DNA of 64,000 bases from Anaerolineae bacterium (lineage in GTDB: Bacteria > Chloroflexota > Anaerolineae > Aggregatilineales > UBA3940). This document shows, piece after piece, positions 1 to 64,000 of this stretch (positions are counted from its first letter, which is position 1; each line of letters starts with the position of its first letter). The stretch is from positions 1,586 through 65,585 of the forward strand of contig DAOTXW010000060.1 of NCBI GenBank assembly GCA_034435035.1, read 5' to 3'. The notes under the pieces were generated by a model. That model was not told the DNA's origin. It did not search any database and saw only the letters and a list, made by a program, of their open reading frames with translations. The translations under genes and the position numbers were made by a program.

Positions 1-2
1 CC

Positions 3-1061
3 GTGACCGTGCAGACGATCGATCTGTTTGAGCGCCTGCAGGGATCGCTGAACGAGGCGACCCATCTGTACAACACGGCGCTGGCGCTGAACACGGCCCA
101 CAGCGCCGATGACGTCATCAACACGGCGCTGGCCGAGATCGCACAGGTCAGCGGCGCGGCCCGGATGATGCTCTACCTGGCTGGCCCCGATCCGCGGGGC
201 AGGGTAGCCTACTACACGGAGGTCGTGGCGGGTTGGAACAATGGGACCCTGCGTCGGGTCAGCACCAACCGCCGCCGCCCCGCTGAAGTGCCCCTGCTGA
301 CTCAGTTCCCTCAGCCGCGGGCCAACCTGATTTTCAACAACCTGACCGATCCGCGGCTGACCGAGGAGGTGCGGGCGGCGCTGGCCAGCGAGGAGGCCAC
401 CGGGCTGATGGTCATCCCCCTCACTGCCGGCGCGGCCTGGCTGGGCGTGCTGGCGGTTGAGGCGCAGGCGGAGCAGCAGTTCACCAGCGACCAGGCGCGG
501 CTGTGCCGCACGATCGCCGATCAGGCGGCGCTGGTGCTGGATTCCCAGTTGCTGCTGCAGCGGGCCGAACAGGCTGCCCGCCGGGAGCAGGCGCTGCGCC
601 AGATCACGGAGCGCATCCGCACGGCGGATACACCCGAGGGGGTGGTCGAGATGGCACATGTCGAGCTCCGGCAGGCGCTGGGCCGCACCCCTGAGGAGCT
701 GGAACGCCTGCAGTGGCGTGATGAACAGGCCCTGAGCGCTGAGGAGTGGGACCTGGTGGAGCAGGTCGGCCATCAGGTGGATCTGGCCATCGCCAACCTG
801 CAGCTGATGGCGGCCACCCGGCAGACAGCCCAGCATGAGCAGACCGTTGGCCTGATGGTATCCGAACTGCAGCGGGCCGTGACGGTTGAGGATGTGCTGG
901 AGACGGCGGCCCGCACCCTGCGTGACGTGCTGGGGGATTACGAGGTATCCGTCCGGCTGAGGACGGACCTGCCGGATGGCGCCCGCCTGGTCCTGACGGA
1001 CAGCTACGAGGATGGCGGGCGCAGCCAGGATGAACGAGCAGGTCATTCCGCGGAGGGCTGA
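3..1061 (+). CDS. GAF-domain signalling protein, probably 5'-truncated by the window edge. It is the first visible member of the GAF paralog array.
   Basis: The frame is open from the window edge. It has a GAF-like core (..LMVIPLTAGAAWLGVLAVEAQ.., ..ADQAALVLDSQLLLQRAE..), then a helical linker and a second GAF-like tail (..TAARTLRDVLGDYEVSVRL). Its stop overlaps the next start (TGATG at 1059-1063). Confidence 0.7.
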   Translation: MTVQTIDLFERLQGSLNEATHLYNTALALNTAHSADDVINTALAEIAQVSGAARMMLYLAGPDPRGRVAYYTEVVAGWNNGTLRRVSTNRRRPAEVPLLTQFPQPRANLIFNNLTDPRLTEEVRAALASEEATGLMVIPLTAGAAWLGVLAVEAQAEQQFTSDQARLCRTIADQAALVLDSQLLLQRAEQAARREQALRQITERIRTADTPEGVVEMAHVELRQALGRTPEELERLQWRDEQALSAEEWDLVEQVGHQVDLAIANLQLMAATRQTAQHEQTVGLMVSELQRAVTVEDVLETAARTLRDVLGDYEVSVRLRTDLPDGARLVLTDSYEDGGRSQDERAGHSAEG

Positions 1062-2722
1062 TGGCCCCCGCTCCGGGTGGTATAAAGCGCATGAAAGTTG
1101 AACAGGCCGTACCTCGACCCTTCTGGAACACGCTGACTGAGCCGCACGCTGCCCTCACCGGGCCGGTGGAACGGCGGCGCGCCCGCGTACTGTCCGGCAT
1201 CAGCCTGGCGCTGCTGGCTGGCGCGGCGGCGCTGGCGGTCTGGGCCTTCACGCGCAGCCCCGGCGCCGGGTACGCGGCTCTGCCACCGGCGGCCCTGTTC
1301 CTGGTTGTCTATGCGCTCAGCCGCACCCCCCGCGCACCTCAGGGGGCGCTGCTGCTGGTGCTGGGCCTGCTGATCGGTAATTTCGTGGTGATCCTGCGCG
1401 AGCCGGATGCAGCGCAGGTGGCAGAGGATATCCCCTTCCTGCTGCTGCCGATCCTGCTGGCGGCGCTGCTGCTCAACGCCCGGCTGGCCGGGGCGCTGGC
1501 GGCGGCTGTCGTGATCGGGCTGCTGGCGCTCCCGCTGGCCCTGCCGTGGCTGTCGCTGGCGGATTATCTGCCGGGGTTTGCGGCCAACGCGATCGTGGCG
1601 ATCCTGGCCGCGCTCATGGCCTTCCTGCGGGAGCGGGACATGGCGCTGATCCAGAATCAGACCGCCGATCTCACCCGCTACACCCGGACGCTGGAGGCCG
1701 AAGTCCGCAACGTCATCACCACCGCGCAGGTTGGCCAGGCGATCACCGGGATGCGCAACCTGAGCGACCTGCTGCGCCAGATCGTCACGCTGATCGTCGA
1801 ACGGTTCGACTTCTATCACGCGCAGGTCTTTCTGCTGGATGACGCCCGCGAGTTCGCCGTCCTGCGCGAAAGCACCGGCGAGCCGGGGCGCGAGCTGCTG
1901 GCCCGCGGCCACCGGCTCCCCGTTGGCTCGCAGTCGGTGATCGGGCAGGTGGCCGCGCAGGGCAAGCCGCTGATTGTGCTGGATACGGATACCAACCCGG
2001 TGCACCGCCGCAACGATCTGCTGCCCAACACTCGCTCGGAGATGGCGCTGCCGCTGGTGGCGGGCGGGCAGCTGATCGGGGTGTTGGATATTCAGAGCGC
2101 CCGGCCCAACGCCTTCAGCGAATCCGACCTGCGCGTCTTTCAGACGATGGCCGACCAGCTGGCGGTCGCCATCGAGAACGCGCGGCTGTTTGAGCGCACG
2201 CAGCGCGATCTGGACGAGATCGAAAAGCTCAACCGCCGGCTGACCGGCGAAGGCTGGATGCGCTATCAGGCCAGCCGGCCCGGCGGCGCGGCTATCGGCT
2301 ACCAGGCTGGCCCGGACGGTGCGCGCCCGATCCGCCCCGGCGAGCTGCCGGCGGGCGATGGGCAGGAAGCCGGCGCGCTCAGCCTGCCGCTGATGGTGCG
2401 CGGCGAGCCGATCGGCGTGCTGGATGTGCGCTCGCGCAGCGGGGAGCCGCTGGATGAGCAGGCTCAGGCGGTGCTCCAGGCGGTGGCTGAGCGGGTGGCG
2501 CTGGCGTTGGACAGCACCCGGCTGGGCGACAGCGCCCTGCGTCAGGTGGAGCGCGAGCAGCTGCTGGGCCGCCTTTCCGCTGAGCTGCAGGCGACCACCG
2601 ATCTGGATGTCATCCTGCATATCGCGGCGCGGGAAGCCAGCCGGGCGCTGGGCACGCCGCGCGGGTTCGTGCATCTGGCGATGAAGCCGCGTGATGAACC
2701 GGCTCCGCCCGAGCAGGGGTAG
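1061..2722 (+). CDS. Polytopic membrane GAF sensor protein with no recognisable output domain (array paralog)
   Basis: The N-terminal ~190 aa are hydrophobic with several TM helices. An array-type GAF follows (FDFYHAQVFLLDD..STGEPGRELLARGHRLPVGSQSVIGQ..TRSEMALPL..IGVLDIQS..MADQLAVAIENARLFE). Next comes the linker LNRRLTGEGW and a second GAF-like half (LPLMVRGEPIGVLDV..). GGAGGG lies upstream of the ATG. Confidence 0.85.
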   Translation: MAPAPGGIKRMKVEQAVPRPFWNTLTEPHAALTGPVERRRARVLSGISLALLAGAAALAVWAFTRSPGAGYAALPPAALFLVVYALSRTPRAPQGALLLVLGLLIGNFVVILREPDAAQVAEDIPFLLLPILLAALLLNARLAGALAAAVVIGLLALPLALPWLSLADYLPGFAANAIVAILAALMAFLRERDMALIQNQTADLTRYTRTLEAEVRNVITTAQVGQAITGMRNLSDLLRQIVTLIVERFDFYHAQVFLLDDAREFAVLRESTGEPGRELLARGHRLPVGSQSVIGQVAAQGKPLIVLDTDTNPVHRRNDLLPNTRSEMALPLVAGGQLIGVLDIQSARPNAFSESDLRVFQTMADQLAVAIENARLFERTQRDLDEIEKLNRRLTGEGWMRYQASRPGGAAIGYQAGPDGARPIRPGELPAGDGQEAGALSLPLMVRGEPIGVLDVRSRSGEPLDEQAQAVLQAVAERVALALDSTRLGDSALRQVEREQLLGRLSAELQATTDLDVILHIAAREASRALGTPRGFVHLAMKPRDEPAPPEQG

Positions 2723-2890
2723 GGTATCCCCGCCCGTGCCGGCGCCGGATTATGACTATAATGAGGGCAGCCGTGGGGGCTGGCCGGCTCAGAGCAGCCG
2801 GCGCGTTGCAGGCATGGGGGCCGTGGAGGCCCCTCCCGTGTATGAGGGCCTGAGGGGGAATCCCGGGATCAGGATAGGCGATACAAGCTT

Positions 2891-4699
2891 ATGAGCCAGA
2901 ATACACCATACACCTCAACCGCCCCGACGGGGCGCCTGGGCTGGCTGACCCACGTGGCGGCCCGCGACAGCGCCGCCGCCCGCCGGGGGGCAACCACGGC
3001 TGTGCTGCTGGTGATCGCCGCCGCGGCGACCCTCGTCGTCCTGACCGTGCAGGCGGTGACGGGCATCTTCACGGTGCCCGGCGCCCTGCTGCGCATGCTG
3101 ATCACGCTGGCGGTGGCGGGTGGGCTGTTCATGGCCAACCGCCTCGGCTATACCCGCGCGACCGGCACGGCCATGGCCCTGCTGATCCTGCTGCTGAACT
3201 TCGCCGTGCTGGACATGACCGGCCGCGAGCTGCCGGGCCCGGCGGTGCAGATCGTGCCGATCCTGGTCGCTGGGCTGCTGGGGACGCCTGCCTCCGCGCT
3301 CATTATGACCCTGCTGGCAGTTGCCGGGCACCTGATCGTCAACCTGCAGGCCGACCCCAATTACCTCACCGGGGCGGGCAGCGCGATCAGCGGCCTGCTG
3401 AACCTGTATGCTCAGTTCACCGTCGTTGGCATCGCCTCCTGGCTGTTTTCGCGGGTCAGCGCTCAGGCGCTGGAGGAAAGCAGCCGTTACAGCCTGACGC
3501 TCTCCAGCCGCCAGCTTGAGCTGGAGCAGCGCTTCGATGCCCAGAACCGCTATCTTCAGGCCACCACCGCCATCGCCCGCGCCATCGTCGGCGTGCGCGA
3601 CATCGATCGTCTGCTGGAGCAGGCCGTCGGGCTGGTGCGCGAGACATTCAACTACTATCATGTGCAGGTATTCCTGGTGGACGATGATCGCGAGTATGCG
3701 GTGCTGCGCCAGAGCACCGGCGAGGCCGGCCAGCAGCTGCTGGCCAGCGGCCATCGCCTGCCCGTCGGCAGCCTGAGCGTGATCGGGCAGGTCACGGCCA
3801 CCGGGCGCCCGGTGGTGGCCCGCGATACCGATGTCGATGCCATCCACCGCCGCAACAGGCTGCTGCCCCTGACGCGCTCTGAGATGGCGCTGCCGCTGGT
3901 GTCAGGCGACCAGGTGATCGGCGCGCTCGACCTGCAGAGCACCGAGCCGGACGCCTTCACGCCCGACGTGCTGCCGACCCTGCAGGCTATGGCCGACCAG
4001 CTGGCGATCGCGATTGAGAATGCGCGCCTCTACAGCCAGGCGCAGGACAACCTGCGGCAGCTCCAGAAGCTGTACAGCGAGGTCACCGAGCGATCCTGGA
4101 CCGACTTTCTGGCCTCGGCGGACGATGTTGACCGCCGGCAGGTCTACGGGCCGGAGCCGGCCGCGCTGCGGGCGCAGCGGAGCGATGTGGTGCGCCGCGT
4201 GCTGAACGCCGGCACGGTGCTGGTCTCGTCGGGGCAGGATGGACGCCCCGCCTACCTCGCGGCCCCGATCCTGGTGCGGGGTGAGGTGGTCGGCGTGATC
4301 GGCGTCGAGCCTGAGCGCAGCCGCGACTGGACGCAGGACGATGTGCAGCTCCTCCAGAGCGTGGCGGAGCGCACAGCGCTGGCTGTGGAGAACGCCCGAC
4401 TCTACCTGCAGGCGCAGCGCGCCGCCGACCGCGAGCGCCTGGTCAATACCATCGCCTCGCGCCTGCAGCGCGCGCCCAACCTGGCGATGCTGCTGGAAAG
4501 CGCGGCTCAGGAGCTGGCCAGCGCGCTGGGCACCGATAATGTGTATGCGGAAATCAGCCTTGATCAGCCGCTGCCCCGCCGGGAGGCCGGCGAAGGGTCG
4601 GACCGCGAGGCCGTCGAGGGGGCAGCCCGTCAGCATGACGGCTCGCTGCCGCCGGAGAGCGCCCGCGACGAGGCTGAGGAAGCGAGGGCCAAATCATGA
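2891..4699 (+). CDS. Polytopic membrane GAF sensor protein with no recognisable output domain (array paralog)
   Basis: Multi-TM N-terminus. Array-type GAF (FNYYHVQVFLVDDDREYAVLRQSTGEAGQQLLASGHRLPVGSLSVIGQ..TRSEMALPLVSGDQVIGALDLQS..MADQLAIAIENARLY). Second GAF-like half (APILVRGEVVGVIGVE..AVENARLYLQ). Acidic disordered tail. Confidence 0.85.
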   Translation: MSQNTPYTSTAPTGRLGWLTHVAARDSAAARRGATTAVLLVIAAAATLVVLTVQAVTGIFTVPGALLRMLITLAVAGGLFMANRLGYTRATGTAMALLILLLNFAVLDMTGRELPGPAVQIVPILVAGLLGTPASALIMTLLAVAGHLIVNLQADPNYLTGAGSAISGLLNLYAQFTVVGIASWLFSRVSAQALEESSRYSLTLSSRQLELEQRFDAQNRYLQATTAIARAIVGVRDIDRLLEQAVGLVRETFNYYHVQVFLVDDDREYAVLRQSTGEAGQQLLASGHRLPVGSLSVIGQVTATGRPVVARDTDVDAIHRRNRLLPLTRSEMALPLVSGDQVIGALDLQSTEPDAFTPDVLPTLQAMADQLAIAIENARLYSQAQDNLRQLQKLYSEVTERSWTDFLASADDVDRRQVYGPEPAALRAQRSDVVRRVLNAGTVLVSSGQDGRPAYLAAPILVRGEVVGVIGVEPERSRDWTQDDVQLLQSVAERTALAVENARLYLQAQRAADRERLVNTIASRLQRAPNLAMLLESAAQELASALGTDNVYAEISLDQPLPRREAGEGSDREAVEGAARQHDGSLPPESARDEAEEARAKS

Positions 4700-6942
4700 G
4701 CACGCGTTCACGAAGCGCCCGCGCCATCAATCTGCTGTCGCTGCCGATCGCGGTCAAGCTGGCGATCGGCCTCGGCGCGGTGCTGCTGATCACCGCCCTG
4801 GTCACCAACCAGCTGGTCAGCCAGGTGGTCACCGACGCGCAGCAGCAGGTGGTGCTCCAGGACCTGGAGACGCTCAGCCGCTCCAATGCCTTCCGGGTGG
4901 TTGACGTGCTGGGGCAGGAAATCATCACGCTGAACAACCTCGCCACCACCGCGCTCATCCAGCAGCAGCTGCGTCTGCTGTCCCAGTCTGACGCCGTTTT
5001 CCCGGCTGACGAAGAGACGGTGATCCTGCCCGATGCCCTGCTGACGCAGGAGGTCGTGGCCTTCCTGCAGACGCACCGCGAGTTCAGCACGGTGGCGATC
5101 GTCGATGAAAAGGGCATCGTCCGCGCGGTCGATCCGCTGCCGTTCGAGACCCGCCTCGACCCGGATAACTGGCGCTGGTACGAAGGCGCGCTGCTGGAAG
5201 GCACCTACATTCACGAGCCGGATGAAGACTTCCTGACCGGCGTCAACGGCATCCAGCTGGCCCTGCAGATCCCGGATACCGTCGAACCGGATCGCGCCCT
5301 GGGCGTGGTCTACGCCGTCTGGAACATGAGCAACGTGCTGGATGTCACCCTGGTAGGCACCAGCCGCGAGGGCACGGTGGTCGAGCTGGATGGCTCAGTG
5401 CTGATCTCCGGCACCGAGCCGCTGGGCAGCCTGCTCAACCGCCGCCTGTATGAGCGGGTGCGCGAAGCGCCTGCCGGATCGTTCCGGTTCACCGATGATC
5501 AGGGCCGCGAGTGGCTGTATGGCTTCGTCAACATGAGCACCCTGAATCTCGGCGATGAGCGCATCCGCAACCTGCGCTGGATCTTCCTGACCCGCCAGCC
5601 CCTCTCGGCCATCGAGGCCAACGTGAACCTGCTGGCCGGGCGGCTCCGGCTGGCCGTCGGTGCCAGCGCGCTGGTCGTCACGCTGGCGGTGGCCGGGTTC
5701 GCCACGCTGCTGCTGCGCCCGCTGCGCCGTCTGACCGACGCCGCGGCGCAGATCCGGCGCGGCAACCTGAGCGCGCCGATCCCCGATCTGCCCACTGATG
5801 AGGTGGGGCAGCTGGCCGGGGTGCTGCGCGGCCTGGTCGAGCAGCTGCTGGAGCGTGTGTCTGAGCTGCGTGCGGCTGTGCAGGTCTCCCATGCGGCGGT
5901 GCTGACGCTGGACCTTTCCACCATGCTCGAAGATGTGGTGCGCTCGCTGACCACCCAGTTCGGCTACCCGGATGTGCGCGTCTATCTGGTCAACCCGGCG
6001 GGCAACCGCGCCGTCATTCAGGCGGCAGCCGGCGCCGAGGGCGAGCGCCTGCTGCGTGCCGGTCACCGGGTGCCGGTCGATGAAACCACGCTGATCGGGC
6101 GGGCCATCCTGCTCGGCGAGCCGCAGATCGGCTCGGAGCGCGAGCGCCTGCGCGAGGCGGGCCTGATGACCGGGCGAGCCGAGCTGGCCATCCCGTTGCA
6201 GTCAGGCTCCCGCCCGCTGGGGGTCCTCTATCTGCTGGCCCGCCGCCTGGGCGCCTTCGAGGCGGAAGATGTGGACCTGCTGCGCCTGATCGCCGACCAG
6301 GTGAGCGCGACCATCGCCAACGCCCGCCTGTTTGAGCAGTCCGCGGCTAACCTGGCGGAAATTGAAGCCCTGAACCGCCGCCTGACCCGCGGCGGCTGGG
6401 AAGAGTACCTCGGCGAGGGCGGCGTCATCCGCCATACACCGGACCCGGAGCGGCGCTGGCCGGCGCTGGCGGCGGGCGAAGGCGGCAGCGCGGCCGCTGT
6501 CCAGGCCGCCACCTATGTCGAACCGGACGGCCGGATCGTGCTGGCCGCGCCGGTGCTGCTGCGCGGCGAGGTGATCGGCACGCTGGCCGCGACGCGCCCG
6601 GCGGGCGCTCGCTGGTCGCGCGATGAAGTGGCCCTGATGGAATCGGTCGCCGCCCGTATGGCGATGATCGCCGAAAGCATCCGCCTGGTTGACGAGTCGA
6701 GCCGACGCGCCCAGCGTGAGCAGCGCGTCAACGAGGTCTCCGCCAGCCTGTTGCAGCGGGCCACCAGCGTGGATGCCGTGCTGCGCGGGGCGCTGGATGA
6801 ACTGAACGAGGTGCTGGGCTCCGACCGTATTGCGCTGCGGCTGGGCCCGGCCGCGCCGGATGGCGACCGCCAGCCAGGGGCAGAGCGCGACGCCGGGGAT
6901 GAGGAGCGCCGGGGCCAGGGCGTCAATGGGGACAGGGAGTAG
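4696..6942 (+). CDS. Membrane sensor with TM, Cache-like extracytoplasmic domain, TM, HAMP and a divergent GAF; no output domain (array paralog)
   Basis: ATGA start/stop overlap with the upstream gene at 4696-4699. A HAMP-like segment follows the second TM (RPLRRLTDAAAQIRRGNLSAPIPDLPTDEVGQLAGVLRGLVEQL). The GAF is a more divergent copy (FGYPDVRVYLVNPAGNRAV..AELAIPLQSGSRPLGVLYL..IANARLFEQ). The LNRRLTRGGW linker is present. Confidence 0.85.
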   Translation: MSTRSRSARAINLLSLPIAVKLAIGLGAVLLITALVTNQLVSQVVTDAQQQVVLQDLETLSRSNAFRVVDVLGQEIITLNNLATTALIQQQLRLLSQSDAVFPADEETVILPDALLTQEVVAFLQTHREFSTVAIVDEKGIVRAVDPLPFETRLDPDNWRWYEGALLEGTYIHEPDEDFLTGVNGIQLALQIPDTVEPDRALGVVYAVWNMSNVLDVTLVGTSREGTVVELDGSVLISGTEPLGSLLNRRLYERVREAPAGSFRFTDDQGREWLYGFVNMSTLNLGDERIRNLRWIFLTRQPLSAIEANVNLLAGRLRLAVGASALVVTLAVAGFATLLLRPLRRLTDAAAQIRRGNLSAPIPDLPTDEVGQLAGVLRGLVEQLLERVSELRAAVQVSHAAVLTLDLSTMLEDVVRSLTTQFGYPDVRVYLVNPAGNRAVIQAAAGAEGERLLRAGHRVPVDETTLIGRAILLGEPQIGSERERLREAGLMTGRAELAIPLQSGSRPLGVLYLLARRLGAFEAEDVDLLRLIADQVSATIANARLFEQSAANLAEIEALNRRLTRGGWEEYLGEGGVIRHTPDPERRWPALAAGEGGSAAAVQAATYVEPDGRIVLAAPVLLRGEVIGTLAATRPAGARWSRDEVALMESVAARMAMIAESIRLVDESSRRAQREQRVNEVSASLLQRATSVDAVLRGALDELNEVLGSDRIALRLGPAAPDGDRQPGAERDAGDEERRGQGVNGDRE

Positions 6943-6948
6943 CCGCCG

Positions 6949-8730
6949 ATGTCCGATCGTGTAGAAACTGTTTCGCAGGGAGCGGGGCCGCGCGGGCTGC
7001 TGATTGCGCTGCGCCGTCTGGGGCGGCGCCTGTTTAGCATCCGCTACCGCTATGAGGATGTGCTCGACCGGCAGCGGGCTTCGGCGCTGGGCGTTATGTG
7101 CCTGCTGTTTGGCCTGATGGGCATGCTGGGCACACTGGCGCTGATCCTTTTCTTCCCGGAGGTTGCGCCCCGCCGCATGGCGATCCCGAATGTCGTCATG
7201 GGCCTTCTCTACCTGCTGCTGGTGCAGCAGGTGCAGACGGGCCGCCTGAGGCGGGCCAGCTTCGGCTTCATCGCGCTGGCTTTAGCCGTCCCCACCATCC
7301 TGAACCTGGCTTTCCAGTTCATCCCCTCGCAGGCGGCCTTCCTGAGTCTGTCGATCCCGGTGGTGGCTGCTTCCCTGCTGCTGGGGCCGCTGTGGTCCTT
7401 TGCGGCTGCCGGCCTGGCGATGCTCAGCGTGGCGGGCATCAGCCTGATGGAGTATCAGCGGCTGGCCGCGGCGCTGGGCGCGGATGCCCTGGCCGGCGAG
7501 GCGGCCCGGCTGCGCCTGGTCGCGCTGATCGTCGCCTTCCTGATGAGCATGCTTGCGCTGTTCGCCTGGCTGCTGACCACCAGCCTGACGCGCTGGGCGG
7601 AAAGCGCTCAGCGTCGCGCCCGCCAGCTGGAAGCCGCCGCCGTCATTAACGAGACGGCAGCGGTGACTGTTAACTTAAGCACGCTGCTGAATGTCGTGGT
7701 GGAGCGTATCCGCGACGCGTTCGGCTTCTACCACGCGCAGGTGTTCCTGATCGACCCGGAGGGACGTCTGGCCCGCCTGCAGGCCAGCACGGGCCGCGCC
7801 GGCCTGGCGCTGCTGGCGCGCGGCCACGCGCTGCGTGTCGGCTCGCAGTCGATGGTCGGGCAGTGTGCCTTCCTGGGCGAACCGATCGTGGTCAATGACA
7901 CCAGCCTCAGTTCCGTCTGGCGGCCCAACGAACTCCTGCCCGACACCCGCGCCGAGCTGTCGCTGCCGCTGCGGGTGGGCGACAATGTGATCGGGGTGCT
8001 GGATGTGCAGTCCACCACGCCCGGCGTCTTTGAGCCGGACGACGTGCGCTCGCTCAGCATCATGGCCCAGCAGCTCGCCACGACGATTGAGAAGACGCGT
8101 CTGCTGGACGCGCTGCAGGCGCGCGCTGAGGAGAACCAGCGCCTGTACGAAGAGTCGCAGTCCAGCCTGAGGCAGATCGAGGACCTGAACCGCCGCCTGA
8201 CCCGCGAAGGCTGGAGTGACTACCTGGCCGCGCGGCGGGCCGGCGGCACGCTGGGCTACACGCTGGCTCAGGGCGCGATCGAGGCGGACTCGAGCTGGAC
8301 GGCGCCGATGCGGCAGGCTTACCAGGGCGAACACAGCGTGATCGTCAGGCAGGATCAGAATGCGCATATCGCGGCGGTTCCCCTGCGCGTCCGTGGTGAG
8401 GTGATCGGCGTGCTGGAGATGGAGCGCGGGGGCAACCGCCCGTGGACCGATGAAGACCTGGAGATCGCCGAGACGCTGGTTGACCGCCTGTCGGTCGCCA
8501 TCGAGAACGCACGCCTGTTTGAGCAGGCGACGCAGGCCACCGAACGCGAGCATGTCATCAACCAGATCGCGCAGGATGTCCAGTCGGCGCAGACGGTGGA
8601 CGACATCCTCCAGTCCGCGCTGGCAGACCTGCGGTCGGTGCTGGGCGCGTCGCGCGGCATTGTGCAGATCAGCCCCCGGGCCGAGACCCGGTCGCGTACC
8701 GGTCACACCGGGCCGCTGGGGCGGTCGTAA
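6949..8730 (+). CDS. Polytopic membrane GAF sensor protein with no recognisable output domain (array paralog)
   Basis: Only a 6-nt gap from the upstream stop. Multi-TM N-terminus. Array-type GAF (FGFYHAQVFLIDPEGRLARLQASTGRAGLALLARGHALRVGSQSMVGQ..IGVLDVQS). LNRRLTREGW linker. Second GAF-like half (VPLRVRGEVIGVLEME..AIENARLFEQ). Confidence 0.85.
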   Translation: MSDRVETVSQGAGPRGLLIALRRLGRRLFSIRYRYEDVLDRQRASALGVMCLLFGLMGMLGTLALILFFPEVAPRRMAIPNVVMGLLYLLLVQQVQTGRLRRASFGFIALALAVPTILNLAFQFIPSQAAFLSLSIPVVAASLLLGPLWSFAAAGLAMLSVAGISLMEYQRLAAALGADALAGEAARLRLVALIVAFLMSMLALFAWLLTTSLTRWAESAQRRARQLEAAAVINETAAVTVNLSTLLNVVVERIRDAFGFYHAQVFLIDPEGRLARLQASTGRAGLALLARGHALRVGSQSMVGQCAFLGEPIVVNDTSLSSVWRPNELLPDTRAELSLPLRVGDNVIGVLDVQSTTPGVFEPDDVRSLSIMAQQLATTIEKTRLLDALQARAEENQRLYEESQSSLRQIEDLNRRLTREGWSDYLAARRAGGTLGYTLAQGAIEADSSWTAPMRQAYQGEHSVIVRQDQNAHIAAVPLRVRGEVIGVLEMERGGNRPWTDEDLEIAETLVDRLSVAIENARLFEQATQATEREHVINQIAQDVQSAQTVDDILQSALADLRSVLGASRGIVQISPRAETRSRTGHTGPLGRS

Positions 8731-8742
8731 AGGAGGGCGAGG

Positions 8743-10956
8743 GTGCAGCGCCTCTTCAGTCGTTTAGCCTGGAATGAGCTTTCTATTCGCGCCAAGATCG
8801 GCGTGGTGGTGGTGCTGCTGGTGGCGGTGATCATCGTCTTCACGCTGATTGCCATCAGCTCGGTCACTGCGCTGGGCAGCCAGGTGCGGGCGGGCGTCAA
8901 CACCGCGGTCGAGGTCCGATCCGCCTCGCAGGAAGTGCTGGTCTCCATTGAGACGCTGCAGCGGATTCAGGGGCGGGCTGTGGATGACCTGCGCAACCCC
9001 GCGTTCAACCCTGAAACCGTGCCGCTGCGCGATGAATACCAGCGGGAGCTGGCACGCCTGAACGATGACCTGCTGCCGCGCCTGCGCCTGTTGATGCTGG
9101 AGGTCGCCACCGAGGAGCAGGCGGAGGCGCTGGCGGTGGATTTCGGCAACCTGGCGACGGCACTGGCCGAAAGCGAAGCCGCGTTCGAACGCACCTATCA
9201 GATCATCACCCTGCTGGCGGCGCCGGAGACGGGCGAACTGGCCCTGCTGACGGCCAGCGGGGATGACCTGGAAGCGGGCATTGCCAGTCTTTCCTCGCCG
9301 GGCTTTTCCGAGCAAATGACGCTGATCCGCAGCCTGGAAGGCAGCTTCGTGCGGACAGGTTCCACGGAGGACCTGCTGGCGCTGCGTCAGGCCATCGAGG
9401 CATTCCGCACCGACTATGAGACGCGCGTCGGGCGGCCCTTCCAGCTCAGCCAGACCCTGCAGGATATTGATGCCTATGAACAGCAGGTCGATGCTGTGGC
9501 GAATCTCCTGCCCCAGGTTGACCTGTCAAACAGTGCCGCCCTGACCAGCCTGGAACGGACTCGCAGCACAGCCCTGCGGATTGCCGCCATCGCTGCCCAG
9601 CAGGCGGATGATCAGGTCTTCAACATCGAGGCCATCACGACAACGGCCGCCCGCCCGCTGGCGCTGTCGGCGCTCGGCCAGATCCTGTTGATCGGCCTGC
9701 TGATGGGCCTGTTTGCCCGCAGCCTGGTGCGCAGCCTGCAGAATCTGCTGGAGACGTCTCGCCGCTTCGAGCAGGGCAACTTCCGTGCCCGCGCCCGGGT
9801 GGAAGGGGGCGATGAGTTCAGCCAGCTGGGCCGCAGCTTCAATTCGATGGCCTCGCAGCTTGATATGCTGGTGGGCGGCCTGGAGGCCCGCGTCGCGGAG
9901 CGTACTCGCGACCTGAGCATCACGGCGGAGATCGGACGCGCCGTGCTGGCGGCCCGCGATCCTCAGGTGCTGATGCAGGAAGTGGTCGAGCTGATTCGCC
10001 AGCGTTTTGACTTCTATCATGCCCAGGTGTTCCTGGTCGATGAAGAAGGCCGCTACGCCCGCCTCGCGGCCAGCACCGGCGCGGTCGGGCGCGAGCTGCT
10101 GGCCCGCCGCCACGCGCTGGGGGTGGGATCGCAGTCGGTCATCGGGCAGGTCACGGCGACCGGTGAGCCAGTGATTGCGCTGGATACAGACACCAGCGCG
10201 GTGCACCGCCGCAACGAACTGCTGCCCGACACGCGCTCGGAGATGGCGCTGCCCATGCGCATCGGCGATCAGGTCATCGGCGCCCTGGATGTGCAGAGTG
10301 TGGCGCCCAACGCCTTCGACCAGGATACGGTCGCCGTGTTCCAGATCATGGCCGACCAGCTGGCGATCGCGCTGGACAATGCGCGGCTGGCCGACCGGCT
10401 GCGCCAGGCGGTGGCCGATCTGGAGAATGTCGAGCGGCGCGTGACGGCGGAAATGTGGCGGGCCTATCAGCAGGCACGCCAGCCCGCCGGCGTACTGGGA
10501 TACGAGATGCAGGGCGAGGTGCTGCTGCCAAGCACCGGCGAGGCGCCGCCTGAGGCCCTGCAGGAAGCGATCCGCACCGGGCAGTCGGTCGTTCGCGGCA
10601 ACGGTGAGGGGGAATATCAGGTAGCGCTTCCGATCCGGGTGCGCGGCGAGGTGATCGGGGCCTTCGGCTTCGGCGGAGAGACGCTCCGCAGCCTCACGGG
10701 CGACGATGTGGCTCTGCTGGAAGCGGTGATCGACCGGGTGGGCCTGGCTCTGGAGAACATGCGCCTGGTTGAGCAGACCGCCCGCCGCGCGGAATATGAG
10801 CAGATCGTCAATGAGATCACGGCCAAGATCGTGGGTTCGACGGATGTCAATTTCATCCTGCAAACCACGGTGAAGGAGCTGGGGCGTGCCCTGCGCGCTC
10901 CGCAGACCAGCCTCCAGCTCCGCAGTGAGAATAGGGTGGAAGGCGGCCATGAGTAG
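8743..10956 (+). CDS. Membrane sensor with TM, helical extracytoplasmic domain, TM, HAMP and GAF; no output domain (array paralog)
   Basis: GTG start with AGGAGG 7 nt upstream. HAMP-like segment (RSLVRSLQNLLETSRRFEQGNFRARARVEGGDEFSQLGRSFNSMASQL). Array-type GAF (FDFYHAQVFLVDEEGRYARLAASTGAVGRELLARRHALGVGSQSVIGQ..IGALDVQS..MADQLAIALDNARL). Second GAF-like half (LPIRVRGEVIGAFGF..). Confidence 0.85.
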   Translation: MQRLFSRLAWNELSIRAKIGVVVVLLVAVIIVFTLIAISSVTALGSQVRAGVNTAVEVRSASQEVLVSIETLQRIQGRAVDDLRNPAFNPETVPLRDEYQRELARLNDDLLPRLRLLMLEVATEEQAEALAVDFGNLATALAESEAAFERTYQIITLLAAPETGELALLTASGDDLEAGIASLSSPGFSEQMTLIRSLEGSFVRTGSTEDLLALRQAIEAFRTDYETRVGRPFQLSQTLQDIDAYEQQVDAVANLLPQVDLSNSAALTSLERTRSTALRIAAIAAQQADDQVFNIEAITTTAARPLALSALGQILLIGLLMGLFARSLVRSLQNLLETSRRFEQGNFRARARVEGGDEFSQLGRSFNSMASQLDMLVGGLEARVAERTRDLSITAEIGRAVLAARDPQVLMQEVVELIRQRFDFYHAQVFLVDEEGRYARLAASTGAVGRELLARRHALGVGSQSVIGQVTATGEPVIALDTDTSAVHRRNELLPDTRSEMALPMRIGDQVIGALDVQSVAPNAFDQDTVAVFQIMADQLAIALDNARLADRLRQAVADLENVERRVTAEMWRAYQQARQPAGVLGYEMQGEVLLPSTGEAPPEALQEAIRTGQSVVRGNGEGEYQVALPIRVRGEVIGAFGFGGETLRSLTGDDVALLEAVIDRVGLALENMRLVEQTARRAEYEQIVNEITAKIVGSTDVNFILQTTVKELGRALRAPQTSLQLRSENRVEGGHE

Positions 10957-13900
10957 CAGACCCTCCCCGGTATCTCGTTGGTTTGCCCGGCAGCGCCGGC
11001 TGGGCGCGCTGCTGCTGGCGTTGTTCGTGCTGCTGGCGCTGGCGCCGACCGGCGCGCTGACGATCGTGTCAACGGTGCGCGACAACCAGAGTGCACGCGA
11101 ATCGGCCACGGCCCTGCTGAGCGCCTATGCCGATACCGGCGTTCGCGCCCTTGACCAGTGGGTCGTGGATACCCTTAACATCATCCGCTTCCAGCTTCAG
11201 GACAGAGAGGCGCGCCAGCTGATGATCGCGCTGGTAGCAGGCCCGCCGGAAGAATCGGGCCGGACGGCCCTGACCGCGGAGGCGGAGTTCACGCAGGATG
11301 TGCGCGATCTGGTCAACAGCACGGATTTCGATTACCTCGTCCTGCTGGACAGCCGCGGAATCGTGCGCGGCAGCAGCGATGCGCAGCTCCTCGGGCGCGA
11401 TCTCAGCAGCGAGCTGTGGTTCCGGTCGGCCCTCCAGAACCCGGAGGAAGCCCGGCTGTTCGGCCCGCTGCGCGATGGTGTCAGCGGCCAGCAGGGCCTG
11501 TTCTTCGCCGGGGCGCTGTCTTCCCCGGAGGGTGGCGCTCCGCTGGGCGTGCTGGGCGGCCGCGTGGGCTTCAGCCCGCTGGCCACGCTGCTGAGTCAGA
11601 ACCTGCCCGGCGGCGTCCTGGGCGCCACCGGCGATTACTTCCTGGTGCGCGAGGGGCAGCAGTACGTGACGCCGCCCCGCTTCGCGCCCGGCGCCGCGCT
11701 GGCGCTGGATGAGATCCTCCCCACGGCGCTGGCGGGCGTCGATGGCTCCGGCGAGTGGATCGACTACCGCGGTGAGCCGGTGCTGGGTGTTTATCGCTCG
11801 ATCGAACCACTGGGCATGACGCTGATCGTCAAGCAGGACGTGGCCGACGCTCTGGTGGCGACCCGGCAGCGCACGCAGTCTAACCTGGCGCTGGGGGGCG
11901 GCATCGGCCTGATCGCGCTGGTGCTGGGCTTCCTGGCGGCGCGCAGCGTCACCCGCCCGCTCAGCCAGCTGAGCCAGACGGCTGTCGATATCTCGCGCGG
12001 GGACCTGTCCGTGCAGATCCCGGAGTTCGCCATTACCGAACTGGGGCAGGTGGCGCACTCGCTCAATACGATGACCCGCCAGATCAGGAGCCTGCTGGAA
12101 TCCCAGGAAGCGACGATCCGCGCCCGCACGCGGCAGCTCCAGATCACGGCCCAGATCGGCCGCGCCATCGCGGCGGAGACCGATCTCGATCGCCTGCTGA
12201 ATGTAACCATCAACAGCATTTGCGAGCAGCTGGGTTACTATCACGCGCAGGTCTTTCTGATCGATGACCTGCGACAGTACGCTGTCCTGCGGGCCAGTAT
12301 GGGTGAAGCGGGCGCCGCGATGATCGAGCGCAGCCACAAGCTGCCGGTCGGTTCGCGCTCGGTGATCGGCCAGGCGACCTCAATCGGCGAGCCTGTGCTG
12401 GCCAGTGACACCATGCGGGCTGAATACTGGATGCCGAACCCGCTGCTGCCCGATACGCGCTCCGAGCTGGCTGTCCCGATCCGCATCGGCGATCAGGTCA
12501 TCGGGGCGCTGGATGTGCAGTCCGACCGCGTCGACGCCTTCGATGAAGAGACGATCGCAGCCCTCCAGACCGTGGCCGACCAGCTCGCCGTCGCGCTGCG
12601 CAACGCCCAGCTTTTTGACGAAAAGGAGGGCCTGATCTCCGCCTCCGTGCAGCTGACGCAGATGCTCACCCGGGATAACTGGGACTCCTACCTGCGCGGA
12701 CAGCGCTCGCCGCAGGGGGCGCTGGGCTACCGCTACGATCTCAGCAGCGTGCAGCCCGTGACCGGCGAGGGCGAGGGCGACAACGGCTACGGCGTGCGGG
12801 TTCCGATCGCGCTGCGCGGCCAGGTGATCGGCGAGCTGGCCGCCGAGCTGCCGGATGGCGAGGTCCTGGGCGATCAGGAGCGGCAGCTGGTGGGCGAGGT
12901 GCTGGATCGCGTCGCGCTGGCTCTGGAAAACGCCCGCCTGTTTGAGCAGACGCAGCTTTCGCTGCAGGAATCAAACCGCCTCTATCAGGCCAGCCGCCGC
13001 ATCACCGACGCGGACACGGCGGAGATGCTGGCTCAGGAGCTGGTCGAGCTGGCGGCCGTCGAGAACGCGGAGCGTGTGGCGCTCTTCCTGCTGGATGATC
13101 CCGATATGCCCCCCGGCGATCGGTGGGTGACGATGGCGAGCCTGTGGAGCCGTTCTCCTGATGATCCGGTGGCGCGGTTGGCCGTCCGGCTGCGGACCGG
13201 CCAGCCGCCCCTGCTGGGGATCGAGGGCACGCCGCCGGAAGGCCGGCTGGTGCATGACGTGGAAACCGATCCTGAACTGTCGGCGGCGGCCCGCGATAAC
13301 CTCCGCCAGTTGAATGTGCGCTCGGCGGCCACGTTCCCGCTGATTACGGGCCGCCGCACCGTGGGCTGGCTGGTCGTGCACAGCCTCAGCCAGCCGGGAG
13401 CCTTCGGGGAAAGTGTCGTGCGTTTCTACCGCACCCTGGCCGATCAGGCCGCCACGGCCCTGGAAGGGCTGCGTCTCCTGGAGCAGGCCCAGAGCCGCGC
13501 CCGCCGTCTGCAGGCCACTAACGAGGTGTCCCGCGCGGCTTCCTCCATCCTGAACCCCGACATCCTGCTGCCGCTGGTGGTCAGCCAGATCAGCGAGGCC
13601 TTCGGCTACTATCATGTGCAGATCTTCCTGCTGGATGAGATGGGCGAATGGGCGGTCCTGCGGGCCTCCACCGGCGAGGTGGGCAAGCAGCTGCTGGCCC
13701 GCGACCACCGCCTGCAGGTCGGCTCCCAGTCGGTGATCGGGCAGGTCACCAGCACCGGCCAGCCCTTCATCGTCCGCGATACGGATACTGACCCGGTACA
13801 CCGCCGCAACGAACTGCTGCCGCAGACGCGCTCAGAGATGGCCATCCCGCTCAAGACGGGCGACCGGGTGGTGGGGGTGCTGGATGTGCAGAGCACCCAG

Positions 13901-16540
13901 ATCAACGCCTTCGACAGCGAGGCGCAGGCGATCCTCCAGTCGCTGGCCGGCGAGCTGGCGGTCACGATGGAGAACGCGCAGCTCTTCCAGGAGATTCAGG
14001 ACCGTGTGGCCGAGCTGACCACCATCAACCTGGTGTCGCAGGCTGTGTCGCGGGCCAATACCCTGGACGAGGTCTATGAGGCCGTCGGCACGCAGCTGAC
14101 ACGGACGTTCGGCGCGCGCTCCGGCTTTCTGGCTGTGCTGCGGCCCGATCAGGCGATGATCGACGTGCCCATCTTCATCGATCAGGGCATGATCATCACG
14201 GACATCCCGCCCCAGCCGCTGGGGACCGGCCTCACCAGCCACGTCATCCGCACGCGCCAGCCGCTGCTGATCAACGAGAACCTGATGGAGGAGGCAGCCC
14301 GGCTGGGAGCTGTCGTCATCGGCGAGGCCAGCAAGAGCCTGCTGGCAGTCCCGCTGCTGATGGGCGAGGACGTGGTGGGGGCGATCAGCATTCAGGATCA
14401 GGAGCAGGAGCACGCCTACACCGAGGCCCACCTCCGCCAGCTCACCACCCTGGCCGCCTATATCGCGGTCAAGATCCGCAACGCCGAGCTGCTGGAGCAG
14501 GCGCAGACCAGCGCCGGCGAGCTGGGCTTCCTGTTCAATGTCACCCGCGCCGCAGTCGGCGCCAGCGACCTGGATACCTCGCTGATCGGCGTGGCGGACA
14601 TCCTGCGCAGCGAGATCGCCGGCGCTGAGGCGGCGGTGATCTACCTCCTGTCTGAAGATACCCGGCAGCTTGAAGCGCACGCGGCTGCGGGTTACGGCGG
14701 CAGCCTGTCCTACCGCAGTCCGGTGAACCGCGATGAGGGCCTGATCGGCCAGGTGGCCAGGAGCGCCCGCTCGCTGGTGGTGGAAGACACCCGGACCCAT
14801 GAGCTGGGCGCCGATGCCGCTGCGGCTGGCGTCCGTGCCGCTGTGCTGGTGCCGCTGCTCACCCCGGCCGGGCTGATCGGCGTGCTGGTTGTCCAGAGCA
14901 CCCGCCCCGGCGTCTTTGACGAAAATGACCTGCGCTTGCTGGAGACCGCCTCCGGCACGCTGACGGCCATCATCCAGAACGCGCGGCTGCTGGATGAGAT
15001 CAGCCGCGCCAATGAGCAGCTCAAAGAACTGGACCGCCTGAAGACGCAGTTCCTGGCCAACATGAGCCACGAGCTGCGTACCCCCCTGAACTCGATCATC
15101 GGCTTCTCGCGCGTCATGCTCAAGGGGATTGACGGCGAGCTCAACGATATGCAGACGCAGGACCTCTCCACGATCTATAACTCCGGCCAGCATCTGCTCG
15201 GCCTGATCAATAACATCCTGGACCTGTCCAAGATCGAAGCCCGCATGATGGAGATCCAGCCCGAATACATGGAGCTGGGCGAGATCGTGGACAGCGTGCT
15301 GGCCGCTGCCAAGGGCCTGACCAAGGACCAGCCCATCGAGCTGTACCGCGACCTTGAGCCGGGCCTGCCGCAGGTCTGGGGCGACCCGCAGCGCATCCGT
15401 CAGGTGCTGCTCAATCTGGTTTCCAACGCCGCCAAGTTCACCCAGGAAGGCAGCATCACCGTGCGTGCCTTCCGCCGCGACGGCGACCCGGAGACCGGCG
15501 CGGCGCCGTGCGTGCAGGTGGACGTGATCGATACCGGGATCGGCATCCCGGCTGATAAGCTGGACACCATCTTCGAGGCGTTCCAGCAGGTCGATGGCTC
15601 GACCACGCGCCAGTACGAAGGCACCGGGTTGGGCCTGCCGATCTCCAAGAACTTCATCGACCTGCACGGCGGGCAGATGTGGGTCACCAGCCAGGTCGGA
15701 GTCGGCTCGACCTTCAGCTTCACGGTGCCGCTGCACCCGGCGGTGACGGAGGCGTCGGAGACGGTGGCCAGGGCCGAGGGCGATACGCGCCCGCTGGTGC
15801 TGGCCGTTGACGATGAACCGGGCGTGATCGACCTGTACAGCCGCTACCTGGAGAAGGAAGGCTATGCCGTCCTGGGCCTGAGCCATGCCCTCGATCTGGT
15901 GCGGCAGGCGCAGGAGCTGCAGCCGCAGGCGATCCTGCTCGACCTCAACCTGCCGGGCAAGAATGGCTGGCTGGCCATCGCCGACCTCAGGCAGAACCTG
16001 GCGACCCGCGACATCCCGGTCATCGTATGCAGCATCGAAGAAGACCGCGAGCGGGCGGCTCAGGCTGGCGTGGCGGGCTACCTGATCAAGCCGATCATCG
16101 AGGACGACCTGATCGGCGCGCTGCGGCAGGTGTCCATGCCGGCGCCGGTTGCCCACCAGAGCGTGCTGGTGATCGACCCCTATGCCGATCACGCCGAGTA
16201 CATCAGGGCCGCCCTGGAATCGACCGGGCTTTACCGGGTCCGGATCGTCGGGGCCGGGCTGGAGGGGCTGCAGACGCTGCAGGAAGGCCGGCCCGATGCG
16301 CTGGTGCTGGACTTTGACCTGCCGGACATGGATGGCTATGGCCTGCTGGTATCCCTGCGCTCCCAGGCCGAGACCCGCCATCTGCCGGTGGTGGTGCTCA
16401 CCGCCCGCCCGGTCAGTGAGGAAGAGCGGGCGCGGCTGGGCGGCGACGGCGTGGCCTTCCTGAGCAAGCATGACTACGATGCCGTGCGCCTGATCGAGAG
16501 TATGGCGGCCGCGGTCGCCCACCACGGTGACGCTGGCTGA
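10949..16540 (+). CDS. Giant hybrid sensor histidine kinase: TM, Cache-like domain, TM, HAMP, about six GAF-like modules, HisKA, HATPase and two REC domains
   Basis: The ATG at 10949 overlaps the upstream stop (ATGAGTAG), so the ORF-track start at 10886 is probably too far upstream. HAMP (RPLSQLSQTAVDISRGDLSVQIPEF). Two array-type GAF copies (LGYYHAQVFLIDD.., FGYYHVQIFLLDE..). H-box NMSHELRTPLNSI with the His codon at 15068-15070. ATPase G-box GTGLGLPISKNFIDLHGG. REC acceptor regions ..AILLDLNLPGKNG.. and ..ALVLDFDLPDMDG... Confidence 0.9.
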   Translation: MSSRPSPVSRWFARQRRLGALLLALFVLLALAPTGALTIVSTVRDNQSARESATALLSAYADTGVRALDQWVVDTLNIIRFQLQDREARQLMIALVAGPPEESGRTALTAEAEFTQDVRDLVNSTDFDYLVLLDSRGIVRGSSDAQLLGRDLSSELWFRSALQNPEEARLFGPLRDGVSGQQGLFFAGALSSPEGGAPLGVLGGRVGFSPLATLLSQNLPGGVLGATGDYFLVREGQQYVTPPRFAPGAALALDEILPTALAGVDGSGEWIDYRGEPVLGVYRSIEPLGMTLIVKQDVADALVATRQRTQSNLALGGGIGLIALVLGFLAARSVTRPLSQLSQTAVDISRGDLSVQIPEFAITELGQVAHSLNTMTRQIRSLLESQEATIRARTRQLQITAQIGRAIAAETDLDRLLNVTINSICEQLGYYHAQVFLIDDLRQYAVLRASMGEAGAAMIERSHKLPVGSRSVIGQATSIGEPVLASDTMRAEYWMPNPLLPDTRSELAVPIRIGDQVIGALDVQSDRVDAFDEETIAALQTVADQLAVALRNAQLFDEKEGLISASVQLTQMLTRDNWDSYLRGQRSPQGALGYRYDLSSVQPVTGEGEGDNGYGVRVPIALRGQVIGELAAELPDGEVLGDQERQLVGEVLDRVALALENARLFEQTQLSLQESNRLYQASRRITDADTAEMLAQELVELAAVENAERVALFLLDDPDMPPGDRWVTMASLWSRSPDDPVARLAVRLRTGQPPLLGIEGTPPEGRLVHDVETDPELSAAARDNLRQLNVRSAATFPLITGRRTVGWLVVHSLSQPGAFGESVVRFYRTLADQAATALEGLRLLEQAQSRARRLQATNEVSRAASSILNPDILLPLVVSQISEAFGYYHVQIFLLDEMGEWAVLRASTGEVGKQLLARDHRLQVGSQSVIGQVTSTGQPFIVRDTDTDPVHRRNELLPQTRSEMAIPLKTGDRVVGVLDVQSTQINAFDSEAQAILQSLAGELAVTMENAQLFQEIQDRVAELTTINLVSQAVSRANTLDEVYEAVGTQLTRTFGARSGFLAVLRPDQAMIDVPIFIDQGMIITDIPPQPLGTGLTSHVIRTRQPLLINENLMEEAARLGAVVIGEASKSLLAVPLLMGEDVVGAISIQDQEQEHAYTEAHLRQLTTLAAYIAVKIRNAELLEQAQTSAGELGFLFNVTRAAVGASDLDTSLIGVADILRSEIAGAEAAVIYLLSEDTRQLEAHAAAGYGGSLSYRSPVNRDEGLIGQVARSARSLVVEDTRTHELGADAAAAGVRAAVLVPLLTPAGLIGVLVVQSTRPGVFDENDLRLLETASGTLTAIIQNARLLDEISRANEQLKELDRLKTQFLANMSHELRTPLNSIIGFSRVMLKGIDGELNDMQTQDLSTIYNSGQHLLGLINNILDLSKIEARMMEIQPEYMELGEIVDSVLAAAKGLTKDQPIELYRDLEPGLPQVWGDPQRIRQVLLNLVSNAAKFTQEGSITVRAFRRDGDPETGAAPCVQVDVIDTGIGIPADKLDTIFEAFQQVDGSTTRQYEGTGLGLPISKNFIDLHGGQMWVTSQVGVGSTFSFTVPLHPAVTEASETVARAEGDTRPLVLAVDDEPGVIDLYSRYLEKEGYAVLGLSHALDLVRQAQELQPQAILLDLNLPGKNGWLAIADLRQNLATRDIPVIVCSIEEDRERAAQAGVAGYLIKPIIEDDLIGALRQVSMPAPVAHQSVLVIDPYADHAEYIRAALESTGLYRVRIVGAGLEGLQTLQEGRPDALVLDFDLPDMDGYGLLVSLRSQAETRHLPVVVLTARPVSEEERARLGGDGVAFLSKHDYDAVRLIESMAAAVAHHGDAG

Positions 16541-16579
16541 TCGACCGGTCCGAGGCCCGATACCTGAAAGCGATAGTCC

Positions 16580-18244
16580 ATGTCTTCTGTCGATATCCTG
16601 ATCAGCTGCCCGGCCTGCCAGCACAGCATGCCGTTCACCCGCCCGCTGGCCAGCTGCCCGGCCTGCGGGGGAGGCAACCTCGATGCCGCCTACCGGGTGG
16701 CCGAAAGGCTCCCCTGGCCGGAGGCGCTCCGGGATCGCCCGCGCACCATGTGGCGCTACCACGAACTGCTGCCCCTGCGCAGCAGCGCCTCCCGGGTGAC
16801 GCTGGGTGAGGGCGGCACGCCGCTGATCCGCTGCGACAACCTCGGCGCCATGCTGGGGCTGCGCCATCTGTATGTCAAGGATGAGCGTCAGGGGCCTACC
16901 GGCTCGTTCAAGGATCGGCAGGCATCGCTGGCCATTTCGGCGGTGCGCGAGATGGGCATCTCCGAGATGGTCGTCGCCAGCACCGGCAATGTCGCTATCG
17001 CCTATTCGGCCTATGCGGCTCGCGCCGGCATCAAGCTCTGGGTGTTCACCATCTCCAGCGTCCCCGGCGACAAGATGCGCGAGGTGACGCTGTACGGCAC
17101 CGAGCTGATCAAGGTGACCGGCACCTATGACCAGGCCAAGCAGATCGCCGAACGCTTCGCCCAGACCAAGGGCCTGTTCCTCGACCGCGGCATCAAGAGC
17201 ATCGCGGCCAAAGAGAGCATGAAGACTCTGGCCTTCGAGATCGCCGAAGACCTGGCCATGATCTACGGCCCGTCGCCCTCCGGCGCGCCGTGGCGCGCTC
17301 CGCACTGGTACATTCAGGCCGTCAGCGGCGGGCTGGGGCCAGTCGGCGTGATCAAGGGCTTCGCCGAACTGGAGGGGTTGGGCCTCTCACAGGGCACCCC
17401 CCGGCTGGGGCTGATCCAGTCTTCCGGCTGTGATCCGATGGTGCGCGGCTTCCAGGCCGATCAGGAGGAAGCCGCTCCGATCCTGCACCCCAAGACGCGC
17501 ATCGCCACCGTGGCGACCGGCACGCCGGGCGTGGCCTATAAGATCCTGCGGCGGCATGTGCTGGAGTATGGCGGGACGTTCGAATCCGTCAGCGACGAGG
17601 ATGCCTACCGGGCGCTCAAGACGGTGGCGCAGCTGGAAGGCATCTCCGTGGAGCCGGCCACGGCGCTGGCCTTCGCCGGGCTGTTCAAGATGGCCCGCCA
17701 GCGGCTGATCGACCCCGATGAGATCGTCGTCGTCAACTGCTCCGGGCACACCTTCCCGGTCGAGAAGCACATCCTGGGCGATGAACTGGGCCGTGATGTC
17801 GATGTGACCGAGGCTTCGACCGACATCCCGCAGGAGGGCCTGCTCTCCGCCCTCCAGACGGTCGATAAGCGGGTGAGTCGGGTGGTGGTGATCGAAGATG
17901 ACCGCAACGCTTCGATGCTGATGAAGCGCATCCTCCAGGCGCACGGCATCAAGGAAGTGTACCAGGCTTTTGACGGACAGGAGGGCATTGAGGCGGTCGA
18001 GCGCGTCACCCCGGATCTGATCGTGCTCGACCTGATGATGCCGCACGTGGACGGTTTCGGTGTCCTGGACGCCCTCAAGATGGATGAGCGGCTGCGCGAT
18101 GTGCCGGTGGTGGTCGTGACGGCCAAAGACCTCACCGCTGATGAGCGCGCCCGACTCAGCGGGCAGGTACAGTCCCTGCTGCTGAAGGGATCCTTTGTGG
18201 ATGATGACGCGCTCCAGGCGCTGCTGGAACAGAAGCTGAGCTGA
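16580..18244 (+). CDS. Threonine-synthase-like PLP-dependent enzyme fused to a C-terminal response-regulator receiver (REC) domain
   Basis: N-terminal Zn-ribbon-like CPAC..CPAC. ThrC/PALP-type lysine motif GPTGSFKDRQASLAIS. TLGEGGTPLIRC. The C-terminal ~120 aa form a complete REC (VVVIEDD.., ..DLIVLDLMMPHVDG.., ..PVVVVTAKD.., ..LLLKG). Confidence 0.85.
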   Translation: MSSVDILISCPACQHSMPFTRPLASCPACGGGNLDAAYRVAERLPWPEALRDRPRTMWRYHELLPLRSSASRVTLGEGGTPLIRCDNLGAMLGLRHLYVKDERQGPTGSFKDRQASLAISAVREMGISEMVVASTGNVAIAYSAYAARAGIKLWVFTISSVPGDKMREVTLYGTELIKVTGTYDQAKQIAERFAQTKGLFLDRGIKSIAAKESMKTLAFEIAEDLAMIYGPSPSGAPWRAPHWYIQAVSGGLGPVGVIKGFAELEGLGLSQGTPRLGLIQSSGCDPMVRGFQADQEEAAPILHPKTRIATVATGTPGVAYKILRRHVLEYGGTFESVSDEDAYRALKTVAQLEGISVEPATALAFAGLFKMARQRLIDPDEIVVVNCSGHTFPVEKHILGDELGRDVDVTEASTDIPQEGLLSALQTVDKRVSRVVVIEDDRNASMLMKRILQAHGIKEVYQAFDGQEGIEAVERVTPDLIVLDLMMPHVDGFGVLDALKMDERLRDVPVVVVTAKDLTADERARLSGQVQSLLLKGSFVDDDALQALLEQKLS

Positions 18245-18286
18245 TCACCATGACCCTCGCTGGACAGGAGAAATGTTGAGGCGAGC

Positions 18287-19351
18287 GTGACTTACCCACC
18301 GCAGGCGCGCGGAGGACTCCGCGCCGGGCTGCTGGCCGGGCTGCTGACCCCGGTCTTCATGGGGATGGCGCCGATCTTCGGTAAGCTGGCAATCCGCTCT
18401 GGCCTGGATCCCTACACGCTGGCAGCGATCCGCACCGCAGCGGCCGCCGCGGTCCTGTGGGTAGTCTACCTGATCTTCTTCCGCCGGTTCATCTATATCT
18501 TCCCGGCCGGCCTGCTGGGCACGGCGGCGGTGGGGGCCGTCAACGGGCTGGGATCGCTGCTGTATTATAACGGCCTGCTCCTGCTGGATGACGCCTCGCT
18601 GGCCCAGCTGCTGAACATGCTGTATGTGGTCTTCGTCATGCTGCTGACGCGCATTTACGGCGGCCATATCTCACGGATCAGCCTGCTGCGCGGCGCCCTG
18701 GCTTTCCTGGCCGTCTACCTGCTGACGGGCTTCGACGGGGCGGGCCGCGGCGCGGTGCACTGGCTGGGCGTCGGGCTGATGATCGGTTCGGCCTTCACGT
18801 ATGCCTACCATGTCGTCATCGGCCAGCGCGGGATGTTCGAGATGCCCGCGCCGACCATGGCGCTGTACGCCCTGACGTGGATGGCGGTGACGGTGGTGCT
18901 GGGGCGTCTGCTGCTGGGCCGCTACCTGATGGGGTCGTGGGCGCCGGTGGTGCCGGCTGGCTGGCTGTTCGTGATCGGCCTGACGGCGGTCACCGCCCTG
19001 TCCCGGGTGACCCTGTTCGCTGGCGTGCGGAACCTGGGCGCGCTGCAGACCCTGCTGCTCAGCGCTGCCGAGATCGGCGTGACCCTGCTGGCGGCCTTTC
19101 TGATGCTGGGCGAGAGCCTGGCGCTGCCCCAGTGGATCGGCGTGCTGGTGCTGCTGGCGAGTGTGGCGCTCTCGCGCTGGGATTCCGATATCCGCGATGC
19201 GGCCTACCGCCCGCTGCTGGTGCCCAGCCCGCTGGGCGGCCTGCCGCTGGGCAGCACGCCCCTGACGCCCAACCGCTTCTCCACCATCTCCCGTCTGTAC
19301 CGCCGCCGCCCGCGCTCCAAGCTGGCCGATGCGCCGCCCGGCCCCACCTAG
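18287..19351 (+). CDS. EamA/DMT-family transporter (10-TM drug/metabolite exporter type)
   Basis: Two-fold repeated 5-TM hydrophobic pattern. The N-terminus ..GMAPIFGKLAIRSGLDPYTLAAIR.. is typical of EamA domains. Its stop shares a CTAG palindrome with the convergent gene. Confidence 0.75.
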   Translation: MTYPPQARGGLRAGLLAGLLTPVFMGMAPIFGKLAIRSGLDPYTLAAIRTAAAAAVLWVVYLIFFRRFIYIFPAGLLGTAAVGAVNGLGSLLYYNGLLLLDDASLAQLLNMLYVVFVMLLTRIYGGHISRISLLRGALAFLAVYLLTGFDGAGRGAVHWLGVGLMIGSAFTYAYHVVIGQRGMFEMPAPTMALYALTWMAVTVVLGRLLLGRYLMGSWAPVVPAGWLFVIGLTAVTALSRVTLFAGVRNLGALQTLLLSAAEIGVTLLAAFLMLGESLALPQWIGVLVLLASVALSRWDSDIRDAAYRPLLVPSPLGGLPLGSTPLTPNRFSTISRLYRRRPRSKLADAPPGPT

Positions 19352-20163
19352 CCGATCGCGTAACCCGCGAACCGGTCGGGGATCAGCACCGCTGTCTCCG
19401 GGCTGAGTGCGCGCACCCGGCTGGCGAAGGCCGCCAGATCGATCCGCCGCAGCGTCGGGATCAGCCCCGCCGGCGGGACGATCATCGGCCGCACGGGCCG
19501 ATCCAGCGGCTGGAACATGTCGTCCCAGTGATTGGGCAGCACCAGCCGGGGCCGGCAGCCCGCCAGGATGGCCCCCAGCCGCGCCGGGGACGCGTCCGCG
19601 CCGATCAGCAGCACGTCAGCCTGAACCGCCGGCTCCGCCTCGATCCCGCTGGCCACCAGCACGCTGACTCCCTCCGCCTCCACCCGGAACGAGAGCAGAC
19701 TGTCCATCCGGTAATCGCGGGCTTGCAGCGGCGGCCGCAGGCCGGGGCGCAGCGGGCCGGTGTACGGGATGCGCCCGAAGATGCGGCGGTGACGCGAGCG
19801 GTAGACCGTCACCCGGAACGGGCCGCAGGCCAGCGCATCGCCCGGCCCGATGCCGCGCAGCCGATCCGCGGGGACGCCCAGCAGCGCCAGCAGAGCGCAG
19901 CCCTGCGGGGAAGCGTAGATCGACGCGCCGGTCAGACGGGCGGCCTCCGGCACGTCCATCAGGTGATCGTAGTGGGCGTGCGTCACCAGCAGATGCCCGG
20001 CAGGCGGGGTATGGTGAGCAATCGCGGCCGCGTCCGGGATGGCCCGCCCCAGCGCCACCTGCCGCAGCGGCAGCCGCGTGAAGTACGGGTCGATCAGCAG
20101 CCGTCCGTCCGGGTGCTCAAAGTGCCAGCCGGCGGCCCCCAGGTAGCGCAGCGTGATCGCCAT
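19348..20163 (-). CDS. MBL-fold metallo-hydrolase
   Basis: LRYLGAAGW..IDPYF.. beginning and an HxHxDH motif (LLVTHAHYDHLMD). Confidence 0.8.
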   Translation of the reverse strand: MAITLRYLGAAGWHFEHPDGRLLIDPYFTRLPLRQVALGRAIPDAAAIAHHTPPAGHLLVTHAHYDHLMDVPEAARLTGASIYASPQGCALLALLGVPADRLRGIGPGDALACGPFRVTVYRSRHRRIFGRIPYTGPLRPGLRPPLQARDYRMDSLLSFRVEAEGVSVLVASGIEAEPAVQADVLLIGADASPARLGAILAGCRPRLVLPNHWDDMFQPLDRPVRPMIVPPAGLIPTLRRIDLAAFASRVRALSPETAVLIPDRFAGYAIG

Positions 20164-20166
20164 GCT

Positions 20167-21468
20167 TCAGACGATGCCGCTCAGCAGGGCGATCTCGGCG
20201 TGGTCGAGCGGCTCGTCGGCCATCGTCTTGCGGGCGATCTCCTGCGGGGTCACCAGGCTGCCCGGCTCGGCGGCCCGCATCGGCAGATCGGCCTGTACCA
20301 CATCCTCCAGCCGCCGCACCAGCCCCGCCGGCTCGGCGCCCTCCACCCAGGCCTGGATGGCGTCGATCACGGTGCGCTCCAGCACCAGCTCGGTATGCAC
20401 CTCGTTGACGTAATAGGCGGGCCGCCCCGGCAGCACGGCGGAGGCGATCGCTACGGTGCCGTCGCCGGTGTCGCTGCCCTCCCACATGCGGCGCAGCATC
20501 CCCATCAGCCCGCCCTCCAGCCGCACCGGCGTGTTATAGAGTGCGCCGGCAACGCAGTAGACCGGCGTCTGCGGGTCGGCGGCGGCGACCTGATCATGAT
20601 GGGCGCGGGCGCGCTCCAGATGGCCGGTATGGATCGGCACACCCTGCTGCGCCCAGGTCTGGGCATCCCAGATGTCCGAGCCGGGCACCGGGTCCCAGCC
20701 CGGATACAGGCCGCGCGGGGCCGGCAGGATCTGGTACAGGCTGGGCAGGGTCCGCAGCAGGCGCAGGGCGTCATTCTGCGGGTTGAGCGCCTCGATGATG
20801 GCGATCTTGGCATCGCCCGCGCCGCCGCGGGTGAGGAAGGTGACGGCGGGCAGCGCCCCGCGGAAGGGCGCGCCAAGCATGATCGCCCGCTTCACGCGGC
20901 GTTCGGCATGGGCGCGGGTGCGCTCGCCGGTCAGGTAGTCGAGCGCCAGCAGCCCGCCCAGGCTGTGCCCCACCAGCGTGACCTGTTCGAAGCCCGTCTC
21001 AGCCGTCTTTTCATCGATGAAGGCCCGCAGCGCGTCGGCCATGTCCCACGTCGCCAGCCGCCAGTCGTAGGGGAAGGTGGTCACCGCGTAGCGGGGCTGC
21101 AGGCCCAGCAGCAGCCGCGCGTAGACGATCCAGACCAGGCCCCGGGGCCGGACGCGCACCCCGGCCTGCGCCGCCGACCGCCCATCCGGGGCCAGATCGA
21201 GCCGGTTCAGATGGCCGCGCACGTAGGCCAGCGGGTTGATCCACAGCAGCTGGGGATCGTCGCCGGCGTCCTCCAGCGTGGAACCCATGAGGCCCGGCAG
21301 CAGCACGATCAGGGAATCGCCGCGCTTGCGGGCGGCTTCGGGCAGCCGCGCCAGGGCGCGCACCTCGGCGGCCCGCTGGCCCCAGAAGCAGGTCAGGTCG
21401 GCGTCGCTGGCCTGATGCGCGACGAACTGCCTCAGCTCATGCTCGCTCAGCCCGCTGATGCGGTTCAT
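20167..21468 (-). CDS. Lipase / LCAT-like alpha/beta hydrolase
   Basis: Nucleophile elbow VTLVGHSLGGLLA within an LCAT/PGAP1-like context (..YDWRL..). I prefer the ATG at 21468 (MNRISGL..). The upstream part of the ORF-track frame overlaps the preceding gene. Confidence 0.7.
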   Translation of the reverse strand: MNRISGLSEHELRQFVAHQASDADLTCFWGQRAAEVRALARLPEAARKRGDSLIVLLPGLMGSTLEDAGDDPQLLWINPLAYVRGHLNRLDLAPDGRSAAQAGVRVRPRGLVWIVYARLLLGLQPRYAVTTFPYDWRLATWDMADALRAFIDEKTAETGFEQVTLVGHSLGGLLALDYLTGERTRAHAERRVKRAIMLGAPFRGALPAVTFLTRGGAGDAKIAIIEALNPQNDALRLLRTLPSLYQILPAPRGLYPGWDPVPGSDIWDAQTWAQQGVPIHTGHLERARAHHDQVAAADPQTPVYCVAGALYNTPVRLEGGLMGMLRRMWEGSDTGDGTVAIASAVLPGRPAYYVNEVHTELVLERTVIDAIQAWVEGAEPAGLVRRLEDVVQADLPMRAAEPGSLVTPQEIARKTMADEPLDHAEIALLSGIV

Positions 21469-22345
21469 CTGAGACGTGGTATTCACGACGGTCGCTCCTT
21501 GGGCGTGAGAGAAACTCCTGCACGATGGCGTTGAACGCCTCCGGCTCTTCCAGCATTGGCATGTGCGCGCTGCGCGGCAGGACCTCGACCTGTGCGCCGG
21601 GGATGCGCCGGCTCCCCGCGGCGCAGGGATCGATCGGCAGCATGGCATCCTGCTGCCCCCAGATGATCAGGGCGGGGGGCTCCAGCGCCGCCAGCTCATT
21701 GAAGAAACGGCGCCGGCGTTTGTCCGGCAGGAAGTCGGCGGCCAGCATGCGCAGCCCCGGCCACCAGACCAGCAGCCCGCGGGCCAGGTTCACCTCGGAG
21801 ACCCGGATGATCGGCTCCCGCGCCGCTCCCCACGGATCGACAATCGCCAGCCCCTCCAGGGAGCGCAGCACGTAGGGGTCGGCGCGGCGCGTGGCAGCCG
21901 CTGCCAGCAGATAAGGCGTCCGCGGCAGCATCCGCGCCGCGGTGCCCCAGGGGAAGCTCTCGCTCAGCCCCACCGGGTTGACCAGCACCACCCGCGACAC
22001 CCGGCCCGGATGCGTCAGCGCCCAGGCGATGCTGAGCGCGCCGCCCAGCGAGTTGCCCATCAGCGTGACCGGCGGCAGCTCCAGCGCATCCAGCAGCCCG
22101 GTCAGCCAGCGGCAGTAGAAGGCCAGCTCGTAGGGCCAGCGCCCGCCCGCCGAGCGCCCGTGCCCCGGCAGGTCGGGGGCGATGACGGTGAAGCGGCCGC
22201 GCAGCGCCTCCACCGTATAGGTCCAGCACTCCGAGCTTGCGGCCCAGCCGTGCAGCAGGATAACCGGCGGCCCGTGCCCCTCGATGCGCACATGGGTGAG
22301 GATTCCATCCACGGGGATCATCTGGCCTGTGTCCATGGCGCCCAT
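21437..22345 (-). CDS. Alpha/beta-fold hydrolase
   Basis: HGPPVILLHGWAASS.., ..APDLPGHGRS.., GxSxG elbow LMGNSLGGALS. The start is uncertain (22345, 22336 or 22396). Confidence 0.75.
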   Translation of the reverse strand: MGAMDTGQMIPVDGILTHVRIEGHGPPVILLHGWAASSECWTYTVEALRGRFTVIAPDLPGHGRSAGGRWPYELAFYCRWLTGLLDALELPPVTLMGNSLGGALSIAWALTHPGRVSRVVLVNPVGLSESFPWGTAARMLPRTPYLLAAAATRRADPYVLRSLEGLAIVDPWGAAREPIIRVSEVNLARGLLVWWPGLRMLAADFLPDKRRRRFFNELAALEPPALIIWGQQDAMLPIDPCAAGSRRIPGAQVEVLPRSAHMPMLEEPEAFNAIVQEFLSRPRSDRREYHVSDEPHQRAERA

Positions 22346-22423
22346 TATGGCCCGGAGGGCGGGCCGGCGAAAGTCGGGCGCGGAGCGGCCTCGCACGGGG
22401 GCGGCGTCCCGCCGGAACCCGAC

Positions 22424-22451
22424 TTGATCTGTCAGGAATTATCGCTATACT
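22424..22451 (+). promoter_or_regulatory. Sigma-70-type promoter candidate for the cysK-cysE leader (TTGATC-16 nt-TATACT)
   Basis: TTGATC at 22424-22429 and TATACT at 22446-22451, in an intergenic region about 280 nt upstream of cysK. Confidence 0.45.
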
Positions 22452-22461
22452 CTCCTTCCGT

Positions 22462-22527
22462 ATGAACACCGCGATTGATGCGCCACTCTGGATGGGGGCC
22501 TGCATGTGTCCGGGGCGGGGCCGATAG
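22462..22527 (+). CDS. Candidate 21-codon upstream ORF (MNTAIDAPLWMGACMCPGRGR) in the cysK leader
   Basis: The ATG lies 10 nt after the putative -10 element, so the transcript would be near-leaderless. It has no SD sequence. It contains a Cys-Met-Cys run. It is too short for the ORF track and was read by hand. Confidence 0.25.
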   Translation: MNTAIDAPLWMGACMCPGRGR

Positions 22528-22734
22528 CCACCGCCGCGTCACGGGACTCCCTGCGCTAAGCGCCCGTTTGTTCCCTCAAGCAGCCAGCTGACGACGACCG
22601 GTGAACGGCCCCGCGGCGAAAGCCCCGCAGCCGCGTGCTGCCTGATGCGTGCATCGCGCCGGACTGCGCCGTTTTTGGCTGGCTGCTTGGCTGCTGGATC
22701 GTCGGCTGCACTGACCCGGACCTCTGGAGGGATC

Positions 22735-23670
22735 ATGAGAATCGCCAAGGATGTCACTGAACTGATCGGCAATACCCCGCTGGTGCGTCTGCGCCGGGTG
22801 ACCGAAGGCGCCGTCGCCGAGGTGGTTGCCAAGCTGGAGTTCTTCAACCCGGCCCACAGCGTCAAGGATCGCATCGGTGTGGCCATGCTGGATGCCGCCG
22901 AGCAGGCGGGCCGGCTGACGCCCGACACGGTGATCGTCGAGCCGACCAGCGGCAACACCGGCATCGCCCTGGCGTTTGTGGCGGCGGCCCGCGGCTACCG
23001 CTGCATCCTGACCATGCCGGAGACGATGAGCAAGGAGCGCCGCGCCCTGCTGCGGGCCTACGGCGCGGAACTGGTTCTCACCCCCGGCCCGGAAGGCATG
23101 GCCGGGGCGATCAGGAAGGCGGAGGAAATCGCCGCCGCCGACCCGCACAGGTACTTCATCCCGCAGCAGTTCGAGAACCCGGCTAACCCGGAGATCCACC
23201 GCCGCACCACCGCCGAGGAGATCTGGCGTGATACGGACGGCCAGGTGGATATCCTGGTCTCCGGCGTGGGCACCGGCGGCACGATCACCGGGGTGGGCGA
23301 GGTGATCAAGGCGCGCAAGCCCTCGTTCCGGGCCGTAGCCGTCGAGCCGGATGCCTCGCCGGTGCTGTCCGGCGGGCAGAAGGGGCCGCACCCCATCCAG
23401 GGCATCGGCGCGGGCTTCGTGCCCGGCGTACTCAATACGTCGATCTACGACGAGATCATCCGTGTCCGGGCCGATGATGCCTTCGCCACCGCGCGGCGCA
23501 TGGCCCGTGAGGAAGGGCTGCTGGTCGGCATCTCGTCCGGCGCGGCGGTCTGGGCCGCGCTGGAGGTAGCCCGCCGCCCGGAGAACGCCGGCAGGCTGAT
23601 CGTGGTGATCATCCCCTCGTTCGGGGAGCGGTATCTCAGCACGGCGCTGTTCGCCGATCTGATGGAATGA
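22735..23670 (+). CDS. cysK: Cysteine synthase A (O-acetylserine sulfhydrylase)
   Basis: [14 protein letters not shown]-lysine motif [33 protein letters not shown]. The ATG at 22735 is preceded by GGAGGG. The longer ORF-track start is unlikely. Confidence 0.93.
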
Positions 23671-23687
23671 CGGGAGGGGGCGAAGGT

Positions 23688-24419
23688 ATGTTCAGGACAC
23701 TCCGGCAGGACCTTGACGCCGTTTTTGAGCGCGACCCGGCGGCACGCAGCGTGCTGGAGGTCGTGTTGACCTATCCCGGCCTGCATGCGCTGTGGGGGCA
23801 TCGCGCCGCGCACTGGCTCTGGCGGCATGGCCTCAAGCTGCCGGGCCGCCTGCTCTCGCACCTGATGCGCGGCCTGACCGGGATCGAAATCCATCCCGGC
23901 GCACGCATCGGCCCCGGCTTCTTCATCGATCATGGCATGGGCGTGGTCATCGGCGAGACGGCTGAGGTTGGCGCGAATGTCACGCTGTACCACGGGGTGA
24001 CGCTGGGCGGCACCACGCATGAGAAGGGCAAACGCCATCCCACGCTGGGCGATCATGTGGTGGTGGGCGCGGGGGCCAAGATTCTGGGCGCGATTGCCAT
24101 CGGCGATCACAGTCGCATCGGGGCCAATGCGGTGGTTGTCAAACCGGTGCCGCCGCATTCAGTGGTAGTGGGCGTGCCGGGGCATGTCGTCCGCCAGAAG
24201 CATCCCGCCGGCGCTGCCGGGACGGACCTCAACCACAACGTGCTGCCGGATGTGATGACCGCCCGTATCAACCTGCTGCAGGCCCGTGTGGAGCAGCTGG
24301 AGCGTCTGCTGGCGGCAACGCACGGGAGCGGCAACGGCGATGGCCACCGGCATCAGGAGGAGGTGGCGGATCAACTGGCCAGCCTGGCCGGTGGGGAGGT
24401 CGATGCGTTCCAGATCTGA
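23688..24419 (+). CDS. cysE: Serine O-acetyltransferase
   Basis: [20 protein letters not shown].. N-domain and left-handed beta-helix hexapeptide repeats ([28 protein letters not shown]..). An alternative start at 23667 forms an ATGA overlap with the cysK stop. Confidence 0.9.
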
Positions 24420-24444
24420 CGCGCACCCCGCCGCCGCGACTGTC

Positions 24445-24473
24445 TTTACACACTGCCGGCTGTGTGCTAAAAT
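24445..24473 (+). promoter_or_regulatory. Near-consensus sigma-70 promoter (TTTACA-17 nt-TAAAAT)
   Basis: TTTACA at 24445-24450 and TAAAAT at 24468-24473 with exact 17-nt spacing. It stands out in GC-rich DNA. Confidence 0.6.
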
Positions 24474-24479
24474 ACTTTC

Positions 24480-24578
24480 GCACAACGTCGTGCGAACACG
24501 AACTGAGCGTAGCTCAGTTCGTTGTGCCTGTCTCCGGATAGCCGCTACCCCGATCGCCTGTTTGGGGCGGTTTTTTTT
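24480..24578 (+). ncRNA. About 100-nt structured leader or small RNA ending in an intrinsic terminator, immediately upstream of greA
   Basis: Hairpins TTCGCAC/GTGCGAA (24477-24496) and CGAACTGAGC-gta-GCTCAGTTCG (24499-24521). These are followed by a GC stem (CCGC..CCCC/GGGGCGG) and a T8 run at 24571-24578. The greA ATG is 26 nt further on. Confidence 0.5.
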
Positions 24579-24604
24579 GATCAGTGCACAGAGATTGAGG
24601 CTCC

Positions 24605-25093
24605 ATGGACGACCAGATCGTACATCTGACCCGGGAAGGCTACCAGCGTTTCGAGTCCGAGCTGAACTACCTGCGCGGGGTGCGCCGCAGCGAGGTAGCG
24701 GATCGGCTTCGCCAGGCGCTCGAAGAGGGTGGCGACCTGGTGGAAAACGCCGAATACGAAGATGCCAAGAACGAGCAGGCATTTGTCGAAGGCCGCATCC
24801 AGGAGCTGGAGATGCTGCTCAGCCGGGCGCGTATCATCGAGGCCGCCCTGCACAACGGCCCGATGGACACGGTTGCGCTCAACAGCATCGTGACTGTGCA
24901 GACGGCGGGCGAAGACCCGGAGAAGTTTCATATCGTCGGGGCGGCGGAAGCCAACCCGCTGGAGGGCCGCATCAGCGATGTGTCGCCGCTGGGCCGCGCC
25001 CTGATCGGCCGCCGCGTCGGGGACGAAGTCACCGTCAGCGCGCCGGACGGCGCGTTCACCTACCGCATCCTGTCCATCGAATCCGCCGAGTGA
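24605..25093 (+). CDS. greA: Transcription elongation factor GreA
   Basis: LTREGYQRFESELNYLR..RSEVADRLRQALEEGGDLVENAEYEDAKNEQAFVEGRIQELE coiled-coil and a C-terminal globular domain. GAGG lies upstream of the ATG. Confidence 0.93.
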   Translation: MDDQIVHLTREGYQRFESELNYLRGVRRSEVADRLRQALEEGGDLVENAEYEDAKNEQAFVEGRIQELEMLLSRARIIEAALHNGPMDTVALNSIVTVQTAGEDPEKFHIVGAAEANPLEGRISDVSPLGRALIGRRVGDEVTVSAPDGAFTYRILSIESAE

Positions 25094-25176
25094 TCGATCC
25101 GCCGGGGCGAGCGTGCCCGGTCACCGCCCCGGCGTGTACTTCCTGAACTCATTCCGCAGCCAGCGAAAGATCTCCT

Positions 25177-26712
25177 GTGTGGCAGCCTGAGAACAACGTC
25201 GAACGCGAACGTAAAGAGAAGCTCGATCGGCTGCGCGCGCGCGGCGTGGATCCCTATCCGCACCGCAGCGCGCGCACACATACCATCGCGCAGGCCGTCG
25301 CTGCCTACGAAGCCGCCGAAAGCCGCGCGCCCGCCGGCGCTGAGCCCGACCCGATCCCGGTCTGCGTGGCGGGCCGCATCGTCTCCCACCGGCCCAAGGG
25401 CAGGATGTCGTTTGGGCACATTGAGGATGGCACGGGCCGCGTGCAGATCTGGCTGAAGGAAGATGGGGTCGGCGGCGAGGCCCTGGCCCTGTTTAACGAG
25501 GATCTCGACCTGTTCGACTTCATCGAGGTGCAGGGCACGATGACGCGCACCCGCCGCGGCGAGGTGAGCGTGCTGGCCGGGTCGCTGCGCCTGCTGGCCA
25601 AGGCGCTCAGCCCGCTGCCGGTCATCAAGGAACGCACGCTGGAGGACGGCACAGTTCAGCGCTACGGGGAGTTCAGCGACCCGGAAGAACGCTACCGTCA
25701 GCGCTATGCCGATCTGGCCGTCAACCCGGAGGTGCGGCAGGTGTTCGTCACCCGCGCCCGCACCCTCAGTGCCCTGCGCCGCTTCTTCGACGGCGAGGGC
25801 TTTCTGGAGGTCGAAACCCCGATCCTGCAGCCGCTGTATGGCGGCGCGGCGGCCCGGCCCTTCATCACGTTCCACAACCAGCTCAAGCAGGACCTCTATC
25901 TGCGGATCAGCTTCGAGCTGTACCTCAAGCGGCTGCTGGTGGGCATGTTCGACGGGGTGTATGAGATCGGGCGGGACTTCCGCAACGAGGGGGTGGATCG
26001 CACCCACAACCCTGAGTTCACCCAGATCGAGTGGTACCGGGCGTATATCGACTATCACGGCGTGATGGCGATCACCGAGCGCATGATGCGCCAGGTGGCC
26101 GGGGACGTGCTGGGGGATACCGCCTTCAGCTTTCAGGGCCACCGGGTCGATGTCTCCCGTCCGTGGGAGCGCGTCACCCTGCGCGACGCCATCCTGGAGT
26201 TCAGCGGCATCGACTACATGCAGTATCCGGATGCCGACTCGCTGGCGCGGGTGATGCGCGAGCGCGGCAAACAGCCCCGGCCGGACAGCACCTGGGGCAA
26301 GCTGGTCGATTCGCTGCTGGCTGCGGATGTCGAGCCGCACCTGATCCAGCCCACCTTCATCATCGACTACCCCCGCGACATCAGCCCGCTGGCCAAGATG
26401 ACGCCGGACGATCCGCTGCATGTGGAGCGCTTCGAGTTCTTCATCGCCGGCATGGAGATGGGCAACGCCTTCACCGAGATCAACGACCCGCTGGATCAGG
26501 AGCAGCGCTTCCTGGACATGGGCCGCCTCTACGCGCCCGACAGCGAGGAGACGCACCCGGTGGACGAGGATTACCTGCGGGCGATGCGCTACGGGATGCC
26601 GCCCAACGGCGGCTTCGGTATGGGGGTTGACCGGCTGGTGATGCTGCTGGCTGACCGCCCCTCCATCCGCGAGGTGCTGCTGTTCCCGGCCCTGCGCACC
26701 CGCGAGGAGTAG
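25177..26712 (+). CDS. lysS: Lysyl-tRNA synthetase, class II
   Basis: N-terminal OB anticodon-binding domain (..VCVAGRIVSHRPKGRMSFGHIEDGTGRVQIW..). Class II motifs (..EVETPILQP.., ..YEIGRDFRNEG..THNPEFT.., ..GGFGMGVDRLVM..). GTG start. Confidence 0.93.
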   Translation: MWQPENNVERERKEKLDRLRARGVDPYPHRSARTHTIAQAVAAYEAAESRAPAGAEPDPIPVCVAGRIVSHRPKGRMSFGHIEDGTGRVQIWLKEDGVGGEALALFNEDLDLFDFIEVQGTMTRTRRGEVSVLAGSLRLLAKALSPLPVIKERTLEDGTVQRYGEFSDPEERYRQRYADLAVNPEVRQVFVTRARTLSALRRFFDGEGFLEVETPILQPLYGGAAARPFITFHNQLKQDLYLRISFELYLKRLLVGMFDGVYEIGRDFRNEGVDRTHNPEFTQIEWYRAYIDYHGVMAITERMMRQVAGDVLGDTAFSFQGHRVDVSRPWERVTLRDAILEFSGIDYMQYPDADSLARVMRERGKQPRPDSTWGKLVDSLLAADVEPHLIQPTFIIDYPRDISPLAKMTPDDPLHVERFEFFIAGMEMGNAFTEINDPLDQEQRFLDMGRLYAPDSEETHPVDEDYLRAMRYGMPPNGGFGMGVDRLVMLLADRPSIREVLLFPALRTREE

Positions 26713-26728
26713 GCCCCGCTCGGGCAGC

Positions 26729-26757
26729 TTGATCCCGTTCGCGAGGTGCGGTACGCT
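26729..26757 (+). promoter_or_regulatory. Promoter candidate (TTGATC-17 nt-TACGCT) for the SCO/PCuAC genes
   Basis: Hexamers at 26729-26734 and 26752-26757, about 40 nt upstream of the GTG start at 26799. Confidence 0.35.
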
Positions 26758-26798
26758 CCTGTTGAAGCATTGCGCAGGCGCCTTACTGGAGAATCCCC

Positions 26799-27434
26799 GT
26801 GAGGACTGAAGAACCCCGCCTGACGCGGCGGACGCTACTGATCGGCGGTGGGCTGCTGGCGCTGGGCGTGATCATCGCCCTGGGCATCCCCCTCGTCCTG
26901 TTGGCGATCACGCCGCATTTCGAAGGCTCCGCCTACGATGATCCGCCGATCGTCGAGGATTTCAGCCTGAGCCGCGCCGACGGCGGCACCTTCCGCCTGA
27001 GCGACTACCGGGGCCGGGTCGTGGCGCTGTACTTCGGTTACACCTCCTGCCCGGATGTCTGCCCGACTACGCTCTACGACCTGCGCCGGACGCTGGAGGC
27101 GCTGGGGCCCGATGCCGGCGAGGTGACGGTCGCCTTTGTGACGGTCGATCCGGCCACCGACACCCCGGAGCGAATGACGGACTACCTCTCATACTTTCAT
27201 CCGGCTTTCATCGGCTTACTGGGGACGCCCGCGGAGCTGCAGGCCGTCTACGATCGCTTCGGCGTGCAGGTGCTGCAGCCGGAGGAGACGGCCGGCGGCT
27301 ACGGGCTGGCGCATACAACCTCGGTGTTTGTTCTGGATCGCGCGGGCCGGCTGCGGCTGAGGCTGCACTACGGGGCCTCGCCGGAGAGCATGGCCCGCGA
27401 TCTGCGCATTCTTATCAAGGAGAGAGGATCGTGA
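26799..27434 (+). CDS. SCO1/SenC-family copper chaperone (thioredoxin fold)
   Basis: Signal anchor, then ..ALYFGYTSCPDVCPTTL.. (CxxxC) and ..HTTSVFVLD... Confidence 0.88.
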   Translation: MRTEEPRLTRRTLLIGGGLLALGVIIALGIPLVLLAITPHFEGSAYDDPPIVEDFSLSRADGGTFRLSDYRGRVVALYFGYTSCPDVCPTTLYDLRRTLEALGPDAGEVTVAFVTVDPATDTPERMTDYLSYFHPAFIGLLGTPAELQAVYDRFGVQVLQPEETAGGYGLAHTTSVFVLDRAGRLRLRLHYGASPESMARDLRILIKERGS

Positions 27435-27868
27435 AACGCTGGATGAGCCTGATTTTGATCGCGGTGGCCCTGGCCGGCTGCGCAGCCGGCGGAGGCGGCG
27501 GGGGTATCAGCATCGAGGGCGCGTGGGCGCGGCCCTCGCCGATGGAGCAGGGCAACGGGGCGGTGTACATGGTCATCCGCAACAACGGCGCGGAGGATGA
27601 TACGCTGGTAGCTGCCCGCGCTGACATCGCCGCGGTCGTGGAAGTTCACGAGACGGTGGAGATGGAAGGCGGCATGATGGGCATGCGGCCGGTGGAGGGC
27701 GGCATCCCGATCCCCGCGGGCGGCAGCGCCGAGCTGAAGCCCGGCGGCTACCACATCATGCTGATCAATATGACGGGGCAGCTTGAGCCGGGCACGACCA
27801 TCCCGGTGACGCTGGTATTCGAGAAGGCCGGCGAGATCCCCATTGAGGCGGAGGTGCGGGCCGAGTAA
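27431..27868 (+). CDS. Copper chaperone PCu(A)C, lipoprotein
   Basis: Lipobox LAGC. ..AWARPSP..GNGAVYMVIRNNG.. and ..H..M..MMGM.. Cu-binding His/Met motif. ..GGYHIMLI... GTGA overlap with the SCO stop. Confidence 0.85.
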   Translation: MKRWMSLILIAVALAGCAAGGGGGGISIEGAWARPSPMEQGNGAVYMVIRNNGAEDDTLVAARADIAAVVEVHETVEMEGGMMGMRPVEGGIPIPAGGSAELKPGGYHIMLINMTGQLEPGTTIPVTLVFEKAGEIPIEAEVRAE

Positions 27869-28035
27869 ATCGGGCCGCGCTTTCCCCTGCCGATGCAGGG
27901 CTGACCCCCACCGGGAGTCCCGGCTGTGCTGGACTCCCGGTGGGCGTTCTGCTTTCTGCCAGCCGGCGCGGCTGGTCAAAACCCGCCGGGTGCGGTAAGG
28001 TTTGGCCGAGATTCCCGGCAGGAGAAGTGGCAGGA

Positions 28036-29193
28036 ATGGCCAACAACAACGGCCGACCCGGCAGCCCGTCCCCATCCCTGAAGCGCCCGCTGCGTCAGAA
28101 TGTCGCGATCGCGGTGGACGGCGGCGGCATCCGCGGCGTGATCGCGGCGCGGGCGCTGATGCGTCTGGAGGAGGCGCTCGGGCGGCCCATCACCGAGGTG
28201 GCGCGGCTGACAGCCGGCACCTCGACGGGCGCGATCATCCTGGCCGCCATCGCGATGGGGATGGATGCCCGCACCATCCACGGCCTGTACGAGGAGTGGG
28301 GCCCCAGGATCTTCCCGCGGTCGTGGCGCACCAACACGCTTCTCCGCTACACGGTGCGCTACCGCTACAGCGATGCGCCGCTGCGGCATGTCCTGCGGGA
28401 GCAGTGGGGCGACATCACCATGGGGGAGCTGCATCGCCAGCGGCCCGACTTCCACATGGTGCTGACGGCCACCGACATCCTGGCCAACACCACCCGCTTC
28501 ATCAAGCTGTACAAGAAGCGCTACGCCGACTGGCTGCTGCGCGATGTGGTGATGGCCTCCTCCACGCTGCCGAGCATCTTCCCGGTCTTTGTGCATGACT
28601 ACAACGGCTCGCCCTACGATCCGCCGGAGGAGCGCTGGCTGCCGCGCCGCCGCTACTGGGTGGACGGCGGCGTCGGGCTGTACAGCAACCCGTGCTACAC
28701 GGCGGCCTATGAGGTCGCCTTCTGCCTGCGCTCCCAGGGCTGGCGGCTGGATAACACCACGCTGATCAGCATCGGCACCGGCAAACTGCCGATGGAAGAA
28801 GTCTGGGGGCGGCGGCTGCGCGGCTGGCGCGGGCGGGTGCGCTCCCCGCGCATGATGTTCGCCCCCGAGTGGGTCTTCCCCTCCATCGATACCTTTGTGC
28901 AGGATTCGAACCGCCAGCAGGTGCGGCTGGTGCGCCATTTCTTCGGCGATGCGGTGGCCGAGCGTGCCGGCGACCCGGCGGCGGGCCTCGACTTCCGCCG
29001 CTATAACATCATGCTGGAGAGGCCGATCGAGATGGACGACGCCCGCGCCATCCCGGACCTGACGCGCTACGGCGAGCAGCTGGGCGAGATGATCGTCAAC
29101 GACGAGCAGGAGGAGATCGGCGGCTTCGCCTGCGGCGGGCCGTTCACCTTCGCCATGCGCGGCGAGCAGGAAGATCGGATCGCAGCCATTTAG
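28036..29193 (+). CDS. Patatin-like phospholipase
   Basis: Oxyanion/glycine-rich motif AVDGGGIRGV, nucleophile GTSTGAI (GxSxG), and a later DGG (WVDGGVGLYSNP). ATG at 28036 preferred. Confidence 0.85.
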   Translation: MANNNGRPGSPSPSLKRPLRQNVAIAVDGGGIRGVIAARALMRLEEALGRPITEVARLTAGTSTGAIILAAIAMGMDARTIHGLYEEWGPRIFPRSWRTNTLLRYTVRYRYSDAPLRHVLREQWGDITMGELHRQRPDFHMVLTATDILANTTRFIKLYKKRYADWLLRDVVMASSTLPSIFPVFVHDYNGSPYDPPEERWLPRRRYWVDGGVGLYSNPCYTAAYEVAFCLRSQGWRLDNTTLISIGTGKLPMEEVWGRRLRGWRGRVRSPRMMFAPEWVFPSIDTFVQDSNRQQVRLVRHFFGDAVAERAGDPAAGLDFRRYNIMLERPIEMDDARAIPDLTRYGEQLGEMIVNDEQEEIGGFACGGPFTFAMRGEQEDRIAAI

Positions 29194-29274
29194 CCTCCAT
29201 CTCCGGTTTGGCGCAACTTGTGCCATGCCGCTGCGTACCATCCATTGCCGCAGCGATCATTAAGGAGATAACTC

Positions 29275-30360
29275 ATGGCTAACGAAACCCCTCCCCCGGC
29301 GCAGCCGGAGCCGCGCGGATACCGGTCGCTCTTCTGGCCGGTCGTGCTGATCGGCGGCGGGCTGATCTGGCTGCTGATCAATCTCGGAGTCCTCCAGCCC
29401 GGCAGCCTGATCACCCTGTTCCGCCTGTGGCCCCTGCTGCTCATCCTGCTGGGCGTTGACCTGATCATCGGCCGCCGCTCGCCCGTGCTCAGCGCGGGGA
29501 TCGGCCTGGCCACGGTGGCGCTGGGGATCGCCCTGCTGTTCGCCATCCCGCCGGAGAGCCTGCCCGGCAACCCGGGCGTCCGGAGCGGTGAGTTCAGCGA
29601 GCCGGTTGACGGCGCGGAGCGCGCGGTCGTCGAGCTCGACCTCAGCCAGTGGCGGACCACGGTCGAGGCCCTGCCCGCCGGCTCGGACTCGCTGATCGAG
29701 GCCGACCTGGACTACGTGGGCGACATTGTGTTCGAGGCGACGGGGTCGGAGACCCGCACGGTCACCCTGGCCGAACACGGCGACCTGCTGATGCCGGGGC
29801 TGATAGACTGGGCGGCCTACGGCTGGGAGATCGGCCTGAGCCGTGAGGTGCCGCTGGAACTGACCGTCAGCGGCGGGTCGGGCAGCTCGCAGCTCGACCT
29901 GTCGGACCTGCTGATCACCGGCCTGGCCTATGACGGCGGCTCGGGCAGGGCGGATATCATCCTGCCGGCGACCGGCGATCAGTATGAGGCGGCGGTGTCG
30001 GGCGGATCGGGCAGCGTGACTATTGACATCGCCGGGGGCGCGGAGGTGGCGCTCACCACCGACAGCGGCTCGGGTTCATTCACCATCAATGTGAACGATG
30101 GCGCGGTCCTGGAGGCGTCGTCTTCCAGCGGCTCCGGCAGCGTCACATTCAACCTGCCCGCCGACGCCGGGGCGCGGGTGGAGGTGCTGTCCTCGGGCAG
30201 CGGATCGATCCGCGTGGCGGGCCGCTTCGACCGGGTCAGCGACGGCGGCGATGACGATGACGACACCGGAGTCTGGGAGACGCCGGGCTTCGGCGGCGCC
30301 GAGGCGCCGATCGTGATCCGCATCCGGGATGCCGGCTCAGGCAGCGTGACCATCAATTGA
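29275..30360 (+). CDS. Membrane protein with an N-terminal LiaF/DUF5668-like TM region and a C-terminal toastrack/DUF4097-like beta-repeat domain
   Basis: Three or four TM helices. These are followed by seven periodic repeats centred on (S/D)GSGS (..GGSGSSQLDLS.., ..SGGSGSVTIDI.., ..DSGSGSFTINV.., ..SSGSGSVTFNL.., ..DAGSGSVTIN). Confidence 0.7.
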   Translation: MANETPPPAQPEPRGYRSLFWPVVLIGGGLIWLLINLGVLQPGSLITLFRLWPLLLILLGVDLIIGRRSPVLSAGIGLATVALGIALLFAIPPESLPGNPGVRSGEFSEPVDGAERAVVELDLSQWRTTVEALPAGSDSLIEADLDYVGDIVFEATGSETRTVTLAEHGDLLMPGLIDWAAYGWEIGLSREVPLELTVSGGSGSSQLDLSDLLITGLAYDGGSGRADIILPATGDQYEAAVSGGSGSVTIDIAGGAEVALTTDSGSGSFTINVNDGAVLEASSSSGSGSVTFNLPADAGARVEVLSSGSGSIRVAGRFDRVSDGGDDDDDTGVWETPGFGGAEAPIVIRIRDAGSGSVTIN

Positions 30361-30385
30361 GCGCGCCGCTGCGCCGCCGAAGCAG

Positions 30386-30419
30386 ACCGGGAGCCTCTGG
30401 CAGGGCTCCCGGTTTTTTG
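30386..30419. terminator. Bidirectional intrinsic terminator between convergent genes
   Basis: ACCGGGAGCC-tctggcag-GGCTCCCGGT followed by TTTTTT. Confidence 0.7.
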
Positions 30420-30429
30420 TCAGGCGCGG

Positions 30430-30945
30430 CTAGCGATCGCTGCGGCTGGTGCGGGTTTCGTCGATGACCGCGATCAGCCGCTCGATGTTCGGCGGCGCGT
30501 GGGGGTTCTCCGGGGTTTCCACGTAGCGCACCTTCCCCTCCGGATCAAGGTACAGCACCGAGGGCTGCTCCCGGTGCTCACCGGGCCCGTCGAACCCCAG
30601 ATGCTGCTTCACCGAGGGGGTGCTGTCGGGCAGCATGGCGAAGCGCGGCGCAGGCACGGCTGCCAGCTGGTAGGTGGCGATGTTGACCGGCTGATCGGCC
30701 AGCACCCACGCCAGGGAGACACGGTGATGGTGCAGCGCTTCTGCGAAGCGGTTGGCCCGCTGGAGCTGCTGCACGCACTGCGGGCAGTAGGTGCCGTGCA
30801 TGAAGCCGATGACGATGCCGTCCTGCCCGGCCAGATCCCGCAGGCGCACGGGTTTCCCTTCGGCGGTCTGGAGCGTGATCCCGCTGAGGTCGGCGGGGGA
30901 ATCGGCGGCCGGCTGGCCGGCGGTCTGAGTCGATGATGTGTCCAT
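30430..30945 (-). CDS. Redoxin/AhpC-TSA-like thioredoxin-fold protein
   Basis: ..VIGFMHGTYCPQCVQQL.. CxxC in a peroxiredoxin-like context. Confidence 0.7.
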   Translation of the reverse strand: MDTSSTQTAGQPAADSPADLSGITLQTAEGKPVRLRDLAGQDGIVIGFMHGTYCPQCVQQLQRANRFAEALHHHRVSLAWVLADQPVNIATYQLAAVPAPRFAMLPDSTPSVKQHLGFDGPGEHREQPSVLYLDPEGKVRYVETPENPHAPPNIERLIAVIDETRTSRSDR

Positions 30946-31083
30946 GAGCCTCTACCTGTCCTGTCACAGAACGGAGCGTACCGGAACCATGCTCATTGGA
31001 CAGCGGGGCCGCCGGCGATCTTACGCAGAAGGGGCATGGCTGCCCGGCCATGCCCCTTCGGATTCGCTGCGCCCCCGCCGGGG

Positions 31084-31761
31084 TTATTCGGCGGAGGAAG
31101 CTTCGGCCGCTTCCACCGGCGGCCCCTTGCGGCGGATGCCGTGGGTCACATGGCGGTAGATGTAGTAGCCCATCCCGCCCAGGATCGCCAGCGCGATCGG
31201 GATGTCGAAGGGCCGCATGATCGCCCGCAGCTCCTCCCAGTTGGCGCCGAAGAAGTAGCCGCCCAGCGCCAGCGCCCCGCACCAGAGGAAGGAGCCGGCG
31301 AACGACAGGGCCGTGAAGTGCCAGAAGCGCACCTTCATGACACCGGCCGGGAAGGAGATGAACGTGCGGACGATCGGCAGCAGGCGCGACAGGAACGAGG
31401 TCCAGTCCCCCCAGCGTGCGAACCATTTGTCCGCGCGCTCGATGTCCTCCGGGTTGATCATCAGGTACTTGCCGTAGCGCTCCACCAGCGGGCGGCCGCC
31501 GTAATAGCCCAGGGCATAGTTGAGGATGCTGCCGATCGTGCAGCCGATTCCGCCCCACAGCCCGCCCAGCAGGAGCGCCTGCAGCCACGTGCCGCCGCGA
31601 TCTTCCACCAGCAGCCAGCCGGCCAGCGGCATGGTGACCTCGGATGGGATCGGGATGTTGGCGCTTTCGAGCGCCATGATGACCACCACGCCGAACCAGT
31701 CGATAGTCTGGAAGAGGGTGGTCAGAAACTGGACAATTGCCTGCTCCCACGCATGGGGCAT
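31084..31761 (-). CDS. DedA-family membrane protein
   Basis: ..ALESANIPIPSEVTMPLAG.., ..GRPLVERYGKY.., ..FLSRLLPIVRTFISFPAGV.. are typical DedA/SNARE-associated motifs. Confidence 0.85.
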   Translation of the reverse strand: MPHAWEQAIVQFLTTLFQTIDWFGVVVIMALESANIPIPSEVTMPLAGWLLVEDRGGTWLQALLLGGLWGGIGCTIGSILNYALGYYGGRPLVERYGKYLMINPEDIERADKWFARWGDWTSFLSRLLPIVRTFISFPAGVMKVRFWHFTALSFAGSFLWCGALALGGYFFGANWEELRAIMRPFDIPIALAILGGMGYYIYRHVTHGIRRKGPPVEAAEASSAE

Positions 31762-31907
31762 CGCCGTTTTACCTCGCTGTTGAAAACGAATGAGCCGGGC
31801 AGGGCCCGGCGCTGCCGCTGAATTGAACGCGCCGGAGTATAACAGCCCCGCTCCGACCGGTCAAGCGGTGGGGCGGGGCGCTCAGCGTGCGGGAGGCTGC
31901 GCCGGAG

Positions 31908-32516
31908 CTAGCCGGTCAGCCGTGGGAAGAACCGCCCGGTGCGCTGCATGTAGGCGCGGTAGGCATCGCCGAAGCGCTCCACCAGCATCGCTTCCTCCCG
32001 GCGGGTGCGGATGATCAGCGGGACGGCCAGCACGGCCATCAGCGCGGCGAAGAACCAGGTGGCAGCCACCAGGCTCAGCGCCGCGAAGAAGATGATCCCA
32101 GAGGTGTACAGGGGGTGACGAATCCAGCGGTACGGGCCGGTGGTCACCAGGCTGTGCTCGCCTTTGGTCACCACGGTCCGGGTGACGTTGCCGCCCAGAT
32201 GCCGCTGCGCCCACAGGATCAGGAAGGGCACGACGGCGGCTGCCCCGACTCCGCACCAGCGGAGCCAGGCCGGCAGCGGCAGCGCGGCCCGGGCCAGGAT
32301 CGGCGGGTAGATGGCGTAGGCGATCCCGCCCAGCCACAGCAGCGGGCCCAGCACGCGCAGCAGCAGGTAGATCAGGGGACCTTCCTGCGCAAAGGCGGCG
32401 CGGGGGGAGACGCGTCCCCCGATGGGCTCAGCCCGGCGCCGGTAGGAGCCGGCGATGAACAGGCTGGAGAAGAACAGCACGGCAAACGCGATCTGGAAAG
32501 GGGTATTCTCGGCCAT
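31908..32516 (-). CDS. Isoprenylcysteine carboxyl methyltransferase (ICMT)/phospholipid methyltransferase-family membrane protein
   Basis: ..LVTTGPYRWIRHPLYTSGIIFF.. and ..RTRREEAMLVERFGDAYRAYMQRTGRF... Confidence 0.8.
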   Translation of the reverse strand: MAENTPFQIAFAVLFFSSLFIAGSYRRRAEPIGGRVSPRAAFAQEGPLIYLLLRVLGPLLWLGGIAYAIYPPILARAALPLPAWLRWCGVGAAAVVPFLILWAQRHLGGNVTRTVVTKGEHSLVTTGPYRWIRHPLYTSGIIFFAALSLVAATWFFAALMAVLAVPLIIRTRREEAMLVERFGDAYRAYMQRTGRFFPRLTG

Positions 32517-32539
32517 GAAATCGGTGCCCTCAGTAAATA

Positions 32540-32584
32540 TTTAGGAATACCTAAAATAATATTTTATTTATCGCTAAATGTCAA
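32540..32584 (-). promoter_or_regulatory. Consensus sigma-70 promoter (TTGACA-17 nt-TATTAT on the minus strand) with a palindromic operator TTTAGG-nnnn-CCTAAA at the predicted transcription start
   Basis: On the plus strand, TGTCAA lies at 32579-32584 and ATAATA at 32556-32561. The palindrome lies at 32540-32555. All sit in a ~50-bp AT-rich island directly upstream of the ICMT-family gene. Confidence 0.6.
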
Positions 32585-32653
32585 GGCCCTGACTGGCGGA
32601 AAAAGCAGTGCCGCCCCCGGAGGAGGGGCGGCAGGTCGGCGCATGGCCGGGAC

Positions 32654-33163
32654 CTACTGAGTCTGGGTTTCGCAGTTGGAAAAGGTATCGGTGCCGGCCT
32701 GCCCCAGGCAGGTATCCGTCTGGTTGCCGCCGTTCAGCGTATCGTCGCCGGCGCCGCCGTACAGGGTATCGCTGTTGTTGCCGCCCAGCAGCCAGTCCGC
32801 TCCGGCGTCGCCCAGGATCACATCGCTGCCGTTGCCGCCGAGGATGATGTCGTTGCCGTTGCCGCCGACGATGCAGTCATCGCCATTCTGTGCGTTGATC
32901 AGGTCGCCGCCCGGGGTGCCCAGGATCAGATCGTTACCGTTGGTGGGCGCGCCCACCCCGATCTGCACCACACTGGTCAGGTTCAGGGAAGCGCACTCGG
33001 TCGGCTTCAGGTCATTGGCCGTGATGGCGCGGCTGGAATCCTCCGCGCCGCTTTCATCGACGGTGTTGGCCGCGGCCAGCGCCGAGATGACGCCGGCCAG
33101 GATCAGGGCCAGCAGGGCGATCAGCGCGAGGCGAACGGCTATTGTGATCCGCTGGATGTCCAT
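32654..33163 (-). CDS. Secreted calcium-binding-repeat (GGxGxD, RTX-like) protein with a SipW-operon-type signal peptide
   Basis: The ATG at 33163 is preceded by GGGAGG. N-terminal TM/signal ..LILAGVISALAAANTVDESGAE... C-terminal repeats GGNGNDIILGGNGSDVILGDAGADWLLGGNNSDTLYGGAGDDTLNGGN. Confidence 0.8.
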   Translation of the reverse strand: MDIQRITIAVRLALIALLALILAGVISALAAANTVDESGAEDSSRAITANDLKPTECASLNLTSVVQIGVGAPTNGNDLILGTPGGDLINAQNGDDCIVGGNGNDIILGGNGSDVILGDAGADWLLGGNNSDTLYGGAGDDTLNGGNQTDTCLGQAGTDTFSNCETQTQ

Positions 33164-33185
33164 TTGACCTCCCGCCGTGTGACAC

Positions 33186-35600
33186 CTACGGCGCCGCGTC
33201 GATGGAGGCGGCGCAGCGGAAGCCAAGCCCCGCGATGCGCAGATCGGGTTCGAAGCCGGCGCGGGCCGTCGCGCGGATGGCCGTCAGCGGCACGCCCCAG
33301 GCTCCACCCCGCAGCACCCGCAGCGTCCCGTCCTCCGGGCCGGCCGGATCTTCCGCCGGGGAATCGGCGTAGTAGTCGGCGTCGTACCAGTCGGCCACCC
33401 ACTCGGCCACGTTGCCCAGCATGTCCAGGGCGCCCACGGGGCTGGCCCCCGCCGGGTAGCTGCCGACCGGCGCGGTCTGCGTCCAGCCGTCATCAAAGGA
33501 CCGGTCGGCCTGATCCAGCGGGCAGCCGGCGTCGCAGAAATTGAGAAGGGCCGGATCCTGCTGATCCCCCCACGGGTAGGTGGTCACCTGCCCGGTGCGG
33601 GGATTCCAGCGGGCGGCCATCTCCCATTCCGCCTCAGTGGGCAGACGGGCGCCCCGCCAGCGGCAGTAGGCGTCGGCGTCCTGCCAGCTGACGAAGATGA
33701 CAGGGTAGTCGGCAAACACATCCGTCCCGTAGTAGGGTTCGCCCAGGTAATCTGTGGTCGGGGAGGGCTGACGGCAGGCGCCGGCGGCCACGCAGACGGC
33801 GTACTGCGCGTTGGTCACCTCAGTGCGATCGATGGCGTAAGCGGACAGGGTGACGGAGTGAATCGGGCCTTCCGGTGCGCCGCGCTCCGAGCCCATCTCA
33901 AACGTCCCGCCGGGCACGGGCACCATGTCCGCGTCCCGCTGGACGATCGGACTGGCCGCCGCGGTAAGCTCCGCCGGGGCGGTCGCCGCCGTCGGTGGGG
34001 TGGCTGAGTCCCCGGTGGGCGTGATCGGGACGGCGGTGGGGATCGTCGTCGAAGCCCGCGTCGGGGCCGGGGTGTTGGCGGCGTCCGGCGTCCCCGTTGG
34101 AAGCGGGGCGAGAAGCTCGCTCAGCGGCCGCTGGCCGGTCAGCCAGACGACGGCCACCGCCGCCGCGATCAGGGCGGCGGCGCCGCCCAGCACCAGCAGG
34201 ATGACCAGCAGGGTGCGCGGCGCCCTGGCGGGCCTGCTCGCCGGAACCGCCGGGAGCGGCGCCCCGCCTCCAGCCTGAGTCGCATCCGGGTCGTAGGCAG
34301 GCGCAGGAAGGGCCTGCGCGGATGACAGCCAGCCCGCGACTCCGGCCGTCACCATGATGAGCGCAACGATCAGCCCGCCTGCCGACAGCCAGCGGGCCGT
34401 GCCGACGGGCACCTGCTGCCCCAGGATGGTCAGCGTGGCGGGCACCGTGACCTCGCGGGCCAGGAAGCGATCAGCGGCGGGCTGCACAGGCGAGCCCTCT
34501 TCGCCGGGATCGGTGACCAGCGCCATCTGCTGATCGTCCAGCAGGAAATCGATCTGCGGCTCGAAGTCATCGGACAGCAGATCGCCGCCCAGCCAGCCCT
34601 CGACATGCACCGGCGCGATGATGGACAGGGTGTACTGCCCGCGCTGGATGCCGGTGCGCGTTTCGAGCTGGGCGATCAGGCCCGTCACCTCATCCAGGTC
34701 CAGGACGCCGCTCGCAGTGATCGCGCTGCCTGCGAAGGTGCGGTCGGGCTGCAGCTCCAGCGTGCGCGTCCAGCCGCTGTTGGTGTCGGTGAGGCGGGCC
34801 AGCAGCCCGTAGGTGGTGCTCAGCCCGGCGGGCGCCTCGGAGGTAAACCGGTAGTCGAACTGGAACGTCACTTCGTCGGTGAGGGCGATGAAGACCGGGT
34901 CGCCGGTTGTCACCGCATCGGTGTCGTAGATGCCGTCCGGCGCGGGCGCTGAGTAGGTAAAGACGCCGCTGTGACGGTAGGGCACCTGCTCGGTCGCCCG
35001 CGTGCGCAGCGGCTGACGGAAGGCCGCCAGCCCCAGCACGATGCAGGCTGCCGCCAGCATCAGCCCCAGCAGGAGGATATCCGCTGCTGCCTGGCGCCGG
35101 GATGCCGGCTCAGGATTCGAAGTGGATCGGGTCTGTCTGTCCATCCGGATTGTGCTCACAATCAGCAGCCCCAGAATCGCGGCCAGGGCTGCCACTCCCA
35201 CCGGCGACTGAAGCCGCCGCACATAACCGCCCACCCCCGGCAGACGCAGCCACAGCTTGCCGATGATCTCGTCCCGGGTGGGCTGGTGCGAGTCCGTCCA
35301 GTGGTTGTTGTCCCCCTTGAGGAGGAACCGCTCCCCCTGCTGATCGATGATGCGGTGGATCACCGGCCCGTAGCGCGGGTCGCGGTAGGTCACCACCTCG
35401 CCGATCTGGTAGCTGTCGCCGGCCCGCAGGACAGCCAGATCGCCGCGGGACAGCACGGGCTCCATGCTGCTGCCGGTGACGATCACATACGCGGCCTGCC
35501 CGCCGAACCCGACCGGCGCAAAAGTGATCCAGGCGGCGGCGGTGGCCACCAGCAGCACGATGGGCCAGAACAGCCTTCTGCGAGCAGGGTCGAATCCCAT
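33186..35600 (-). CDS. Fusion protein: archaeal/SipW-type signal peptidase I, TM segments, an extracytoplasmic domain of unknown function, Pro/Thr-rich linkers, and a C-terminal FGE/SUMF1-type domain
   Basis: Peptidase motifs ..VIVTGSSMEPVLSRGDL.. and ..LLKGDNNHWTDSH... At least four TM helices. The FGE-sulfatase-type C-terminus has ..VPGGTFEMGS.., ..VTNAQYAVCV.., ..RLPTEAEWEMAAR.., ..LDMLGNVAEWVADWY.., ..RVLRGGAWG... Confidence 0.85.
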   Translation of the reverse strand: MGFDPARRRLFWPIVLLVATAAAWITFAPVGFGGQAAYVIVTGSSMEPVLSRGDLAVLRAGDSYQIGEVVTYRDPRYGPVIHRIIDQQGERFLLKGDNNHWTDSHQPTRDEIIGKLWLRLPGVGGYVRRLQSPVGVAALAAILGLLIVSTIRMDRQTRSTSNPEPASRRQAAADILLLGLMLAAACIVLGLAAFRQPLRTRATEQVPYRHSGVFTYSAPAPDGIYDTDAVTTGDPVFIALTDEVTFQFDYRFTSEAPAGLSTTYGLLARLTDTNSGWTRTLELQPDRTFAGSAITASGVLDLDEVTGLIAQLETRTGIQRGQYTLSIIAPVHVEGWLGGDLLSDDFEPQIDFLLDDQQMALVTDPGEEGSPVQPAADRFLAREVTVPATLTILGQQVPVGTARWLSAGGLIVALIMVTAGVAGWLSSAQALPAPAYDPDATQAGGGAPLPAVPASRPARAPRTLLVILLVLGGAAALIAAAVAVVWLTGQRPLSELLAPLPTGTPDAANTPAPTRASTTIPTAVPITPTGDSATPPTAATAPAELTAAASPIVQRDADMVPVPGGTFEMGSERGAPEGPIHSVTLSAYAIDRTEVTNAQYAVCVAAGACRQPSPTTDYLGEPYYGTDVFADYPVIFVSWQDADAYCRWRGARLPTEAEWEMAARWNPRTGQVTTYPWGDQQDPALLNFCDAGCPLDQADRSFDDGWTQTAPVGSYPAGASPVGALDMLGNVAEWVADWYDADYYADSPAEDPAGPEDGTLRVLRGGAWGVPLTAIRATARAGFEPDLRIAGLGFRCAASIDAAP

Positions 35601-35651
35601 CGGCTTGGGTCCAGGGCTTCTCGATCCGGGCGTCTCTGCTTATCTTACAGC

Positions 35652-35688
35652 AGGGGCACAGCCAACCGCCAGCGGTCGCTGTGCCCCT
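35652..35688 (-). terminator. Intercistronic GC-rich stem-loop (possible partial terminator or RNA stabiliser) between the small secreted-protein gene and the peptidase gene
   Basis: AGGGGCACAG (35652-35661) pairs with CTGTGCCCCT (35679-35688), a 10-bp perfect stem with a 17-nt loop. There is no U-tract. Confidence 0.35.
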
Positions 35689-35735
35689 CTCAGAGTGTCG
35701 GTGGCGCGGCCCGGCGCCGCGTCAGGCGGCTGCAG

Positions 35736-36125
35736 CTACTGGGCCGCCACGACTCTCAGATTGTCAGCCGAGAGAACCGTCACGCCGGTCACGGCGCAGT
35801 CCCAGGTCGTGCCGGCCACCGGGCTGCAGGCGATCCAGGTGCCCGTGCCGTTGAGCTCGATGTAGACGTTGTTGGGGGCCTGGGCGCCCGCGGTCGGCGC
35901 GATGTCGAAGGTCACCAGGTCGATGTCGGTGGGGTCGCCGTCGGTGTAGAAATCATAGGTGATGTTGCTGACGGTGTACCCGCTGATGGTGCCCTGACCA
36001 TCGCCGGCCCCGCTCTCGGGGACGACATTGGCGGCGGCATAGGCATAGGCGACGGCGGCCAGGATCAATACGAAAATGAGGACGGCCAGCGTGCGGAAGT
36101 TGAACAGACGGCGAGTGATAGGCAT
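35736..36125 (-). CDS. Small secreted protein (129 aa) with a SipW-operon-type signal peptide; candidate fibre or pilin-like subunit
   Basis: The ATG at 36125 is preceded by GAGGAG. N-terminus MPITRRLFNFRTLAVLIFVLILAAVAYAYAAANVVPESGAGDG. The mature part is Thr/Gly/Val-rich and predicted beta-rich. Confidence 0.75.
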   Translation of the reverse strand: MPITRRLFNFRTLAVLIFVLILAAVAYAYAAANVVPESGAGDGQGTISGYTVSNITYDFYTDGDPTDIDLVTFDIAPTAGAQAPNNVYIELNGTGTWIACSPVAGTTWDCAVTGVTVLSADNLRVVAAQ

Positions 36126-36642
36126 TAAATAGCTCCTCGGTAGCTTAAAAATGATGCGCGGCCAATGATACAGGGCGGCGCCCGGCCTCACAGGTAGGGA
36201 ATCCCTGTAGATCGGTGTTTCATCCGCGCCTGCGCCTGGCGATGAAAGACCAGATGTTCTACTGACCGCCGCTGTCTTCGAGCCCCGGTGATTTTCTTAA
36301 CATTCCGGGCGCCGGCCCGGATGCAGCCCCGGTCGGCGGGTCGGCCCCTGCCTCTGGCGGTCTGCGTCCGGCGCCGGCGGGAGTCGATCAGGCAAACTCT
36401 ATGCAAACAATTTTACAAACCGGCCACCTTAAAGAATGGAACTTTTTAAGGCGCGGGCATTGTTTTGACGCCCCGGACTCTGCTAAGATGGGGTTGCCAG
36501 CCGCACTCTGGACGCTTCTGTGCGCTGACACCCGTTTCACCGGCAACCCGATCCATAATCCGGACAGCCCGCATGCCCTGTGGGGGCTGCTGAGGCGCCG
36601 CTTGATTCTGAGAGACAGCGAACGGGCATCGTGACCACTGCT

Positions 36643-38067
36643 ATGAGCGATCCGCCGCCGAGCGCGCAGACCATCTGGGATACCGCCTACGGACAGCTCC
36701 AGCTCCAGATGCCGCGGGAGACGTTCGATACCTGGCTGCGCGGCACCCGCCTGATCGCGCATGAGGACGGCACTTATATCCTGGGCGTGCCGAACATCTA
36801 CGCCCGCGAGTGGCTGGAGCACCGGCTCAAGAGCATCATCCTGCGCACGCTCGGCCAGATCGCCCGGCGCAGCGTCGAAGTGCGCTTCATCCTGTGGGCG
36901 GAGCAGGCGGCGCAGCCCCTGCACGATGCCGGGCCGCTGCTGGCCGACCTGGAGCCGCCGCAGGAGGCCGCGCCGGCCTTTGAGCCGGCCCACGCCGGTG
37001 AAACCGGCCTCAACCCGCGCTACACCTTCGAGGTCTACGCCCCCGGCCCCTCCAACCGGCTGGCGCTGGCGGCCGCCCGGGCGGTCGTCGAGGCGCCGGG
37101 GACGCAGTTCAACCCTCTGCTGGTGCATGCCGATGTCGGGCTGGGCAAGACGCACCTGCTGCAGGCGATCGGGCATGCCTGCGCCGATGCCGGCCTGCGG
37201 GTGCGCTTCGTCCCCGCCGAGACCTTCACCAATGACCTGGTGGCCGCCATCCGGGGCCGTCGCATGGAGGCCTTCCGCGACAAGTACCGTGCGCTGGATG
37301 TCCTGCTGATCGATGACCTGCAGTTCATCGCAGGCAAGGACTCGACTCAGGAGGAGTTCTACCATACCTTCAACGCGCTGGCAGACGGGGAAGGCCAGAT
37401 CGTGGCGGCGGCCAGCGGCCCCCCCGGACAGCTGCCCCGGCTGGACGTGCGCCTGGTCTCCCGCTTCGAGGGCGGGCTGGGGGTGGAGATCGAGCCGCCT
37501 GATTTCGAGACGCGGCTGGCGATCCTGGGCATCAAGGCCCGGCTGCGCGGCTTCGACGGCCGCATCCCGCTGGAAGTGCTGGAGCTGATCGCGGAGGAAA
37601 CGCCGGGCAGCGTGCGCGATCTGGAGGGTGCGCTCAACCGCCTCATCGCGGCGGCGATGCTCACCGGCGAAGTGCCCGGGCTGAGGCTGGCCGAGCGGGC
37701 CATCGAGCAGATCGGGCGGGAGCGCCCGCCGGAAGGGCACCTCGCGCTCGCCGATCTCATCGCCGCTGCTGCCGAGTATTACGGCGTTAGCCCGGACGCG
37801 CTGGCCGGGCGCGATCGCTCCCGCGAGGTCTCGGCGGCGCGCCAGGTGGTGATGTACCTGGCCCGCGAAGTCGCCGGCGCCTCCCTGGCCGAGATCGGCG
37901 AGGCGCTGGGCGGGCGCAACCACAGCACGGTGCTGTACGCCATCGAGCGCGTGGCCGACCTGGTGGCCGCCGATTCCGAGGTGCGCCGTCAGGTGCAGGC
38001 GCTGCTGCGCAGCCTGAGCGCCGGGCAGCGCCTCCCCGTGCCGCAGCCGCGCGCCCGCCGCCGCTGA
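36643..38067 (+). CDS. dnaA: Chromosomal replication initiator protein DnaA
   Basis: Domain I (..WDTAYGQLQLQMPRETFDTWL..), Walker A (..GLGKTHLLQAIG..), Walker B (..LLIDDLQF..), and domain IV (..SREVSAARQVVMYLARE..LAEIGEALGGRNHSTVLYA..). An alternative GTG start lies at 36631. Confidence 0.93.
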   Translation: MSDPPPSAQTIWDTAYGQLQLQMPRETFDTWLRGTRLIAHEDGTYILGVPNIYAREWLEHRLKSIILRTLGQIARRSVEVRFILWAEQAAQPLHDAGPLLADLEPPQEAAPAFEPAHAGETGLNPRYTFEVYAPGPSNRLALAAARAVVEAPGTQFNPLLVHADVGLGKTHLLQAIGHACADAGLRVRFVPAETFTNDLVAAIRGRRMEAFRDKYRALDVLLIDDLQFIAGKDSTQEEFYHTFNALADGEGQIVAAASGPPGQLPRLDVRLVSRFEGGLGVEIEPPDFETRLAILGIKARLRGFDGRIPLEVLELIAEETPGSVRDLEGALNRLIAAAMLTGEVPGLRLAERAIEQIGRERPPEGHLALADLIAAAAEYYGVSPDALAGRDRSREVSAARQVVMYLAREVAGASLAEIGEALGGRNHSTVLYAIERVADLVAADSEVRRQVQALLRSLSAGQRLPVPQPRARRR

Positions 38068-38094
38068 ACCCCGCCGCGCCGGGACGAAACGAAA

Positions 38095-38117
38095 ACGCCG
38101 CGCTCCACACGCGGCGT
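38095..38117. terminator. Stem-loop after dnaA (ACGCCGCG-ctccaca-CGCGGCGT)
   Basis: 8-bp GC stem 28 nt after the dnaA stop, between convergent genes. The T-tract is weak. Confidence 0.4.
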
Positions 38118-38156
38118 CGTGGCTTTCCCGCGACGGGCATCAGCCCGCGACGGGCA

Positions 38157-38768
38157 TCAGCCCGGCCCGGAATAGCGCTGCTCCCGGAACGGGTCGGCAT
38201 CGTTGTGGTAGCCGGCCTGCTCCCAGAAGCCGGGGCGATCCCGGTCGGTGAACTCCAGCGCCCGCAGCCACTTGGCGCTCTTCCAGAAGTACCGGCTGGG
38301 CACCAGCGACCGCAGCGGGTAGCCGTGATCCGGCTCCAGCGGCTGGCCGTTGTAGCGGTAGGCCAGCAGGACATCATCCCCCAGCATGATCTCCAGCGGC
38401 ACGTTGGTGGTGTAGCCGTACTCGCAGTGGGCGATCACGAACTTCGCCTCCGGCCTGACCCCGACCAGCCCGGCGATGTCCCGGAAGCGCACCCCTTCCC
38501 AGACGGTATCAAACTTGCTCCACCGGGTGACGCAGTGGATGTCGCAGGTGATCTGCGTGGTGGGCAGGGCGGTGAACTCCTCCCACGACCAGGTCATCTC
38601 GCGCTCCACCAGCCCGAAGGCCCGCAGCGTCCACGTCGCCAGGTCGGTGCGCGGCACCGGGCCGTAGTGCAGCACCGGGAACTTGAGCGTCAGCGACTGC
38701 CCCGGCGGCAGCCGCCCTTCCTTGGCCATCTGCGCTTCCAGCCGCGCGCGCTCTGTGTCGAATAGCAT
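38157..38768 (-). CDS. Sulfite-oxidase-family molybdopterin-binding oxidoreductase (YedY/MsrP-like catalytic domain)
   Basis: ..[14 protein letters not shown].. (conserved Mo-ligand Cys context), ..[20 protein letters not shown].., ..GFWEQAGYH... The ATG at 38768 is preceded by GGAGGG. Confidence 0.8.
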
Positions 38769-38918
38769 CCTATCCCTCCGCTGCCTCTGCCTGCCGGAGC
38801 GCGCAAGCGCCCCGGTCTGAACAGGAGTGTAGCGGCTGGCCGGGCCCCCGGCAAGCATCCGGTCCGGATTCCCGGCCCGAAGCGGCGCCGCCAGGGGCGG
38901 GGGGATCGGGCTGGCGGC

Positions 38919-39983
38919 TTACAGGGGCCGCCAGGGCAGCGGCTCGTTGCGGTCGCGGCCCGGCACGTAGTGGAGCCGCTCCTGCATCGGGCGGGTGAGC
39001 GCACGGTTGATGGCGCACAGCGGGATGTTCTGCGGGCAGGTGGCCTGGCACATGCCGCAGGCCGAGCAGCTCATCAGCCGCTGGCTGTGCTGAATCAGCG
39101 CGGCGATGAAGCTCGTCTGCCCCTGGCCCAGCGCCGCCGAAAGCTCCTCGCTGCACATCGGGCATGCCTGCAGGCACTCCCCGCACAGGTTACACTGGCT
39201 CAGGTAGCCGAGGATCGCGCCCAGGCTGGCATCCCGCAGCCCCAGGGATTCCAGTTTGCGGTCGGCGGCCTCCTGCCGCTGCTCGCTGAGCCGCCAGACG
39301 GCTACCTCGCGCTCCACCGTCTCGCGCTCGGTCGCCAGCCGGTCGGTGAGGGCGGCCAGCCGGAAACGGGCATCGTCGCGTTCGCTGGCGATCACCAGCA
39401 GCTTCTGGCGGGCGTCCAGCCCGATCAGGCCGACGAGGATATCCGCCGCCAGGTAATCGGCGCTGGGGCGGTCGCACAGCTGGCAGGCGGCGCGGTAGCG
39501 GTAGGGCGCGATCTGGCCGCGCTCCGCGAAGCGCAGCGATTCGTGCATCAGCCACAGCGGGTCTTCAGGGTGCCCGGCGCTGACTTCGTGATAGAAATCC
39601 TCGTCATAGGTGCCGAGACAGTCCACGCCGATCAGCACCACGCGGCCCAGGTCGATCTGGCCGCGCTTGGCCAGCTCGATGACGGCGCGGACCTCGCAGG
39701 GCCGCAGCAGAGCCGCAAAGGTCAGGCCCGGTTCAGCGCCGAGGGCCTGGCGCAGCGCCAGCGCGGCGTTCTCGGTCATCAGGGGCACCAGCGGGTTGAT
39801 CCGCTGCGCGCCTTCCCGGTCCCCCAGCGACTGGGCGCGGGCCACAGGCAGCCCATCCTGCAGCAGCTCCACCGGCGCGAACAGCCGGTCGGCGATGCCT
39901 TCGGCCAGCATCTTCCCGGCGAAGCGGCGCAGCGCAGCCACCGTATCATTGTTCTGTACGTCCACTACCCGGCTGATCCACAT
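38919..39983 (-). CDS. FrhB/FdhB-like flavin/Fe-S protein with two C-terminal [4Fe-4S] motifs
   Basis: ..LLRPCEVRAVIEL.. resembles the FrhB PCQ region. CNLCGECLQACP and CSACGMCQATCP are present. The ATG at 39983 is preceded by GGGGAGGA, 14 nt after the upstream stop. Confidence 0.65.
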   Translation of the reverse strand: MWISRVVDVQNNDTVAALRRFAGKMLAEGIADRLFAPVELLQDGLPVARAQSLGDREGAQRINPLVPLMTENAALALRQALGAEPGLTFAALLRPCEVRAVIELAKRGQIDLGRVVLIGVDCLGTYDEDFYHEVSAGHPEDPLWLMHESLRFAERGQIAPYRYRAACQLCDRPSADYLAADILVGLIGLDARQKLLVIASERDDARFRLAALTDRLATERETVEREVAVWRLSEQRQEAADRKLESLGLRDASLGAILGYLSQCNLCGECLQACPMCSEELSAALGQGQTSFIAALIQHSQRLMSCSACGMCQATCPQNIPLCAINRALTRPMQERLHYVPGRDRNEPLPWRPL

Positions 39984-39997
39984 GGTATCCTCCCCGG

Positions 39998-41587
39998 TCA
40001 CCGGGCTGGCGCCGCGGCCGGCAGGGCTTCGACGACCAGCTCCATGATATCGCGCACGACGAGCCGATCCTGCACGCCCATCATGCGCACTGCGTCCTCC
40101 AGCATGTTCATGCAGAATGGGCAGGCGGTAGCCAGCACATCTGCCCCGGTTTCCAGCGCCTCGCGGACGCGCTCCGGCGCGGAGCGGGCCTCCGGGTTGG
40201 TGCCCTCGAACCACATTCGGCCGCCCCCGCCGCCGCAGCACAGCCCGGCGTCGCGGGCATGCGCCATCTCGACCAGCTCCACGCCGGGGATGCTGGCCAG
40301 CACCGCCCGCGGCTCGTCGTAGATGCCGTTCTGCTTGCCCAGGTAGCACGGATCGTGATAGGTGACCCGGTGGCTGGCCCCGCCCCCGTTGAAGGTGAGC
40401 TTCCCCCCGGCGATCAGCGCGGCCATCGCCTGGGTATAGTGCTGCACCGGGTAGCCCGGGGTGGTGTAGCGGTGGCTGAGCGCGTCGAAGCAGTGCGGGG
40501 AGAGGGCGATCAGCGCCTCGGTCTGCACCGCGGCGAGCTTCTCATTGCCTTCCTCCACCAGCATCTCCATCAACCCTTCTTCGCCCAGCCGGGCCACCTC
40601 GCTGCCGCAGCAGGTTTCCTCGCCGGCCAGCGTGCCGGGGTTGATGCCGGCGGCCCGCAGGCCGGCCACCAGCGCCCGCGCGATCTGCTGGCCGCGCGGG
40701 TCGTAGGCGGCCTGGCAGCAGATCTGCAGCGCGGCATCGACCGGCCCCTCCAGGGCGTTGGGCAGCGCCAGGTCGGCCATCCACGCCCCGCGGTCGGCCC
40801 GCGCCAGCTCGAAGGGGTTGCCCTGCCGGAAGATGCTGGTCAGCGCCACACCCAGCGGGCGCGGGGTCTTGCCTTCTTCCACCAGCTGCGCCCGCAGCGC
40901 GGGCACGATGGCCGCCGGGCTGAGGTCTTTGGGGCAGCGCACCGTGCAGGAGTAGCAGGTGGTGCAGTCCCACACGCCGTCCTGCAGATCGGCCATGCGC
41001 TCGGCGCGGGCCGTGTCGCGCGGGTCGTTCAGGCGCAGGAAGCGCTTGAGCAGGCCGTGCGGCCCGGGGAAAGCCGGGTCCAGCCCGGACATCTGACAGG
41101 AGGAGTAGCACGCGCCGCACATGATGCACGTCTCGGCGTTGTGGATCGCCGCTACCGCCTCCGGGCTGACGCGGAACTCGCGCTCCGGCAGGGTATCCGG
41201 CGGGATCAGCCACGGCTTGGCGGCCACGTACTGGTTCCAGAAGGGCGCGCGGTCTACCACCAGGTCCTTGATGACGGGCAGGTAGCGCAGCGGCCCGACC
41301 GTCACCTGACCCTCGGGGCCGGCGGCGTCGGCCAGCGGGGTCTCGCACATCAGCATGTGGCGCCCGTTGATCTCGGCGGCGCAGCTGCCGCAGATCGCAT
41401 GCCGGCAGGAGCGCCGGAAGGTCACGCTGCCATCGACCGTCGCCTTGATGTCCTGCAGCGCATCCAGCACAGTCATGCCGGGCTGCGCCTCTACCTCGAA
41501 CGCCTCCAGATGCGGCTCGCTGTCCACATCCGGGTTGAAGCGCTGGATGCGGACGGTAATGGATCGGGGATGTCCGTTGTTAGCCAT
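39998..41587 (-). CDS. sdhB: Succinate dehydrogenase/fumarate reductase Fe-S subunit fused to two CCG (HdrD/GlpC-like) domains (TfrB-like)
   Basis: [2Fe-2S] ..RRSCRHAICGSCAAEINGRHMLMC... Ferredoxin motifs CIMCGACYSSC and CTTCYSCTVRCP. CCG motifs ..EETCCGSE.. and ..GLCCGGGGG... Confidence 0.85.
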   Translation of the reverse strand: MANNGHPRSITVRIQRFNPDVDSEPHLEAFEVEAQPGMTVLDALQDIKATVDGSVTFRRSCRHAICGSCAAEINGRHMLMCETPLADAAGPEGQVTVGPLRYLPVIKDLVVDRAPFWNQYVAAKPWLIPPDTLPEREFRVSPEAVAAIHNAETCIMCGACYSSCQMSGLDPAFPGPHGLLKRFLRLNDPRDTARAERMADLQDGVWDCTTCYSCTVRCPKDLSPAAIVPALRAQLVEEGKTPRPLGVALTSIFRQGNPFELARADRGAWMADLALPNALEGPVDAALQICCQAAYDPRGQQIARALVAGLRAAGINPGTLAGEETCCGSEVARLGEEGLMEMLVEEGNEKLAAVQTEALIALSPHCFDALSHRYTTPGYPVQHYTQAMAALIAGGKLTFNGGGASHRVTYHDPCYLGKQNGIYDEPRAVLASIPGVELVEMAHARDAGLCCGGGGGRMWFEGTNPEARSAPERVREALETGADVLATACPFCMNMLEDAVRMMGVQDRLVVRDIMELVVEALPAAAPAR

Positions 41588-41645
41588 AGGTTGCTCCTGA
41601 ACGCTTTTCCCCCCGCCGCCGCCGGCGGCCGGGGGGCGGCGCAGT

Positions 41646-43436
41646 CTAGTACTTGCGCTCCTGCGGCGGATACCGGTCGTAATCGATCACCACCGGGCGA
41701 TAGCTCAGCGCCGGGCCCTCCGCGGTCTGCGTGACCAGCGTATGTTTGAGCCAGTCCGTATCATTCCGCGCCGGGTAGTCCGTGCGGGCGTGCGCGCCGC
41801 GGCTCTCCGTGCGGGCCAGCGCGCTGACGGTGATCGCCTCGCCGAGGGCCAGCAGGTAGTCGGTCTCCAGCGCCCCCAGCAGATCGGTGTTGAAGCGGCT
41901 GGAGCGATCCATGATGCCGGCGTGCGCAAAACGCGCCTGCAGCCCGTGGATCGTCTCCAGCGCTGCGGCCATCTTCTCGCCGCTGCGGTAGATGCCGACC
42001 TGATCGGTCATGGTCGCCTTCAGAGCCTGCGCGATCGGTTCGACGCGCTCATCGCCGCCGTCCATCAGCCGCTCGATGCGCTCACAGCTGCGCTGCGTGG
42101 GGTCGCCGGCGAGGGGCAGCAGCGGCGCGCCGCCCTGTACGAAGGCGGCCATCGCCAGCCCGGCCCGCCGCCCGAAGACCGAGGCATCCAGCAGGCTGTT
42201 GGTGCCCAGCCGGTTGGCCCCGTGGACGCTGATGCAGGCGCATTCGCCCGCTGCGTACAGGCCGGGGATCGGCGTGCCCTGCGCATCGGCGATCACCTGC
42301 CCGTTGACATCGGCGGGGATGCCGCCCATGCTGTAGTGGGTGGTGGGCTGGATCGGGCACGGGTCGTCGATCACATCCACCCCGGTGAAGGTCAGGGCGA
42401 TATCGCGCACCTGCGGCAGACGCTCCAGGATCTTCGCGCGGCCCAGATGGCGCAGATCCAGGTAGATGCCCTGCCCGTCCGGCCCGATGCCGCGCCCTTC
42501 GTCGATCTCGGTCTGCTCGGATCGGCTGACCAGGTCGCGCGGGGCCAGTTCCATCTTGGCGGGGGCGTACTTCTCCATGAACCGCTCGCCGAGCGCGTTC
42601 AGCAGATAGCCGCCTTCGCCGCGGCAGGCTTCGCTCATCAGGATGCCGTGCCGGTAGATGCCGGTGGGGTGGAACTGGACGAACTCCATGTCCATCAGCG
42701 GGACGCCCGCCCGGTAGGCGATGGCGACGCCGTCGCCGGTGTTGGCGTGCGCGTTGGAGGTGATCTTATAGGTGCGGCCGTAGCCGCCGGTCGCCAGCAG
42801 CACGGCCCGGGCGCGGATCGTGAACAGCCGCCCGGTCAGGATGTCCATCGCCACCACGCCGCGGCAGGCGCCGTCCTCGATCAGCAGGTCGAGCAGGCTC
42901 CACTCGCTGTAGAACTGCACGCCGTGGCGGAGCGCCTGCTCGTGGACGGTGTGCAGCAGCACGTGGCCGGTCCAGTCGGCGGCGAAGCAGGCCCGCGGGG
43001 TGCTGTGCCCGCCGAAGCGCCGCTGGCCGATGCGCCCGTCGGCGGTGCGGCTGAATACGCAGCCCATGTGCTCGTATTCATACACCACGTCGATGGCGTC
43101 CTTGACCATGATCTCGATGGCGTCCTGGTCACCCAGCCAGTCCGACCCCTTGATGGTGTCGGCCATGTGCAGCTCCCAGGAGTCAGCCGCCGGGTCGCCG
43201 TCGGGGACCTGCTCCAGCGGGCCTTCCGGCCCCGTGCCGGCCACCGGGCGGGTGTTGCCCAGCGCCGCCGCGATGCCGCCCTGCGCCGCGCCGCTGTGCG
43301 ACCGCAGCGGGTGAATCTTGGACAGGACGGCGATGTCCTTCACGCCCTGGCGGCCCGCGGCCAGCGCCGCCCACGTGCCGGCCAGCCCGGCGCCGACGAT
43401 CACAATGTCATGGGTTAGCGTCTCTGCGTTCTGCAT
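41646..43436 (-). CDS. sdhA: Succinate dehydrogenase/fumarate reductase flavoprotein subunit
   Basis: [11 protein letters not shown].. FAD fold, ..[16 protein letters not shown].. (covalent-FAD His context), ..HPTG.., ..[10 protein letters not shown]... Confidence 0.92.
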
Positions 43437-43455
43437 GGTTCCTTCTTTCTGGCTG

Positions 43456-44001
43456 TCAATGCTGCGGCCTGCTCATCGCCTCGACGCTGGCGCGGGCGCG
43501 CGCCGCCAGCCGCCGGACATCGGCGACCCAGGCGCGGGTCTGCGGCAGCGTCTCCGGCAGGGAGTCTTCGGTGCGGGTCAGGTCCTCGACCAGCGCGGAC
43601 AGCTGCGGGGTGGTGTGCTCGCGCAGCACGTCCCGCGCCCGCTGCAGCCCCGGTAGATCGGCCAGGGCGGCCTGCAGGCCCGCCAGATCGCGCTCTGTCT
43701 CGGCGATCGCGGCGCTCTGCGCGTCCAGCCGCTCCTGCAGGGCGCGCGTCAGCGCCTCCCAGCGGCAGACCTCGCCGGAGCGGCGGCGCAGGGCCTGCGC
43801 CAGCAGCCCGTGGCTGATCGCCAGCCCGCCGCCCACCCAGATCAGCACCCAGATCGGCTGGCGCAGCCACAGGGTCAGCAGGGCCGCGCCGGCCAGCACG
43901 CCGGCCAGCGCCGCCGCGTTGATCCGCAGCGCCCGGCGCTGCACCCGGCACAGGGCCGGGGCGGGAGCCGTCCCGCCTCCGGAAGCAGCCTCATGCGTCA
44001 T
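43456..44001 (-). CDS. Hypothetical membrane protein (two TM helices plus a coiled coil) embedded in the respiratory cluster
   Basis: ..[37 protein letters not shown].. followed by a heptad-like helical region. It overlaps the upstream gene by 11 nt. I recognise no family motif. Confidence 0.55.
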
Positions 44002-45898
44002 GCGGCGTCTCGCCCTCCAGCCGGGCGGCCAGGATCTCCGCCACGTCCATGACGCGCACCCGGTCGCCCAGCCCGCGCGAGCGGATCGCGTCGTCCATCA
44101 TCAGCAGGCAGTACGGGCAGGCCGTGGCGACCACGTTCGCCCCGGTCTGCAATGCCTCGTCCAGCCGTCGGTGGTTGATGCGGGTCTCGGCGTCGGTCTC
44201 CATCCACATGCCGCCGCCGCCCCCGCCGCAGCAGAAGGTGTCGGCGCCGCGGCGATCCATCTCCACGCGGCTCACACCGGCTGCATCAAGCAGCTGGCGG
44301 GGCGCCCCGGTGATCCCGTTGTAGCGGGCCAGGTAGCATGAGTCGTGGAAGGTGACGATCTCGCCTGGCTGCCCGTTGGAGGCCCGCGGCGCGGCTCCGG
44401 GCAGGCCGGCCAGCAGCTCGCTGGCGTGCTGCACGCGGAACTCCCCGCCGAACTGCGGGTATTCGTTCTGGAGCGTGTTGTAGCAGTGCGGGCAGGCCGT
44501 CACGATGCGCTCGAAGCGGTATTCCTTGAGCGTCTCGATGTTCTGCTCGGCCAGCACCTGATAGTTGTATTCGTAGCCCAGCCGGCGGGCCGTCTCGCCG
44601 CAGCATACTTCCGCGTCGCCCAGCACGGCGAAGTCCACGCCGGCGGCCTTCAGCAGCCTCACCAGCGCGCGCCCGGCCTGCCGGTTGCGTTCGTCGAAGG
44701 CCATCGCGCAGCCGGTGAACAGCAGCACGTCAGTATGCTCGCCCGGCTCCAGCACGCGCACGTCCAGCCCGTCGGCCCAGGCCATGCGGTCGCCGGCGGG
44801 GATGCCCCACGGGTTGCCCTGCCGCTCGACGTTGCGCATCGTCTGGGCGATGGGCCGCGGCGCGGCGCCGGCGCTCAGCGCCTGGAAGCGCCGCAGATCG
44901 ACCACCGCGGCGGGCGGGTTGGTGAAGGCCGGGCACACCTTGAGGCAGGCCCCGCAGGTGGTGCAGTACCAGGGCAGCTCGGCGCCCAGCGCCTCGATCA
45001 GGGCGGGATCTTCGCGGTGGCCGTTGGTCTCCACCAGCGAGCCGACCATCACCCCGCGCAGGCTCTGGATCAGCGCCCGCGGCGAGTAGGGCATCCCGCT
45101 GATCGTCGCCGGGCACACGTCCTCGCAGCGCCCGCAGCGCACGCAGGCGTCAAAGGACAGCAGCTGCCAGGGTGTGAACTCGGCCACCTGGCCCACGCCC
45201 AGCGTCTCGGCCTCCTCGATGTTCTCGATGGGCGGCAGGGCGCTGTCCTTGCGGCGCGGCCGGGTGATGATGCTCAGCGGGGTGTTGATCAGGTGGCGCA
45301 GCTTGGTGAAGGGGATGCTCGCCACCAGCGCCAGCCCGGCCAGCATGTGCATCCAGTACAGGACGCTGTGCGCAGCCTGAGCGGTCTCCAGCGGCATCCC
45401 CCGCAGGGTGCTGGCGACCCAGCGGCCCACCGGCGACCAGGCGGCCCAGGGCGGATCTGTCGTGTAGAGGCGCAGGCCCTCGGTGGTGAAGCCCAGCAGG
45501 GGCACCAGGAACAGGAGGATCAGCGCATACCAGTCATCCCAGCGCGTCTCCAGCGACTTCGGGCGCAGGACCAGCCGCCGGAAGGCTGCCATCAGCACGC
45601 CGGCGCAGATCGCCAGCCCGGCCAGGTCCATCCCCAGCTCGAAGGCCAGGTACAGCCCGCCGCGCGGGAAGCCCAGCTCGATGAAGGGCACGAACAGCTG
45701 CATCTGCATCAGGATGATGATCGTGCCGAGGATCTGGATAGTCATGCCCCAGAAGATCAGCCCGTGCATGACGCCGGGGTAGATCTTCGCCCAGACGCGG
45801 CGCTGCAGGATGGCGTCAGCCAGGAAGTCGCGCGCGCTCAGCCCGATCTGCTGGAGGGTGACGCGCGGCGGGTGTGTGGTCACGGTCTGGGCGCTCAT
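43991..45898 (-). CDS. Membrane-bound HdrE/NarI-like (putative di-heme b) domain fused to an HdrD/DsrK-like Fe-S/CCG domain
   Basis: Five or six N-terminal TM helices with conserved His (..GVMHGLIFWG.., ..HSVLYWMHMLAGL..). CVRCGRCEDVCP and CTTCGACLKVCP. CCG motifs ..EVCCGET.. and ..TFCCGGGGGG... Confidence 0.8.
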   Translation of the reverse strand: MSAQTVTTHPPRVTLQQIGLSARDFLADAILQRRVWAKIYPGVMHGLIFWGMTIQILGTIIILMQMQLFVPFIELGFPRGGLYLAFELGMDLAGLAICAGVLMAAFRRLVLRPKSLETRWDDWYALILLFLVPLLGFTTEGLRLYTTDPPWAAWSPVGRWVASTLRGMPLETAQAAHSVLYWMHMLAGLALVASIPFTKLRHLINTPLSIITRPRRKDSALPPIENIEEAETLGVGQVAEFTPWQLLSFDACVRCGRCEDVCPATISGMPYSPRALIQSLRGVMVGSLVETNGHREDPALIEALGAELPWYCTTCGACLKVCPAFTNPPAAVVDLRRFQALSAGAAPRPIAQTMRNVERQGNPWGIPAGDRMAWADGLDVRVLEPGEHTDVLLFTGCAMAFDERNRQAGRALVRLLKAAGVDFAVLGDAEVCCGETARRLGYEYNYQVLAEQNIETLKEYRFERIVTACPHCYNTLQNEYPQFGGEFRVQHASELLAGLPGAAPRASNGQPGEIVTFHDSCYLARYNGITGAPRQLLDAAGVSRVEMDRRGADTFCCGGGGGGMWMETDAETRINHRRLDEALQTGANVVATACPYCLLMMDDAIRSRGLGDRVRVMDVAEILAARLEGETPHDA

Positions 45899-46323
45899 TC
45901 TTCCATCACTCCAATCGTGATCAGGCCGTCCTCGACGCTGACGGGCAGGGCCAGCAGCGGGGAGGGCGGCGGCCCGGAGATGACATGCCCATCGCCGGGG
46001 TCGAAGTAGCCCTCATGGCAGGGGCAGTCGATCTGCCCGGTGTCGGGGTTCCACTTGACGATGCAGCCGAAGTGCGTGCAGACCGCCGAGTAGGCTCGCA
46101 GCCCGTCCGGTGTGTGGATCACCAGCGCGGGCCAGCGCCCGTAAGGCACGGTGATGGACTGCCCGACCGGCAGCTCGTCCGGCGGGCCGACCGGCACCGG
46201 CTCGGAGGGCATTTCCTCCAGCTTCTTGGGGTAGAAATAGGCGATCATCGGGCCCAGCACAGCGACCCCGCCCAGGGCCAGCGCGGCCCGGTTCACCCAG
46301 CGCAGGAAAGTGCGGCGGTTCAT
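45895..46323 (-). CDS. Rieske [2Fe-2S] subunit of a cytochrome bc/b6f-type complex
   Basis: Tat-like N-terminus MNRRTFLRW... Rieske boxes CTHFGC and CPCHEG. Confidence 0.9.
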   Translation of the reverse strand: MNRRTFLRWVNRAALALGGVAVLGPMIAYFYPKKLEEMPSEPVPVGPPDELPVGQSITVPYGRWPALVIHTPDGLRAYSAVCTHFGCIVKWNPDTGQIDCPCHEGYFDPGDGHVISGPPPSPLLALPVSVEDGLITIGVMEE

Positions 46324-46325
46324 GG

Positions 46326-46727
46326 TTAGCTCAGCTCCCCCCAGATCGACAGCGCGATGGCGACGACCAGGAACACACCCACCCCGATCGCGCGGAGGCG
46401 CTGCGCCCGGTGCGAGTCGGGTTTACGGTCCAGGAACGGCCACAGGATCAGCGCGATCAGCCCCACGATGGGCACCATCACGCCGACCGTCTCCGGGACG
46501 AACTTCAGCAGCTGGTACAGCGCCAGGAAATACCATTCGGGCTTGACGTGCGCAGGCGTGTTCATCGGGTCGGCGGGGACGCCGGTCCCGACCGGGAAGG
46601 CCATCGCGATCGCCCCGACGACCAGCAGGATCACCGTGATGACGGCGGTGACACGCGCCTCGGTGCGGACATGATCCGGGTAAAAGGGGATGCTGTCCCC
46701 GTCGTAATGCTCAGCCTGTTCAGCCAT
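46326..46727 (-). CDS. Cytochrome bc/b6f subunit IV (C-terminal half of a split cytochrome b)
   Basis: ..NTPAHVKPEWYFLALYQLLKFVP.. (PEWY motif). Three TM helices. The ATG at 46727 is preceded by AAGGAG. The longer ORF-track start is unlikely. Confidence 0.88.
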   Translation of the reverse strand: MAEQAEHYDGDSIPFYPDHVRTEARVTAVITVILLVVGAIAMAFPVGTGVPADPMNTPAHVKPEWYFLALYQLLKFVPETVGVMVPIVGLIALILWPFLDRKPDSHRAQRLRAIGVGVFLVVAIALSIWGELS

Positions 46728-46750
46728 AGCGATGCTCCTTCGAGGCAGGT

Positions 46751-47722
46751 CTACAGCGGCCTGGCGATGCCCTGCCGCCGGATCATCAGGAAGTGCAGCC
46801 CCATCAGGGCCAGCAGGGCGATCGGCAGCACGATGACGTGGCCGGCGTAGAAACGGCTGAGGGTGGTGGCCGTGACGTTCCACCCGTCGCGCAAAAAGAC
46901 CATCACCAGCGTGCCGACATCGGGGACGCCGCCGGCGATCTCGGTGCCGACGGTGGTGGCCCAGTAAGCCCGCTGATCCCACGGCAGCAGGTAGCCGGTG
47001 AATCCGAAAGCCAGGGTGACGATCAGCAGCAGCATCCCGCCCACCCAGTTCAGTTCACGGGGGGCGCGGTAGGCGCCGGTGATGAACACGCGCATCATGT
47101 GGGCGATGCACATCACGATCATGCCGTTGGCGGCCCAGTGATGGATGCCGCGCACCGCCGCCCCGAAGCGCACCTCGTTTTCAATGTACTGGATGCTGGC
47201 GTAGGCGCTCTCCGGGGTGGGCGTGTAGTGGAAGGCCAGCATGATCCCGGTGATGGCCTGTACCACGAACAGGAAGGCGGTGATGCCGCCCAGGCAGTAG
47301 AACCAGCGCCGCGCGTAGTTCGGCACCGGCTTGCTGAGCGCCTTCTGCAGGGGGGCGACCACATCGTAGCGCTCATCGACCCAGTCCACGGCTCGCAGGG
47401 TCAGCGGGCGCCACGGCCTGCGTGTCACCCAGGCGCTGGCGCTGCGGTACATGCCGAAGGCCAGCGCCAGCCCGGCCAGCCCGAACGCCCCCCAGCGCGA
47501 GGGCGGCGTCCAGATATTGGTATCTTCGCCGGACAGGTGGCAGTGCAGGCAGGTATCCATCTCGACCGGGACCGGCCCGGCGGGGGCGGGCGCTTCCAGC
47601 GCGGCTGCGCTCACCGCGACGGTCCGCGTGGCGTGCGCCGGCAGCGGGATCACGGCGACCGTCACCAGCACAGCCAGGATGCCCAGCAGAATCAGAAACA
47701 GACGACGGGGTGGTGCAGACAT
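46751..47722 (-). CDS. Cytochrome b6-type subunit with an N-terminal membrane-anchored extension carrying a CxxCH heme-c motif
   Basis: Cytochrome b core (..FYCLGGITAFLFVVQAITGIMLAFHY.., ..RGIHHWAANGMIV.., ..GYLLPWDQRAYWAT..). The extension has a signal anchor, ..EMDTCLHCHLSGED.., and an extra TM helix. Confidence 0.88.
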   Translation of the reverse strand: MSAPPRRLFLILLGILAVLVTVAVIPLPAHATRTVAVSAAALEAPAPAGPVPVEMDTCLHCHLSGEDTNIWTPPSRWGAFGLAGLALAFGMYRSASAWVTRRPWRPLTLRAVDWVDERYDVVAPLQKALSKPVPNYARRWFYCLGGITAFLFVVQAITGIMLAFHYTPTPESAYASIQYIENEVRFGAAVRGIHHWAANGMIVMCIAHMMRVFITGAYRAPRELNWVGGMLLLIVTLAFGFTGYLLPWDQRAYWATTVGTEIAGGVPDVGTLVMVFLRDGWNVTATTLSRFYAGHVIVLPIALLALMGLHFLMIRRQGIARPL

Positions 47723-47927
47723 AGACTCATCTCCGGAGATGTGCAGCTGCACAGGGCCGGGGTCGATAGGAAAACGGCAGGCGCCCCGGCGAGGGTGTCT
47801 GTCTACAGGGTAACGGGAACAGTCCCGGCCCGTCTATCGGGCCGGGGGCTGAGATCGCGCAGGCGGGGGGCTGAAATCGCCGGGGAGCGGCTGGGTCTCC
47901 CCGTCAGGGTGATTTGGAGGGGTTCCC

Positions 47928-48005
47928 TGACCTCACCCCCGTCCTCGCCCCGCCCGGACTCCCCTGCTCCGCAAACGCGGAGCGGGGGACTGAGGGGGTG
48001 AGGTT
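47928..48005. repeat. Palindromic REP/MITE-like element, copy 1
   Basis: TGACCTCACCCCC..CTCCGCAAACGCGGAG..GGGGGTGAGGT. The outer 11-bp arms and an inner 6-bp hairpin are self-complementary. It is about 90% identical to the copy at 48761-48834. Confidence 0.8.
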
Positions 48006-48128
48006 CCCCCTGCGGCGATTCGCCTCGCCCGATACCCTGGTGCCGGGGATGGGCGGCCCGGCGGCGACTATTCCCACCCCCGCGCAAGTGGTACACTCTC
48101 TGATGCGGCAGCGCGCCGGGGCGGGTGA

Positions 48129-48415
48129 ATGACATATCAGAAGCTGGTCTTCCGTGTCCATGCCATCCAGCGCATGTTCGAGCGCAGCATCCAGGATGAG
48201 GATGTCCGTACTGTTCTGCGCCAGGGTGAGGTGATCGAGGCGTATCCGGACGATACGCCATATCCCAGCTACCTGATGCTGGGATGGGTGGGCGCCCCCT
48301 GCATGTCGTGGCCGCTGATGTGGCGCAGGACGGCCAGACGATTGTGATTACTGCCTACGAGCCGGATTCCCGGCTGTGGGAGGCGGACTTCAGGACCAGG
48401 AGGAGCCAGCCATGA
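48129..48415 (+). pseudogene. DUF4258-family toxin gene disrupted by a 1-nt frameshift near 48291-48293
   Basis: Frame 1 reads ..LVFRVHAIQRMFERSIQDEDVRTVLRQGEVIEAYPDDTPYPSYLMLGWVG, then becomes nonsense. Shifting one nucleotide restores RPLHVVAADVAQDGQTIVITAYEPDSRLWEADFRTRRSQP*, whose stop overlaps the antitoxin ATG (ATGA at 48412-48415). Confidence 0.7.
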
Positions 48416-48639
48416 AGTGCCTGATCTGCAAACACGGCGAGACAGCGTCGGGCACTGCCACTGTCACGCTGCAGCGCGGCGACCTGACGCTGGTAGTCAG
48501 GGGGGTGCCGGCGCAGATATGTGGCAACTGCCACGAAGAGTATGTGGACGAGGCCGTCGCCGCCTATCTGCTGCAGGCCGCGGAAGAAGCCGTTCGGGCC
48601 GGGGTTCAGGTAGAAGTGCGAGACTACCTGGCCGCCTGA
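48412..48639 (+). CDS. YgiT/MqsA-type zinc-finger antitoxin
   Basis: MKCLICKHGE..(x)..CGNCHEEYVDE is a CxxC..CxxC zinc ribbon. It has the usual partner position downstream of DUF4258. Confidence 0.75.
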   Translation: MKCLICKHGETASGTATVTLQRGDLTLVVRGVPAQICGNCHEEYVDEAVAAYLLQAAEEAVRAGVQVEVRDYLAA

Positions 48640-48760
48640 CTTCGCCTGCCCGGCAGATAACGTCGTGCCCGGCCCGGCAAATCCGCCGGCGTGGGATCGG
48701 TACGGGTACGCGCTCGGCAATCCAGTGCGCTGCGTCCGATCCGGGCGGCCCGGCGGCCAT

Positions 48761-48834
48761 TGACCTCACCCCCTCCTCGCTCCGCCCGGACTCCCCCTCC
48801 GCAAACCCGGAGAGGGGGACTGAGGGGGTGAGGT
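48761..48834. repeat. Palindromic REP/MITE-like element, copy 2
   Basis: TGACCTCACCCCC..CTCCGCAAACCCGGAG..GGGGGTGAGGT, in the same orientation as copy 1. Confidence 0.8.
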
Positions 48835-48871
48835 CTCCGGGCTGCCCCCCTTCTTCCCTGTTGGCTGATGG

Positions 48872-49279
48872 CTAGGGGCCGGGCACGAAGCGCAGCACGT
48901 CGCCGCCCGCGCCGGTGATCAGCAGCTGGCCGTCGCTCAGCGTGAAGGTCTGTGCGCTGCTCAGGATGCTCACATAAGCGGCCTCCTGATCCATGACGCC
49001 CGGCTCCGGGCAGGCCATCAGGGTAGTGGAGAGGTCGCTGGTGGTCAGGCGGTCGCCGCGCACCGTGTACACGCCGCCGTAGGAGTTGCAGCCGCTCGAT
49101 CCGCTGACCTGACCGTCGGCAAAGGATGCGGTGATCGGGCGGCCCGGCGTAACCGGCGAGTCGTCGATGGCGATCAGCCTCCACGAAGTCCCGGCCAGCG
49201 GGTCGCCGCCGGAGCCGCCACAGGCGGCCAGCAGGAGGCTCATGCAGGCGGCCAGCGCCGCGAGGCGAAAGGTGTTCAT
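48872..49279 (-). CDS. META-domain (HslJ-like) lipoprotein
   Basis: Lipobox LLAAC. ..LAGTSWRLIAID.. and ..SGSSGCNSYGGVYTV..L..TTLMAC.. match the META/DUF306 pattern. Confidence 0.8.
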   Translation of the reverse strand: MNTFRLAALAACMSLLLAACGGSGGDPLAGTSWRLIAIDDSPVTPGRPITASFADGQVSGSSGCNSYGGVYTVRGDRLTTSDLSTTLMACPEPGVMDQEAAYVSILSSAQTFTLSDGQLLITGAGGDVLRFVPGP

Positions 49280-49370
49280 GGGATCATCCTGTGTGGCGAT
49301 GAGTTGTCTGTAGAATCAAACGCCGCCGGAACCTGTCAGGTTCCGGCGGTGGGGAGGTGCGGGGGCGGCG

Positions 49371-50129
49371 TCAGCCGTCGGTGCGGGTCAGGCCGGTCAG
49401 GTGCTGGCGCAGGCGTTCGATGGCGGTATCCAGCAGGGCGCGGACGTTCTGGAGGTCGGTGGCGGCCTGCTCCGGATCGCGCAGGTTGAGCGTATGGAGC
49501 AGCAGGCCGGCCCCGTACATCGTTTGCAGCACGTCGTCCTGCAGCTGGGCGGCCAGCGCCTCGCGCTGCTGCAGCAGGGCGATCCGGTGCGCCTGCCGGT
49601 GGTACTGCAGCCCCTCGATCACCACGGCGGCGTGTCCGGCCAGCATCTCGACCAGGCGCTGATCGGTCTCCGAAAACTCACAGGCGTCGCGCTTATTGGC
49701 CAGATACAGATCGCCCAGAGTGCGCCCCCGGCTGTGGATGGGCACGCCCAGAAAGGAGCGCACGCCCGGATGCGCGTCCGGGTAGCCGGTGAAGGCGGGG
49801 TGCGCCTGCACATCCGCCAGCCGCAGGCTCTGCCCGCCCTCCAGCAGCAGGCCCAGCACGCCGCGCCCCAGCGGCGGGTGCCCGATCGGCAGTTTGCGTT
49901 CGGCGGGCAGGCCGGAAGTGTAGAAGTGGGCCATCGGCTGGCCCGGCTGGCCGGGGATGCCCAGGGCGCCCATCTCCGCCCCTGCGATCTCCCGGGCGGA
50001 ATCGACGATCAACTGCAGCGCCGAGTCTACGTCGTGCGCGTCGGAGACGGCGATCGCCACCCGGTACAGGTGCTCAAGCTGATCGGCCCAGCCAGTTTCG
50101 GCCATCATGCGCCCCGGGGCGGAATCCAT
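49371..50129 (-). CDS. GAF domain plus a degenerate HisKA_3-like dimerisation helix, with no ATPase domain and no phospho-acceptor His
   Basis: GAF (..GALGIPGQPGQPMAHFYTSG..RSFLGVPIHSRGRTLGDLYLANK..). The helix reads ..QREALAAQLQDDVLQTMYGAGLLL.., whereas the neighbouring kinase has ..IARELHDETSQSL... The ORF ends about 60 aa later. Confidence 0.75.
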   Translation of the reverse strand: MDSAPGRMMAETGWADQLEHLYRVAIAVSDAHDVDSALQLIVDSAREIAGAEMGALGIPGQPGQPMAHFYTSGLPAERKLPIGHPPLGRGVLGLLLEGGQSLRLADVQAHPAFTGYPDAHPGVRSFLGVPIHSRGRTLGDLYLANKRDACEFSETDQRLVEMLAGHAAVVIEGLQYHRQAHRIALLQQREALAAQLQDDVLQTMYGAGLLLHTLNLRDPEQAATDLQNVRALLDTAIERLRQHLTGLTRTDG

Positions 50130-50213
50130 AATGCCCTAATATGACAGGTAAGGTCGAAGTTTTCCAGTACAGGGTGTCATGCCCTGCGCGTGACAAAATG
50201 CGTGCCCGGCCCG

Positions 50214-50861
50214 TTATGGCGTGATGATCCCCTTCTGAATGGCGTACTTGATCAGCTCGCCGCGATCGTGCAGCGCCAGCTTCTGCATCAGATGCAGCCG
50301 GTGTGTCTTGACGGTCTTGATGCTGATGCTCAGCAGGGCGGCGATCTGGCGGTTGGTGTAGCCCTCGGCCACCAGCTGGAGCACCTCGCGCTCGCGGGCA
50401 GTCAGCTCGTCGGCGGGGGTGGGCGCTTCGTCGGCGCTGAGGCTCTCGACATAGGCATCCGCCAGCACGCGGGCCACCATCGGGGAGAAGAACGCGCCGC
50501 CGGCGGCCACGGCCCGGATGGCGGTGACCAGCTCATGGCCGGCTGCATGCTTGAGCACATAGCCGGCTGCGCCGGCGGCCAGCACCTGCTGCACATATTC
50601 CTCGTTCTGGTGCATGGTCAGGATCAGCACGCGGACGCCGGGGCAGTCGCGGGCGATCTGGCGGGTGGCCTCCAGGCCGTTCAGCAGCGGCATGGCGATG
50701 TCCATCAGCACCACATCCGGCTGCAGCGCGCGGGCCTGCTCCACCGCCAGACGGCCGTTATCGGCCTCGCCGACGACCTGCATGTCCGGCTCATCGCCCA
50801 GCAGGGCGCGGATGCCATCGCGCAGGATGGCATGGTCATCGGCCAGCAGGACGCGGATCAT
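50214..50861 (-). CDS. NarL/LuxR-family response regulator
   Basis: REC (MIRVLLADDH.., ..VVLMDIAMP.., ..LILTMH..) and a LuxR HTH (..LTAREREVLQLVAEGYTNRQIAALLSISIKTVKTHR..). An alternative GTG at 50879 overlaps the kinase stop. Confidence 0.9.
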   Translation of the reverse strand: MIRVLLADDHAILRDGIRALLGDEPDMQVVGEADNGRLAVEQARALQPDVVLMDIAMPLLNGLEATRQIARDCPGVRVLILTMHQNEEYVQQVLAAGAAGYVLKHAAGHELVTAIRAVAAGGAFFSPMVARVLADAYVESLSADEAPTPADELTAREREVLQLVAEGYTNRQIAALLSISIKTVKTHRLHLMQKLALHDRGELIKYAIQKGIITP

Positions 50862-50875
50862 CGCGGGGGGTTCCC

Positions 50876-51934
50876 TCACACCGGCAGCCGCATCTGGATG
50901 TGTGTGCCGGCGCCGGGCGTCGAGTCGATGGTCAGGCTGCCGCCCAGCGCAGCGGCCCGCTCGCGCATGCCGAACAGCCCGAAGTGCTGCCCGTTCCGGG
51001 CGGCCCCGCCCGGGTCGAAGCCCACGCCGTCATCCTCCACGGTCAGCTCGAGCGTGGCGTGCCATTCCGGGTGGCCCGGCGCGGGCAGGCCGGGCTGGCA
51101 GCACAGGCAGATCGTCACCTGGCTGGCATCGGCGTGTTTGACCACGTTGTTGATCGCCTCCTGCGCGATGCGGAAGAGCGCCGTCTCGGCGGGTGGGGGC
51201 AGCCGGGGCAGGTTGTCGGGCAGATGGAACTCCACGTCGATGCCCTGCGACTCCAGGTGCTGGCGGGCGTACCAGCGGATGGCGGGGATCAGCCCCAGAT
51301 CGTCCAGCAGCAGCGGGCGCAGATCGGCCACCAGCACGCGCAGGCCGTCCAGGGTCTCGGCGGCCAGCTCGCGGGCGGCCTGCAGCCGGCGCTTGAGGTC
51401 GCCCCGGTCCTCCGGGATGGCCCCGTCGATGCGCTCCAGCGCGATCAGCAGGCTGGCGAGCGACTGGCTGGTTTCGTCGTGCAGCTCGCGGGCGATGCGC
51501 TTGCGCTCCTCCTCCTGGGCGGTGATCACCTGAGCGGAGAGCGCCCGCAGCTGCTCGCGGTTGGCGTCGATGGTGGCGGTGTGGGCGGCCAGACGCTCCA
51601 GCATGGCGTTGAGGGCGTCGGTCAGGCGGGTGATGTCGGGATCCTGCGTGGCCGGGACAGGGGCGCGTGCCGCGAGGTGGCCATCGCGGATCTCATCCAC
51701 CGTGCTGGTGAGATCGGACAGCGGGCGCAGGGCGATGCGCAGCACGACGTAGTTCAGCGCCAGGCTCAGCGCCACGCCGGCAGCGGTGAAAATCACGGCC
51801 AGAGCGAAGGCCGACGCCTCCACCAGGGCTTTAGTCAGCAGGGTGCCGATGCTGGCTCCGACCACGACCACCAGCCCATTCGCGATCAGCAGGCGCGCCA
51901 GAATCGGCAGACGCCGCGGAGCAATCCAGCCCAT
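50876..51934 (-). CDS. Sensor histidine kinase, HisKA_3/NarX-DesK type (2 TM, HAMP-like, DHp, HATPase)
   Basis: ..ARELHDETSQSLASL.. H-box. ..INNVVKHADAS.. N-box. ..DDGVGFD.. and ..GLFGMRERAAALGGSL... Confidence 0.9.
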   Translation of the reverse strand: MGWIAPRRLPILARLLIANGLVVVVGASIGTLLTKALVEASAFALAVIFTAAGVALSLALNYVVLRIALRPLSDLTSTVDEIRDGHLAARAPVPATQDPDITRLTDALNAMLERLAAHTATIDANREQLRALSAQVITAQEEERKRIARELHDETSQSLASLLIALERIDGAIPEDRGDLKRRLQAARELAAETLDGLRVLVADLRPLLLDDLGLIPAIRWYARQHLESQGIDVEFHLPDNLPRLPPPAETALFRIAQEAINNVVKHADASQVTICLCCQPGLPAPGHPEWHATLELTVEDDGVGFDPGGAARNGQHFGLFGMRERAAALGGSLTIDSTPGAGTHIQMRLPV

Positions 51935-52057
51935 AAGGCCCTCGCAGCGGTTCCAACAGGCGTCGGAATACCCCTAGCGTAGCTGAAGTCCGCGCGGCGC
52001 CTCAGTATCAGATGTCATGAGACCCCCGGCGAATCGTCACCCCTCCGCGGGCGGCGG

Positions 52058-52573
52058 CTACTCCGCGTTCTCGCTGCTGGACGGAAGCTCCAGGAACTCG
52101 GCGACGCCCGTCGCCAGGTCAAGCAGACACACGGAGCGCGGCTCCACGCGCTTGCCGCCCAGCGCCCCCGGGTTGATCACCCGCGTGCCGCCCGTGGCCA
52201 GATCGCTGCGCTCGTGCGAATGGCCCCGGAAGATGTAGGCATGCCGCCCGGCGCGGATCAGTTCCTTCAGGCGGCGGCTGTCGTCGCCGTGGATGGCCGC
52301 CACCGACACCCCGGCGATCTGCCCGTGAAACTCGATGTTGATGCTCCCCTGCCGGATCACATCGCCGACGGCCCGCGCCAGCCCGCCCCGGTCGGCATCG
52401 ATGTTGCCAAAGACGAAGTCCACCTGCCAGCCCCGGAACAGCCGCACGATCTCCGGGCTGGTGATGTCCCCGCAGTGGATCAGCCGCTCCGCGCCGCGGC
52501 GGTGCAGCAGCGCCAGCGCTTCGCGGGTGTTGGTGGCATTGTTGTGGGTATCGGACAGGATGCCGAGTTTCAT
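52058..52573 (-). CDS. YfcE/MJ0936-family metallophosphoesterase
   Basis: MKLGILSDTHNN.., ..HCGDI.., ..GNID.., ..RGHSHE... Confidence 0.85.
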   Translation of the reverse strand: MKLGILSDTHNNATNTREALALLHRRGAERLIHCGDITSPEIVRLFRGWQVDFVFGNIDADRGGLARAVGDVIRQGSINIEFHGQIAGVSVAAIHGDDSRRLKELIRAGRHAYIFRGHSHERSDLATGGTRVINPGALGGKRVEPRSVCLLDLATGVAEFLELPSSSENAE

Positions 52574-52620
52574 GGCGTCCTCCGTGCAAGGATGCCTTAT
52601 TGTAGCCCGCCCGCGCTGCG

Positions 52621-52649
52621 TTGCCAGAGTGCCCCGCCCCGGTTACAAT
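52621..52649 (+). promoter_or_regulatory. Promoter candidate TTGCCA-17 nt-TACAAT, placing the transcription start at or next to the GNAT GTG codon
   Basis: TTGCCA at 52621-52626 and TACAAT at 52644-52649. The first plausible start codon (GTG at 52657) is 7 nt after the -10 hexamer. Confidence 0.45.
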
Positions 52650-52656
52650 CCCCGCC

Positions 52657-53211
52657 GTGACACCGGTAGAACCCTCCACCACCCTGACCGTGCGCTCGGC
52701 GATGCCCAGCGACTACGATATCTGCCTGACGCTCGATCACAGCGCCAGCACCGATTTCGTATGGCAGATGGTCAAGGAGGAACTGGACGGGGCGCTGCAG
52801 GTGGCCTTCCGACCGGCACGCCTGCCGCGCTCGATGAAAGTGCTTTATCCCCGGGCCGGCGATGTGCTGATCCAGTCGTGGCAGCAGCATGCCGCGTTTC
52901 TGGTGACGCAGTGGGGGCCGGACGTGGTAGGCTACCTGAACCTGCGCGAGGAGCCGGCCCAGGAAGCCGCCTGGGTGGCCGATCTGGTGATCGACCGCGG
53001 TTTCCGGATGCGCGGCCTGGGCACGGCGCTGCTGCGGGCCGCCCGGCAGTGGGCGGTGGAGCGCCGTCTGCGCCGGCTGATCGTGGAGACGCAGACCAAG
53101 AATTACCCCGCGATCCGCTTCCTGCAGAAGCGCGGGCTGGTCTTGGCGGGTTATAACGACCTGTACTATCCCAACCAGGACATCGCTGTCTTCTTCGGCC
53201 AAACTCTCTGA
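52657..53211 (+). CDS. GNAT-family N-acetyltransferase
   Basis: ..GYLNLREE..AWVADLVIDRGFRMRGLGTALLRAARQWA.. (acetyl-CoA motif A R-x-x-G-x-G/A). The start is uncertain: TTG 52621 in the ORF track, GTG 52657 preferred. Confidence 0.8.
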   Translation: MTPVEPSTTLTVRSAMPSDYDICLTLDHSASTDFVWQMVKEELDGALQVAFRPARLPRSMKVLYPRAGDVLIQSWQQHAAFLVTQWGPDVVGYLNLREEPAQEAAWVADLVIDRGFRMRGLGTALLRAARQWAVERRLRRLIVETQTKNYPAIRFLQKRGLVLAGYNDLYYPNQDIAVFFGQTL

Positions 53212-53222
53212 CCGCGACGCCT

Positions 53223-55175
53223 ATGGCACTGCTTTTCGCCCGGCTGGGGCCGCTGCTCAACGAGAGCCTGAGCGCAGCCATCGCCATTATCTCCGGCTCT
53301 TTCCTCCTGTACGGGGTGGTCAAGGACGTGCGCAACCAGGTGGCGCGTGCCTTCAGCATCCTGCTGCTGTTCGTCACCCTGACCTACATCGGCGATCTGG
53401 GGGTGGGCTTCGCCGGGGAGCGCCTGGAGTCCGCCGAGACGTGGCTGCGCTTCCAGTGGATCGGCATCGCCTTCACCCCGGCGGCCTACGTCCATGTCTC
53501 GGATGCCATCCTGGCGATGACCGGGCTGCCCTCGCGCGGGCGGCGGCGCTGGACCGTGCGGCTGCTGTATCTGGCGGCGGCGATCTTCCTGACGCTGGTG
53601 GTCGCCAGTGACGCGATCGTGCGCAGCCCCAGCGCCGAGCCGGCCCCGCACTTCCGGCCCGGCCCGGCCTTCGCGCTGTTTCTGATCTACTTCGTCGGCT
53701 CGGTCACGCTGAGCTTCTGGTTCATCCTGCGGGCGCGGCGGCGCACCCTCACCGAATCCACCCGCCGCCGGATGACTTACCTGCTGGCAACCTATGCCGC
53801 GCCCGCCCTGGCCGTCTTCCCCTTCCTGCTGGTCTCTGGCCGCGCCGAGCTGTCCGCCGGGCTGTTCTATGCCGTGCTGATGCTGGCCGATGCGGCGCTG
53901 GCGATCATGCTGACCTTCATGGCCTATGTCATGGCCTTCATGGGCACGCTCCAGCCCGACCGGCTGATCAAGTCCCAGATGCTTCAGTTCTTTCTGCGCG
54001 GGCCGGTGGTCGCCATCGCCACGCTCGCGGTGATCGTCTGGGTGCCGCGGGCCGGGCGTGTGGTGGGCCTGCCCGGTCAGGAAGTCATGCCGTTCCTGGC
54101 CGTCTTCACGATCCTCTTCCTGCAGTGGTCGATCACCATTCTGCGGCCGCCGCTGGAGCGGCTGCTGATCTACGCCCACGATCACCCGGAGATCCGCCGT
54201 ATTCAGGAAATGCAGGATCGCCTGCTGGCCACCGCCGATTTCACCCAGCTGCTGGATTCGATCCTGGCCGCGCTGTGCGACTATCTGCGCGTGCCCGCGG
54301 CTTTTGTGGCGTCCTTCTCGGATGGGCAGCCCCGCCTGGAGCGGACAGTGGGCCTGCAGGCCGGTTTCACTGCCGAGCTGGAGCAGGCCGCCGACCTCGC
54401 CTCGGAGGTGGTGAACGGCGACCGCCCGCAGCCGGTGAGCAGCGGCGAGGCCGCGGCGATGTTCGTCTGGCGGGGCTTCTGGCTGATCCCGCTGCATACC
54501 CGGTCTAATGGCCAGCCCCGGCTGATCGGCCTGCTGGGCGTGGCCCGGCCCGCCGATCCGATCTCGCCGGATCAGCCGGAGCGCTGGCGGGTGCTGATGG
54601 CATTGGCCGCCCGTGTCACTGAAGTGCTGGAAGACCGCCACCTGCAGAATGGCATCTTTGCGGCGCTCGAAGGGTTGATGCCGGAGATCCGGGCGATACA
54701 GCAGCTGCGCGGCGAGGCCCAGTACGGCGGTGTGGAGGCGCTGACCGCGCCCCGGGGGCAGCCGGCCGTCAGCCCGGACTTTGTGGGGCGCGTCAAGGAC
54801 GCCCTCAACCAGTACTGGGGCGGCCCCAAGCTGACCGACTCCGCCCTGATGCGGCTGGCGGTCGTCCAGCAGGCTCTGAATGAGAACGAGGGCAACCCTC
54901 AGCGGGCGATGCGCGCCGTGCTGCACCAGGCCATCGAGAACCTGCGCCCGGAAGGCCAGCGCAGCATGACCACCACCGAGTGGATCCTCTACAACATCCT
55001 GGAGATGCGCTTCATCCAGGGGCGCAAGGTGCGCGACGTGGCCATGCGGCTGGCGATGAGCGAATCCGACCTGTACCGCAAGCAGCGCGTGGCCATCGAA
55101 TCGGTCGCCGAGGTGATCGCCAAGATGGAGCAGGGCGCCAGCGATCCCGGCGAAGCCGCTCCGCCCACCCGGTAA
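53223..55175 (+). CDS. Polytopic (8-9 TM) membrane protein with a cytoplasmic GAF-like region and a C-terminal sigma-70 region-4-like HTH
   Basis: Hydrophobic N-terminal ~300 aa. ..FWLIPLHTRSNGQPRLIGLLGVARP.. is GAF-like. The C-terminus ..TTTEWILYNILEMRFIQGRKVRDVAMRLAMSESDLYRKQRVAIESVAEVI.. resembles an ECF-sigma/LuxR-type HTH. Confidence 0.7.
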   Translation: MALLFARLGPLLNESLSAAIAIISGSFLLYGVVKDVRNQVARAFSILLLFVTLTYIGDLGVGFAGERLESAETWLRFQWIGIAFTPAAYVHVSDAILAMTGLPSRGRRRWTVRLLYLAAAIFLTLVVASDAIVRSPSAEPAPHFRPGPAFALFLIYFVGSVTLSFWFILRARRRTLTESTRRRMTYLLATYAAPALAVFPFLLVSGRAELSAGLFYAVLMLADAALAIMLTFMAYVMAFMGTLQPDRLIKSQMLQFFLRGPVVAIATLAVIVWVPRAGRVVGLPGQEVMPFLAVFTILFLQWSITILRPPLERLLIYAHDHPEIRRIQEMQDRLLATADFTQLLDSILAALCDYLRVPAAFVASFSDGQPRLERTVGLQAGFTAELEQAADLASEVVNGDRPQPVSSGEAAAMFVWRGFWLIPLHTRSNGQPRLIGLLGVARPADPISPDQPERWRVLMALAARVTEVLEDRHLQNGIFAALEGLMPEIRAIQQLRGEAQYGGVEALTAPRGQPAVSPDFVGRVKDALNQYWGGPKLTDSALMRLAVVQQALNENEGNPQRAMRAVLHQAIENLRPEGQRSMTTTEWILYNILEMRFIQGRKVRDVAMRLAMSESDLYRKQRVAIESVAEVIAKMEQGASDPGEAAPPTR

Positions 55176-55202
55176 CGCAACGGGCGGCCTTCTGCTGCCC
55201 CC

Positions 55203-57230
<2,028 letters not shown>

Positions 57231-57389
57231 GGTGCCTCGCGGTTGACGGGTTCAACATCCGGGATTATCCGCTATCGCGCCCGGCGGCGCCAGCATGGCG
57301 GCTGCCGGCTATCCGATGGGTCCCGATATCGGCCAATATCATAACTTACCGCGCTGGCCGGCGCGGCCCTGCGCCCACCCGCGCGATGA

Positions 57390-57418
57390 TTGACGTTCCT
57401 CGCCGGGCGTGTTACGAT
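57390..57418 (+). promoter_or_regulatory. Promoter candidate TTGACG-17 nt-TACGAT for the T-box leader
   Basis: Hexamers at 57390-57395 and 57413-57418. The predicted transcription start is near 57425. Confidence 0.55.
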
Positions 57419-57424
57419 TGACGC

Positions 57425-57731
57425 AATCGATAAAGACAGGCTGTGACGGAAACGAGCAGGCGGCCCGCCGCCCTCCCAGCGAGCCCGGATCGGTGAGAGC
57501 CGGGCAGGCGGCCCCGCCGAATATCCTTCCGGAGCCGCCGGGCCGAAAGCGCCCCGTCCGGTCGGGGCGTCCACTAAGCCCTGCCGGGCCCACCGCCCGT
57601 TACCCCGGTGCGGCAGCCATCGCGCAGCCGGACGAGCGCTGCGGGCGGGCCACCGTCCGCAGAATCAGGGTGGTACCACGGGAGAGCTGCGCTCTCGTCC
57701 CTTGCGGGACGGGAGCGTTTCACGTTTAATT
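57425..57731 (+). promoter_or_regulatory. T-box riboswitch leader (Stem I, T-box sequence, terminator/antiterminator)
   Basis: - T-box sequence AGGGUGGUACCACG at 57667-57680.
- Terminator CTCTCGTCCC-ttgc-GGGACGGGAG at 57692-57715, followed by a T-rich tail.
- The alternative antiterminator pairs AGGG/CCCU and ACGGGAG/CUCUCGU around a UGGUACC bulge.
- Stem I has an AG bulge (AGCGA, 57478-57482) and a distal loop AUCGGUGAGAG closed by GCCCGG/CCGGGC (57483-57505).
- K-turn-like GGCU-GUGA-CGGAA / UUCCG-GA-GCC.
- The Specifier-loop 3' side reads GAAUAUCC (57519-57526). Confidence 0.8.
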
Positions 57732-57763
57732 GGATCAGGCTGGCGCACGGCAGGTGCCCGACA

Positions 57764-58498
57764 ATGACCGAACTGATCTACCAGACCGACAGCTACCAGC
57801 AGACCTTCAGCGCCCGCGTCACCGGCGTGGATGAAGTGAACCATGCGGTCCTGCTCGATCGCACGGCCTTCTACCCCGGCGGCGGCGGTCAGCCCTCCGA
57901 TCAGGGCTGGCTGACAGTCGAAGGCAAGCCTTACCGCGTGCTGAAGTGCGCGAAGGCCCCGGCAGGGGTGCTGCACCTCCTGGAGCGCGCGCCTGACGGC
58001 GGGCCGCGCCTGCCCCGGCTGGCTGCGGTGGCGGACGGCGCGATCGACTGGGAGCGCCGCTACCAGCTCATGCGCACCCATACCGCCATGCACATCCTGT
58101 GCGGCGTGATCTTCCGCGACTACGGCGCATCGGTCACCGGCGGGGAGATGGAACCGCTCAGGGGTCGTATGGACTTCGAGTTCGAGACGATGCGGCAGGA
58201 GTTTGTGCGCGAGATCGAGCAGAAGATCAACGTTGAGGTCGCGGCGGCCCGCCCCGTCGAGGCCCGCATCCTGCCCCGCGAGGAGGCTTTCCGGATCCCC
58301 GACCTGATCCGGACGAAGATCAACCTGCTGCCGGAGGGCATCGCGCAGGTGCGTGTCGTGGAAATCGTGGGCCTTGACCTGCAGGCAGACGGCGGCACCC
58401 ATGTCCGCAGCACAGCCGAGGTGGGCCGCCTGCGGGTGGTGGACTACAAGAGCAAGGGCCGGATCAACAAGCGCATCTATGTGGAGGTTGAAGCCTAG
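57764..58498 (+). CDS. AlaX-type (alanyl/threonyl-tRNA synthetase editing-domain) trans-editing protein
   Basis: ..DRTAFYPGGGGQPSDQG.. N-domain. HxxxH (THTAMHILCG). ..LQADGGTHVRSTAEVG.. has Asp where AlaRS/AlaX usually has the CxxxH Cys. ATG at 57764 preferred. Confidence 0.8.
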   Translation: MTELIYQTDSYQQTFSARVTGVDEVNHAVLLDRTAFYPGGGGQPSDQGWLTVEGKPYRVLKCAKAPAGVLHLLERAPDGGPRLPRLAAVADGAIDWERRYQLMRTHTAMHILCGVIFRDYGASVTGGEMEPLRGRMDFEFETMRQEFVREIEQKINVEVAAARPVEARILPREEAFRIPDLIRTKINLLPEGIAQVRVVEIVGLDLQADGGTHVRSTAEVGRLRVVDYKSKGRINKRIYVEVEA

Positions 58499-59208
58499 TG
58501 CGTGTGCTGCATGAGCCGCAGCCCGGAGAACAGCTGGTGGCCCGCGGACGCTACCGCTATCTGCGGCATAACCAGCCCACCGGACAGATCGAGACGTGGC
58601 AGATCAGCCGCCTGCCGGATGGATCGGAGGTGGTGCGGGCGGATGTAGATGGGCGGGGGGCCGCCGGTGCGCCCAGCCTGCTCAGCCACCTGCAGCGCCG
58701 TCCGACGCACCATCTGGACTGGCTGCGGCTGCGGCTCGAGAAGGGCGGCTTTGCGGCGGCGGCTCACTATACCTTTGAAGAGGCCCAGGTGAACACGGCC
58801 CGTCAGGCGCAGGACTTCCCGCGCCGCCAGGAGTCCCTGGAAATTGCCGCCAACTATGTGGTGGACTATCATCCTGTGATCGCGCATGATTATGTATGGC
58901 GCGGGTATCCACCCCAGGCGGAGGGCAAGGCCTGGTCGATCCCCGTCTTCAGCCCCGACCTGTGGGCGCCCGGCGAGGACGTGCTGGGCGGACGTGCGCT
59001 GCGCTTCACCATCACGCCGCTGCCGCCGGAGACCTGCGCGGTGCCTGCCGGGCAGTATCCGCAGGCCCTGCGCTACCGGATTGTCCTGAGCGACGGCGTG
59101 GTCGCTCTGGCGTGGTTCGATGCAGCGGGCATCCCGCTGCGCTGGCTGTACCCTGAGAAGGGATACGATTTCGTGCTGGAAGAATACATCAGGGAAGATC
59201 ATGTCTGA
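58498..59208 (+). CDS. Hypothetical protein
   Basis: The GTG start overlaps the AlaX stop (TAGTG). Codon usage is coherent. I recognise no family motif. Confidence 0.6.
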   Translation: MRVLHEPQPGEQLVARGRYRYLRHNQPTGQIETWQISRLPDGSEVVRADVDGRGAAGAPSLLSHLQRRPTHHLDWLRLRLEKGGFAAAAHYTFEEAQVNTARQAQDFPRRQESLEIAANYVVDYHPVIAHDYVWRGYPPQAEGKAWSIPVFSPDLWAPGEDVLGGRALRFTITPLPPETCAVPAGQYPQALRYRIVLSDGVVALAWFDAAGIPLRWLYPEKGYDFVLEEYIREDHV

Positions 59209-60007
59209 TTACAGCCAGCGGATGGCCCGGGCCAGCGCTCGAATCGCCGAACTGGAAACCCGGCTTGGCCAGGTATGTGGCCGATACGTTGAGATGATCC
59301 ATGTGATGGGCAAGTTTCTGATTCGCTACCGCGAAGAGATCGCGCCCTATCACCTGGCGCTGGCTCTGGTGCAGCGCGAGATTGCTGACGTCCGGGGTCT
59401 GCTGGGCGACCCGGAAGCGCTGGAGCGAGGCGAGGCGAATACCCCGCTGAGTCGTCTGCTGGCCGAGCAGCTGTCGCCTTCGGTTGAGGAGCAGTTCGAG
59501 CGCGTCTGGAGAGGCAAACCCGCGCCGAACCTGGGGATGCAGGAGGCGCTCGCGCCGCCCTCCGCCGAGGTCAGCGCGCTGTATGCGCGGGCTGTGGCGC
59601 TGACACATCCCAGCCTGGCGCCTGACCTGCAAAGCCGTCGGCAGCAGATCCGCCTGTTCAACGATGTGAACCGGGCCTATCTGCGCCGCGATGCTAACAC
59701 CCTGAGGCTGCTGGTGGAATCGCGCACGGCGCACAGCAACCTGCCGCAGTTCGTCGATGAGCAGACAGTGCGGACGCAGGAGGAGCGCGCCTACGCGCTG
59801 GAGCAGGTGATCGCTGAAATGGAAGCCCTGCTGGCGGATCTGAGCTACGGCGAGGCCGCCCGCCTGCAGGCGCAGGCCCGTCTGGAGAGCGAGTCAGGCC
59901 GCGATCTGCTCGTCGATCTCAACGCGGCGATCCGGGCTGAGCTGGCGACCGCAGAAAGAGAGCTGGCCGCGCTGAAGGCCCGGCTGGGCCCGCAGCAGCC
60001 GGGCTGA
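59201..60007 (+). CDS. Hypothetical coiled-coil protein with a degenerate J-domain-like segment (HPS instead of HPD)
   Basis: The ATG at 59201 overlaps the upstream stop (ATGTCTGA). The segment ..LYARAVALTHPSLAPDLQSRRQQIRLFNDVNRAYLRRD.. aligns by eye with J-domain helices II and III. Confidence 0.6.
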   Translation: MSDYSQRMARASARIAELETRLGQVCGRYVEMIHVMGKFLIRYREEIAPYHLALALVQREIADVRGLLGDPEALERGEANTPLSRLLAEQLSPSVEEQFERVWRGKPAPNLGMQEALAPPSAEVSALYARAVALTHPSLAPDLQSRRQQIRLFNDVNRAYLRRDANTLRLLVESRTAHSNLPQFVDEQTVRTQEERAYALEQVIAEMEALLADLSYGEAARLQAQARLESESGRDLLVDLNAAIRAELATAERELAALKARLGPQQPG

Positions 60008-60121
60008 CTGATCAAGGGGGTGATCCGATGATGCTGCGCCGCTCTGCCGCAGCCTGCTCGATTAGCGGGGGGACCCCACGCCCTCTCATGCGCCGCGGCT
60101 GACCGTCTGTCGCGGGGCTGG

Positions 60122-60155
60122 GAGGCGGCGCACTGCGCCGCCTCTGTGTTTGTCT
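60122..60155 (+). terminator. Intrinsic terminator or attenuator 37 nt upstream of ileS
   Basis: GAGGCGGCGC-act-GCGCCGCCTC, a 10-bp perfect stem followed by TGTGTTTGTCT. Confidence 0.65.
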
Positions 60156-60191
60156 GGCCTGGCCAGCGATCTGGCAGATTGAGGAGAAACC

Positions 60192-63383
<3,192 letters not shown>

Positions 63384-63394
63384 ATCAGCGTTGC

Positions 63395-63442
63395 CCGGCC
63401 TCCCCCCGTCCTGCGCCGCAGAGGCGGTGGGGGAGGCCGGGG
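63395..63442. terminator. Long GC-rich hairpin between convergent genes (ileS and a membrane protein)
   Basis: CCCGGCCTCCCCC .. GGGGGAGGCCGGG with an inner CTGCG-c-CGCAG hairpin. There is no T-tract. Confidence 0.4.
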
Positions 63443-63447
63443 GGCCA

Positions 63448-63999
63448 TCAGGCGCGGGTGAGCAGCCCGTATCCGAGCAGGATCTGCCCGATCCCGAAGC
63501 TGATGCCGATGCCCATCACGGCGACATGGCCGGCCTGGTTGGCGATCAGGGCGGCGGCGAAGCCCACCGGCACCGCGATCATGCACAGGATGATTCCGGC
63601 GCGGGGCAGCCGCCCGGCCCGCAGCAGCGCCAGCCCGAAGATCACCCAGCCGCCGAAGAACACGATCCACGAGATGCGCAGCGCCAGCACGAAGAACGGC
63701 TCCGTGCGGATGCCGTACCCCTCGGAGTAGCCGGTCGCGGCGAACCAGCCGTTGCCGATGAAGACGATCACGAAGCCGATCAGCCCCGGCCAGCCGAGGC
63801 GATCCCACTGGCGGGCCGCCAGGGCCACCGTCCCCAGCTGGATGAGATTCAGCGCCGCCGACTCGACGGAATGCCAGAAGATGTTGCCCAGCCCCAGATC
63901 CATGCCGCCGGGTTCGTGCAGCACGACGAAGACCACCAGCATCACGCCGCCCAGGATGCTGGCCGCACCCCCTGACCTGAGAATCCGCTGTGTGTTCAT
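63448..63999 (-). CDS. Hypothetical polytopic membrane protein (about 6 TM)
   Basis: Hydrophobic throughout. The start codon lies 1 nt from the window edge, so the true start could be outside the window. Confidence 0.55.
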   Translation of the reverse strand: MNTQRILRSGGAASILGGVMLVVFVVLHEPGGMDLGLGNIFWHSVESAALNLIQLGTVALAARQWDRLGWPGLIGFVIVFIGNGWFAATGYSEGYGIRTEPFFVLALRISWIVFFGGWVIFGLALLRAGRLPRAGIILCMIAVPVGFAAALIANQAGHVAVMGIGISFGIGQILLGYGLLTRA

Positions 64000-64000
64000 G

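Follow-up and report, generated by a model that had tools for sequence, protein, structure and literature searches.

An array of output-less GAF sensors co-encoded with a single hybrid histidine kinase in Anaerolineae

The usual picture of a two-component system pairs one sensor kinase with one regulator and, apart from chemotaxis, there are to our knowledge very few systems in which several dedicated output-less receptors converge on one kinase. In Wsp-type chemosensory pathways, and with enzymatic-output response regulators, the signal ends in a receiver (REC)-controlled enzyme rather than in a transcription factor. Chemoreceptor (MCP)-CheA/CheW arrays have ParA-like positioning ATPases, namely ParC/ParP in Vibrio and PpfA in Rhodobacter (PMC5706961, PMC11407121). 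The NreA-NreB-NreC system of Staphylococcus carnosus includes a GAF-only protein that is reported to regulate its co-encoded sensor kinase in trans (PMC8199190, PMC12423327). Plant ethylene receptors are reported to act via a GAF domain on the histidine kinase MHZ1/OsHK1 (PMC6981129).

The 64,000 nucleotides of Anaerolineae DNA that were analysed (the window) contain a set of GAF proteins encoded together with one hybrid histidine kinase. The locus looks like an undescribed many-sensors-to-one-kinase signalling system, a variant of two-component signalling; no published description of output-less GAF sensors, or of GAF arrays in Anaerolineae or Chloroflexi, was found in the literature searched.

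Extent and gene order of the unit

Positions 3-16540 hold seven plus-strand open reading frames, abutting or overlapping, here called g1 to g7. An earlier note on this DNA had reported seven co-directional genes of this kind, and its coordinates and junction letters are exact. Of g1, a soluble protein of 678 aa in which Pfam finds GAF only, the window (3-1061) covers the last 352 aa. The output-less sensors that follow are g2 (1061-2722, 553 aa, with the exact protein on record), g3 (2891-4699, 602 aa), g4 (4696-6942, 748 aa), g5 (6949-8730, 593 aa) and g6 (8743-10956, 737 aa), and the hybrid histidine kinase g7 (10949-16540, 1863 aa) completes the series. The g1-g2 junction reads TGATG (1059-1063) and the g3-g4 junction ATGA (4696-4699); g4 and g5 are separated by 6 nt (6943-6948), g5 and g6 by 12 nt (8731-8742), and g6 overlaps g7 by ATGAGTAG (10949-10956). 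The called start of g7 is the ATG at 10949, and the resulting 1863-aa product matches a protein-collection entry exactly.

The unit is larger than these seven genes, and the earlier note had overlooked its further members. Downstream on the same plus strand lie a threonine-synthase (ThrC)-like PLP enzyme fused to a REC domain (16580-18244; Pfam PALP and Response_reg) and an EamA/DMT-family transporter (18287-19351; Pfam EamA, with about 8-10 helices in the transmembrane prediction). The suggestion that the array might continue upstream did not hold in the sense of further sensors: g1 starts 978 nt upstream of the window, and L085, a contig of the same organism, supplies the rest of g1 preceded by a REC-only gene. 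The complete unit is thus the REC-only gene, g1, g2-g6, the kinase g7, the ThrC-like-REC gene and EamA. EamA is its last conserved gene, with nothing further 3' being syntenic. The cysK/cysE pair and other downstream genes were considered as operon members and rejected for want of synteny with the operon.

A 168-nt spacer separates g2 from g3 (2723-2890) and contains CTATAATG at 2756-2763, a sequence that occurs nowhere else in the 64-kb window (0.21 copies expected). The corresponding L003 spacer has CCTATAATGG, and beyond this TATAAT box the spacers show no conservation. This -10-like sequence before g3 is a possible internal promoter, so that the unit may not be a single transcript, a point that we count against our preferred reading. 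A consensus promoter and terminator scan gave nothing above chance, and an Rfam search gave no match.

Architecture of the sensors

The sensors follow a common plan of variable input, optional HAMP, GAF-A, signalling helix, mini GAF-B and helical stub, and all seven proteins of the array exceed the gathering cut-offs for GAF profiles (PF01590, PF13185, PF13492). Full-length g1, as read from L085, has three GAF domains, a GAF remnant and two repeats of the stub, with no N-terminal transmembrane segment predicted. In g2, about five transmembrane helices are followed by GAF-A, a long helix with LNRRLTGEGW, mini GAF-B and a C-terminal stub. A polytopic membrane domain precedes GAF-A, GAF-B and stub in g3, whose L001 ortholog has a weak MASE11 match. 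The g4 protein consists of a Cache-like periplasmic domain between two transmembrane segments, HAMP (1.7e-12 in Pfam), a divergent GAF-A, GAF-B and stub, and g6 of a helical periplasmic domain likewise flanked by transmembrane segments, HAMP, an S-helix (VAERTRDL), GAF-A, GAF-B and stub. HAMP lies directly after the predicted second transmembrane segment in g4, g6 and g7 (E ~1e-12) and is absent from g1, g2, g3 and g5. The dCache_1 scores of g4 (25 bits) and g7 (30.4 bits) fall below the Pfam cut-off of 45, and the L001 and L003 orthologs are recorded with dCache_1. In g5, 5-6 transmembrane helices lead to GAF-A (243-360), a 70-aa helix, mini GAF-B (437-494) and a helix-turn-helix stub (501-565), after which comes a conserved but disordered tail. 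Its AlphaFold model (pLDDT 89.5) contains a transmembrane bundle, GAF, helix, mini-GAF and helical hairpin; it superposes on the PtsP GAF 3ci6 (TM 0.86) and returned only GAF and tandem-GAF matches from Foldseek.

The absence of an output from the first six proteins, as claimed from the sequence alone, is borne out by Pfam, NCBIfam, the g5 AlphaFold model and Foldseek, which together find GAF, HAMP and weak Cache matches only; the Pfam scan of all seven proteins that had been proposed as a check detected no output domain in g1-g6. HisKA/DHp and HATPase_c had no Pfam or NCBIfam match in g1-g6 and none in 68 related sensors of other genomes, and those 68 likewise contain no kinase, cyclase, phosphodiesterase or DNA-binding domain. 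A histidine-kinase-core profile matches 0 of 216 sensors, a figure that follows from the construction of the class. MCPsignal (PF00015) is absent from g1-g7 and from the 68 sensors, and NCBIfam MCP models match only in HAMP regions, far below cut-off. The N-terminal inputs are diverse, in line with the earlier description, and are of polytopic membrane, putative dCache-HAMP and helical-HAMP types. Among the 68 sensors the inputs include HAMP (31) and dCache_1 (19), along with other Cache, PAS, MASE11 and 7TM domains; these types are the classical ones of kinases and chemoreceptors.

The GAF-A copies of g2, g3, g5, g6 and g7 (two) are 45-58% identical to each other, as against 15-31% when compared with the remaining GAFs of g7 and g1 or with an unlinked GAF elsewhere in the window (49371-50135; 15-26% for the latter). 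This all-against-all alignment, one of the checks suggested, places the mutual similarity of GAF-A far beyond chance. Of the seven clear motif copies initially counted, six are present, one each in g2, g3, g5 and g6 and two in g7, the duplication in g7 having been seen correctly. The g4 copy is divergent, as had been recognized (27-34% identical to the others), and the g1 GAF lacks F.(F/Y)YH.Q(V/I)FL, again in agreement with the first description. The linker had been given as a conserved LNRRLT.EGW; g2, g4 and g5 match LNRRLT.(E/G)GW exactly, and g3, g6 and g7 carry degenerate versions of it. What follows it was called a second GAF-like half; it is a GAF, but in the AlphaFold model it has a complete, if minimal, GAF fold.

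Invariant GAF-A residues (H293, G298, S299, S301, G304, N327, L330, P331, T333 and E336 in g5) lie mostly in loops and strands rather than in helices, and the motif is kept in the consensus of the 68 distant sensors. By sequence and fold, the closest solved GAFs are those of PtsP (EI-Ntr) and of free methionine-R-sulfoxide reductase, both of which bind amino or keto acids. Assignment of GAF-A as a bilin, cNMP or fRMsr-type GAF was rejected, there being no conserved Cys and no fRMsr GVCG motif in the alignment.

The C-terminal stub is the start of a further GAF that ends after its first strand. Its family-wide consensus is QrRAeRE...I......D...iL..A..EL...LG, and it lies at most 40 aa from the C-terminus in 186 of 216 complete sensors from dozens of lineages. 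Among g5 orthologs it is as conserved as GAF-A, with 16 positions at least 90% conserved, yet its last strand has low pLDDT in the g5 monomer model, a pattern typical of a partner-binding segment. This conserved stub was missed in the earlier note. A cryptic DHp or phospho-acceptor role was rejected, since the stub has no conserved His, and it fits no known kinase-docking motif. The repeat unit of GAF-B plus stub is very common: a profile search of 1.8 billion representatives gave 83,917 matches, mostly giant poly-GAF proteins with 6-21 repeats, and was uninformative on the stub-terminated class.

The kinase, the operon family and the probable enzymatic output

Only the last gene carries the transmitter and receivers, as first proposed: g7 has HisKA (9.6e-21), HATPase_c (4e-29) and two Response_reg domains (2e-34). 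Its N-terminal order of transmembrane segment, Cache-like domain, transmembrane segment, HAMP, GAF-A and GAF-B is the same module as in the sensors, so that the first ~700 aa form an extra (eighth) copy of it. Three further GAFs and a second GAF-A follow, then HisKA (MSHELRTPL), HATPase_c, REC and REC; Pfam and NCBIfam together list HAMP, 5-6 GAF, HisKA, HATPase_c and two REC. The C-termini of the sensors coincide with the point at which g7 runs on into its next full GAF.

About 45 loci of Anaerolineae/Chloroflexota share this plan, their sensors numbering from 3 to at least 9, and L001 and L003 have 1:1 orthologs of all seven genes in the same order; the neighbourhood check put forward earlier shows a conserved gene order. 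There are 72 orthologs of g5 at 29-70% identity, including full-length ones at 50-70%. Judged by these comparisons, the sensors are ancient paralogs with orthologs of their own and not recent duplicates. A GAF-rich kinase follows the array in 19 of the 19 loci for which the 3' end is available, and a REC-only gene precedes it in L001, L003, L005, L008, L020, L023, L029, L037, L080 and L085. At sensor-sensor and sensor-kinase junctions (n = 197), 93 overlap, 49 of them by exactly 4 nt, and 150 are at most 30 nt apart, which suggests pervasive translational coupling.

In 17 related loci, a ParA/MinD-like ATPase gene lies between the last sensor and the kinase; the window contains no homolog. All of the ParA-type operon kinases examined (11 of 11) lack a predicted transmembrane or input domain and begin with the GAF-B-like half, and would therefore need their input in trans. 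In L006 the array goes on after the ParA-like gene with a poly-GAF protein that has no kinase core, which we count against our preferred reading. A helix resembling LNRRLT (KRLDKLFxDI) opens the N-terminal GAF-B-type module of the soluble kinases, a module that also contains a disordered insert. That the stub might complete a truncated first GAF of a soluble kinase by supplying its lost N-terminal elements (split-GAF complementation) was rejected in this form, since the kinase N-terminus aligns to the whole GAF-B-type module. A Rosetta-stone argument from the L001 kinase, which appears in three parts of 556 + 1112 + 220 aa, was likewise discarded: the breaks interrupt conserved sequence and shift the frame, the contig naming is that of long reads, and the split most likely represents two frameshift (indel) errors of long-read assembly.

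In every locus that reaches far enough, distant ones included (58-60% identity), ThrC-REC and then EamA lie 3' of the GAF kinase, with EamA syntenic after ThrC-REC in L001, L003, L007, L011, L015, L016, L038, L041, L042 and L086. An N-terminal zinc ribbon of four Cys opens the enzyme, and a disordered linker (~40 aa) leads to the C-terminal REC domain. It matches threonine synthase in fold (Foldseek TM 0.85 to 2zsj and 1uin) and falls below both NCBIfam threonine synthase cut-offs (NF006050, 247 vs 303; TIGR00260, 152.7 vs 167.1). The GSFKDR motif with the PLP lysine, Lys111, is invariant, in keeping with a fold-type II PLP enzyme, and the four Cys and Lys111 are invariant or nearly so in 62 ThrC-REC orthologs. 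The residues NSVNPxRxEGQKT form the substrate-phosphate motif of threonine synthase; here they are replaced by DRGIKSIAAKESMKT, a replacement conserved in the 62 orthologs. R203, G204 and A210 occupy the positions of N154, S155 and R160 in the T. thermophilus enzyme. Across the same orthologs the phospho-acceptor site of the REC domain (Response_reg 5.9e-17) is kept, with E439, D440, D484 and K536 never varying and T514 conserved to at least 90%. The unit contains no DNA-binding response regulator. ThrC-like-REC is the probable phospho-controlled output of the system, and the final output is likely to be a REC-controlled enzyme plus exporter rather than transcription. No HPt protein was seen in the operon, which makes the step from hybrid kinase to ThrC-REC less certain and counts against our preferred reading. 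The literature searched held no description of a ThrC-REC fusion.

Interpretation and comparison with known systems

Our preferred reading, to which we give a probability of about 0.5 on present sequence evidence, is a conserved Anaerolineae/Chloroflexota operon whose sensors act in trans on the co-encoded kinase, with ThrC-REC and EamA as the output. We infer the action in trans from the lack of a catalytic output in the sensors themselves. Indirect support comes from the GAF-rich kinase behind every array that could be followed to its 3' end, from the pervasive coupling of the junctions, from the sensor module at the N-terminus of the kinase itself, and from the ParA-type operons, whose kinases lack a membrane or sensor part. 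Each sensor would detect its own membrane or extracytoplasmic cue, and a conformational change would run down the helical spine from GAF-A to GAF-B and then the C-terminal stub. The kinase could be reached through mixed oligomers formed by the shared GAF and helix modules, or by docking of the stub. It would then set the phosphorylation of REC domains, namely its own two, that of the upstream REC protein and that of ThrC-REC. The physiological output would be an altered activity of the ThrC-like enzyme and, consequently, an altered level of an amino-acid-like metabolite, which EamA may export.

It is unlikely, although conceivable, that the GAF-A pocket instead binds one cytoplasmic small molecule in all paralogs and the kinase, the N-terminal parts serving to localise or gate. 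The position of the invariant residues in loops and strands and the retention of the motif in 68 distant sensors would fit such a pocket, as would the kinship with PtsP and free methionine-R-sulfoxide reductase and the constant presence of an amino-acid-type enzyme and exporter. An amino-acid-like metabolite would be the candidate ligand, perhaps one that the ThrC-like enzyme consumes or makes, and the sensors would buffer or report it rather than pass on separate outside cues. However, Cache, HAMP and S-helix are classical outside-in transmitters that it would be unparsimonious to ignore, and the GAF-A of g4 is divergent; such binding is in any case compatible with kinase coupling and does not exclude it. 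Less probable again is that the kinase is merely co-regulated and that the stub acts on REC-only proteins, g1 or the ParA-like ATPase, for example as a scaffold at the membrane or a platform for positioning in filamentous cells. Many arrays have a REC-only gene before them, the ATPase is embedded in 17 operons, and the conserved stub carries no known kinase-docking motif; but no enzymatic partner other than the kinase is invariable, the kinase has GAF-A and GAF-B in common with the sensors, and the operon type of the window has no ParA.

PDE2A and other tandem-GAF proteins form dimers along the equivalent helices, a precedent (Foldseek match 1mc0) for sensors that act as decoys, heterodimerising with the homologous N-terminal half of the kinase, blocking the productive dimer and titrating the kinase. 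The sensors are indeed co-linear with the N-terminal 700 aa of the kinase and end just before its specific part. We nevertheless rate this as improbable: it is inapplicable to the soluble ParA-type kinases, which are without the GAF-A part of the module, and five to nine decoys with elaborate inputs seem excessive. It is also a sub-variant of the preferred model with the opposite sign of effect. It is of negligible probability that the sensors are functionless, decaying duplicates of kinases from which the transmitter half has been lost. The stub does resemble a truncation scar, comprising the opening helices and strand of one more GAF; against this, no reading frame is broken, orthologs from different genomes keep 50-70% identity with the stub among their best-conserved parts, 186 of 216 proteins, spread over dozens of lineages, share the truncation point, and the start/stop overlaps are conserved. 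These conservation data effectively refute a remnant origin.

Returning to action in trans on the kinase, a more far-reaching version can be entertained as a long shot. The GAF-based receptor array might be an independently evolved "many receptors, one kinase" machine, a second one beside chemoreceptor arrays and ParA-positioned in some lineages. Its output would be phospho-control of the ThrC-like enzyme and the exporter, not motility or transcription, and the two would yield an intercellular amino-acid-derived signal in filamentous Chloroflexota; the GAF-A pocket might itself sense that signal in an autocrine loop. In either form the system would be widespread and strongly conserved, in a little-studied phylum with abundant members in sludge, sediments and mats, and its parts are delimited clearly enough for testing. 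It also poses the question how a signal can exit a protein whose C-terminus is a helical stub. A receiver-controlled PLP enzyme beside an exporter is an unusual output, and may lead to a novel metabolite signal or to a novel mode of regulation in amino-acid metabolism. The class can be defined by an input domain, GAF-A, an LNRRLT helix, mini GAF-B and a stub at most 40 aa from the C-terminus, a curated definition that covers hundreds of proteins whose present annotation is just "GAF domain-containing protein".

Among known systems, the operon resembles MCP-CheA signalling in its many membrane receptors with diverse Cache, HAMP or helical inputs, no enzymatic output and a helical-hairpin end. 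In both, the receptors are encoded with a single kinase that can be soluble, and REC-only proteins and, in 17 related loci, a ParA/MinD-like ATPase accompany them. The operon differs in having no MCPsignal, CheA, CheW, CheB or CheR, a GAF-GAF cytoplasmic part instead of a long coiled-coil hairpin, a HisKA-type hybrid kinase, and an enzyme rather than a motor as output. Like NreA, the sensors are output-less GAF proteins co-encoded with a histidine kinase. Whereas NreA is a single soluble nitrate-binding GAF, they are membrane-anchored tandem GAFs with inputs of their own, in batteries of 3 to at least 9; at 553-748 aa, membrane-bound and with two GAFs, they are unlike stand-alone GAF proteins of the NreA type. 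An NreA-like trio in the order kinase, regulator, GAF is found elsewhere in the window (49371-51934, minus strand).

In the ethylene system, as proposed here, a membrane receptor alters the activity of a separate histidine kinase through a GAF contact. Those receptors are eukaryotic, however, with (degenerate) kinase domains of their own, no operon and no tandem GAF-stub arrangement. The succession of GAF-A, long connecting helix and GAF-B is shared with PDE2/PDE5 and the cyanobacterial adenylyl cyclase CyaB (Foldseek matches 1mc0, 3lfv and 3mf0); these bind cNMP and have a catalytic domain attached, while the sensors have only a 45-aa stub and a minimal GAF-B. Unlike in Wsp-type pathways, the enzyme at the end is a threonine-synthase-like PLP protein with a C-terminal REC domain, followed by an EamA exporter.

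Gene content and extent of the array

ORF calling and translation yielded seven plus-strand genes spanning 3-16540 at the coordinates claimed in the earlier note, whose junctions were likewise exact, with TGATG at 1059, ATGA at 4696, ATGAGTAG at 10949 and two gaps, one of 6 nt and one of 12. Its view that the first six products (g1-g6) lack an output domain was borne out by Pfam, which recognized GAF alone, plus HAMP in g4 and g6, and a dCache_1 match below threshold in g4. The seventh gene (g7; 10949-16540, 1863 aa) encodes a hybrid histidine kinase with HAMP, at least five GAF, HisKA, HATPase_c and two REC domains. NCBIfam added nothing for the array proteins beyond partial GAF and HAMP matches, far under cut-off.

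GAF modules were located with an iterated profile seeded with the g2 GAF, which found two modules in each of g2-g6, six in g7 and one in an unlinked gene (49371-50135, minus strand). The first sensor GAF (GAF-A) is 45-58% identical among g2, g3, g5, g6 and two g7 copies, whereas pairwise identity is 27-34% for the g4 GAF-A, and the g1 GAF, the remaining g7 GAFs and the unlinked GAF are 15-31% identical to GAF-A. This contrast confirms the observation of the earlier note as real and not due to chance. Where seven clear copies had originally been counted, there are six clear GAF-A copies and one divergent copy.

More sensors had been suspected upstream. Another contig of this organism (L085), which provides 1.5 kb more upstream sequence than the window, contains instead the rest of g1 and, 5' of it, a REC-only gene; full-length g1 has 678 aa, three GAF domains and no predicted N-terminal membrane segment. 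On the other side, 39 nt past the kinase, begins a 554-aa ThrC-REC gene (16580-18244, plus strand; Pfam and structure model), whose product comprises an N-terminal zinc ribbon with four Cys, a PLP domain resembling threonine synthase, a disordered linker of ~40 residues and a C-terminal REC. A gene for an EamA-family transporter follows (18287-19351, plus strand; Pfam). Within the array, the 168-nt g2-g3 spacer holds CTATAATG at 2756-2763, 128 nt 5' of the g3 start (1 occurrence versus 0.21 expected in the 64-kb window at 69% G+C), and the equivalent spacer of a related locus, L003, contains CCTATAATGG. CTATAATG may be an internal promoter dividing the unit into REC-g1-g2 and g3-EamA.

Other features of the window were identified mainly with Pfam. 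At 22645-24419 (plus strand), 3 kb downstream of EamA, a PALP gene resembling cysteine synthase overlaps a serine acetyltransferase gene by 4 nt; this pair shows no synteny with the operon in other loci. A second, unrelated output-less GAF protein occurs beside a kinase at 49371-51934 (minus strand), where an NreB/NreC/NreA-like set of genes encodes a kinase with HAMP and HisKA_3 (50876-51934), a response regulator of the NarL/GerE type (50214-50879) and a GAF protein of 252 aa that stands alone (49371-50129); kinase-regulator pairs homologous to this one are present in L049, L052, L054 and L058. The window also encodes an 804-aa Peptidase_S24 and FGE-sulfatase fusion (33186-35600, minus strand) and a 650-aa protein (53223-55175, plus strand) in which Pfam recognizes just an N-terminal 7TM region of a type usual in histidine kinases. 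Since it carries dnaA (DnaA_N, Bac_DnaA, Bac_DnaA_C; 36580-38067, plus strand), the window probably adjoins the replication origin; the curve of cumulative GC skew bends near 38 kb. ARAGORN reported a 94-nt tRNA-Ala(cgc) at 39660-39753 (plus strand), within long ORFs of both strands; this is probably a false call, because Rfam finds nothing there.

Sensor architecture and the C-terminal stub

An AlphaFold model of g5, built with 72 homologs, is of high confidence (pLDDT 89.5). It starts with 5-6 bundled TM helices, after which a long helix connects to GAF-A (243-360); next come a 70-residue helix bearing LNRRLTREGW, a minimal five-stranded GAF-B (437-494) and two more helices, one of 46 residues and one short (501-565), before a disordered tail. 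Foldseek searches of the PDB with this model returned GAF and tandem-GAF structures alone (PtsP GAF, fRMsr, PDE2A/PDE5, phytochromes). The sensors combine input domains and signalling helices with no transmitter. All six output-less proteins share a stub: their last 45-55 residues align with the two helices and the first strand that open a GAF. The homologous stretch of g7 runs on into a complete GAF, so the sensors are co-linear with the first ~700 residues of the kinase and end just past strand one of the domain that comes next in it. The last strand of the stub is near-invariant among orthologs and disordered in the monomer model. GAF-B and stub also recur as a repeat unit (6-21 copies) in giant (1100-3950 aa) poly-GAF proteins found by profile search (P0244-P0393), several of which terminate directly after a stub (e.g. 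P0244, P0246, P0267).

Conservation and variants of the operon

Full-length g5 orthologs (50-70% identity), all annotated simply as GAF domain-containing protein, are numerous in metagenome-assembled genomes of Anaerolineae/Chloroflexota. The neighborhood is conserved as well: in two related loci, L001 and L003, the seven genes, ThrC-REC and EamA occur in the same order, preceded by REC-only genes. Each gene is much more similar to its positional counterpart than to any paralog (783 vs 248 bits for g5), and the paralogs are therefore old. The kinase ortholog of L001 (13910-19481) is spread over three ORFs with two frame changes, on a contig whose naming indicates long reads; a natural split was rejected, the frame changes being probably assembly indels.

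A scan of species-representative genomes gave 80 further loci, in every one of which ORFs were called and their products classified by profiles grown from the window's own domains. About 45 loci hold arrays in which 3 to at least 9 co-directional genes encode GAF proteins lacking a kinase core, REC and PALP. TM segments were predicted in 178 of 216 complete output-less GAF proteins and HAMP in 82; the stub lies within 40 residues of the C-terminus in 186 (median distance to the end, 13 residues). Among 68 sensors from 21 other loci, Pfam found GAF in all, HAMP in 31, dCache_1 in 19, further input domains (other Cache types, PAS, MASE11, 7TM) and no output domain of any kind. The sensors, stub included, are under strong purifying selection, and their conservation rules out dead remnants. 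They are translationally coupled to one another and to a kinase made of the same GAF modules: among 197 junctions between two sensors or between sensor and kinase, 150 span at most 30 nt and 93 are overlaps, 49 of them of exactly 4 nt. Wherever the 3' end of the array was available (19/19 loci), a GAF-rich histidine kinase follows, then ThrC-REC wherever sequence continues, and usually EamA. The orthologs of ThrC-REC fall into at least 120 clusters, and PALP and REC are present in every one; equal longest-contig values suggest that at least 15 of these clusters share a contig with a g5 ortholog.

Three operon styles occur. In Type I, that of the window, the kinase is membrane-bound with its own Cache-HAMP-GAF-A-GAF-B module. 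Type II (L005, L008, L029, L037 and others) combines a pair of REC genes with a soluble poly-GAF protein of ~1000 aa, four sensors and a ~2000-aa kinase. Type III (17 loci, e.g. L007, L011, L016, L038) places a ParA/MinD-like ATPase of ~260 aa between last sensor and kinase (L007:7468-8250; PF13614, 2e-49; Walker A KGGVAKTT). No TM segment was predicted in the 11 Type III kinases examined; at their N-terminus, a KRLDKLFxDI helix, which is conserved, and a disordered region precede the C-terminal half alone of a GAF-B-like module, after which come further GAFs and the kinase core.

Proposed signal transfer, probable output and known systems

We propose that the sensors act in trans on the co-encoded kinase, and give roughly even odds that they work through it. 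The invariable genomic partnership argues for this reading, as does g7 itself, which holds a covalent version of the same arrangement and so implies that a sensor module can drive the kinase in cis. Type III kinases, soluble and input-less, need an external input, and the last stub strand, near-invariant yet disordered in the model, behaves as would be expected of a partner-folding segment. Coupling could involve docking of the stub, contacts between GAFs or the formation of mixed dimers along the helical spine. ParC/PpfA proteins position chemoreceptor arrays (PMC5706961, PMC11407121), and by analogy the embedded ParA-like ATPase hints at a large positioned assembly. Every GAF-A might alternatively read one common cytoplasmic ligand, consistent with conserved GAF-A residues lying in loops and strands, not helices, and with PtsP and fRMsr as the nearest solved GAFs; such sensing could coexist with trans action on the kinase. 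The sensors might also act on the REC-only, poly-GAF or ParA proteins with the kinase uninvolved, or serve as inhibitory decoys of the kinase N-terminal half, although the latter is impossible for Type III.

As to output, the unit holds no DNA-binding regulator, no HPt protein was seen in the operon, and ThrC-REC is the sole conserved REC-effector fusion. Its receiver has an acidic pocket, acceptor Asp and Lys that do not vary across the ortholog alignment, and the catalytic part folds like threonine synthase and carries the SFKDR lysine. It scores under the NCBIfam threonine synthase cut-offs, and the NSVNPxRxEGQKT of solved threonine synthases, a segment that presumably binds substrate phosphate in the T. 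thermophilus structure, is replaced by DRGIKSIAAKESMKT; the enzyme may therefore catalyze a related yet different reaction, on a substrate other than O-phosphohomoserine. As an EamA/DMT transporter adjoins it, the most economical reading would be that phosphorylation controls how an amino-acid-like compound is made and exported.

The components (GAF, HAMP, Cache, HisKA, REC, PALP, EamA) are ordinary. Their organization is unusual, joining batteries of stub-terminated, output-less tandem-GAF receptors to one GAF kinase, a ThrC-like REC enzyme and an exporter, and no published description of such an operon was found in the literature searched. Functionally, the nearest known systems are chemoreceptor-CheA arrays, whose MCPsignal domain is absent from the present proteins; NreA-NreB (PMC8199190), from which the present sensors differ in not being single soluble GAFs; and ethylene receptors, which contact the kinase MHZ1 through their GAF (PMC6981129) but are eukaryotic.

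Follow-up and report, generated by a model that had tools for sequence, protein, structure and literature searches.

The output of a two-component system is almost always transcription or a second messenger. In the response regulators CheB, PleD/WspR and RpfG, a canonical receiver (REC) domain is joined to an enzyme and encoded beside a kinase, and in CheB and PleD catalysis is controlled through REC in a phosphorylation-dependent manner. Within the threonine synthase (ThrC) fold, plant threonine synthase carries an appended regulatory element and is activated by S-adenosylmethionine, and cysteate synthase is a zinc-ribbon, ThrC-derived enzyme that uses O-phosphoserine and sulfite. The fusion of REC to standard metabolic enzymes is a known category, and the archaeal REC-enzyme fusions that have been catalogued show narrow phyletic distributions (Galperin et al. 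2018, PMC5847659). Here we describe a gene that joins a ThrC-like PLP enzyme to a C-terminal receiver. In contrast to the archaeal fusions, its relatives are encoded by at least 589 GTDB species-representative genomes, and the 80 of these that were listed all belong to Chloroflexota. A receiver on a metabolic enzyme is not without precedent as a category, and the ThrC-like-REC family is new to the searchable literature, in which we found no relevant paper on a ThrC-REC or PALP-REC family.

The gene lies in a 64,000-nucleotide stretch of DNA, the whole of which was analysed and is called the window below. The features discussed here are as follows.

4696..6942, + strand: dCache-HAMP-GAF protein of 748 aa, lacking a kinase or any other output domain (Pfam)
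6949..8730, + strand: GAF-GAF protein of 593 aa, lacking an output domain (Pfam; conserved gene order)
8743..10956, + strand: HAMP-GAF protein of 737 aa, lacking an output domain (Pfam; conserved gene order)
10886..16540, + strand: hybrid histidine kinase, 1884 aa when read from its first start codon (Pfam; phmmer domain mapping)
16580..18244, + strand: ThrC-like PLP enzyme with C-terminal receiver domain, 554 aa (single ORF, Pfam domains, homologues)
16607..16666, + strand: N-terminal four-cysteine zinc ribbon, C10, C13, C26 and C29 (alignments, species loci)
16796..17740, + strand: fold-type II PLP domain (PALP), aa 73-387 (Pfam, PDB phmmer, Foldseek)
16910..16912, + strand: codon of K111, the PLP Schiff-base lysine in GSFKDR (1uim alignment)
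17750..17878, + strand: interdomain linker, aa 391-433 (variable, low confidence in models)
17834..17854, + strand: nearly invariant linker motif E419-G-L-L-x-x-L425 (80 species loci)
17882..18190, + strand: receiver domain, aa 435-537, with acidic pair E439/D440, T514 and K536 (Pfam)
18029..18031, + strand: codon of D484, the predicted phospho-acceptor aspartate in LIVLD (conservation)
18287..19351, + strand: EamA/DMT-family permease, 354 aa, two EamA repeats (Pfam)

Both domains of the fused protein are recognized by Pfam well above threshold, PALP (PF00291, aa 73-387) with 212.7 bits against a cut-off of 35 and Response_reg (PF00072, aa 435-537) with 62.3 bits against 30.2, the receiver HMM being aligned to position 100 of 111. 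The original prediction, made from the sequence letters, had read a ThrC-type fold with a zinc ribbon and a PLP lysine, fused in frame to a receiver. All the motifs it quoted (CPAC...CPAC, GSFKDR, TLGEGGTPL, IEDD, LIVLDLMMP, VVVVTAKD and LLLKG) are in the translation, and Pfam, a PDB phmmer search, Foldseek and the alignments together bear out fold, ribbon and lysine. The fusion is likewise real: it is encoded in one 554-aa ORF, runs in a single reading frame with the acceptor aspartate in place in 80/80 GTDB species-representative loci, and recurs in an independent assembly. Each of the 120 best database matches likewise combines the two domains in a single protein of about 550 aa.

Conservation extends over the residues of both functional halves. 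The four ribbon cysteines are invariant in the aligned family members (73/73 and 113/113 in two alignments) and in 80/80 species loci, and AlphaFold2 models the segment as a beta ribbon with a pLDDT of 81-92. K111, which aligns with K61 of Thermus thermophilus ThrC (1uim), is a lysine in 80/80 loci, and together with S134-T-G-N137, S249-G-G-x-G-P254 and S388 it belongs to a set kept in 77 to 80 of the 80 species. In the receiver, E/D439, D440, D484, T/S514 and K536 are present in every one of the 80 loci; D484 is invariant in both family alignments and the other REC phospho-acceptor positions are invariant or nearly so. Within the linker, the EGLLxxL motif stands out, with its glycine kept in 79/80 loci and its three leucines in 76/80, 73/80 and 77/80. 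A confident interdomain packing was not obtained in two AlphaFold2 runs (73 and 113 sequences). The linker fell below a pLDDT of 50 over aa 391-429 in the first model and aa 391-418 in the second, as did the receiver from aa 514/517 to 554, where neither model drew a beta5 strand. Because the linker and the alpha4-beta5-alpha5 face of the receiver are modelled at a pLDDT below 50, the switch proposed below stands without structural support.

The closest enzymes of known structure are the class-I threonine synthases (T. thermophilus 1UIM/1V7C, Aquifex aeolicus 2ZSJ, Mycobacterium tuberculosis 2D1F and Bacillus subtilis 6CGQ). The best PDB phmmer matches are 2zsj and 1uim with an E-value of about 1e-40, and class-I threonine synthases are also the best structural matches in Foldseek, with target-normalised TM-scores of 0.83-0.86 for the group and 0.84-0.86 for the best of them. 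The query shares with them the fold-type II PLP fold, the SFKDR lysine motif, the STGN carboxylate loop, the E-x-x-K-T motif and a Ser or Thr facing PLP N1. It differs from them in overall identity (about 30%), in its additional N-terminal zinc ribbon and C-terminal REC, and in several motifs: VGNAGN is replaced by VSGGxGP, STGNT by STGNV, and the NSVNPxR loop is replaced altogether. The ribbon and PLP domain are as in the zinc-ribbon ThrC-like clade of PRK08197 / PRK05638 type. Members of this clade fused to LeuA_dimer or PadR also carry a C-terminal regulatory module, but in them the module is an allosteric domain that binds amino acids or a wHTH that binds DNA; their identity to the query is only 33-36%, and the PadR-fused forms have lost the catalytic lysine whereas the query keeps K111. 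These other C-terminal modules in sister lineages imply that regulatory tail-swapping is habitual to this scaffold. The plant enzyme (Arabidopsis thaliana 2C2B) is more remote, with about 21% identity in a structural alignment, and its regulator is an N-terminal metabolite-binding extension rather than a phosphorylatable receiver.

We then considered the substrate, on which the original prediction had been cautious, naming threonine synthase and a cysteate-synthase-like enzyme among the candidates. This caution was justified, since the query falls below every threonine-synthase and cysteate-synthase equivalog cut-off in NCBIfam. Its best match is PRK08197 (247 against a cut-off of 303), followed by 159.5 against 421 for PRK05638 and 152.7 against 167.1 for the threonine synthase model TIGR00260. 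Cysteate synthase (TIGR03844) was rejected at 104.2 bits against 324.9, so that the query does not belong to it; the changed substrate of that enzyme is a precedent for neofunctionalisation in the clade. In T. thermophilus ThrC, the residues that we take to bind the phosphate of O-phosphohomoserine are T88, N154, S155, R160 and N188, a list said to go back to Omi et al. in 2003 and Murakawa et al. in 2011. At these positions the aligned query has V138, R203, G204, A210/K211 and G250, of which V138, G204 and G250 are fixed in 80/80 species, position 203 is R/K in 70/80 and position 211 is K/R in 53/80. Since the query lies below the ThrC cut-offs and the presumed phosphate-binding residues are replaced, the protein is probably a paralogue, whose substrate may differ from that of the housekeeping ThrC. 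The "threonine synthase" label that these proteins receive by automatic annotation is probably misleading for metabolic reconstructions of Chloroflexota MAGs.

The first alternative is that the protein is a genuine threonine synthase placed under two-component control through its receiver, rather as the plant enzyme is activated by S-adenosylmethionine, with EamA acting as an RhtA-like threonine/homoserine exporter. That the top sequence and structure matches are all threonine synthases speaks for it, as do the public annotation of many family members, the basic residue that persists at positions 203 and 211, and relatives that come closer to the models than the query does: unfused proteins lie near or above the cut-offs (P0123 with 305.5 against 303, P0131 with 196 against 167 for TIGR00260), and the LeuA-allosteric-domain fusions of the clade pass the ThrC cut-off and resemble feedback-regulated biosynthetic enzymes. 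The pocket positions also vary across the zinc-ribbon ThrC clade at large, even in members that score above the threonine-synthase cut-off, so that pocket divergence alone is insufficient evidence against O-phosphohomoserine. We nevertheless consider this reading unlikely, because it has to accommodate the failure at each ThrC equivalog cut-off, the strict replacement of polar residues by V138, G204 and G250, and a neighbourhood made up of signalling and transport genes rather than hom or thrB, neither of which is seen among the annotated genes of the window. Unfused members of the same subfamily occur in glycan-biosynthesis clusters beside a decarboxylase, which is a specialised setting and not a housekeeping one. 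The suggestion that the permease is a threonine/homoserine-type exporter fared poorly, as no named exporter model of that kind was matched specifically in NCBIfam and the sole match was a weak one to TIGR00950 (22.7 against 230.2 bits). A phmmer search with Thermus ThrC over all ORFs of the window and of 89 related loci found no canonical thrC. It picked up only the fused gene and, in two of the loci (L065 and L069), another divergent ThrC-like ORF that likewise falls short of the cut-offs.

The genes around the fused ORF are those of a signalling system. The hybrid kinase ends 39 nt upstream and the EamA gene begins 42 nt downstream. The original prediction had named both neighbours and the 39-nt gap, and the linkage proved to be conserved well beyond this genome. 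The kinase, which a public gene call starts at 10949 to give 1863 aa, contains HAMP, five GAF, HisKA, HATPase_c and two REC domains by Pfam (HisKA 74.1 bits, HATPase_c 101.7 bits, two Response_reg stretches), with the H-box SHELRTP in the translation. By phmmer, its core maps to about 15041-15736, REC1 to 15797-16123 and REC2 to about 16163-16474, and no HPt domain was detected in it. The gene at 4696..6942 opens a conserved row of three sensor-only genes that precede the kinase, in an order repeated in relatives (L003-L006). The permease matches EamA (PF00892) in two stretches with 60.3 bits against 28.2; its gene ends the same-strand run, the next gene being convergent. A scan found no terminator-like or promoter-like site between kinase, fused gene and permease gene, which together with the short gaps hints that the three may form an operon.

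Across species, the usual order is GAF-rich histidine kinase, ThrC-like-REC, usually a REC-kinase (REC-HisKA-HATPase), and EamA permease. In 63/70 species loci the fused gene is preceded on its own strand, within 1.3 kb, by a kinase core, and in 54/70 it is followed within 2.2 kb by an EamA homologue. Where both flanks were available, 63 of 64 loci have at least one adjacent kinase and one has none; a Thermoflexus member has no kinase in the 10 kb upstream and 2.4 kb downstream that were covered. An impression from a sample of nine contexts, that the EamA linkage is limited to a close clade, was overturned by the 80-species analysis. Throughout, signalling and transport genes, and not hom/thrB, make up the neighbourhood of the fused genes. 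The original prediction had proposed a module that senses a signal, makes a small molecule and exports it. The conserved kinase and EamA linkage makes a chain of sensing, conversion and transport a reasonable idea, but the three-gene outline left out a fourth gene that is usual, the REC-HisKA-HATPase gene present downstream of the fused gene in 56/75 loci. This REC-kinase is absent from the module of the window.

With moderate confidence, we favour the reading that the fused gene encodes a response regulator whose PLP-enzyme output is switched by phosphorylation of D484 and which works with the EamA permease. The GAF-rich hybrid kinase would integrate intracellular or periplasmic ligands through dCache, HAMP and GAF modules, and sensing may also involve the three to six GAF proteins without a kinase domain whose genes lie immediately upstream. 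The kinase would then phosphorylate D484 of the receiver, as may, in most relatives, the REC-HisKA-HATPase kinase encoded directly downstream. Phosphorylation is predicted to alter how the receiver output face and the linker helix EGLLxxL pack on the dimeric PLP domain, and this repacking could turn the catalytic domain on or off, like REC in CheB or PleD. The catalytic domain itself would be a zinc-ribbon, threonine-synthase-like fold-type II PLP enzyme with all PLP- and alpha-carboxylate-binding residues kept and a distal pocket presumably rebuilt, with V138, R/K203, G204 and G250 in place of Thermus T88, N154, S155 and N188. Such a pocket would most likely mark a neofunctionalised paralogue rather than the housekeeping enzyme that converts O-phosphohomoserine to threonine, and its likely substrate is an amino acid whose side-chain leaving group is anionic or differs in some other way. 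The permease would move the product out or the substrate in. Compared with CheB, PleD/WspR and RpfG, the protein would be unusual in having an amino-acid-metabolism PLP enzyme as output, a C-terminal receiver and a dedicated permease partner.

If phospho-control of an amino-acid-type PLP enzyme is true, a histidine kinase governs a metabolic reaction post-translationally, and the kinase–enzyme–transporter cluster common to hundreds of Chloroflexota species suggests such a signal-controlled metabolic step. The breadth of the family, the strict conservation of catalytic and phospho-acceptor residues and the dedicated kinase/permease context indicate that it is not a one-off. One enzyme, one kinase and one transporter would make a tractable system for receiver control of a PLP enzyme, and might lead to the discovery of a new reaction or an exported metabolite in a phylum where few signalling pathways have been characterised. 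A bolder version, which we rate as distinctly improbable, makes the four-gene module a signal-production device in which the phospho-switched enzyme makes a non-proteinogenic amino acid and EamA exports it. Here the GAF kinases would read the state of the cell, a central phospho- or acyl-amino acid would be converted in a single step, and filamentous Chloroflexota could share the product as a public good or use it as a diffusible signal. If true, metabolite signalling gated by a two-component system would form a class not recognised before.

The direction of control might also be reversed, with the PLP domain as the input. An amino-acid-like ligand, possibly held as an external aldimine as in the GabR/MocR regulators and supplied by EamA, would gate the gain or loss of phosphate by the receiver, and the protein would serve, under the control of a metabolite, as a phospho-sink or as a connector that links the GAF kinase to the REC-kinase downstream. 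The C-terminal position of the receiver, the reverse of most response regulators, fits such a role, and the REC-kinase that directly follows in most loci suggests a multi-step relay. Some family members (P0124 and P0125) carry two receivers, which also suits a connector. The PadR-fused relatives in the clade have I, L or R in place of the PLP lysine, implying that the fold has already been used as a non-catalytic sensor. Unlike those pseudoenzymes, the present family keeps the full catalytic and PLP-binding apparatus invariant across 80 species; GabR-type sensors likewise retain their lysine. The variant in the window has no REC-kinase as relay partner, and the literature searched offered no precedent for such logic. 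We hold a sensor role to be unlikely and retain the phospho-switched enzyme as the preferred reading.

The idea that a mistake near 17870, in sequencing or assembly or as a frameshift, ran two genes together gains some colour from the poorly conserved and low-confidence linker. It can be dismissed with near certainty, given that the linker contains a conserved motif, that one frame spans the fusion in all 80 species loci, that NCBI MAG GCA_964451875.1 and an independent Logan assembly of run SRR10095374 both encode exactly this 554-aa protein, and that more than 200 distinct fused homologues from different sources align with the query end to end at 49-76% identity. Ca. Leptofilum, Ardenticatenaceae and Phototrophicaceae are among the lineages named with the fused family. 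A crude NJ tree places the REC fusions together in one derived clade, consistent with a single origin.

A single ORF in the window encodes a ThrC-like PLP enzyme with a C-terminal receiver (REC) domain, and it lies between a giant hybrid kinase and a permease (domains from Pfam).

3-1061, 1061-2722, 2891-4699, 4696-6942, 6949-8730, 8743-10956, (+): six consecutive sensor ORFs
10886-16540: 1884 aa, with HAMP, GAF (five stretches), HisKA, HATPase_c and REC (two domains), the cytoplasmic core at about aa 1375-1884; its stop is 39 nt before the start of the fused ORF
16580-18244, (+): fused ORF, 554 aa; PALP covers aa 73-387 (212.7 bits against a cut-off of 35), and Response_reg follows over aa 435-537
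18287-19351: 354 aa, with two EamA repeats, 42 nt past the end of the fused ORF

The original prediction had read a ThrC-type enzyme joined to a REC domain from a set of motifs, all of which were found in the translation of 16580-18244; the REC domain passes its Pfam threshold (62.3 against 30.2 bits) and carries the acceptor D484. A scan of the window found no promoter-like or terminator-like sites between the kinase, fused and EamA genes. The six sensor ORFs, directly 5' of the hybrid kinase, encode GAF, HAMP-GAF or dCache-HAMP-GAF proteins without a kinase or other output domain. The order of the last three is kept in the relative loci L003-L006, and these sensor-only proteins may be accessory sensors acting with the hybrid kinase.

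An artefactual joining of two genes can be excluded, because the identical fused protein with the same neighbours is present in an independent Logan assembly (run SRR10095374) and fused homologues are numerous. The window corresponds to the NCBI MAG GCA_964451875.1 (contig CAYVJV010000011.1). In a search covering 5.8 billion proteins, the predicted PALP and Response_reg architecture recurred within one protein of about 550 aa in 120/120 best matches (58-76% identity), and those named by source are all from Anaerolineae or Chloroflexota. A profile of unfused relatives yielded about 100 additional fused proteins; their alignments span the whole length of the query, with identities of 49-59%. Scanning one genome per GTDB species, we found a relative in at least 589 genomes; the 80 matches listed are all Chloroflexota (80/80), with Anaerolineae, Anaerolineales, Aggregatilineales, Ardenticatenaceae, Thermoflexia, Phototrophicaceae, Ca. 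Leptofilum and Ca. Leptovillus among them.

Residue conservation was counted in these 80 species-representative proteins (from the at least 589 genomes), and the counts are consistent with two other family alignments.

Conservation of key residues in the fused family
C10, C13, C26 and C29, zinc ribbon: 80/80
K111, PLP lysine: 80/80
S134-T-G-N-V138, carboxylate loop: 80/80
S249-G-G-x-G-P254, PLP phosphate loop: 78-80/80
S388, residue opposite PLP N1: 77/80
E439 and D440, REC acidic pair: E/D in 80/80 and D in 80/80
D484, REC phospho-acceptor: 80/80
T514, REC Thr/Ser: 80/80
K536, REC lysine: 80/80

Because these residues are kept in the listed species, both the enzyme half and the REC half look functional and are strongly constrained. 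In the linker, the motif E419-G-L-L-x-x-L425 (17834-17854) is nearly invariant and the rest is variable. Two AlphaFold2 runs on the fused protein used 73 and 113 sequences. Each modelled aa 1-390 and REC β1-β4 well and gave a pLDDT below 50 for the start of the linker and for α4-β5-α5 of the REC domain, failing on this receiver face (aa 517-554, 18128-18241) despite the conserved residues there. With these regions at low pLDDT, the models are neutral on any particular switching mechanism.

Six loci at 59-100% identity have the same gene order, with dCache/HAMP/GAF proteins first, the giant GAF hybrid kinase next, and then ThrC-like-REC and EamA. In one of these loci, L007, the fused gene is followed by a REC-kinase (11668-12909) and only then by EamA, which is on the opposite strand. 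Members at greater distance have an extra REC-HisKA-HATPase gene directly downstream of the fused gene; the window contains no such REC-kinase anywhere. Neighbours were counted over the 80 listed species loci, using only those with enough flank for each feature, and combined architectures over the 64 loci with both flanks.

Neighbours of the fused gene
Kinase core on the same strand, at most 1.3 kb upstream: 63/70
GAF domain at most 3.5 kb upstream: 56/62
REC-kinase at most 0.5 kb downstream: 56/75
EamA at most 2.2 kb downstream: 54/70
Upstream kinase, REC-kinase and EamA: 36/64
Upstream kinase and EamA (the window's own form): 9/64
Upstream kinase and REC-kinase: 6/64
REC-kinase and EamA: 6/64
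Upstream kinase only: 6/64
No kinase or EamA neighbour: 1/64

In L011 (8949-11623), from a Thermoflexus sp. MAG, an IF-2B/MtnA-like gene is followed after 6 nt by the fused gene and then by an SBP_bac_5 binding protein. The flanks shown, 10 kb upstream and 2.4 kb downstream, contain no kinase, which makes this context unlike the rest of the fused family.

The nearest solved structures are the class-I threonine synthases 2zsj and 1uim (E about 1e-40), to which the AlphaFold2 model aligns at a TM-score, normalised to the target, of about 0.85. The fused protein misses every curated NCBIfam cut-off, including PRK08197 (247 against 303), TIGR00260 (152.7 against 167.1) and the cysteate synthase model (104 against 325). 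Alignment with T. thermophilus ThrC revealed three replacements, STGNT by STGNV, VGNAGN by VSGGLGP and the NSVNPHR loop by DRGIKSIAAK. In the T. thermophilus enzyme, T88, N154, S155, R160 and N188 reportedly bind the substrate phosphate. Among the 80 listed species, V138, G204 and G250 are fixed, and R or K occupies position 203 in 70/80 and position 211 in 53/80, indicating a pocket that is rebuilt yet often basic. The same sites also vary in the broader zinc-ribbon ThrC clade, so pocket divergence alone leaves O-phosphohomoserine possible as the substrate. A true threonine synthase controlled by a two-component system would fit the fold and this latitude in the pocket; we consider it unlikely, given the missed cut-offs. 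No canonical thrC was found within the window, and neither hom nor thrB was seen among its annotated genes.

On balance, we lean toward the fused protein being a response regulator whose output is the ThrC-like PLP enzyme. Phosphate would reach D484 from the adjacent GAF kinase, the substrate would probably differ from the housekeeping one, and the EamA permease would be the enzyme's working partner.

Related architectures were surveyed by searching representative proteins exhaustively with the PLP portion of the query (P numbers denote relative proteins).

Architectures and identity to the query
PALP + REC or PALP + REC + REC: 48-54% (P0122, P0124, P0125)
Unfused zinc-ribbon proteins: 41-55% (P0123, P0131, P0132, P0134)
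PALP + LeuA allosteric domain: 33-36% (P0177, P0190)
PALP + PadR wHTH: 32-36% (P0204, P0229, P0191)

Tandem receivers occur in P0124 and P0125, and the fragment P0140, with HATPase_c joined directly to PALP, reflects either a genuine fusion of kinase and enzyme or a frameshift. In the aligned PadR-fused forms the PLP lysine is replaced by I, L or R, and these proteins are likely pseudoenzyme ligand sensors for a transcription factor. The varied architectures show that the scaffold gained C-terminal regulatory modules repeatedly, and the loss of this lysine suggests that it at least once turned into a non-catalytic sensor. The REC-fused protein could also be a PLP-dependent ligand sensor gating a phosphorelay, a reading we consider unlikely. 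The LeuA-type fusions (PF08502, allosteric/dimerisation; P0177, P0190, P0206 and P0214, about 615 aa) may be feedback-regulated threonine synthases; P0177, the only one tested, exceeds the PRK08197 threonine-synthase cut-off.

In a crude NJ tree, the REC fusions form one derived clade inside the SGGxGP subfamily with unfused lineages branching below, and one unfused group nested among them looks like secondary loss. In Binatia, unfused members belong to glycan-biosynthesis clusters, with an Orn/DAP-type decarboxylase as the very next gene, a context that is specialised rather than housekeeping.

L008 8001-10724, Candidatus Binatia MAG: unfused SGGxGP-subfamily gene, then Orn/DAP/Arg-type PLP decarboxylase
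L009 8001-10722, JGI metagenome contig: the same pair

This pairing points to a glycan substituent made from an amino acid. Two species carry a second divergent ThrC-like ORF of 371 aa (L065 15911-17023; L069 15868-16980), about 3.5 kb further downstream than the fused gene. This ORF has no STGN motif, and its PRK06450 score is 222.8 bits (cut-off 301).

REC domains joined to standard metabolic enzymes are already on record in surveys (PMC5847659), and our literature search found no paper on a ThrC-REC or PALP-REC family. The fused family is a variant on known REC-enzyme fusions, and its breadth, conserved four-gene module and likely non-canonical chemistry make it a good experimental subject.

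Several other genes lie in the window.

19348-22396, (-), convergent to the module: MBL-fold, LCAT-like alpha/beta hydrolase and alpha/beta hydrolase genes
22645-24419, (+), 3 kb downstream of the module: cysK, then a cysE-like serine acetyltransferase
33186-35600, (-): 804-aa protein with N-terminal Peptidase_S24 (LexA-like) and C-terminal FGE-sulfatase, an unusual pairing
36580-38067, (+): dnaA, with DnaA_N, Bac_DnaA and Bac_DnaA_C domains

The three hydrolase genes also occur near the module in the close relatives L003-L005, with insertions between them, a pattern that resembles local synteny more than membership of the module. The cysK product scores above the TIGR01139 cut-off (482 bits), and the cysK-cysE pair is present in L001 and missing from the same position in L003-L005. 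Given dnaA, the window is probably near the chromosomal replication origin; a coarse composition profile of the window revealed no clear GC-skew switch. Elsewhere the window holds an sdh/frd-like cluster, as well as a HisKA_3 kinase that is unrelated to the module and adjoins a REC-containing ORF.

Follow-up and report, generated by a model that had tools for sequence, protein, structure and literature searches.

The window analysed here, a stretch of 64,000 nucleotides from an Anaerolineae bacterium (contig DAOTXW010000060.1), contains three minus-strand genes encoding proteins of 129, 804 and 169 aa. A preliminary description of the DNA had claimed as much, and all three ORFs were confirmed in place, and gene prediction carried out independently on the public contig agreed. 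The first gene (35736..36125, minus strand) encodes what we term the class A protein, which has a Sec signal with an A-x-A site and is presumed to be the major substrate or subunit; the second (33186..35600, minus strand) encodes the 804-aa polytopic protein, which was investigated through its ORF and by HMM scans, hydropathy and AlphaFold2; and the third (32654..33163, minus strand) encodes the class B protein, which has a Sec signal and RTX repeats and is presumed to be a minor or accessory substrate. The idea of a compact operon with secreted neighbours was supported. Between the class A and peptidase genes lies a GC-rich hairpin lacking a U-tract (35652..35688, minus strand), for which a terminator scan gave no canonical terminator call; folding confirmed this previously reported stem-loop as real, and a stable hairpin 3′ of the class A gene is retained in homologous loci (mean z −3.2; z < −2 in 37 of 56). 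The three-gene unit ends at an intrinsic-terminator-like hairpin followed by a T-run (32609..32633, minus strand), detected as a canonical terminator by the terminator scan.

The 804-aa protein comprises, in order, TM1, an S26B peptidase domain, TM2 and TM3, a DUF5305-like β-sandwich, TM4, a short loop, TM5, a Pro/Thr-rich linker and a domain of the formylglycine-generating enzyme (FGE) fold. Every motif quoted for it earlier is present in the translation: GSSMEP (residues 43–48), KGDNNHWTD (residues 95–103), RLPTEAEWEMAAR, GNVAEWVADWY and RGGAWG. The ER/archaeal-type signal peptidase I domain (35154..35567, minus strand; residues 12–149) matched TIGR02228 (sigpep_I_arch) at 75.2 bits against a cutoff of 51.85, upholding its designation as a SipW/SEC11-type (S26B) enzyme. 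Its catalytic residues are S45, H82 and D97, the last within the GDNN motif; the domain aligns with human SEC11A (7p2p) over the SMEP, HR and GDNN segments, and S45, H82, R83, D97 and D103 are invariant or nearly so in A2 and A3. Foldseek matched it to Streptococcus pyogenes SipA (4n31) and to LexA/lambda-repressor domains. The extracytoplasmic β-sandwich between TM3 and TM4 (34389..35018, minus strand; residues ~195–404) is DUF5305-like. In the 804-aa protein itself the Pfam DUF5305 match is weak and below cutoff (13.9 bits against 29), but homologues score 40–50 bits and the domain is clear in relatives at 34–46% identity; AlphaFold2 predicts residues 199–398 as a confident β-sandwich (pLDDT > 90), for which Foldseek returned generic β-sandwiches only (3but, 8b7d, ApaG). 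Hydropathy scanning gave five TM helices, a 211-aa extracytoplasmic loop (residues 194–404) and the Pro/Thr-rich linker, in keeping with the earlier estimate of at least four helices and a region of about 200 aa outside the membrane.

The coupling of this peptidase to an FGE-fold domain, also claimed previously, is real. The domain (33210..33932, minus strand; residues 557–797) scored 208 bits against PF03781 (FGE-sulfatase) in the HMM scan, and its best PDB relatives are true FGEs (E ~1e-39). As the source is a metagenome-assembled genome, we considered whether the fusion might have arisen artificially, through misassembly or a frameshift, or whether the peptidase might be a general housekeeping enzyme with no special link to its neighbours. 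An identical 804-aa gene is present in an independent second assembly (Logan SRR10095374), and full-length homologues in four other metagenomic lineages (P0002/L003/L009, P0147/L089, P0179/L090 and P0245) have the same architecture at 37–46% identity and, where there is flanking sequence to inspect, lie in the same cassette; the fusion is therefore not an artefact. The order class A (one to three copies), peptidase-DUF5305, class B is moreover held in about 75 of 80 genome loci, mostly from Chloroflexota, when synteny is compared as had been proposed, and in every metagenomic context examined. Taken together, the Logan copy, the recurrent architecture and the synteny effectively refute both forms of this explanation, which we regard as having a negligible chance of being correct. 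The three-gene cassette is widespread in Chloroflexota, with a dedicated peptidase between two small secreted proteins that it most likely trims.

The peptidase-DUF5305 family is large (983 representative clusters), and among its three alternative C-terminal modules the FGE-fold domain is the least common and is restricted to one clade. Most members have a cytoplasmic α/β tail, to which many add a cytoplasmic EAL or HD-GYP domain; the top 150 representatives include 19 with EAL, seven with HD-GYP and three with FGE, in addition to the window's own protein (P0001). The notion of an operon built around an FGE fusion was accordingly not sustained, members being more often devoid of an extra C-terminal domain or equipped with EAL or HD-GYP. 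The FGE members, including the window's protein, group in one small subclade, in which the tail is replaced by an additional TM helix, the Pro/Thr linker and the extracytoplasmic FGE-fold domain. Hydropathy comparison located this fifth helix at residues 464–482 (34155..34211, minus strand) and found five helices in the 804-aa protein, P0002 and likewise P0147, and four helices with a cytoplasmic tail in P0005, P0010, P0013, P0014, P0016 and P0018; it is absent from relatives without an extra domain and from those with EAL or HD-GYP. Four helices thus go with cytoplasmic-type domains and five with the extracytoplasmic-type FGE domain, which the extra helix places outside the cell.

On the reading that follows from the preliminary description, the FGE domain would be an active enzyme that introduces formylglycine or a similar oxidation into the proteins secreted with it during their processing. 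In favour of this, PF03781 and the structures of true FGEs are matched strongly, and domain and substrates are located on the same side of the membrane. However, the LCHxSYC segment of true FGEs, which contains the copper-binding catalytic cysteine pair, is reduced to GVP and a three-residue gap in the 804-aa protein, so that both cysteines fall in a deletion and a replaced segment. The pair is missing in all five fused lineages (in P0002/L009, P0147, P0179 and P0245 as well as in the window's protein), and also in a kinase-linked FGE-like gene that abuts the cassette in locus L085. SUMF2 (pFGE), which likewise lacks these cysteines, is inactive. Furthermore, the C/SxPxR target motif was found in none of 94 class A and none of 53 class B proteins, and most cassettes do without any FGE domain. 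Since every fused FGE domain lacks the cysteine pair and no neighbour has CxPxR, formylglycine modification is very unlikely, and the suggestion that the domain acts on a protein in the manner of an FGE is not supported. On sequence alone, the domain may still have a catalytic role that does not involve cysteine, for example oxidative chemistry of the PvdO or EgtB kind or modification of an envelope glycan, using residues other than the FGE cysteines. The superfamily does include non-FGE enzymes, with EgtB, OvoA, SenA and PvdO among the matches, and conservation of the domain across the five fused lineages is good, extending to a C-x5-C loop and an N-x-C-D-x-x-C insertion. We nevertheless consider such an enzyme improbable, given that EgtB, OvoA and SenA chemistry requires an N-terminal DinB-type iron domain that is absent here, that only the C-terminal halves of the EgtB, OvoA and SenA models match, far under their cutoffs, and that no cofactor site is identifiable. 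The PDB hits also include the non-enzyme FGE-fold proteins PorK/GldK, TvpA and SUMF2, and for the domain a role in binding or sensing is more likely than one in modifying proteins enzymatically.

The class A family comprises 122 clusters, with 218 matches in GTDB species genomes. Its members consist of the Sec signal, a conserved mature N-terminus (AANVVPESGAGDG) and a six-stranded β-sandwich of about 80 aa with one conserved cysteine pair. In the AlphaFold2 model (pLDDT 83.7) a TM helix of the cleavable type (residues 10–32) is followed by a 17-residue extension that is conserved but of low confidence (residues 33–49) and by the confidently predicted strands (residues 50–128). No family was found for the protein in Pfam, NCBIfam or PDB, and neither sequence nor Foldseek comparison revealed likeness to TasA, AbpA, AbpX, TafE or any solved pilin (best Foldseek E-value 0.1); the analogy with TasA and camelysin that had been drawn for it thus finds no backing in these comparisons, and its Gly-rich extension is not a typical amphipathic donor strand. 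The class B protein, described beforehand as a GGxGxD calcium-binding-repeat protein, matched PF00353 (HemolysinCabind) at 66 bits. It has the mature N-terminus AANTVDES, a conserved NDLKPxEC segment, RTX GGxGxD repeats and four conserved cysteines, and its gene lies directly 3′ of the peptidase gene in most of the 80 loci, usually overlapping it or a few bases apart. Although otherwise unrelated, class A and class B have in common an A/G-x-A site and mature residues 1–8, with the consensus A-x-N-[TV]-V-P, in which N3 occurs in every class A protein (100%) and in 98% of those of class B. Both are acidic, poor in K and R, and contain conserved cysteine pairs. That the mature N-terminus is conserved might mean no more than that the peptidase recognises its substrates there, on the P′ side of the cleavage site.

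Our working model, which we hold to be probable, is that of a conserved Chloroflexota cassette in which the dedicated peptidase trims class A and class B proteins, the products of which form a Ca2+-dependent surface polymer or matrix. Both preproteins would be exported by Sec and cut after the common A/G-x-A site by the co-encoded Ser-His signal peptidase of the ER/archaeal type, with the DUF5305 β-sandwich acting as its built-in accessory subunit, and cleavage would bare the almost invariant mature N-terminus. The acidic, disulfide-bridged products would then act outside the cell, a calcium-dependent surface polymer or matrix being the likeliest form; class A, probably highly expressed and set off by the conserved hairpin, would be the major component and the RTX-repeat class B protein a minor, tip or nucleating one. 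The FGE-fold domain, which makes no formylglycine because its catalytic cysteines have been lost, would most likely be a lectin-like binding or sensing module that might either gate peptidase activity or retain a substrate, a product or an envelope ligand close by. The data show the domain identities, the state of the catalytic residues, the logic of the topology, the synteny, the common cleavage motif and the conserved hairpin; we infer that the neighbours are substrates of the peptidase and that these form a polymer, as well as the nature of whatever the FGE-like domain binds. By analogy with other systems, the small proteins may plausibly serve as a fibre or matrix.

The same genes could instead serve regulated shedding, class A and class B being anchored at the cell surface by an uncleaved N-terminal helix and freed by the peptidase on cue, with the C-terminal modules as the switch, responding to c-di-GMP inside the cell or, through the FGE-like domain, to a ligand outside it. 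Consistent with this are the C-terminal EAL or HD-GYP domains of about 26 of the 150 closest representatives, the DDFGTGYSS motif of EAL, which is degenerate in most EAL members and so suggests a receptor rather than an enzyme, the RTX repeats of class B and the absence of fold evidence for a pilin. However, the A-x-A motif with which a typical signal helix ends resembles an ordinary co-translocational cleavage site, the conserved hairpin and the one to three class A copies agree with strong expression of a structural subunit, and most family members lack a signalling domain altogether. We therefore think regulated shedding unlikely, though it is the alternative to which we would give most weight. 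Such shedding would resemble the control of the RTX adhesin LapA by LapD and LapG, to which the EAL and HD-GYP variants can be likened conceptually: there too, a cytoplasmic c-di-GMP-type domain is linked across the membrane to a protease whose target is a surface protein with RTX repeats. LapG, however, is a DUF920 cysteine protease and not an S26B enzyme, LapD and LapG are separate proteins, and inside-out signalling in the cassette is only putative.

Returning to the polymer or matrix model, several known systems invite comparison. SUMF2/pFGE, PorK/GldK, TvpA and the Ser/Thr-kinase-linked FGE-like domains (PDB relatives 1y4j, 9mzu and 2y3c) have the same fold without active-site cysteines, but unlike the domain of the 804-aa protein none is fused to a signal peptidase. 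Our literature search found no published description of a fusion between a signal peptidase and an FGE domain, in line with the preliminary description. The tapA-sipW-tasA operon of Bacillus subtilis follows the same logic of an accessory or minor protein, a dedicated SipW-type peptidase and a major matrix subunit, but in a different gene order; its SipW is small (~190 aa) and has neither DUF5305 nor an FGE domain, the SipW model NF046067 matches the 804-aa protein only weakly (36 bits against a cutoff of 190), and TasA is a ~260-aa protein of the Peptidase_M73 fold, to which nothing in the cassette matches. In the AbpX/TasA-superfamily biomatrix loci, as in the cassette, the secreted subunits are acidic and have at their N-terminus a conserved extension that lacks order in the monomer, calcium is involved, a dedicated SPase I and DUF5305 lie alongside and, in bacteria, the loci are tied to c-di-GMP enzymes (bioRxiv 10.64898/2026.01.04.697558). 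The disordered extension of AbpX, comparable to that of class A, has been shown to be the donor strand, and an Anaerolinea thermophila SPase I-DUF5305 fusion (E8MZY1) is cited in the same report (bioRxiv 10.64898/2026.01.04.697558). Class A is, however, about half the size of AbpX, lacks its aromatic-2/acidic-4 donor-strand signature and gave no profile or Foldseek match to solved chains, TasA-superfamily members included; the SPase I associated with AbpX reportedly has ten TM helices, against five in the 804-aa protein. For TasA-like fibre loci it has been suggested that DUF5305 serves as an accessory to the signal peptidase, and its fusion to the peptidase has already been remarked on (PMC11821415; PMC12337348; bioRxiv 10.64898/2026.01.04.697558). 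Haloarchaeal Tafi loci (TafA/TafE pilins, TafD signal peptidase and TafG, a DUF5305 protein) and archaeal DUF1102 clusters likewise place a dedicated S26B peptidase and DUF5305 beside small secreted subunits; TafD is required for TafA processing, and bacterial signal peptidases with a DUF5305 domain are listed in the same paper (PMC11821415). In the Chloroflexota cassette, by contrast, peptidase and DUF5305 form one polypeptide, and the presumed substrates, β-sandwich proteins of about 100 aa and an RTX protein, have nothing detectable in common with TafA/E or DUF1102. Compared with Tafi, the signals are Sec rather than Tat, counterparts of TafB, TafC and TafF are absent, and the 804-aa protein carries an additional, extracytoplasmic FGE-fold domain.

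This analysis shows that a signal peptidase fused to a DUF5305-like module anchors a highly conserved three-gene cassette across the Chloroflexota, with occurrences in at least 218 species-level genomes and a family of about 1000 representative clusters. Within the window the cassette consists of minus-strand genes for a 129-aa protein (class A, 36125..35736), an 804-aa protein carrying the peptidase (35600..33186) and a 169-aa RTX protein (class B, 33163..32654); the three ORFs were found where the preliminary description had placed them, and independent gene calls on a public contig (CAYVJV010000011.1, MAG GCA_964451875.1) yielded the same three products. When GTDB species genomes were scanned with a class A alignment pattern, 218 relatives were obtained, the closest belonging to Caldilineaceae (54–59% identity) and others to Anaerolineales, Chloroflexia, Kouleothrix, Pelolinea submarina MO-CFX1, Thermoflexus and Dehalococcoidia; all but three of the best 80 of these 218 loci are labelled as Chloroflexota lineages. 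The Chloroflexota that carry the cassette are filamentous and are dominant members of many communities in sludge, sediment and hot springs. In about 75 of the 80 best loci, ORFs called by script and compared with phmmer follow the same order, class A (one to three genes), peptidase–DUF5305, class B, so that the synteny of the window is kept in related genomes, and across the 80 loci the class B gene as a rule adjoins the peptidase stop codon or runs across it. Variant cassettes were also seen (L028 6554-9042, L076 6597-9096, L079 6372-7348 and L080 6340-7245; L-numbers denote homologous loci): some Chloroflexia have a stand-alone peptidase of ~160 aa followed by a class-B-like RTX protein of 670–710 aa, and in two Actinomycetota MAGs a class A homologue lies beside a short peptidase lacking DUF5305. 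For the census of the peptidase itself an exhaustive representative search with residues 1–550 was needed, because in word-indexed searches with the whole 804-aa protein the candidates were swamped by words from its C-terminal FGE-fold domain (21 and 29 matches); the exhaustive search gave 983 clusters at E ≤ 1e-30.

The GC stem-loop between the class A and peptidase genes (35652-35688, minus strand) folds as originally described, and a hairpin 3' of class A is kept in homologous loci, where it is stabler than shuffled controls (mean z -3.2 over 56 loci, with z < -2 in 37 of the 56). Such a conserved hairpin fits differential expression of a major subunit and its enzyme. A terminator scan identified a terminator-like hairpin with a T-run (32633..32609, minus strand) that ends the three-gene unit. 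Downstream of the cassette lies a gene (31908-32584, minus strand) for a 202-aa membrane methyltransferase of the PEMT/ICMT family; a near-consensus sigma-70-like promoter of its own (TTGACA-17-TATTAT, 32584..32556) beyond the cassette terminator makes it a separate transcription unit, and its adjacency to the cassette is not kept in other loci. On the other side, dnaA (36580..38067, plus strand) is divergent from the cassette with a ~450-bp spacer between them (region 36126-38067); no DnaA-box cluster (oriC) was detected in this spacer or the rest of the window, which contains six scattered one-mismatch matches against 2.6 expected. An Rfam scan of the window gave zero matches, so that a 94-nt tRNA-Ala(CGC) called by ARAGORN (39660-39753, plus strand), within a Fer4 ferredoxin-type gene region of the opposite strand, is probably a spurious call in coding sequence of high GC content.

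The N-terminal domain of the 804-aa protein (residues 12–149) scores 75.2 bits against TIGR02228 (cutoff 51.85) and only 26 bits against the bacterial-type model TIGR02227 (cutoff 47), in agreement with its earlier assignment to the archaeal/SipW type. When the domain was aligned with human SEC11A (7p2p) the SMEP, HR and KGDNN boxes superposed; S45, H82, R83, D97 and D103 vary little or not at all across 32–34 homologues; and in Foldseek searches with a peptidase–DUF5305 model the peptidase part retrieved S. pyogenes SipA and the S24 domains of LexA and lambda repressor. Together, these results indicate a Ser-His, rather than Ser-Lys, enzyme of the S26B type with its active residues intact. 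By hydropathy analysis the whole protein has five TM helices, together with an external loop of 211 aa and a linker rich in Pro and Thr, and an AlphaFold2 model of residues 1–460 (pLDDT 84) comprises TM1, the peptidase beta domain, TM2–TM3, a confidently modelled beta-sandwich and TM4. From these two analyses TM1 is predicted at residues 14–32, after an RRR-containing N-terminus, and the beta domain at 36–120, so that the N-terminus would anchor the protein in the membrane, with the catalytic domain exposed outside.

The beta-sandwich (residues 199–398, pLDDT > 90) sits between TM3 and TM4 and probably represents a DUF5305 module that is weakly recognizable here and clear in homologues: PF17231 scores 13.9 bits in the window protein, below the cutoff of 29, and full-length homologues at 34–46% identity score 26–51 bits and bear precomputed PF17231 annotation. 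In its published description DUF5305 has a beta-sandwich on the extracellular side, flanked by two TM helices, and then an alpha/beta domain in the cytoplasm (bioRxiv 10.64898/2026.01.04.697558). The cytoplasmic alpha/beta tail of relatives without an extra domain is replaced in the window protein by a 40-aa loop and TM5. An analogy between DUF5305 and the eukaryotic signal peptidase complex has been proposed in the AbpX preprint (bioRxiv 10.64898/2026.01.04.697558). Foldseek returned only generic beta-sandwiches for the DUF5305 part (3but, TMEM106B and ApaG) and no other subunit of a signal peptidase complex among the top 50 matches of the peptidase–DUF5305 model, so the analogy was not confirmed.

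Beyond TM5 and the Pro/Thr linker, the window protein ends in an FGE-fold domain. The preliminary description had considered that this fusion might arise from an assembly error or frameshift. An independent Logan assembly contains an 804-aa ORF identical to it, and full-length proteins with the same order of peptidase, beta-sandwich, extra TM helix and FGE domain occur at 37–46% identity in other lineages (metagenomic homologues P0002/L003, P0147/L089, P0179/L090 and P0245, with a near-identical counterpart of P0002/L003 at L009 in a Chloroflexota MAG), which rules out an artefact. Wherever flanks exist (L009, L089 and L090) the fusion lies between genes of ~125–130 aa and ~140 aa, the downstream one containing HemolysinCabind in L089, matching class B in L009 and having no Pfam match in L090.

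The FGE fold is not in doubt, as residues 557–797 match PF03781 (FGE-sulfatase) with 208 bits and the closest solved relatives are true FGEs from T. curvata, S. coelicolor and human (E 1e-39 to 1e-32, the first two at ~1e-39). The suggestion that the domain could be a built-in modifying enzyme is not supported. True FGEs possess two catalytic, Cu-binding cysteines in an LCHxSYC segment (C336 and C341 in the human enzyme). The corresponding segment of the window domain, RGGAWGVP---LTAIR, contains no cysteine, has a three-residue deletion and shows GVP in place of LCHxSYC, and the cysteine pair is also lost in P0002/L009, P0147, P0179 and P0245, that is, in all fused lineages. The C/S-x-P-x-R substrate motif is found in none of 94 class A and none of 53 class B proteins, and its single match among window ORFs of at least 250 aa, SAPSR in a 527-aa ORF (9526-11109), looks like chance. 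Models for EgtB, OvoA and SenA, whose chemistry needs a DinB-type iron domain, are matched by their C-terminal halves only and far below cutoff, and the 804-aa protein has no such iron domain. On these grounds it is very probable that the domain is not a formylglycine generator, and the case carries a more general caution that an FGE-sulfatase HMM match alone is no proof of formylglycine chemistry, which is not implied here because the active-site cysteines are gone. The domain instead resembles non-catalytic members of the fold such as SUMF2, PorK/GldK, TvpA and the ectodomains of kinases, its PDB matches include several of these, and we have moderate confidence in a binding or sensor role. 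A second, unfused association of an FGE-like domain with the cassette was observed at L085, where the gene directly after class B of a cassette that is itself FGE-less (8559-10400 for this gene, plus strand) encodes a Ser/Thr kinase ending in an FGE-like domain, whose cysteine pair is likewise lost.

Signalling-type modules (EAL, HD-GYP and dead FGE) have been repeatedly acquired by the cassette peptidase. Relatives that lack an extra domain combine four TM helices with a cytoplasmic tail of 90–165 aa, rich in K and R, and about 30 of the top 150 representatives exceed 700 aa. When 34 long members were scanned, EAL was found in 19, the HD-GYP-type domain HD_5 in seven and FGE in three, in addition to the window protein, so that around 26 of the 150 closest representatives carry EAL or HD-GYP (for example the cassette peptidases at L006 5001-7481, L057 6403-8814, L063 6418-8805, L077 3480-5918, L019 4440-6644, L022 6312-8666, L039 3215-5440, L047 6469-8598 and L053 6440-8653). 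The EAL and HD-GYP variants retain four TM helices and all FGE variants add a fifth, so the predicted topology places the former domains inside the cell and the FGE domain outside, which would be what either kind of domain needs. A rough NJ tree of the N-terminal cores groups the five FGE members in a single subclade of 11 and shows the EAL/HD-GYP members scattered. HD-GYP motifs are intact in several variants; the EAL variants keep EALxR, with DDFGTGYSS degenerate in most. Our literature search found no paper on a signal peptidase fused to an FGE, EAL or HD-GYP domain, and the fusion of a c-di-GMP-type domain to a signal peptidase appears to be undescribed so far. If true, the coupling of a signal peptidase to c-di-GMP or to a sensor domain outside the cell would place the control of secretion at an unusual point.

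The two neighbours of the peptidase are, with high probability, its dedicated substrates, to judge from their common A/G-x-A site and the conserved synteny. Class A and class B proteins alike begin with a basic N-terminus and a hydrophobic helix leading to this site, beyond which the mature N-terminus hardly varies; in class A its sequence is A-[AS]-N-[TV]-V-P-x-[ST]-x-A-G-D-G-x-G-x-[IV]-S-G-Y. In the sets compared (L004–L088 and the window) the likeness of class B to class A is confined to mature residues 1–8, A-x-N-[TV]-V-P-x-[ST], Asn3 being present in 98% of class B and 100% of class A. The mature class A protein is ~98 aa long, with 8% D+E against 2.6% K+R and two conserved Cys; mature class B (~122 aa, 15% D+E, four conserved Cys) has a conserved NDLKPxEC segment and then mostly RTX repeats. 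GGxGxD nonapeptide repeats had been noted in the 169-aa protein from the outset, and HemolysinCabind (PF00353) duly matches it with 66 bits in three stretches. Type I secretion was not indicated for this RTX protein, which has instead a Sec-type signal and an A-x-A site at its N-terminus, and no transporter genes (ABC/MFP) flank the cassette in the window or related loci. The AGDGxG of class A looks like half an RTX calcium-binding repeat, a likeness that hints at a Ca2+-mediated contact between class A and class B.

An AlphaFold2 model of class A (59-sequence alignment, pLDDT 83.7) consists of the signal helix, an extension and a confident six-strand beta-sandwich. The preliminary description had likened the 129-aa protein to TasA and camelysin; the comparisons do not bear this out. 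Neither the protein nor 59 class A members matched Pfam or NCBIfam, a profile of class A sequences found nothing relevant among all PDB sequences at E ≤ 10, and Foldseek gave no match to PDB better than E = 0.1 and no jelly-roll likeness to solved members of the TasA superfamily. These searches thus revealed no sequence, profile or fold link to TasA, AbpA, AbpX, TafE or any pilin; membership of the TasA fold is not supported at a best E of 0.1, and a very distant kinship is possible. The substrates of the cassette fall in no described family. Processing of the type IV pilin or archaellin kind was also considered and rejected, since class A has no prepilin-peptidase motif (G/A and then a hydrophobic stretch) before the helix and has A-x-A after it. 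One class A homologue, P0074, is named 'archaellin' in its JGI record; given the lack of such a motif in the family, the name is apparently a mis-annotation that stems from the hydrophobic helix at the N-terminus. The 17-residue extension (residues 33–49) is highly conserved and of low confidence in the monomer model, and in being conserved and disordered it parallels the description of AbpX donor strands, although it is Gly-rich; its conserved residues could equally be a P' side recognition element of the peptidase.

The best-supported reading of these data is that class A and class B preproteins would be exported through Sec and cut at their shared A-x-A site by the co-encoded S26B peptidase, with DUF5305 serving as an in-cis accessory, to act extracellularly. 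Most plausibly, the acidic, disulfide-bonded products would assemble into a polymer or matrix that depends on Ca2+, in which class A would supply the bulk and class B would be a minor, tip or nucleating component; our confidence that a polymer forms is moderate to low. Regulated shedding is the main rival reading: class A and class B would be surface-anchored and released by a LapG-like logic. Under the reading of Sec export and S26B cleavage, the C-terminal module may tune or localize processing, from inside the cell in the many lineages with a cytoplasmic c-di-GMP module and from outside in that of the window, with its lectin-like dead-FGE domain. A bolder and rather improbable reading is that class A and class B make a hitherto unrecognized extracellular polymer, widespread in Chloroflexota, Ca2+-dependent and not of the TasA fold, whose export and processing would be gated by a peptidase with built-in regulatory modules (c-di-GMP domains inside in many lineages, a lectin-like dead FGE domain outside in that of the window). 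Were it true, signal-peptide cleavage would be a regulated step of matrix assembly.

We found no description in the literature of the Chloroflexota cassette, its two substrate families or the modular C-termini of its peptidase, including the FGE-fold variant. In Bacillus and archaea, dedicated peptidases of the SipW/TafD type with DUF5305 partners are increasingly recognized as the hallmark of TasA-like biofilm fibres. In the haloarchaeal Tafi system TafG adjoins TafD, and deletion of TafD blocks TafA processing (PMC11821415; PMC12337348); at AbpX loci DUF5305 has been termed a putative SPase I accessory (bioRxiv 10.64898/2026.01.04.697558). Fusions of peptidase and DUF5305 have been mentioned for Tepidiforma and Actinoplanes (PMC11821415) and for Anaerolinea thermophila E8MZY1 (bioRxiv 10.64898/2026.01.04.697558), so that the core of the 804-aa protein is a known architecture, noted bioinformatically only. 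In its general kind, therefore, with a dedicated SipW/TafD-type peptidase and DUF5305 beside small secreted subunits, the cassette belongs among systems that are already known.
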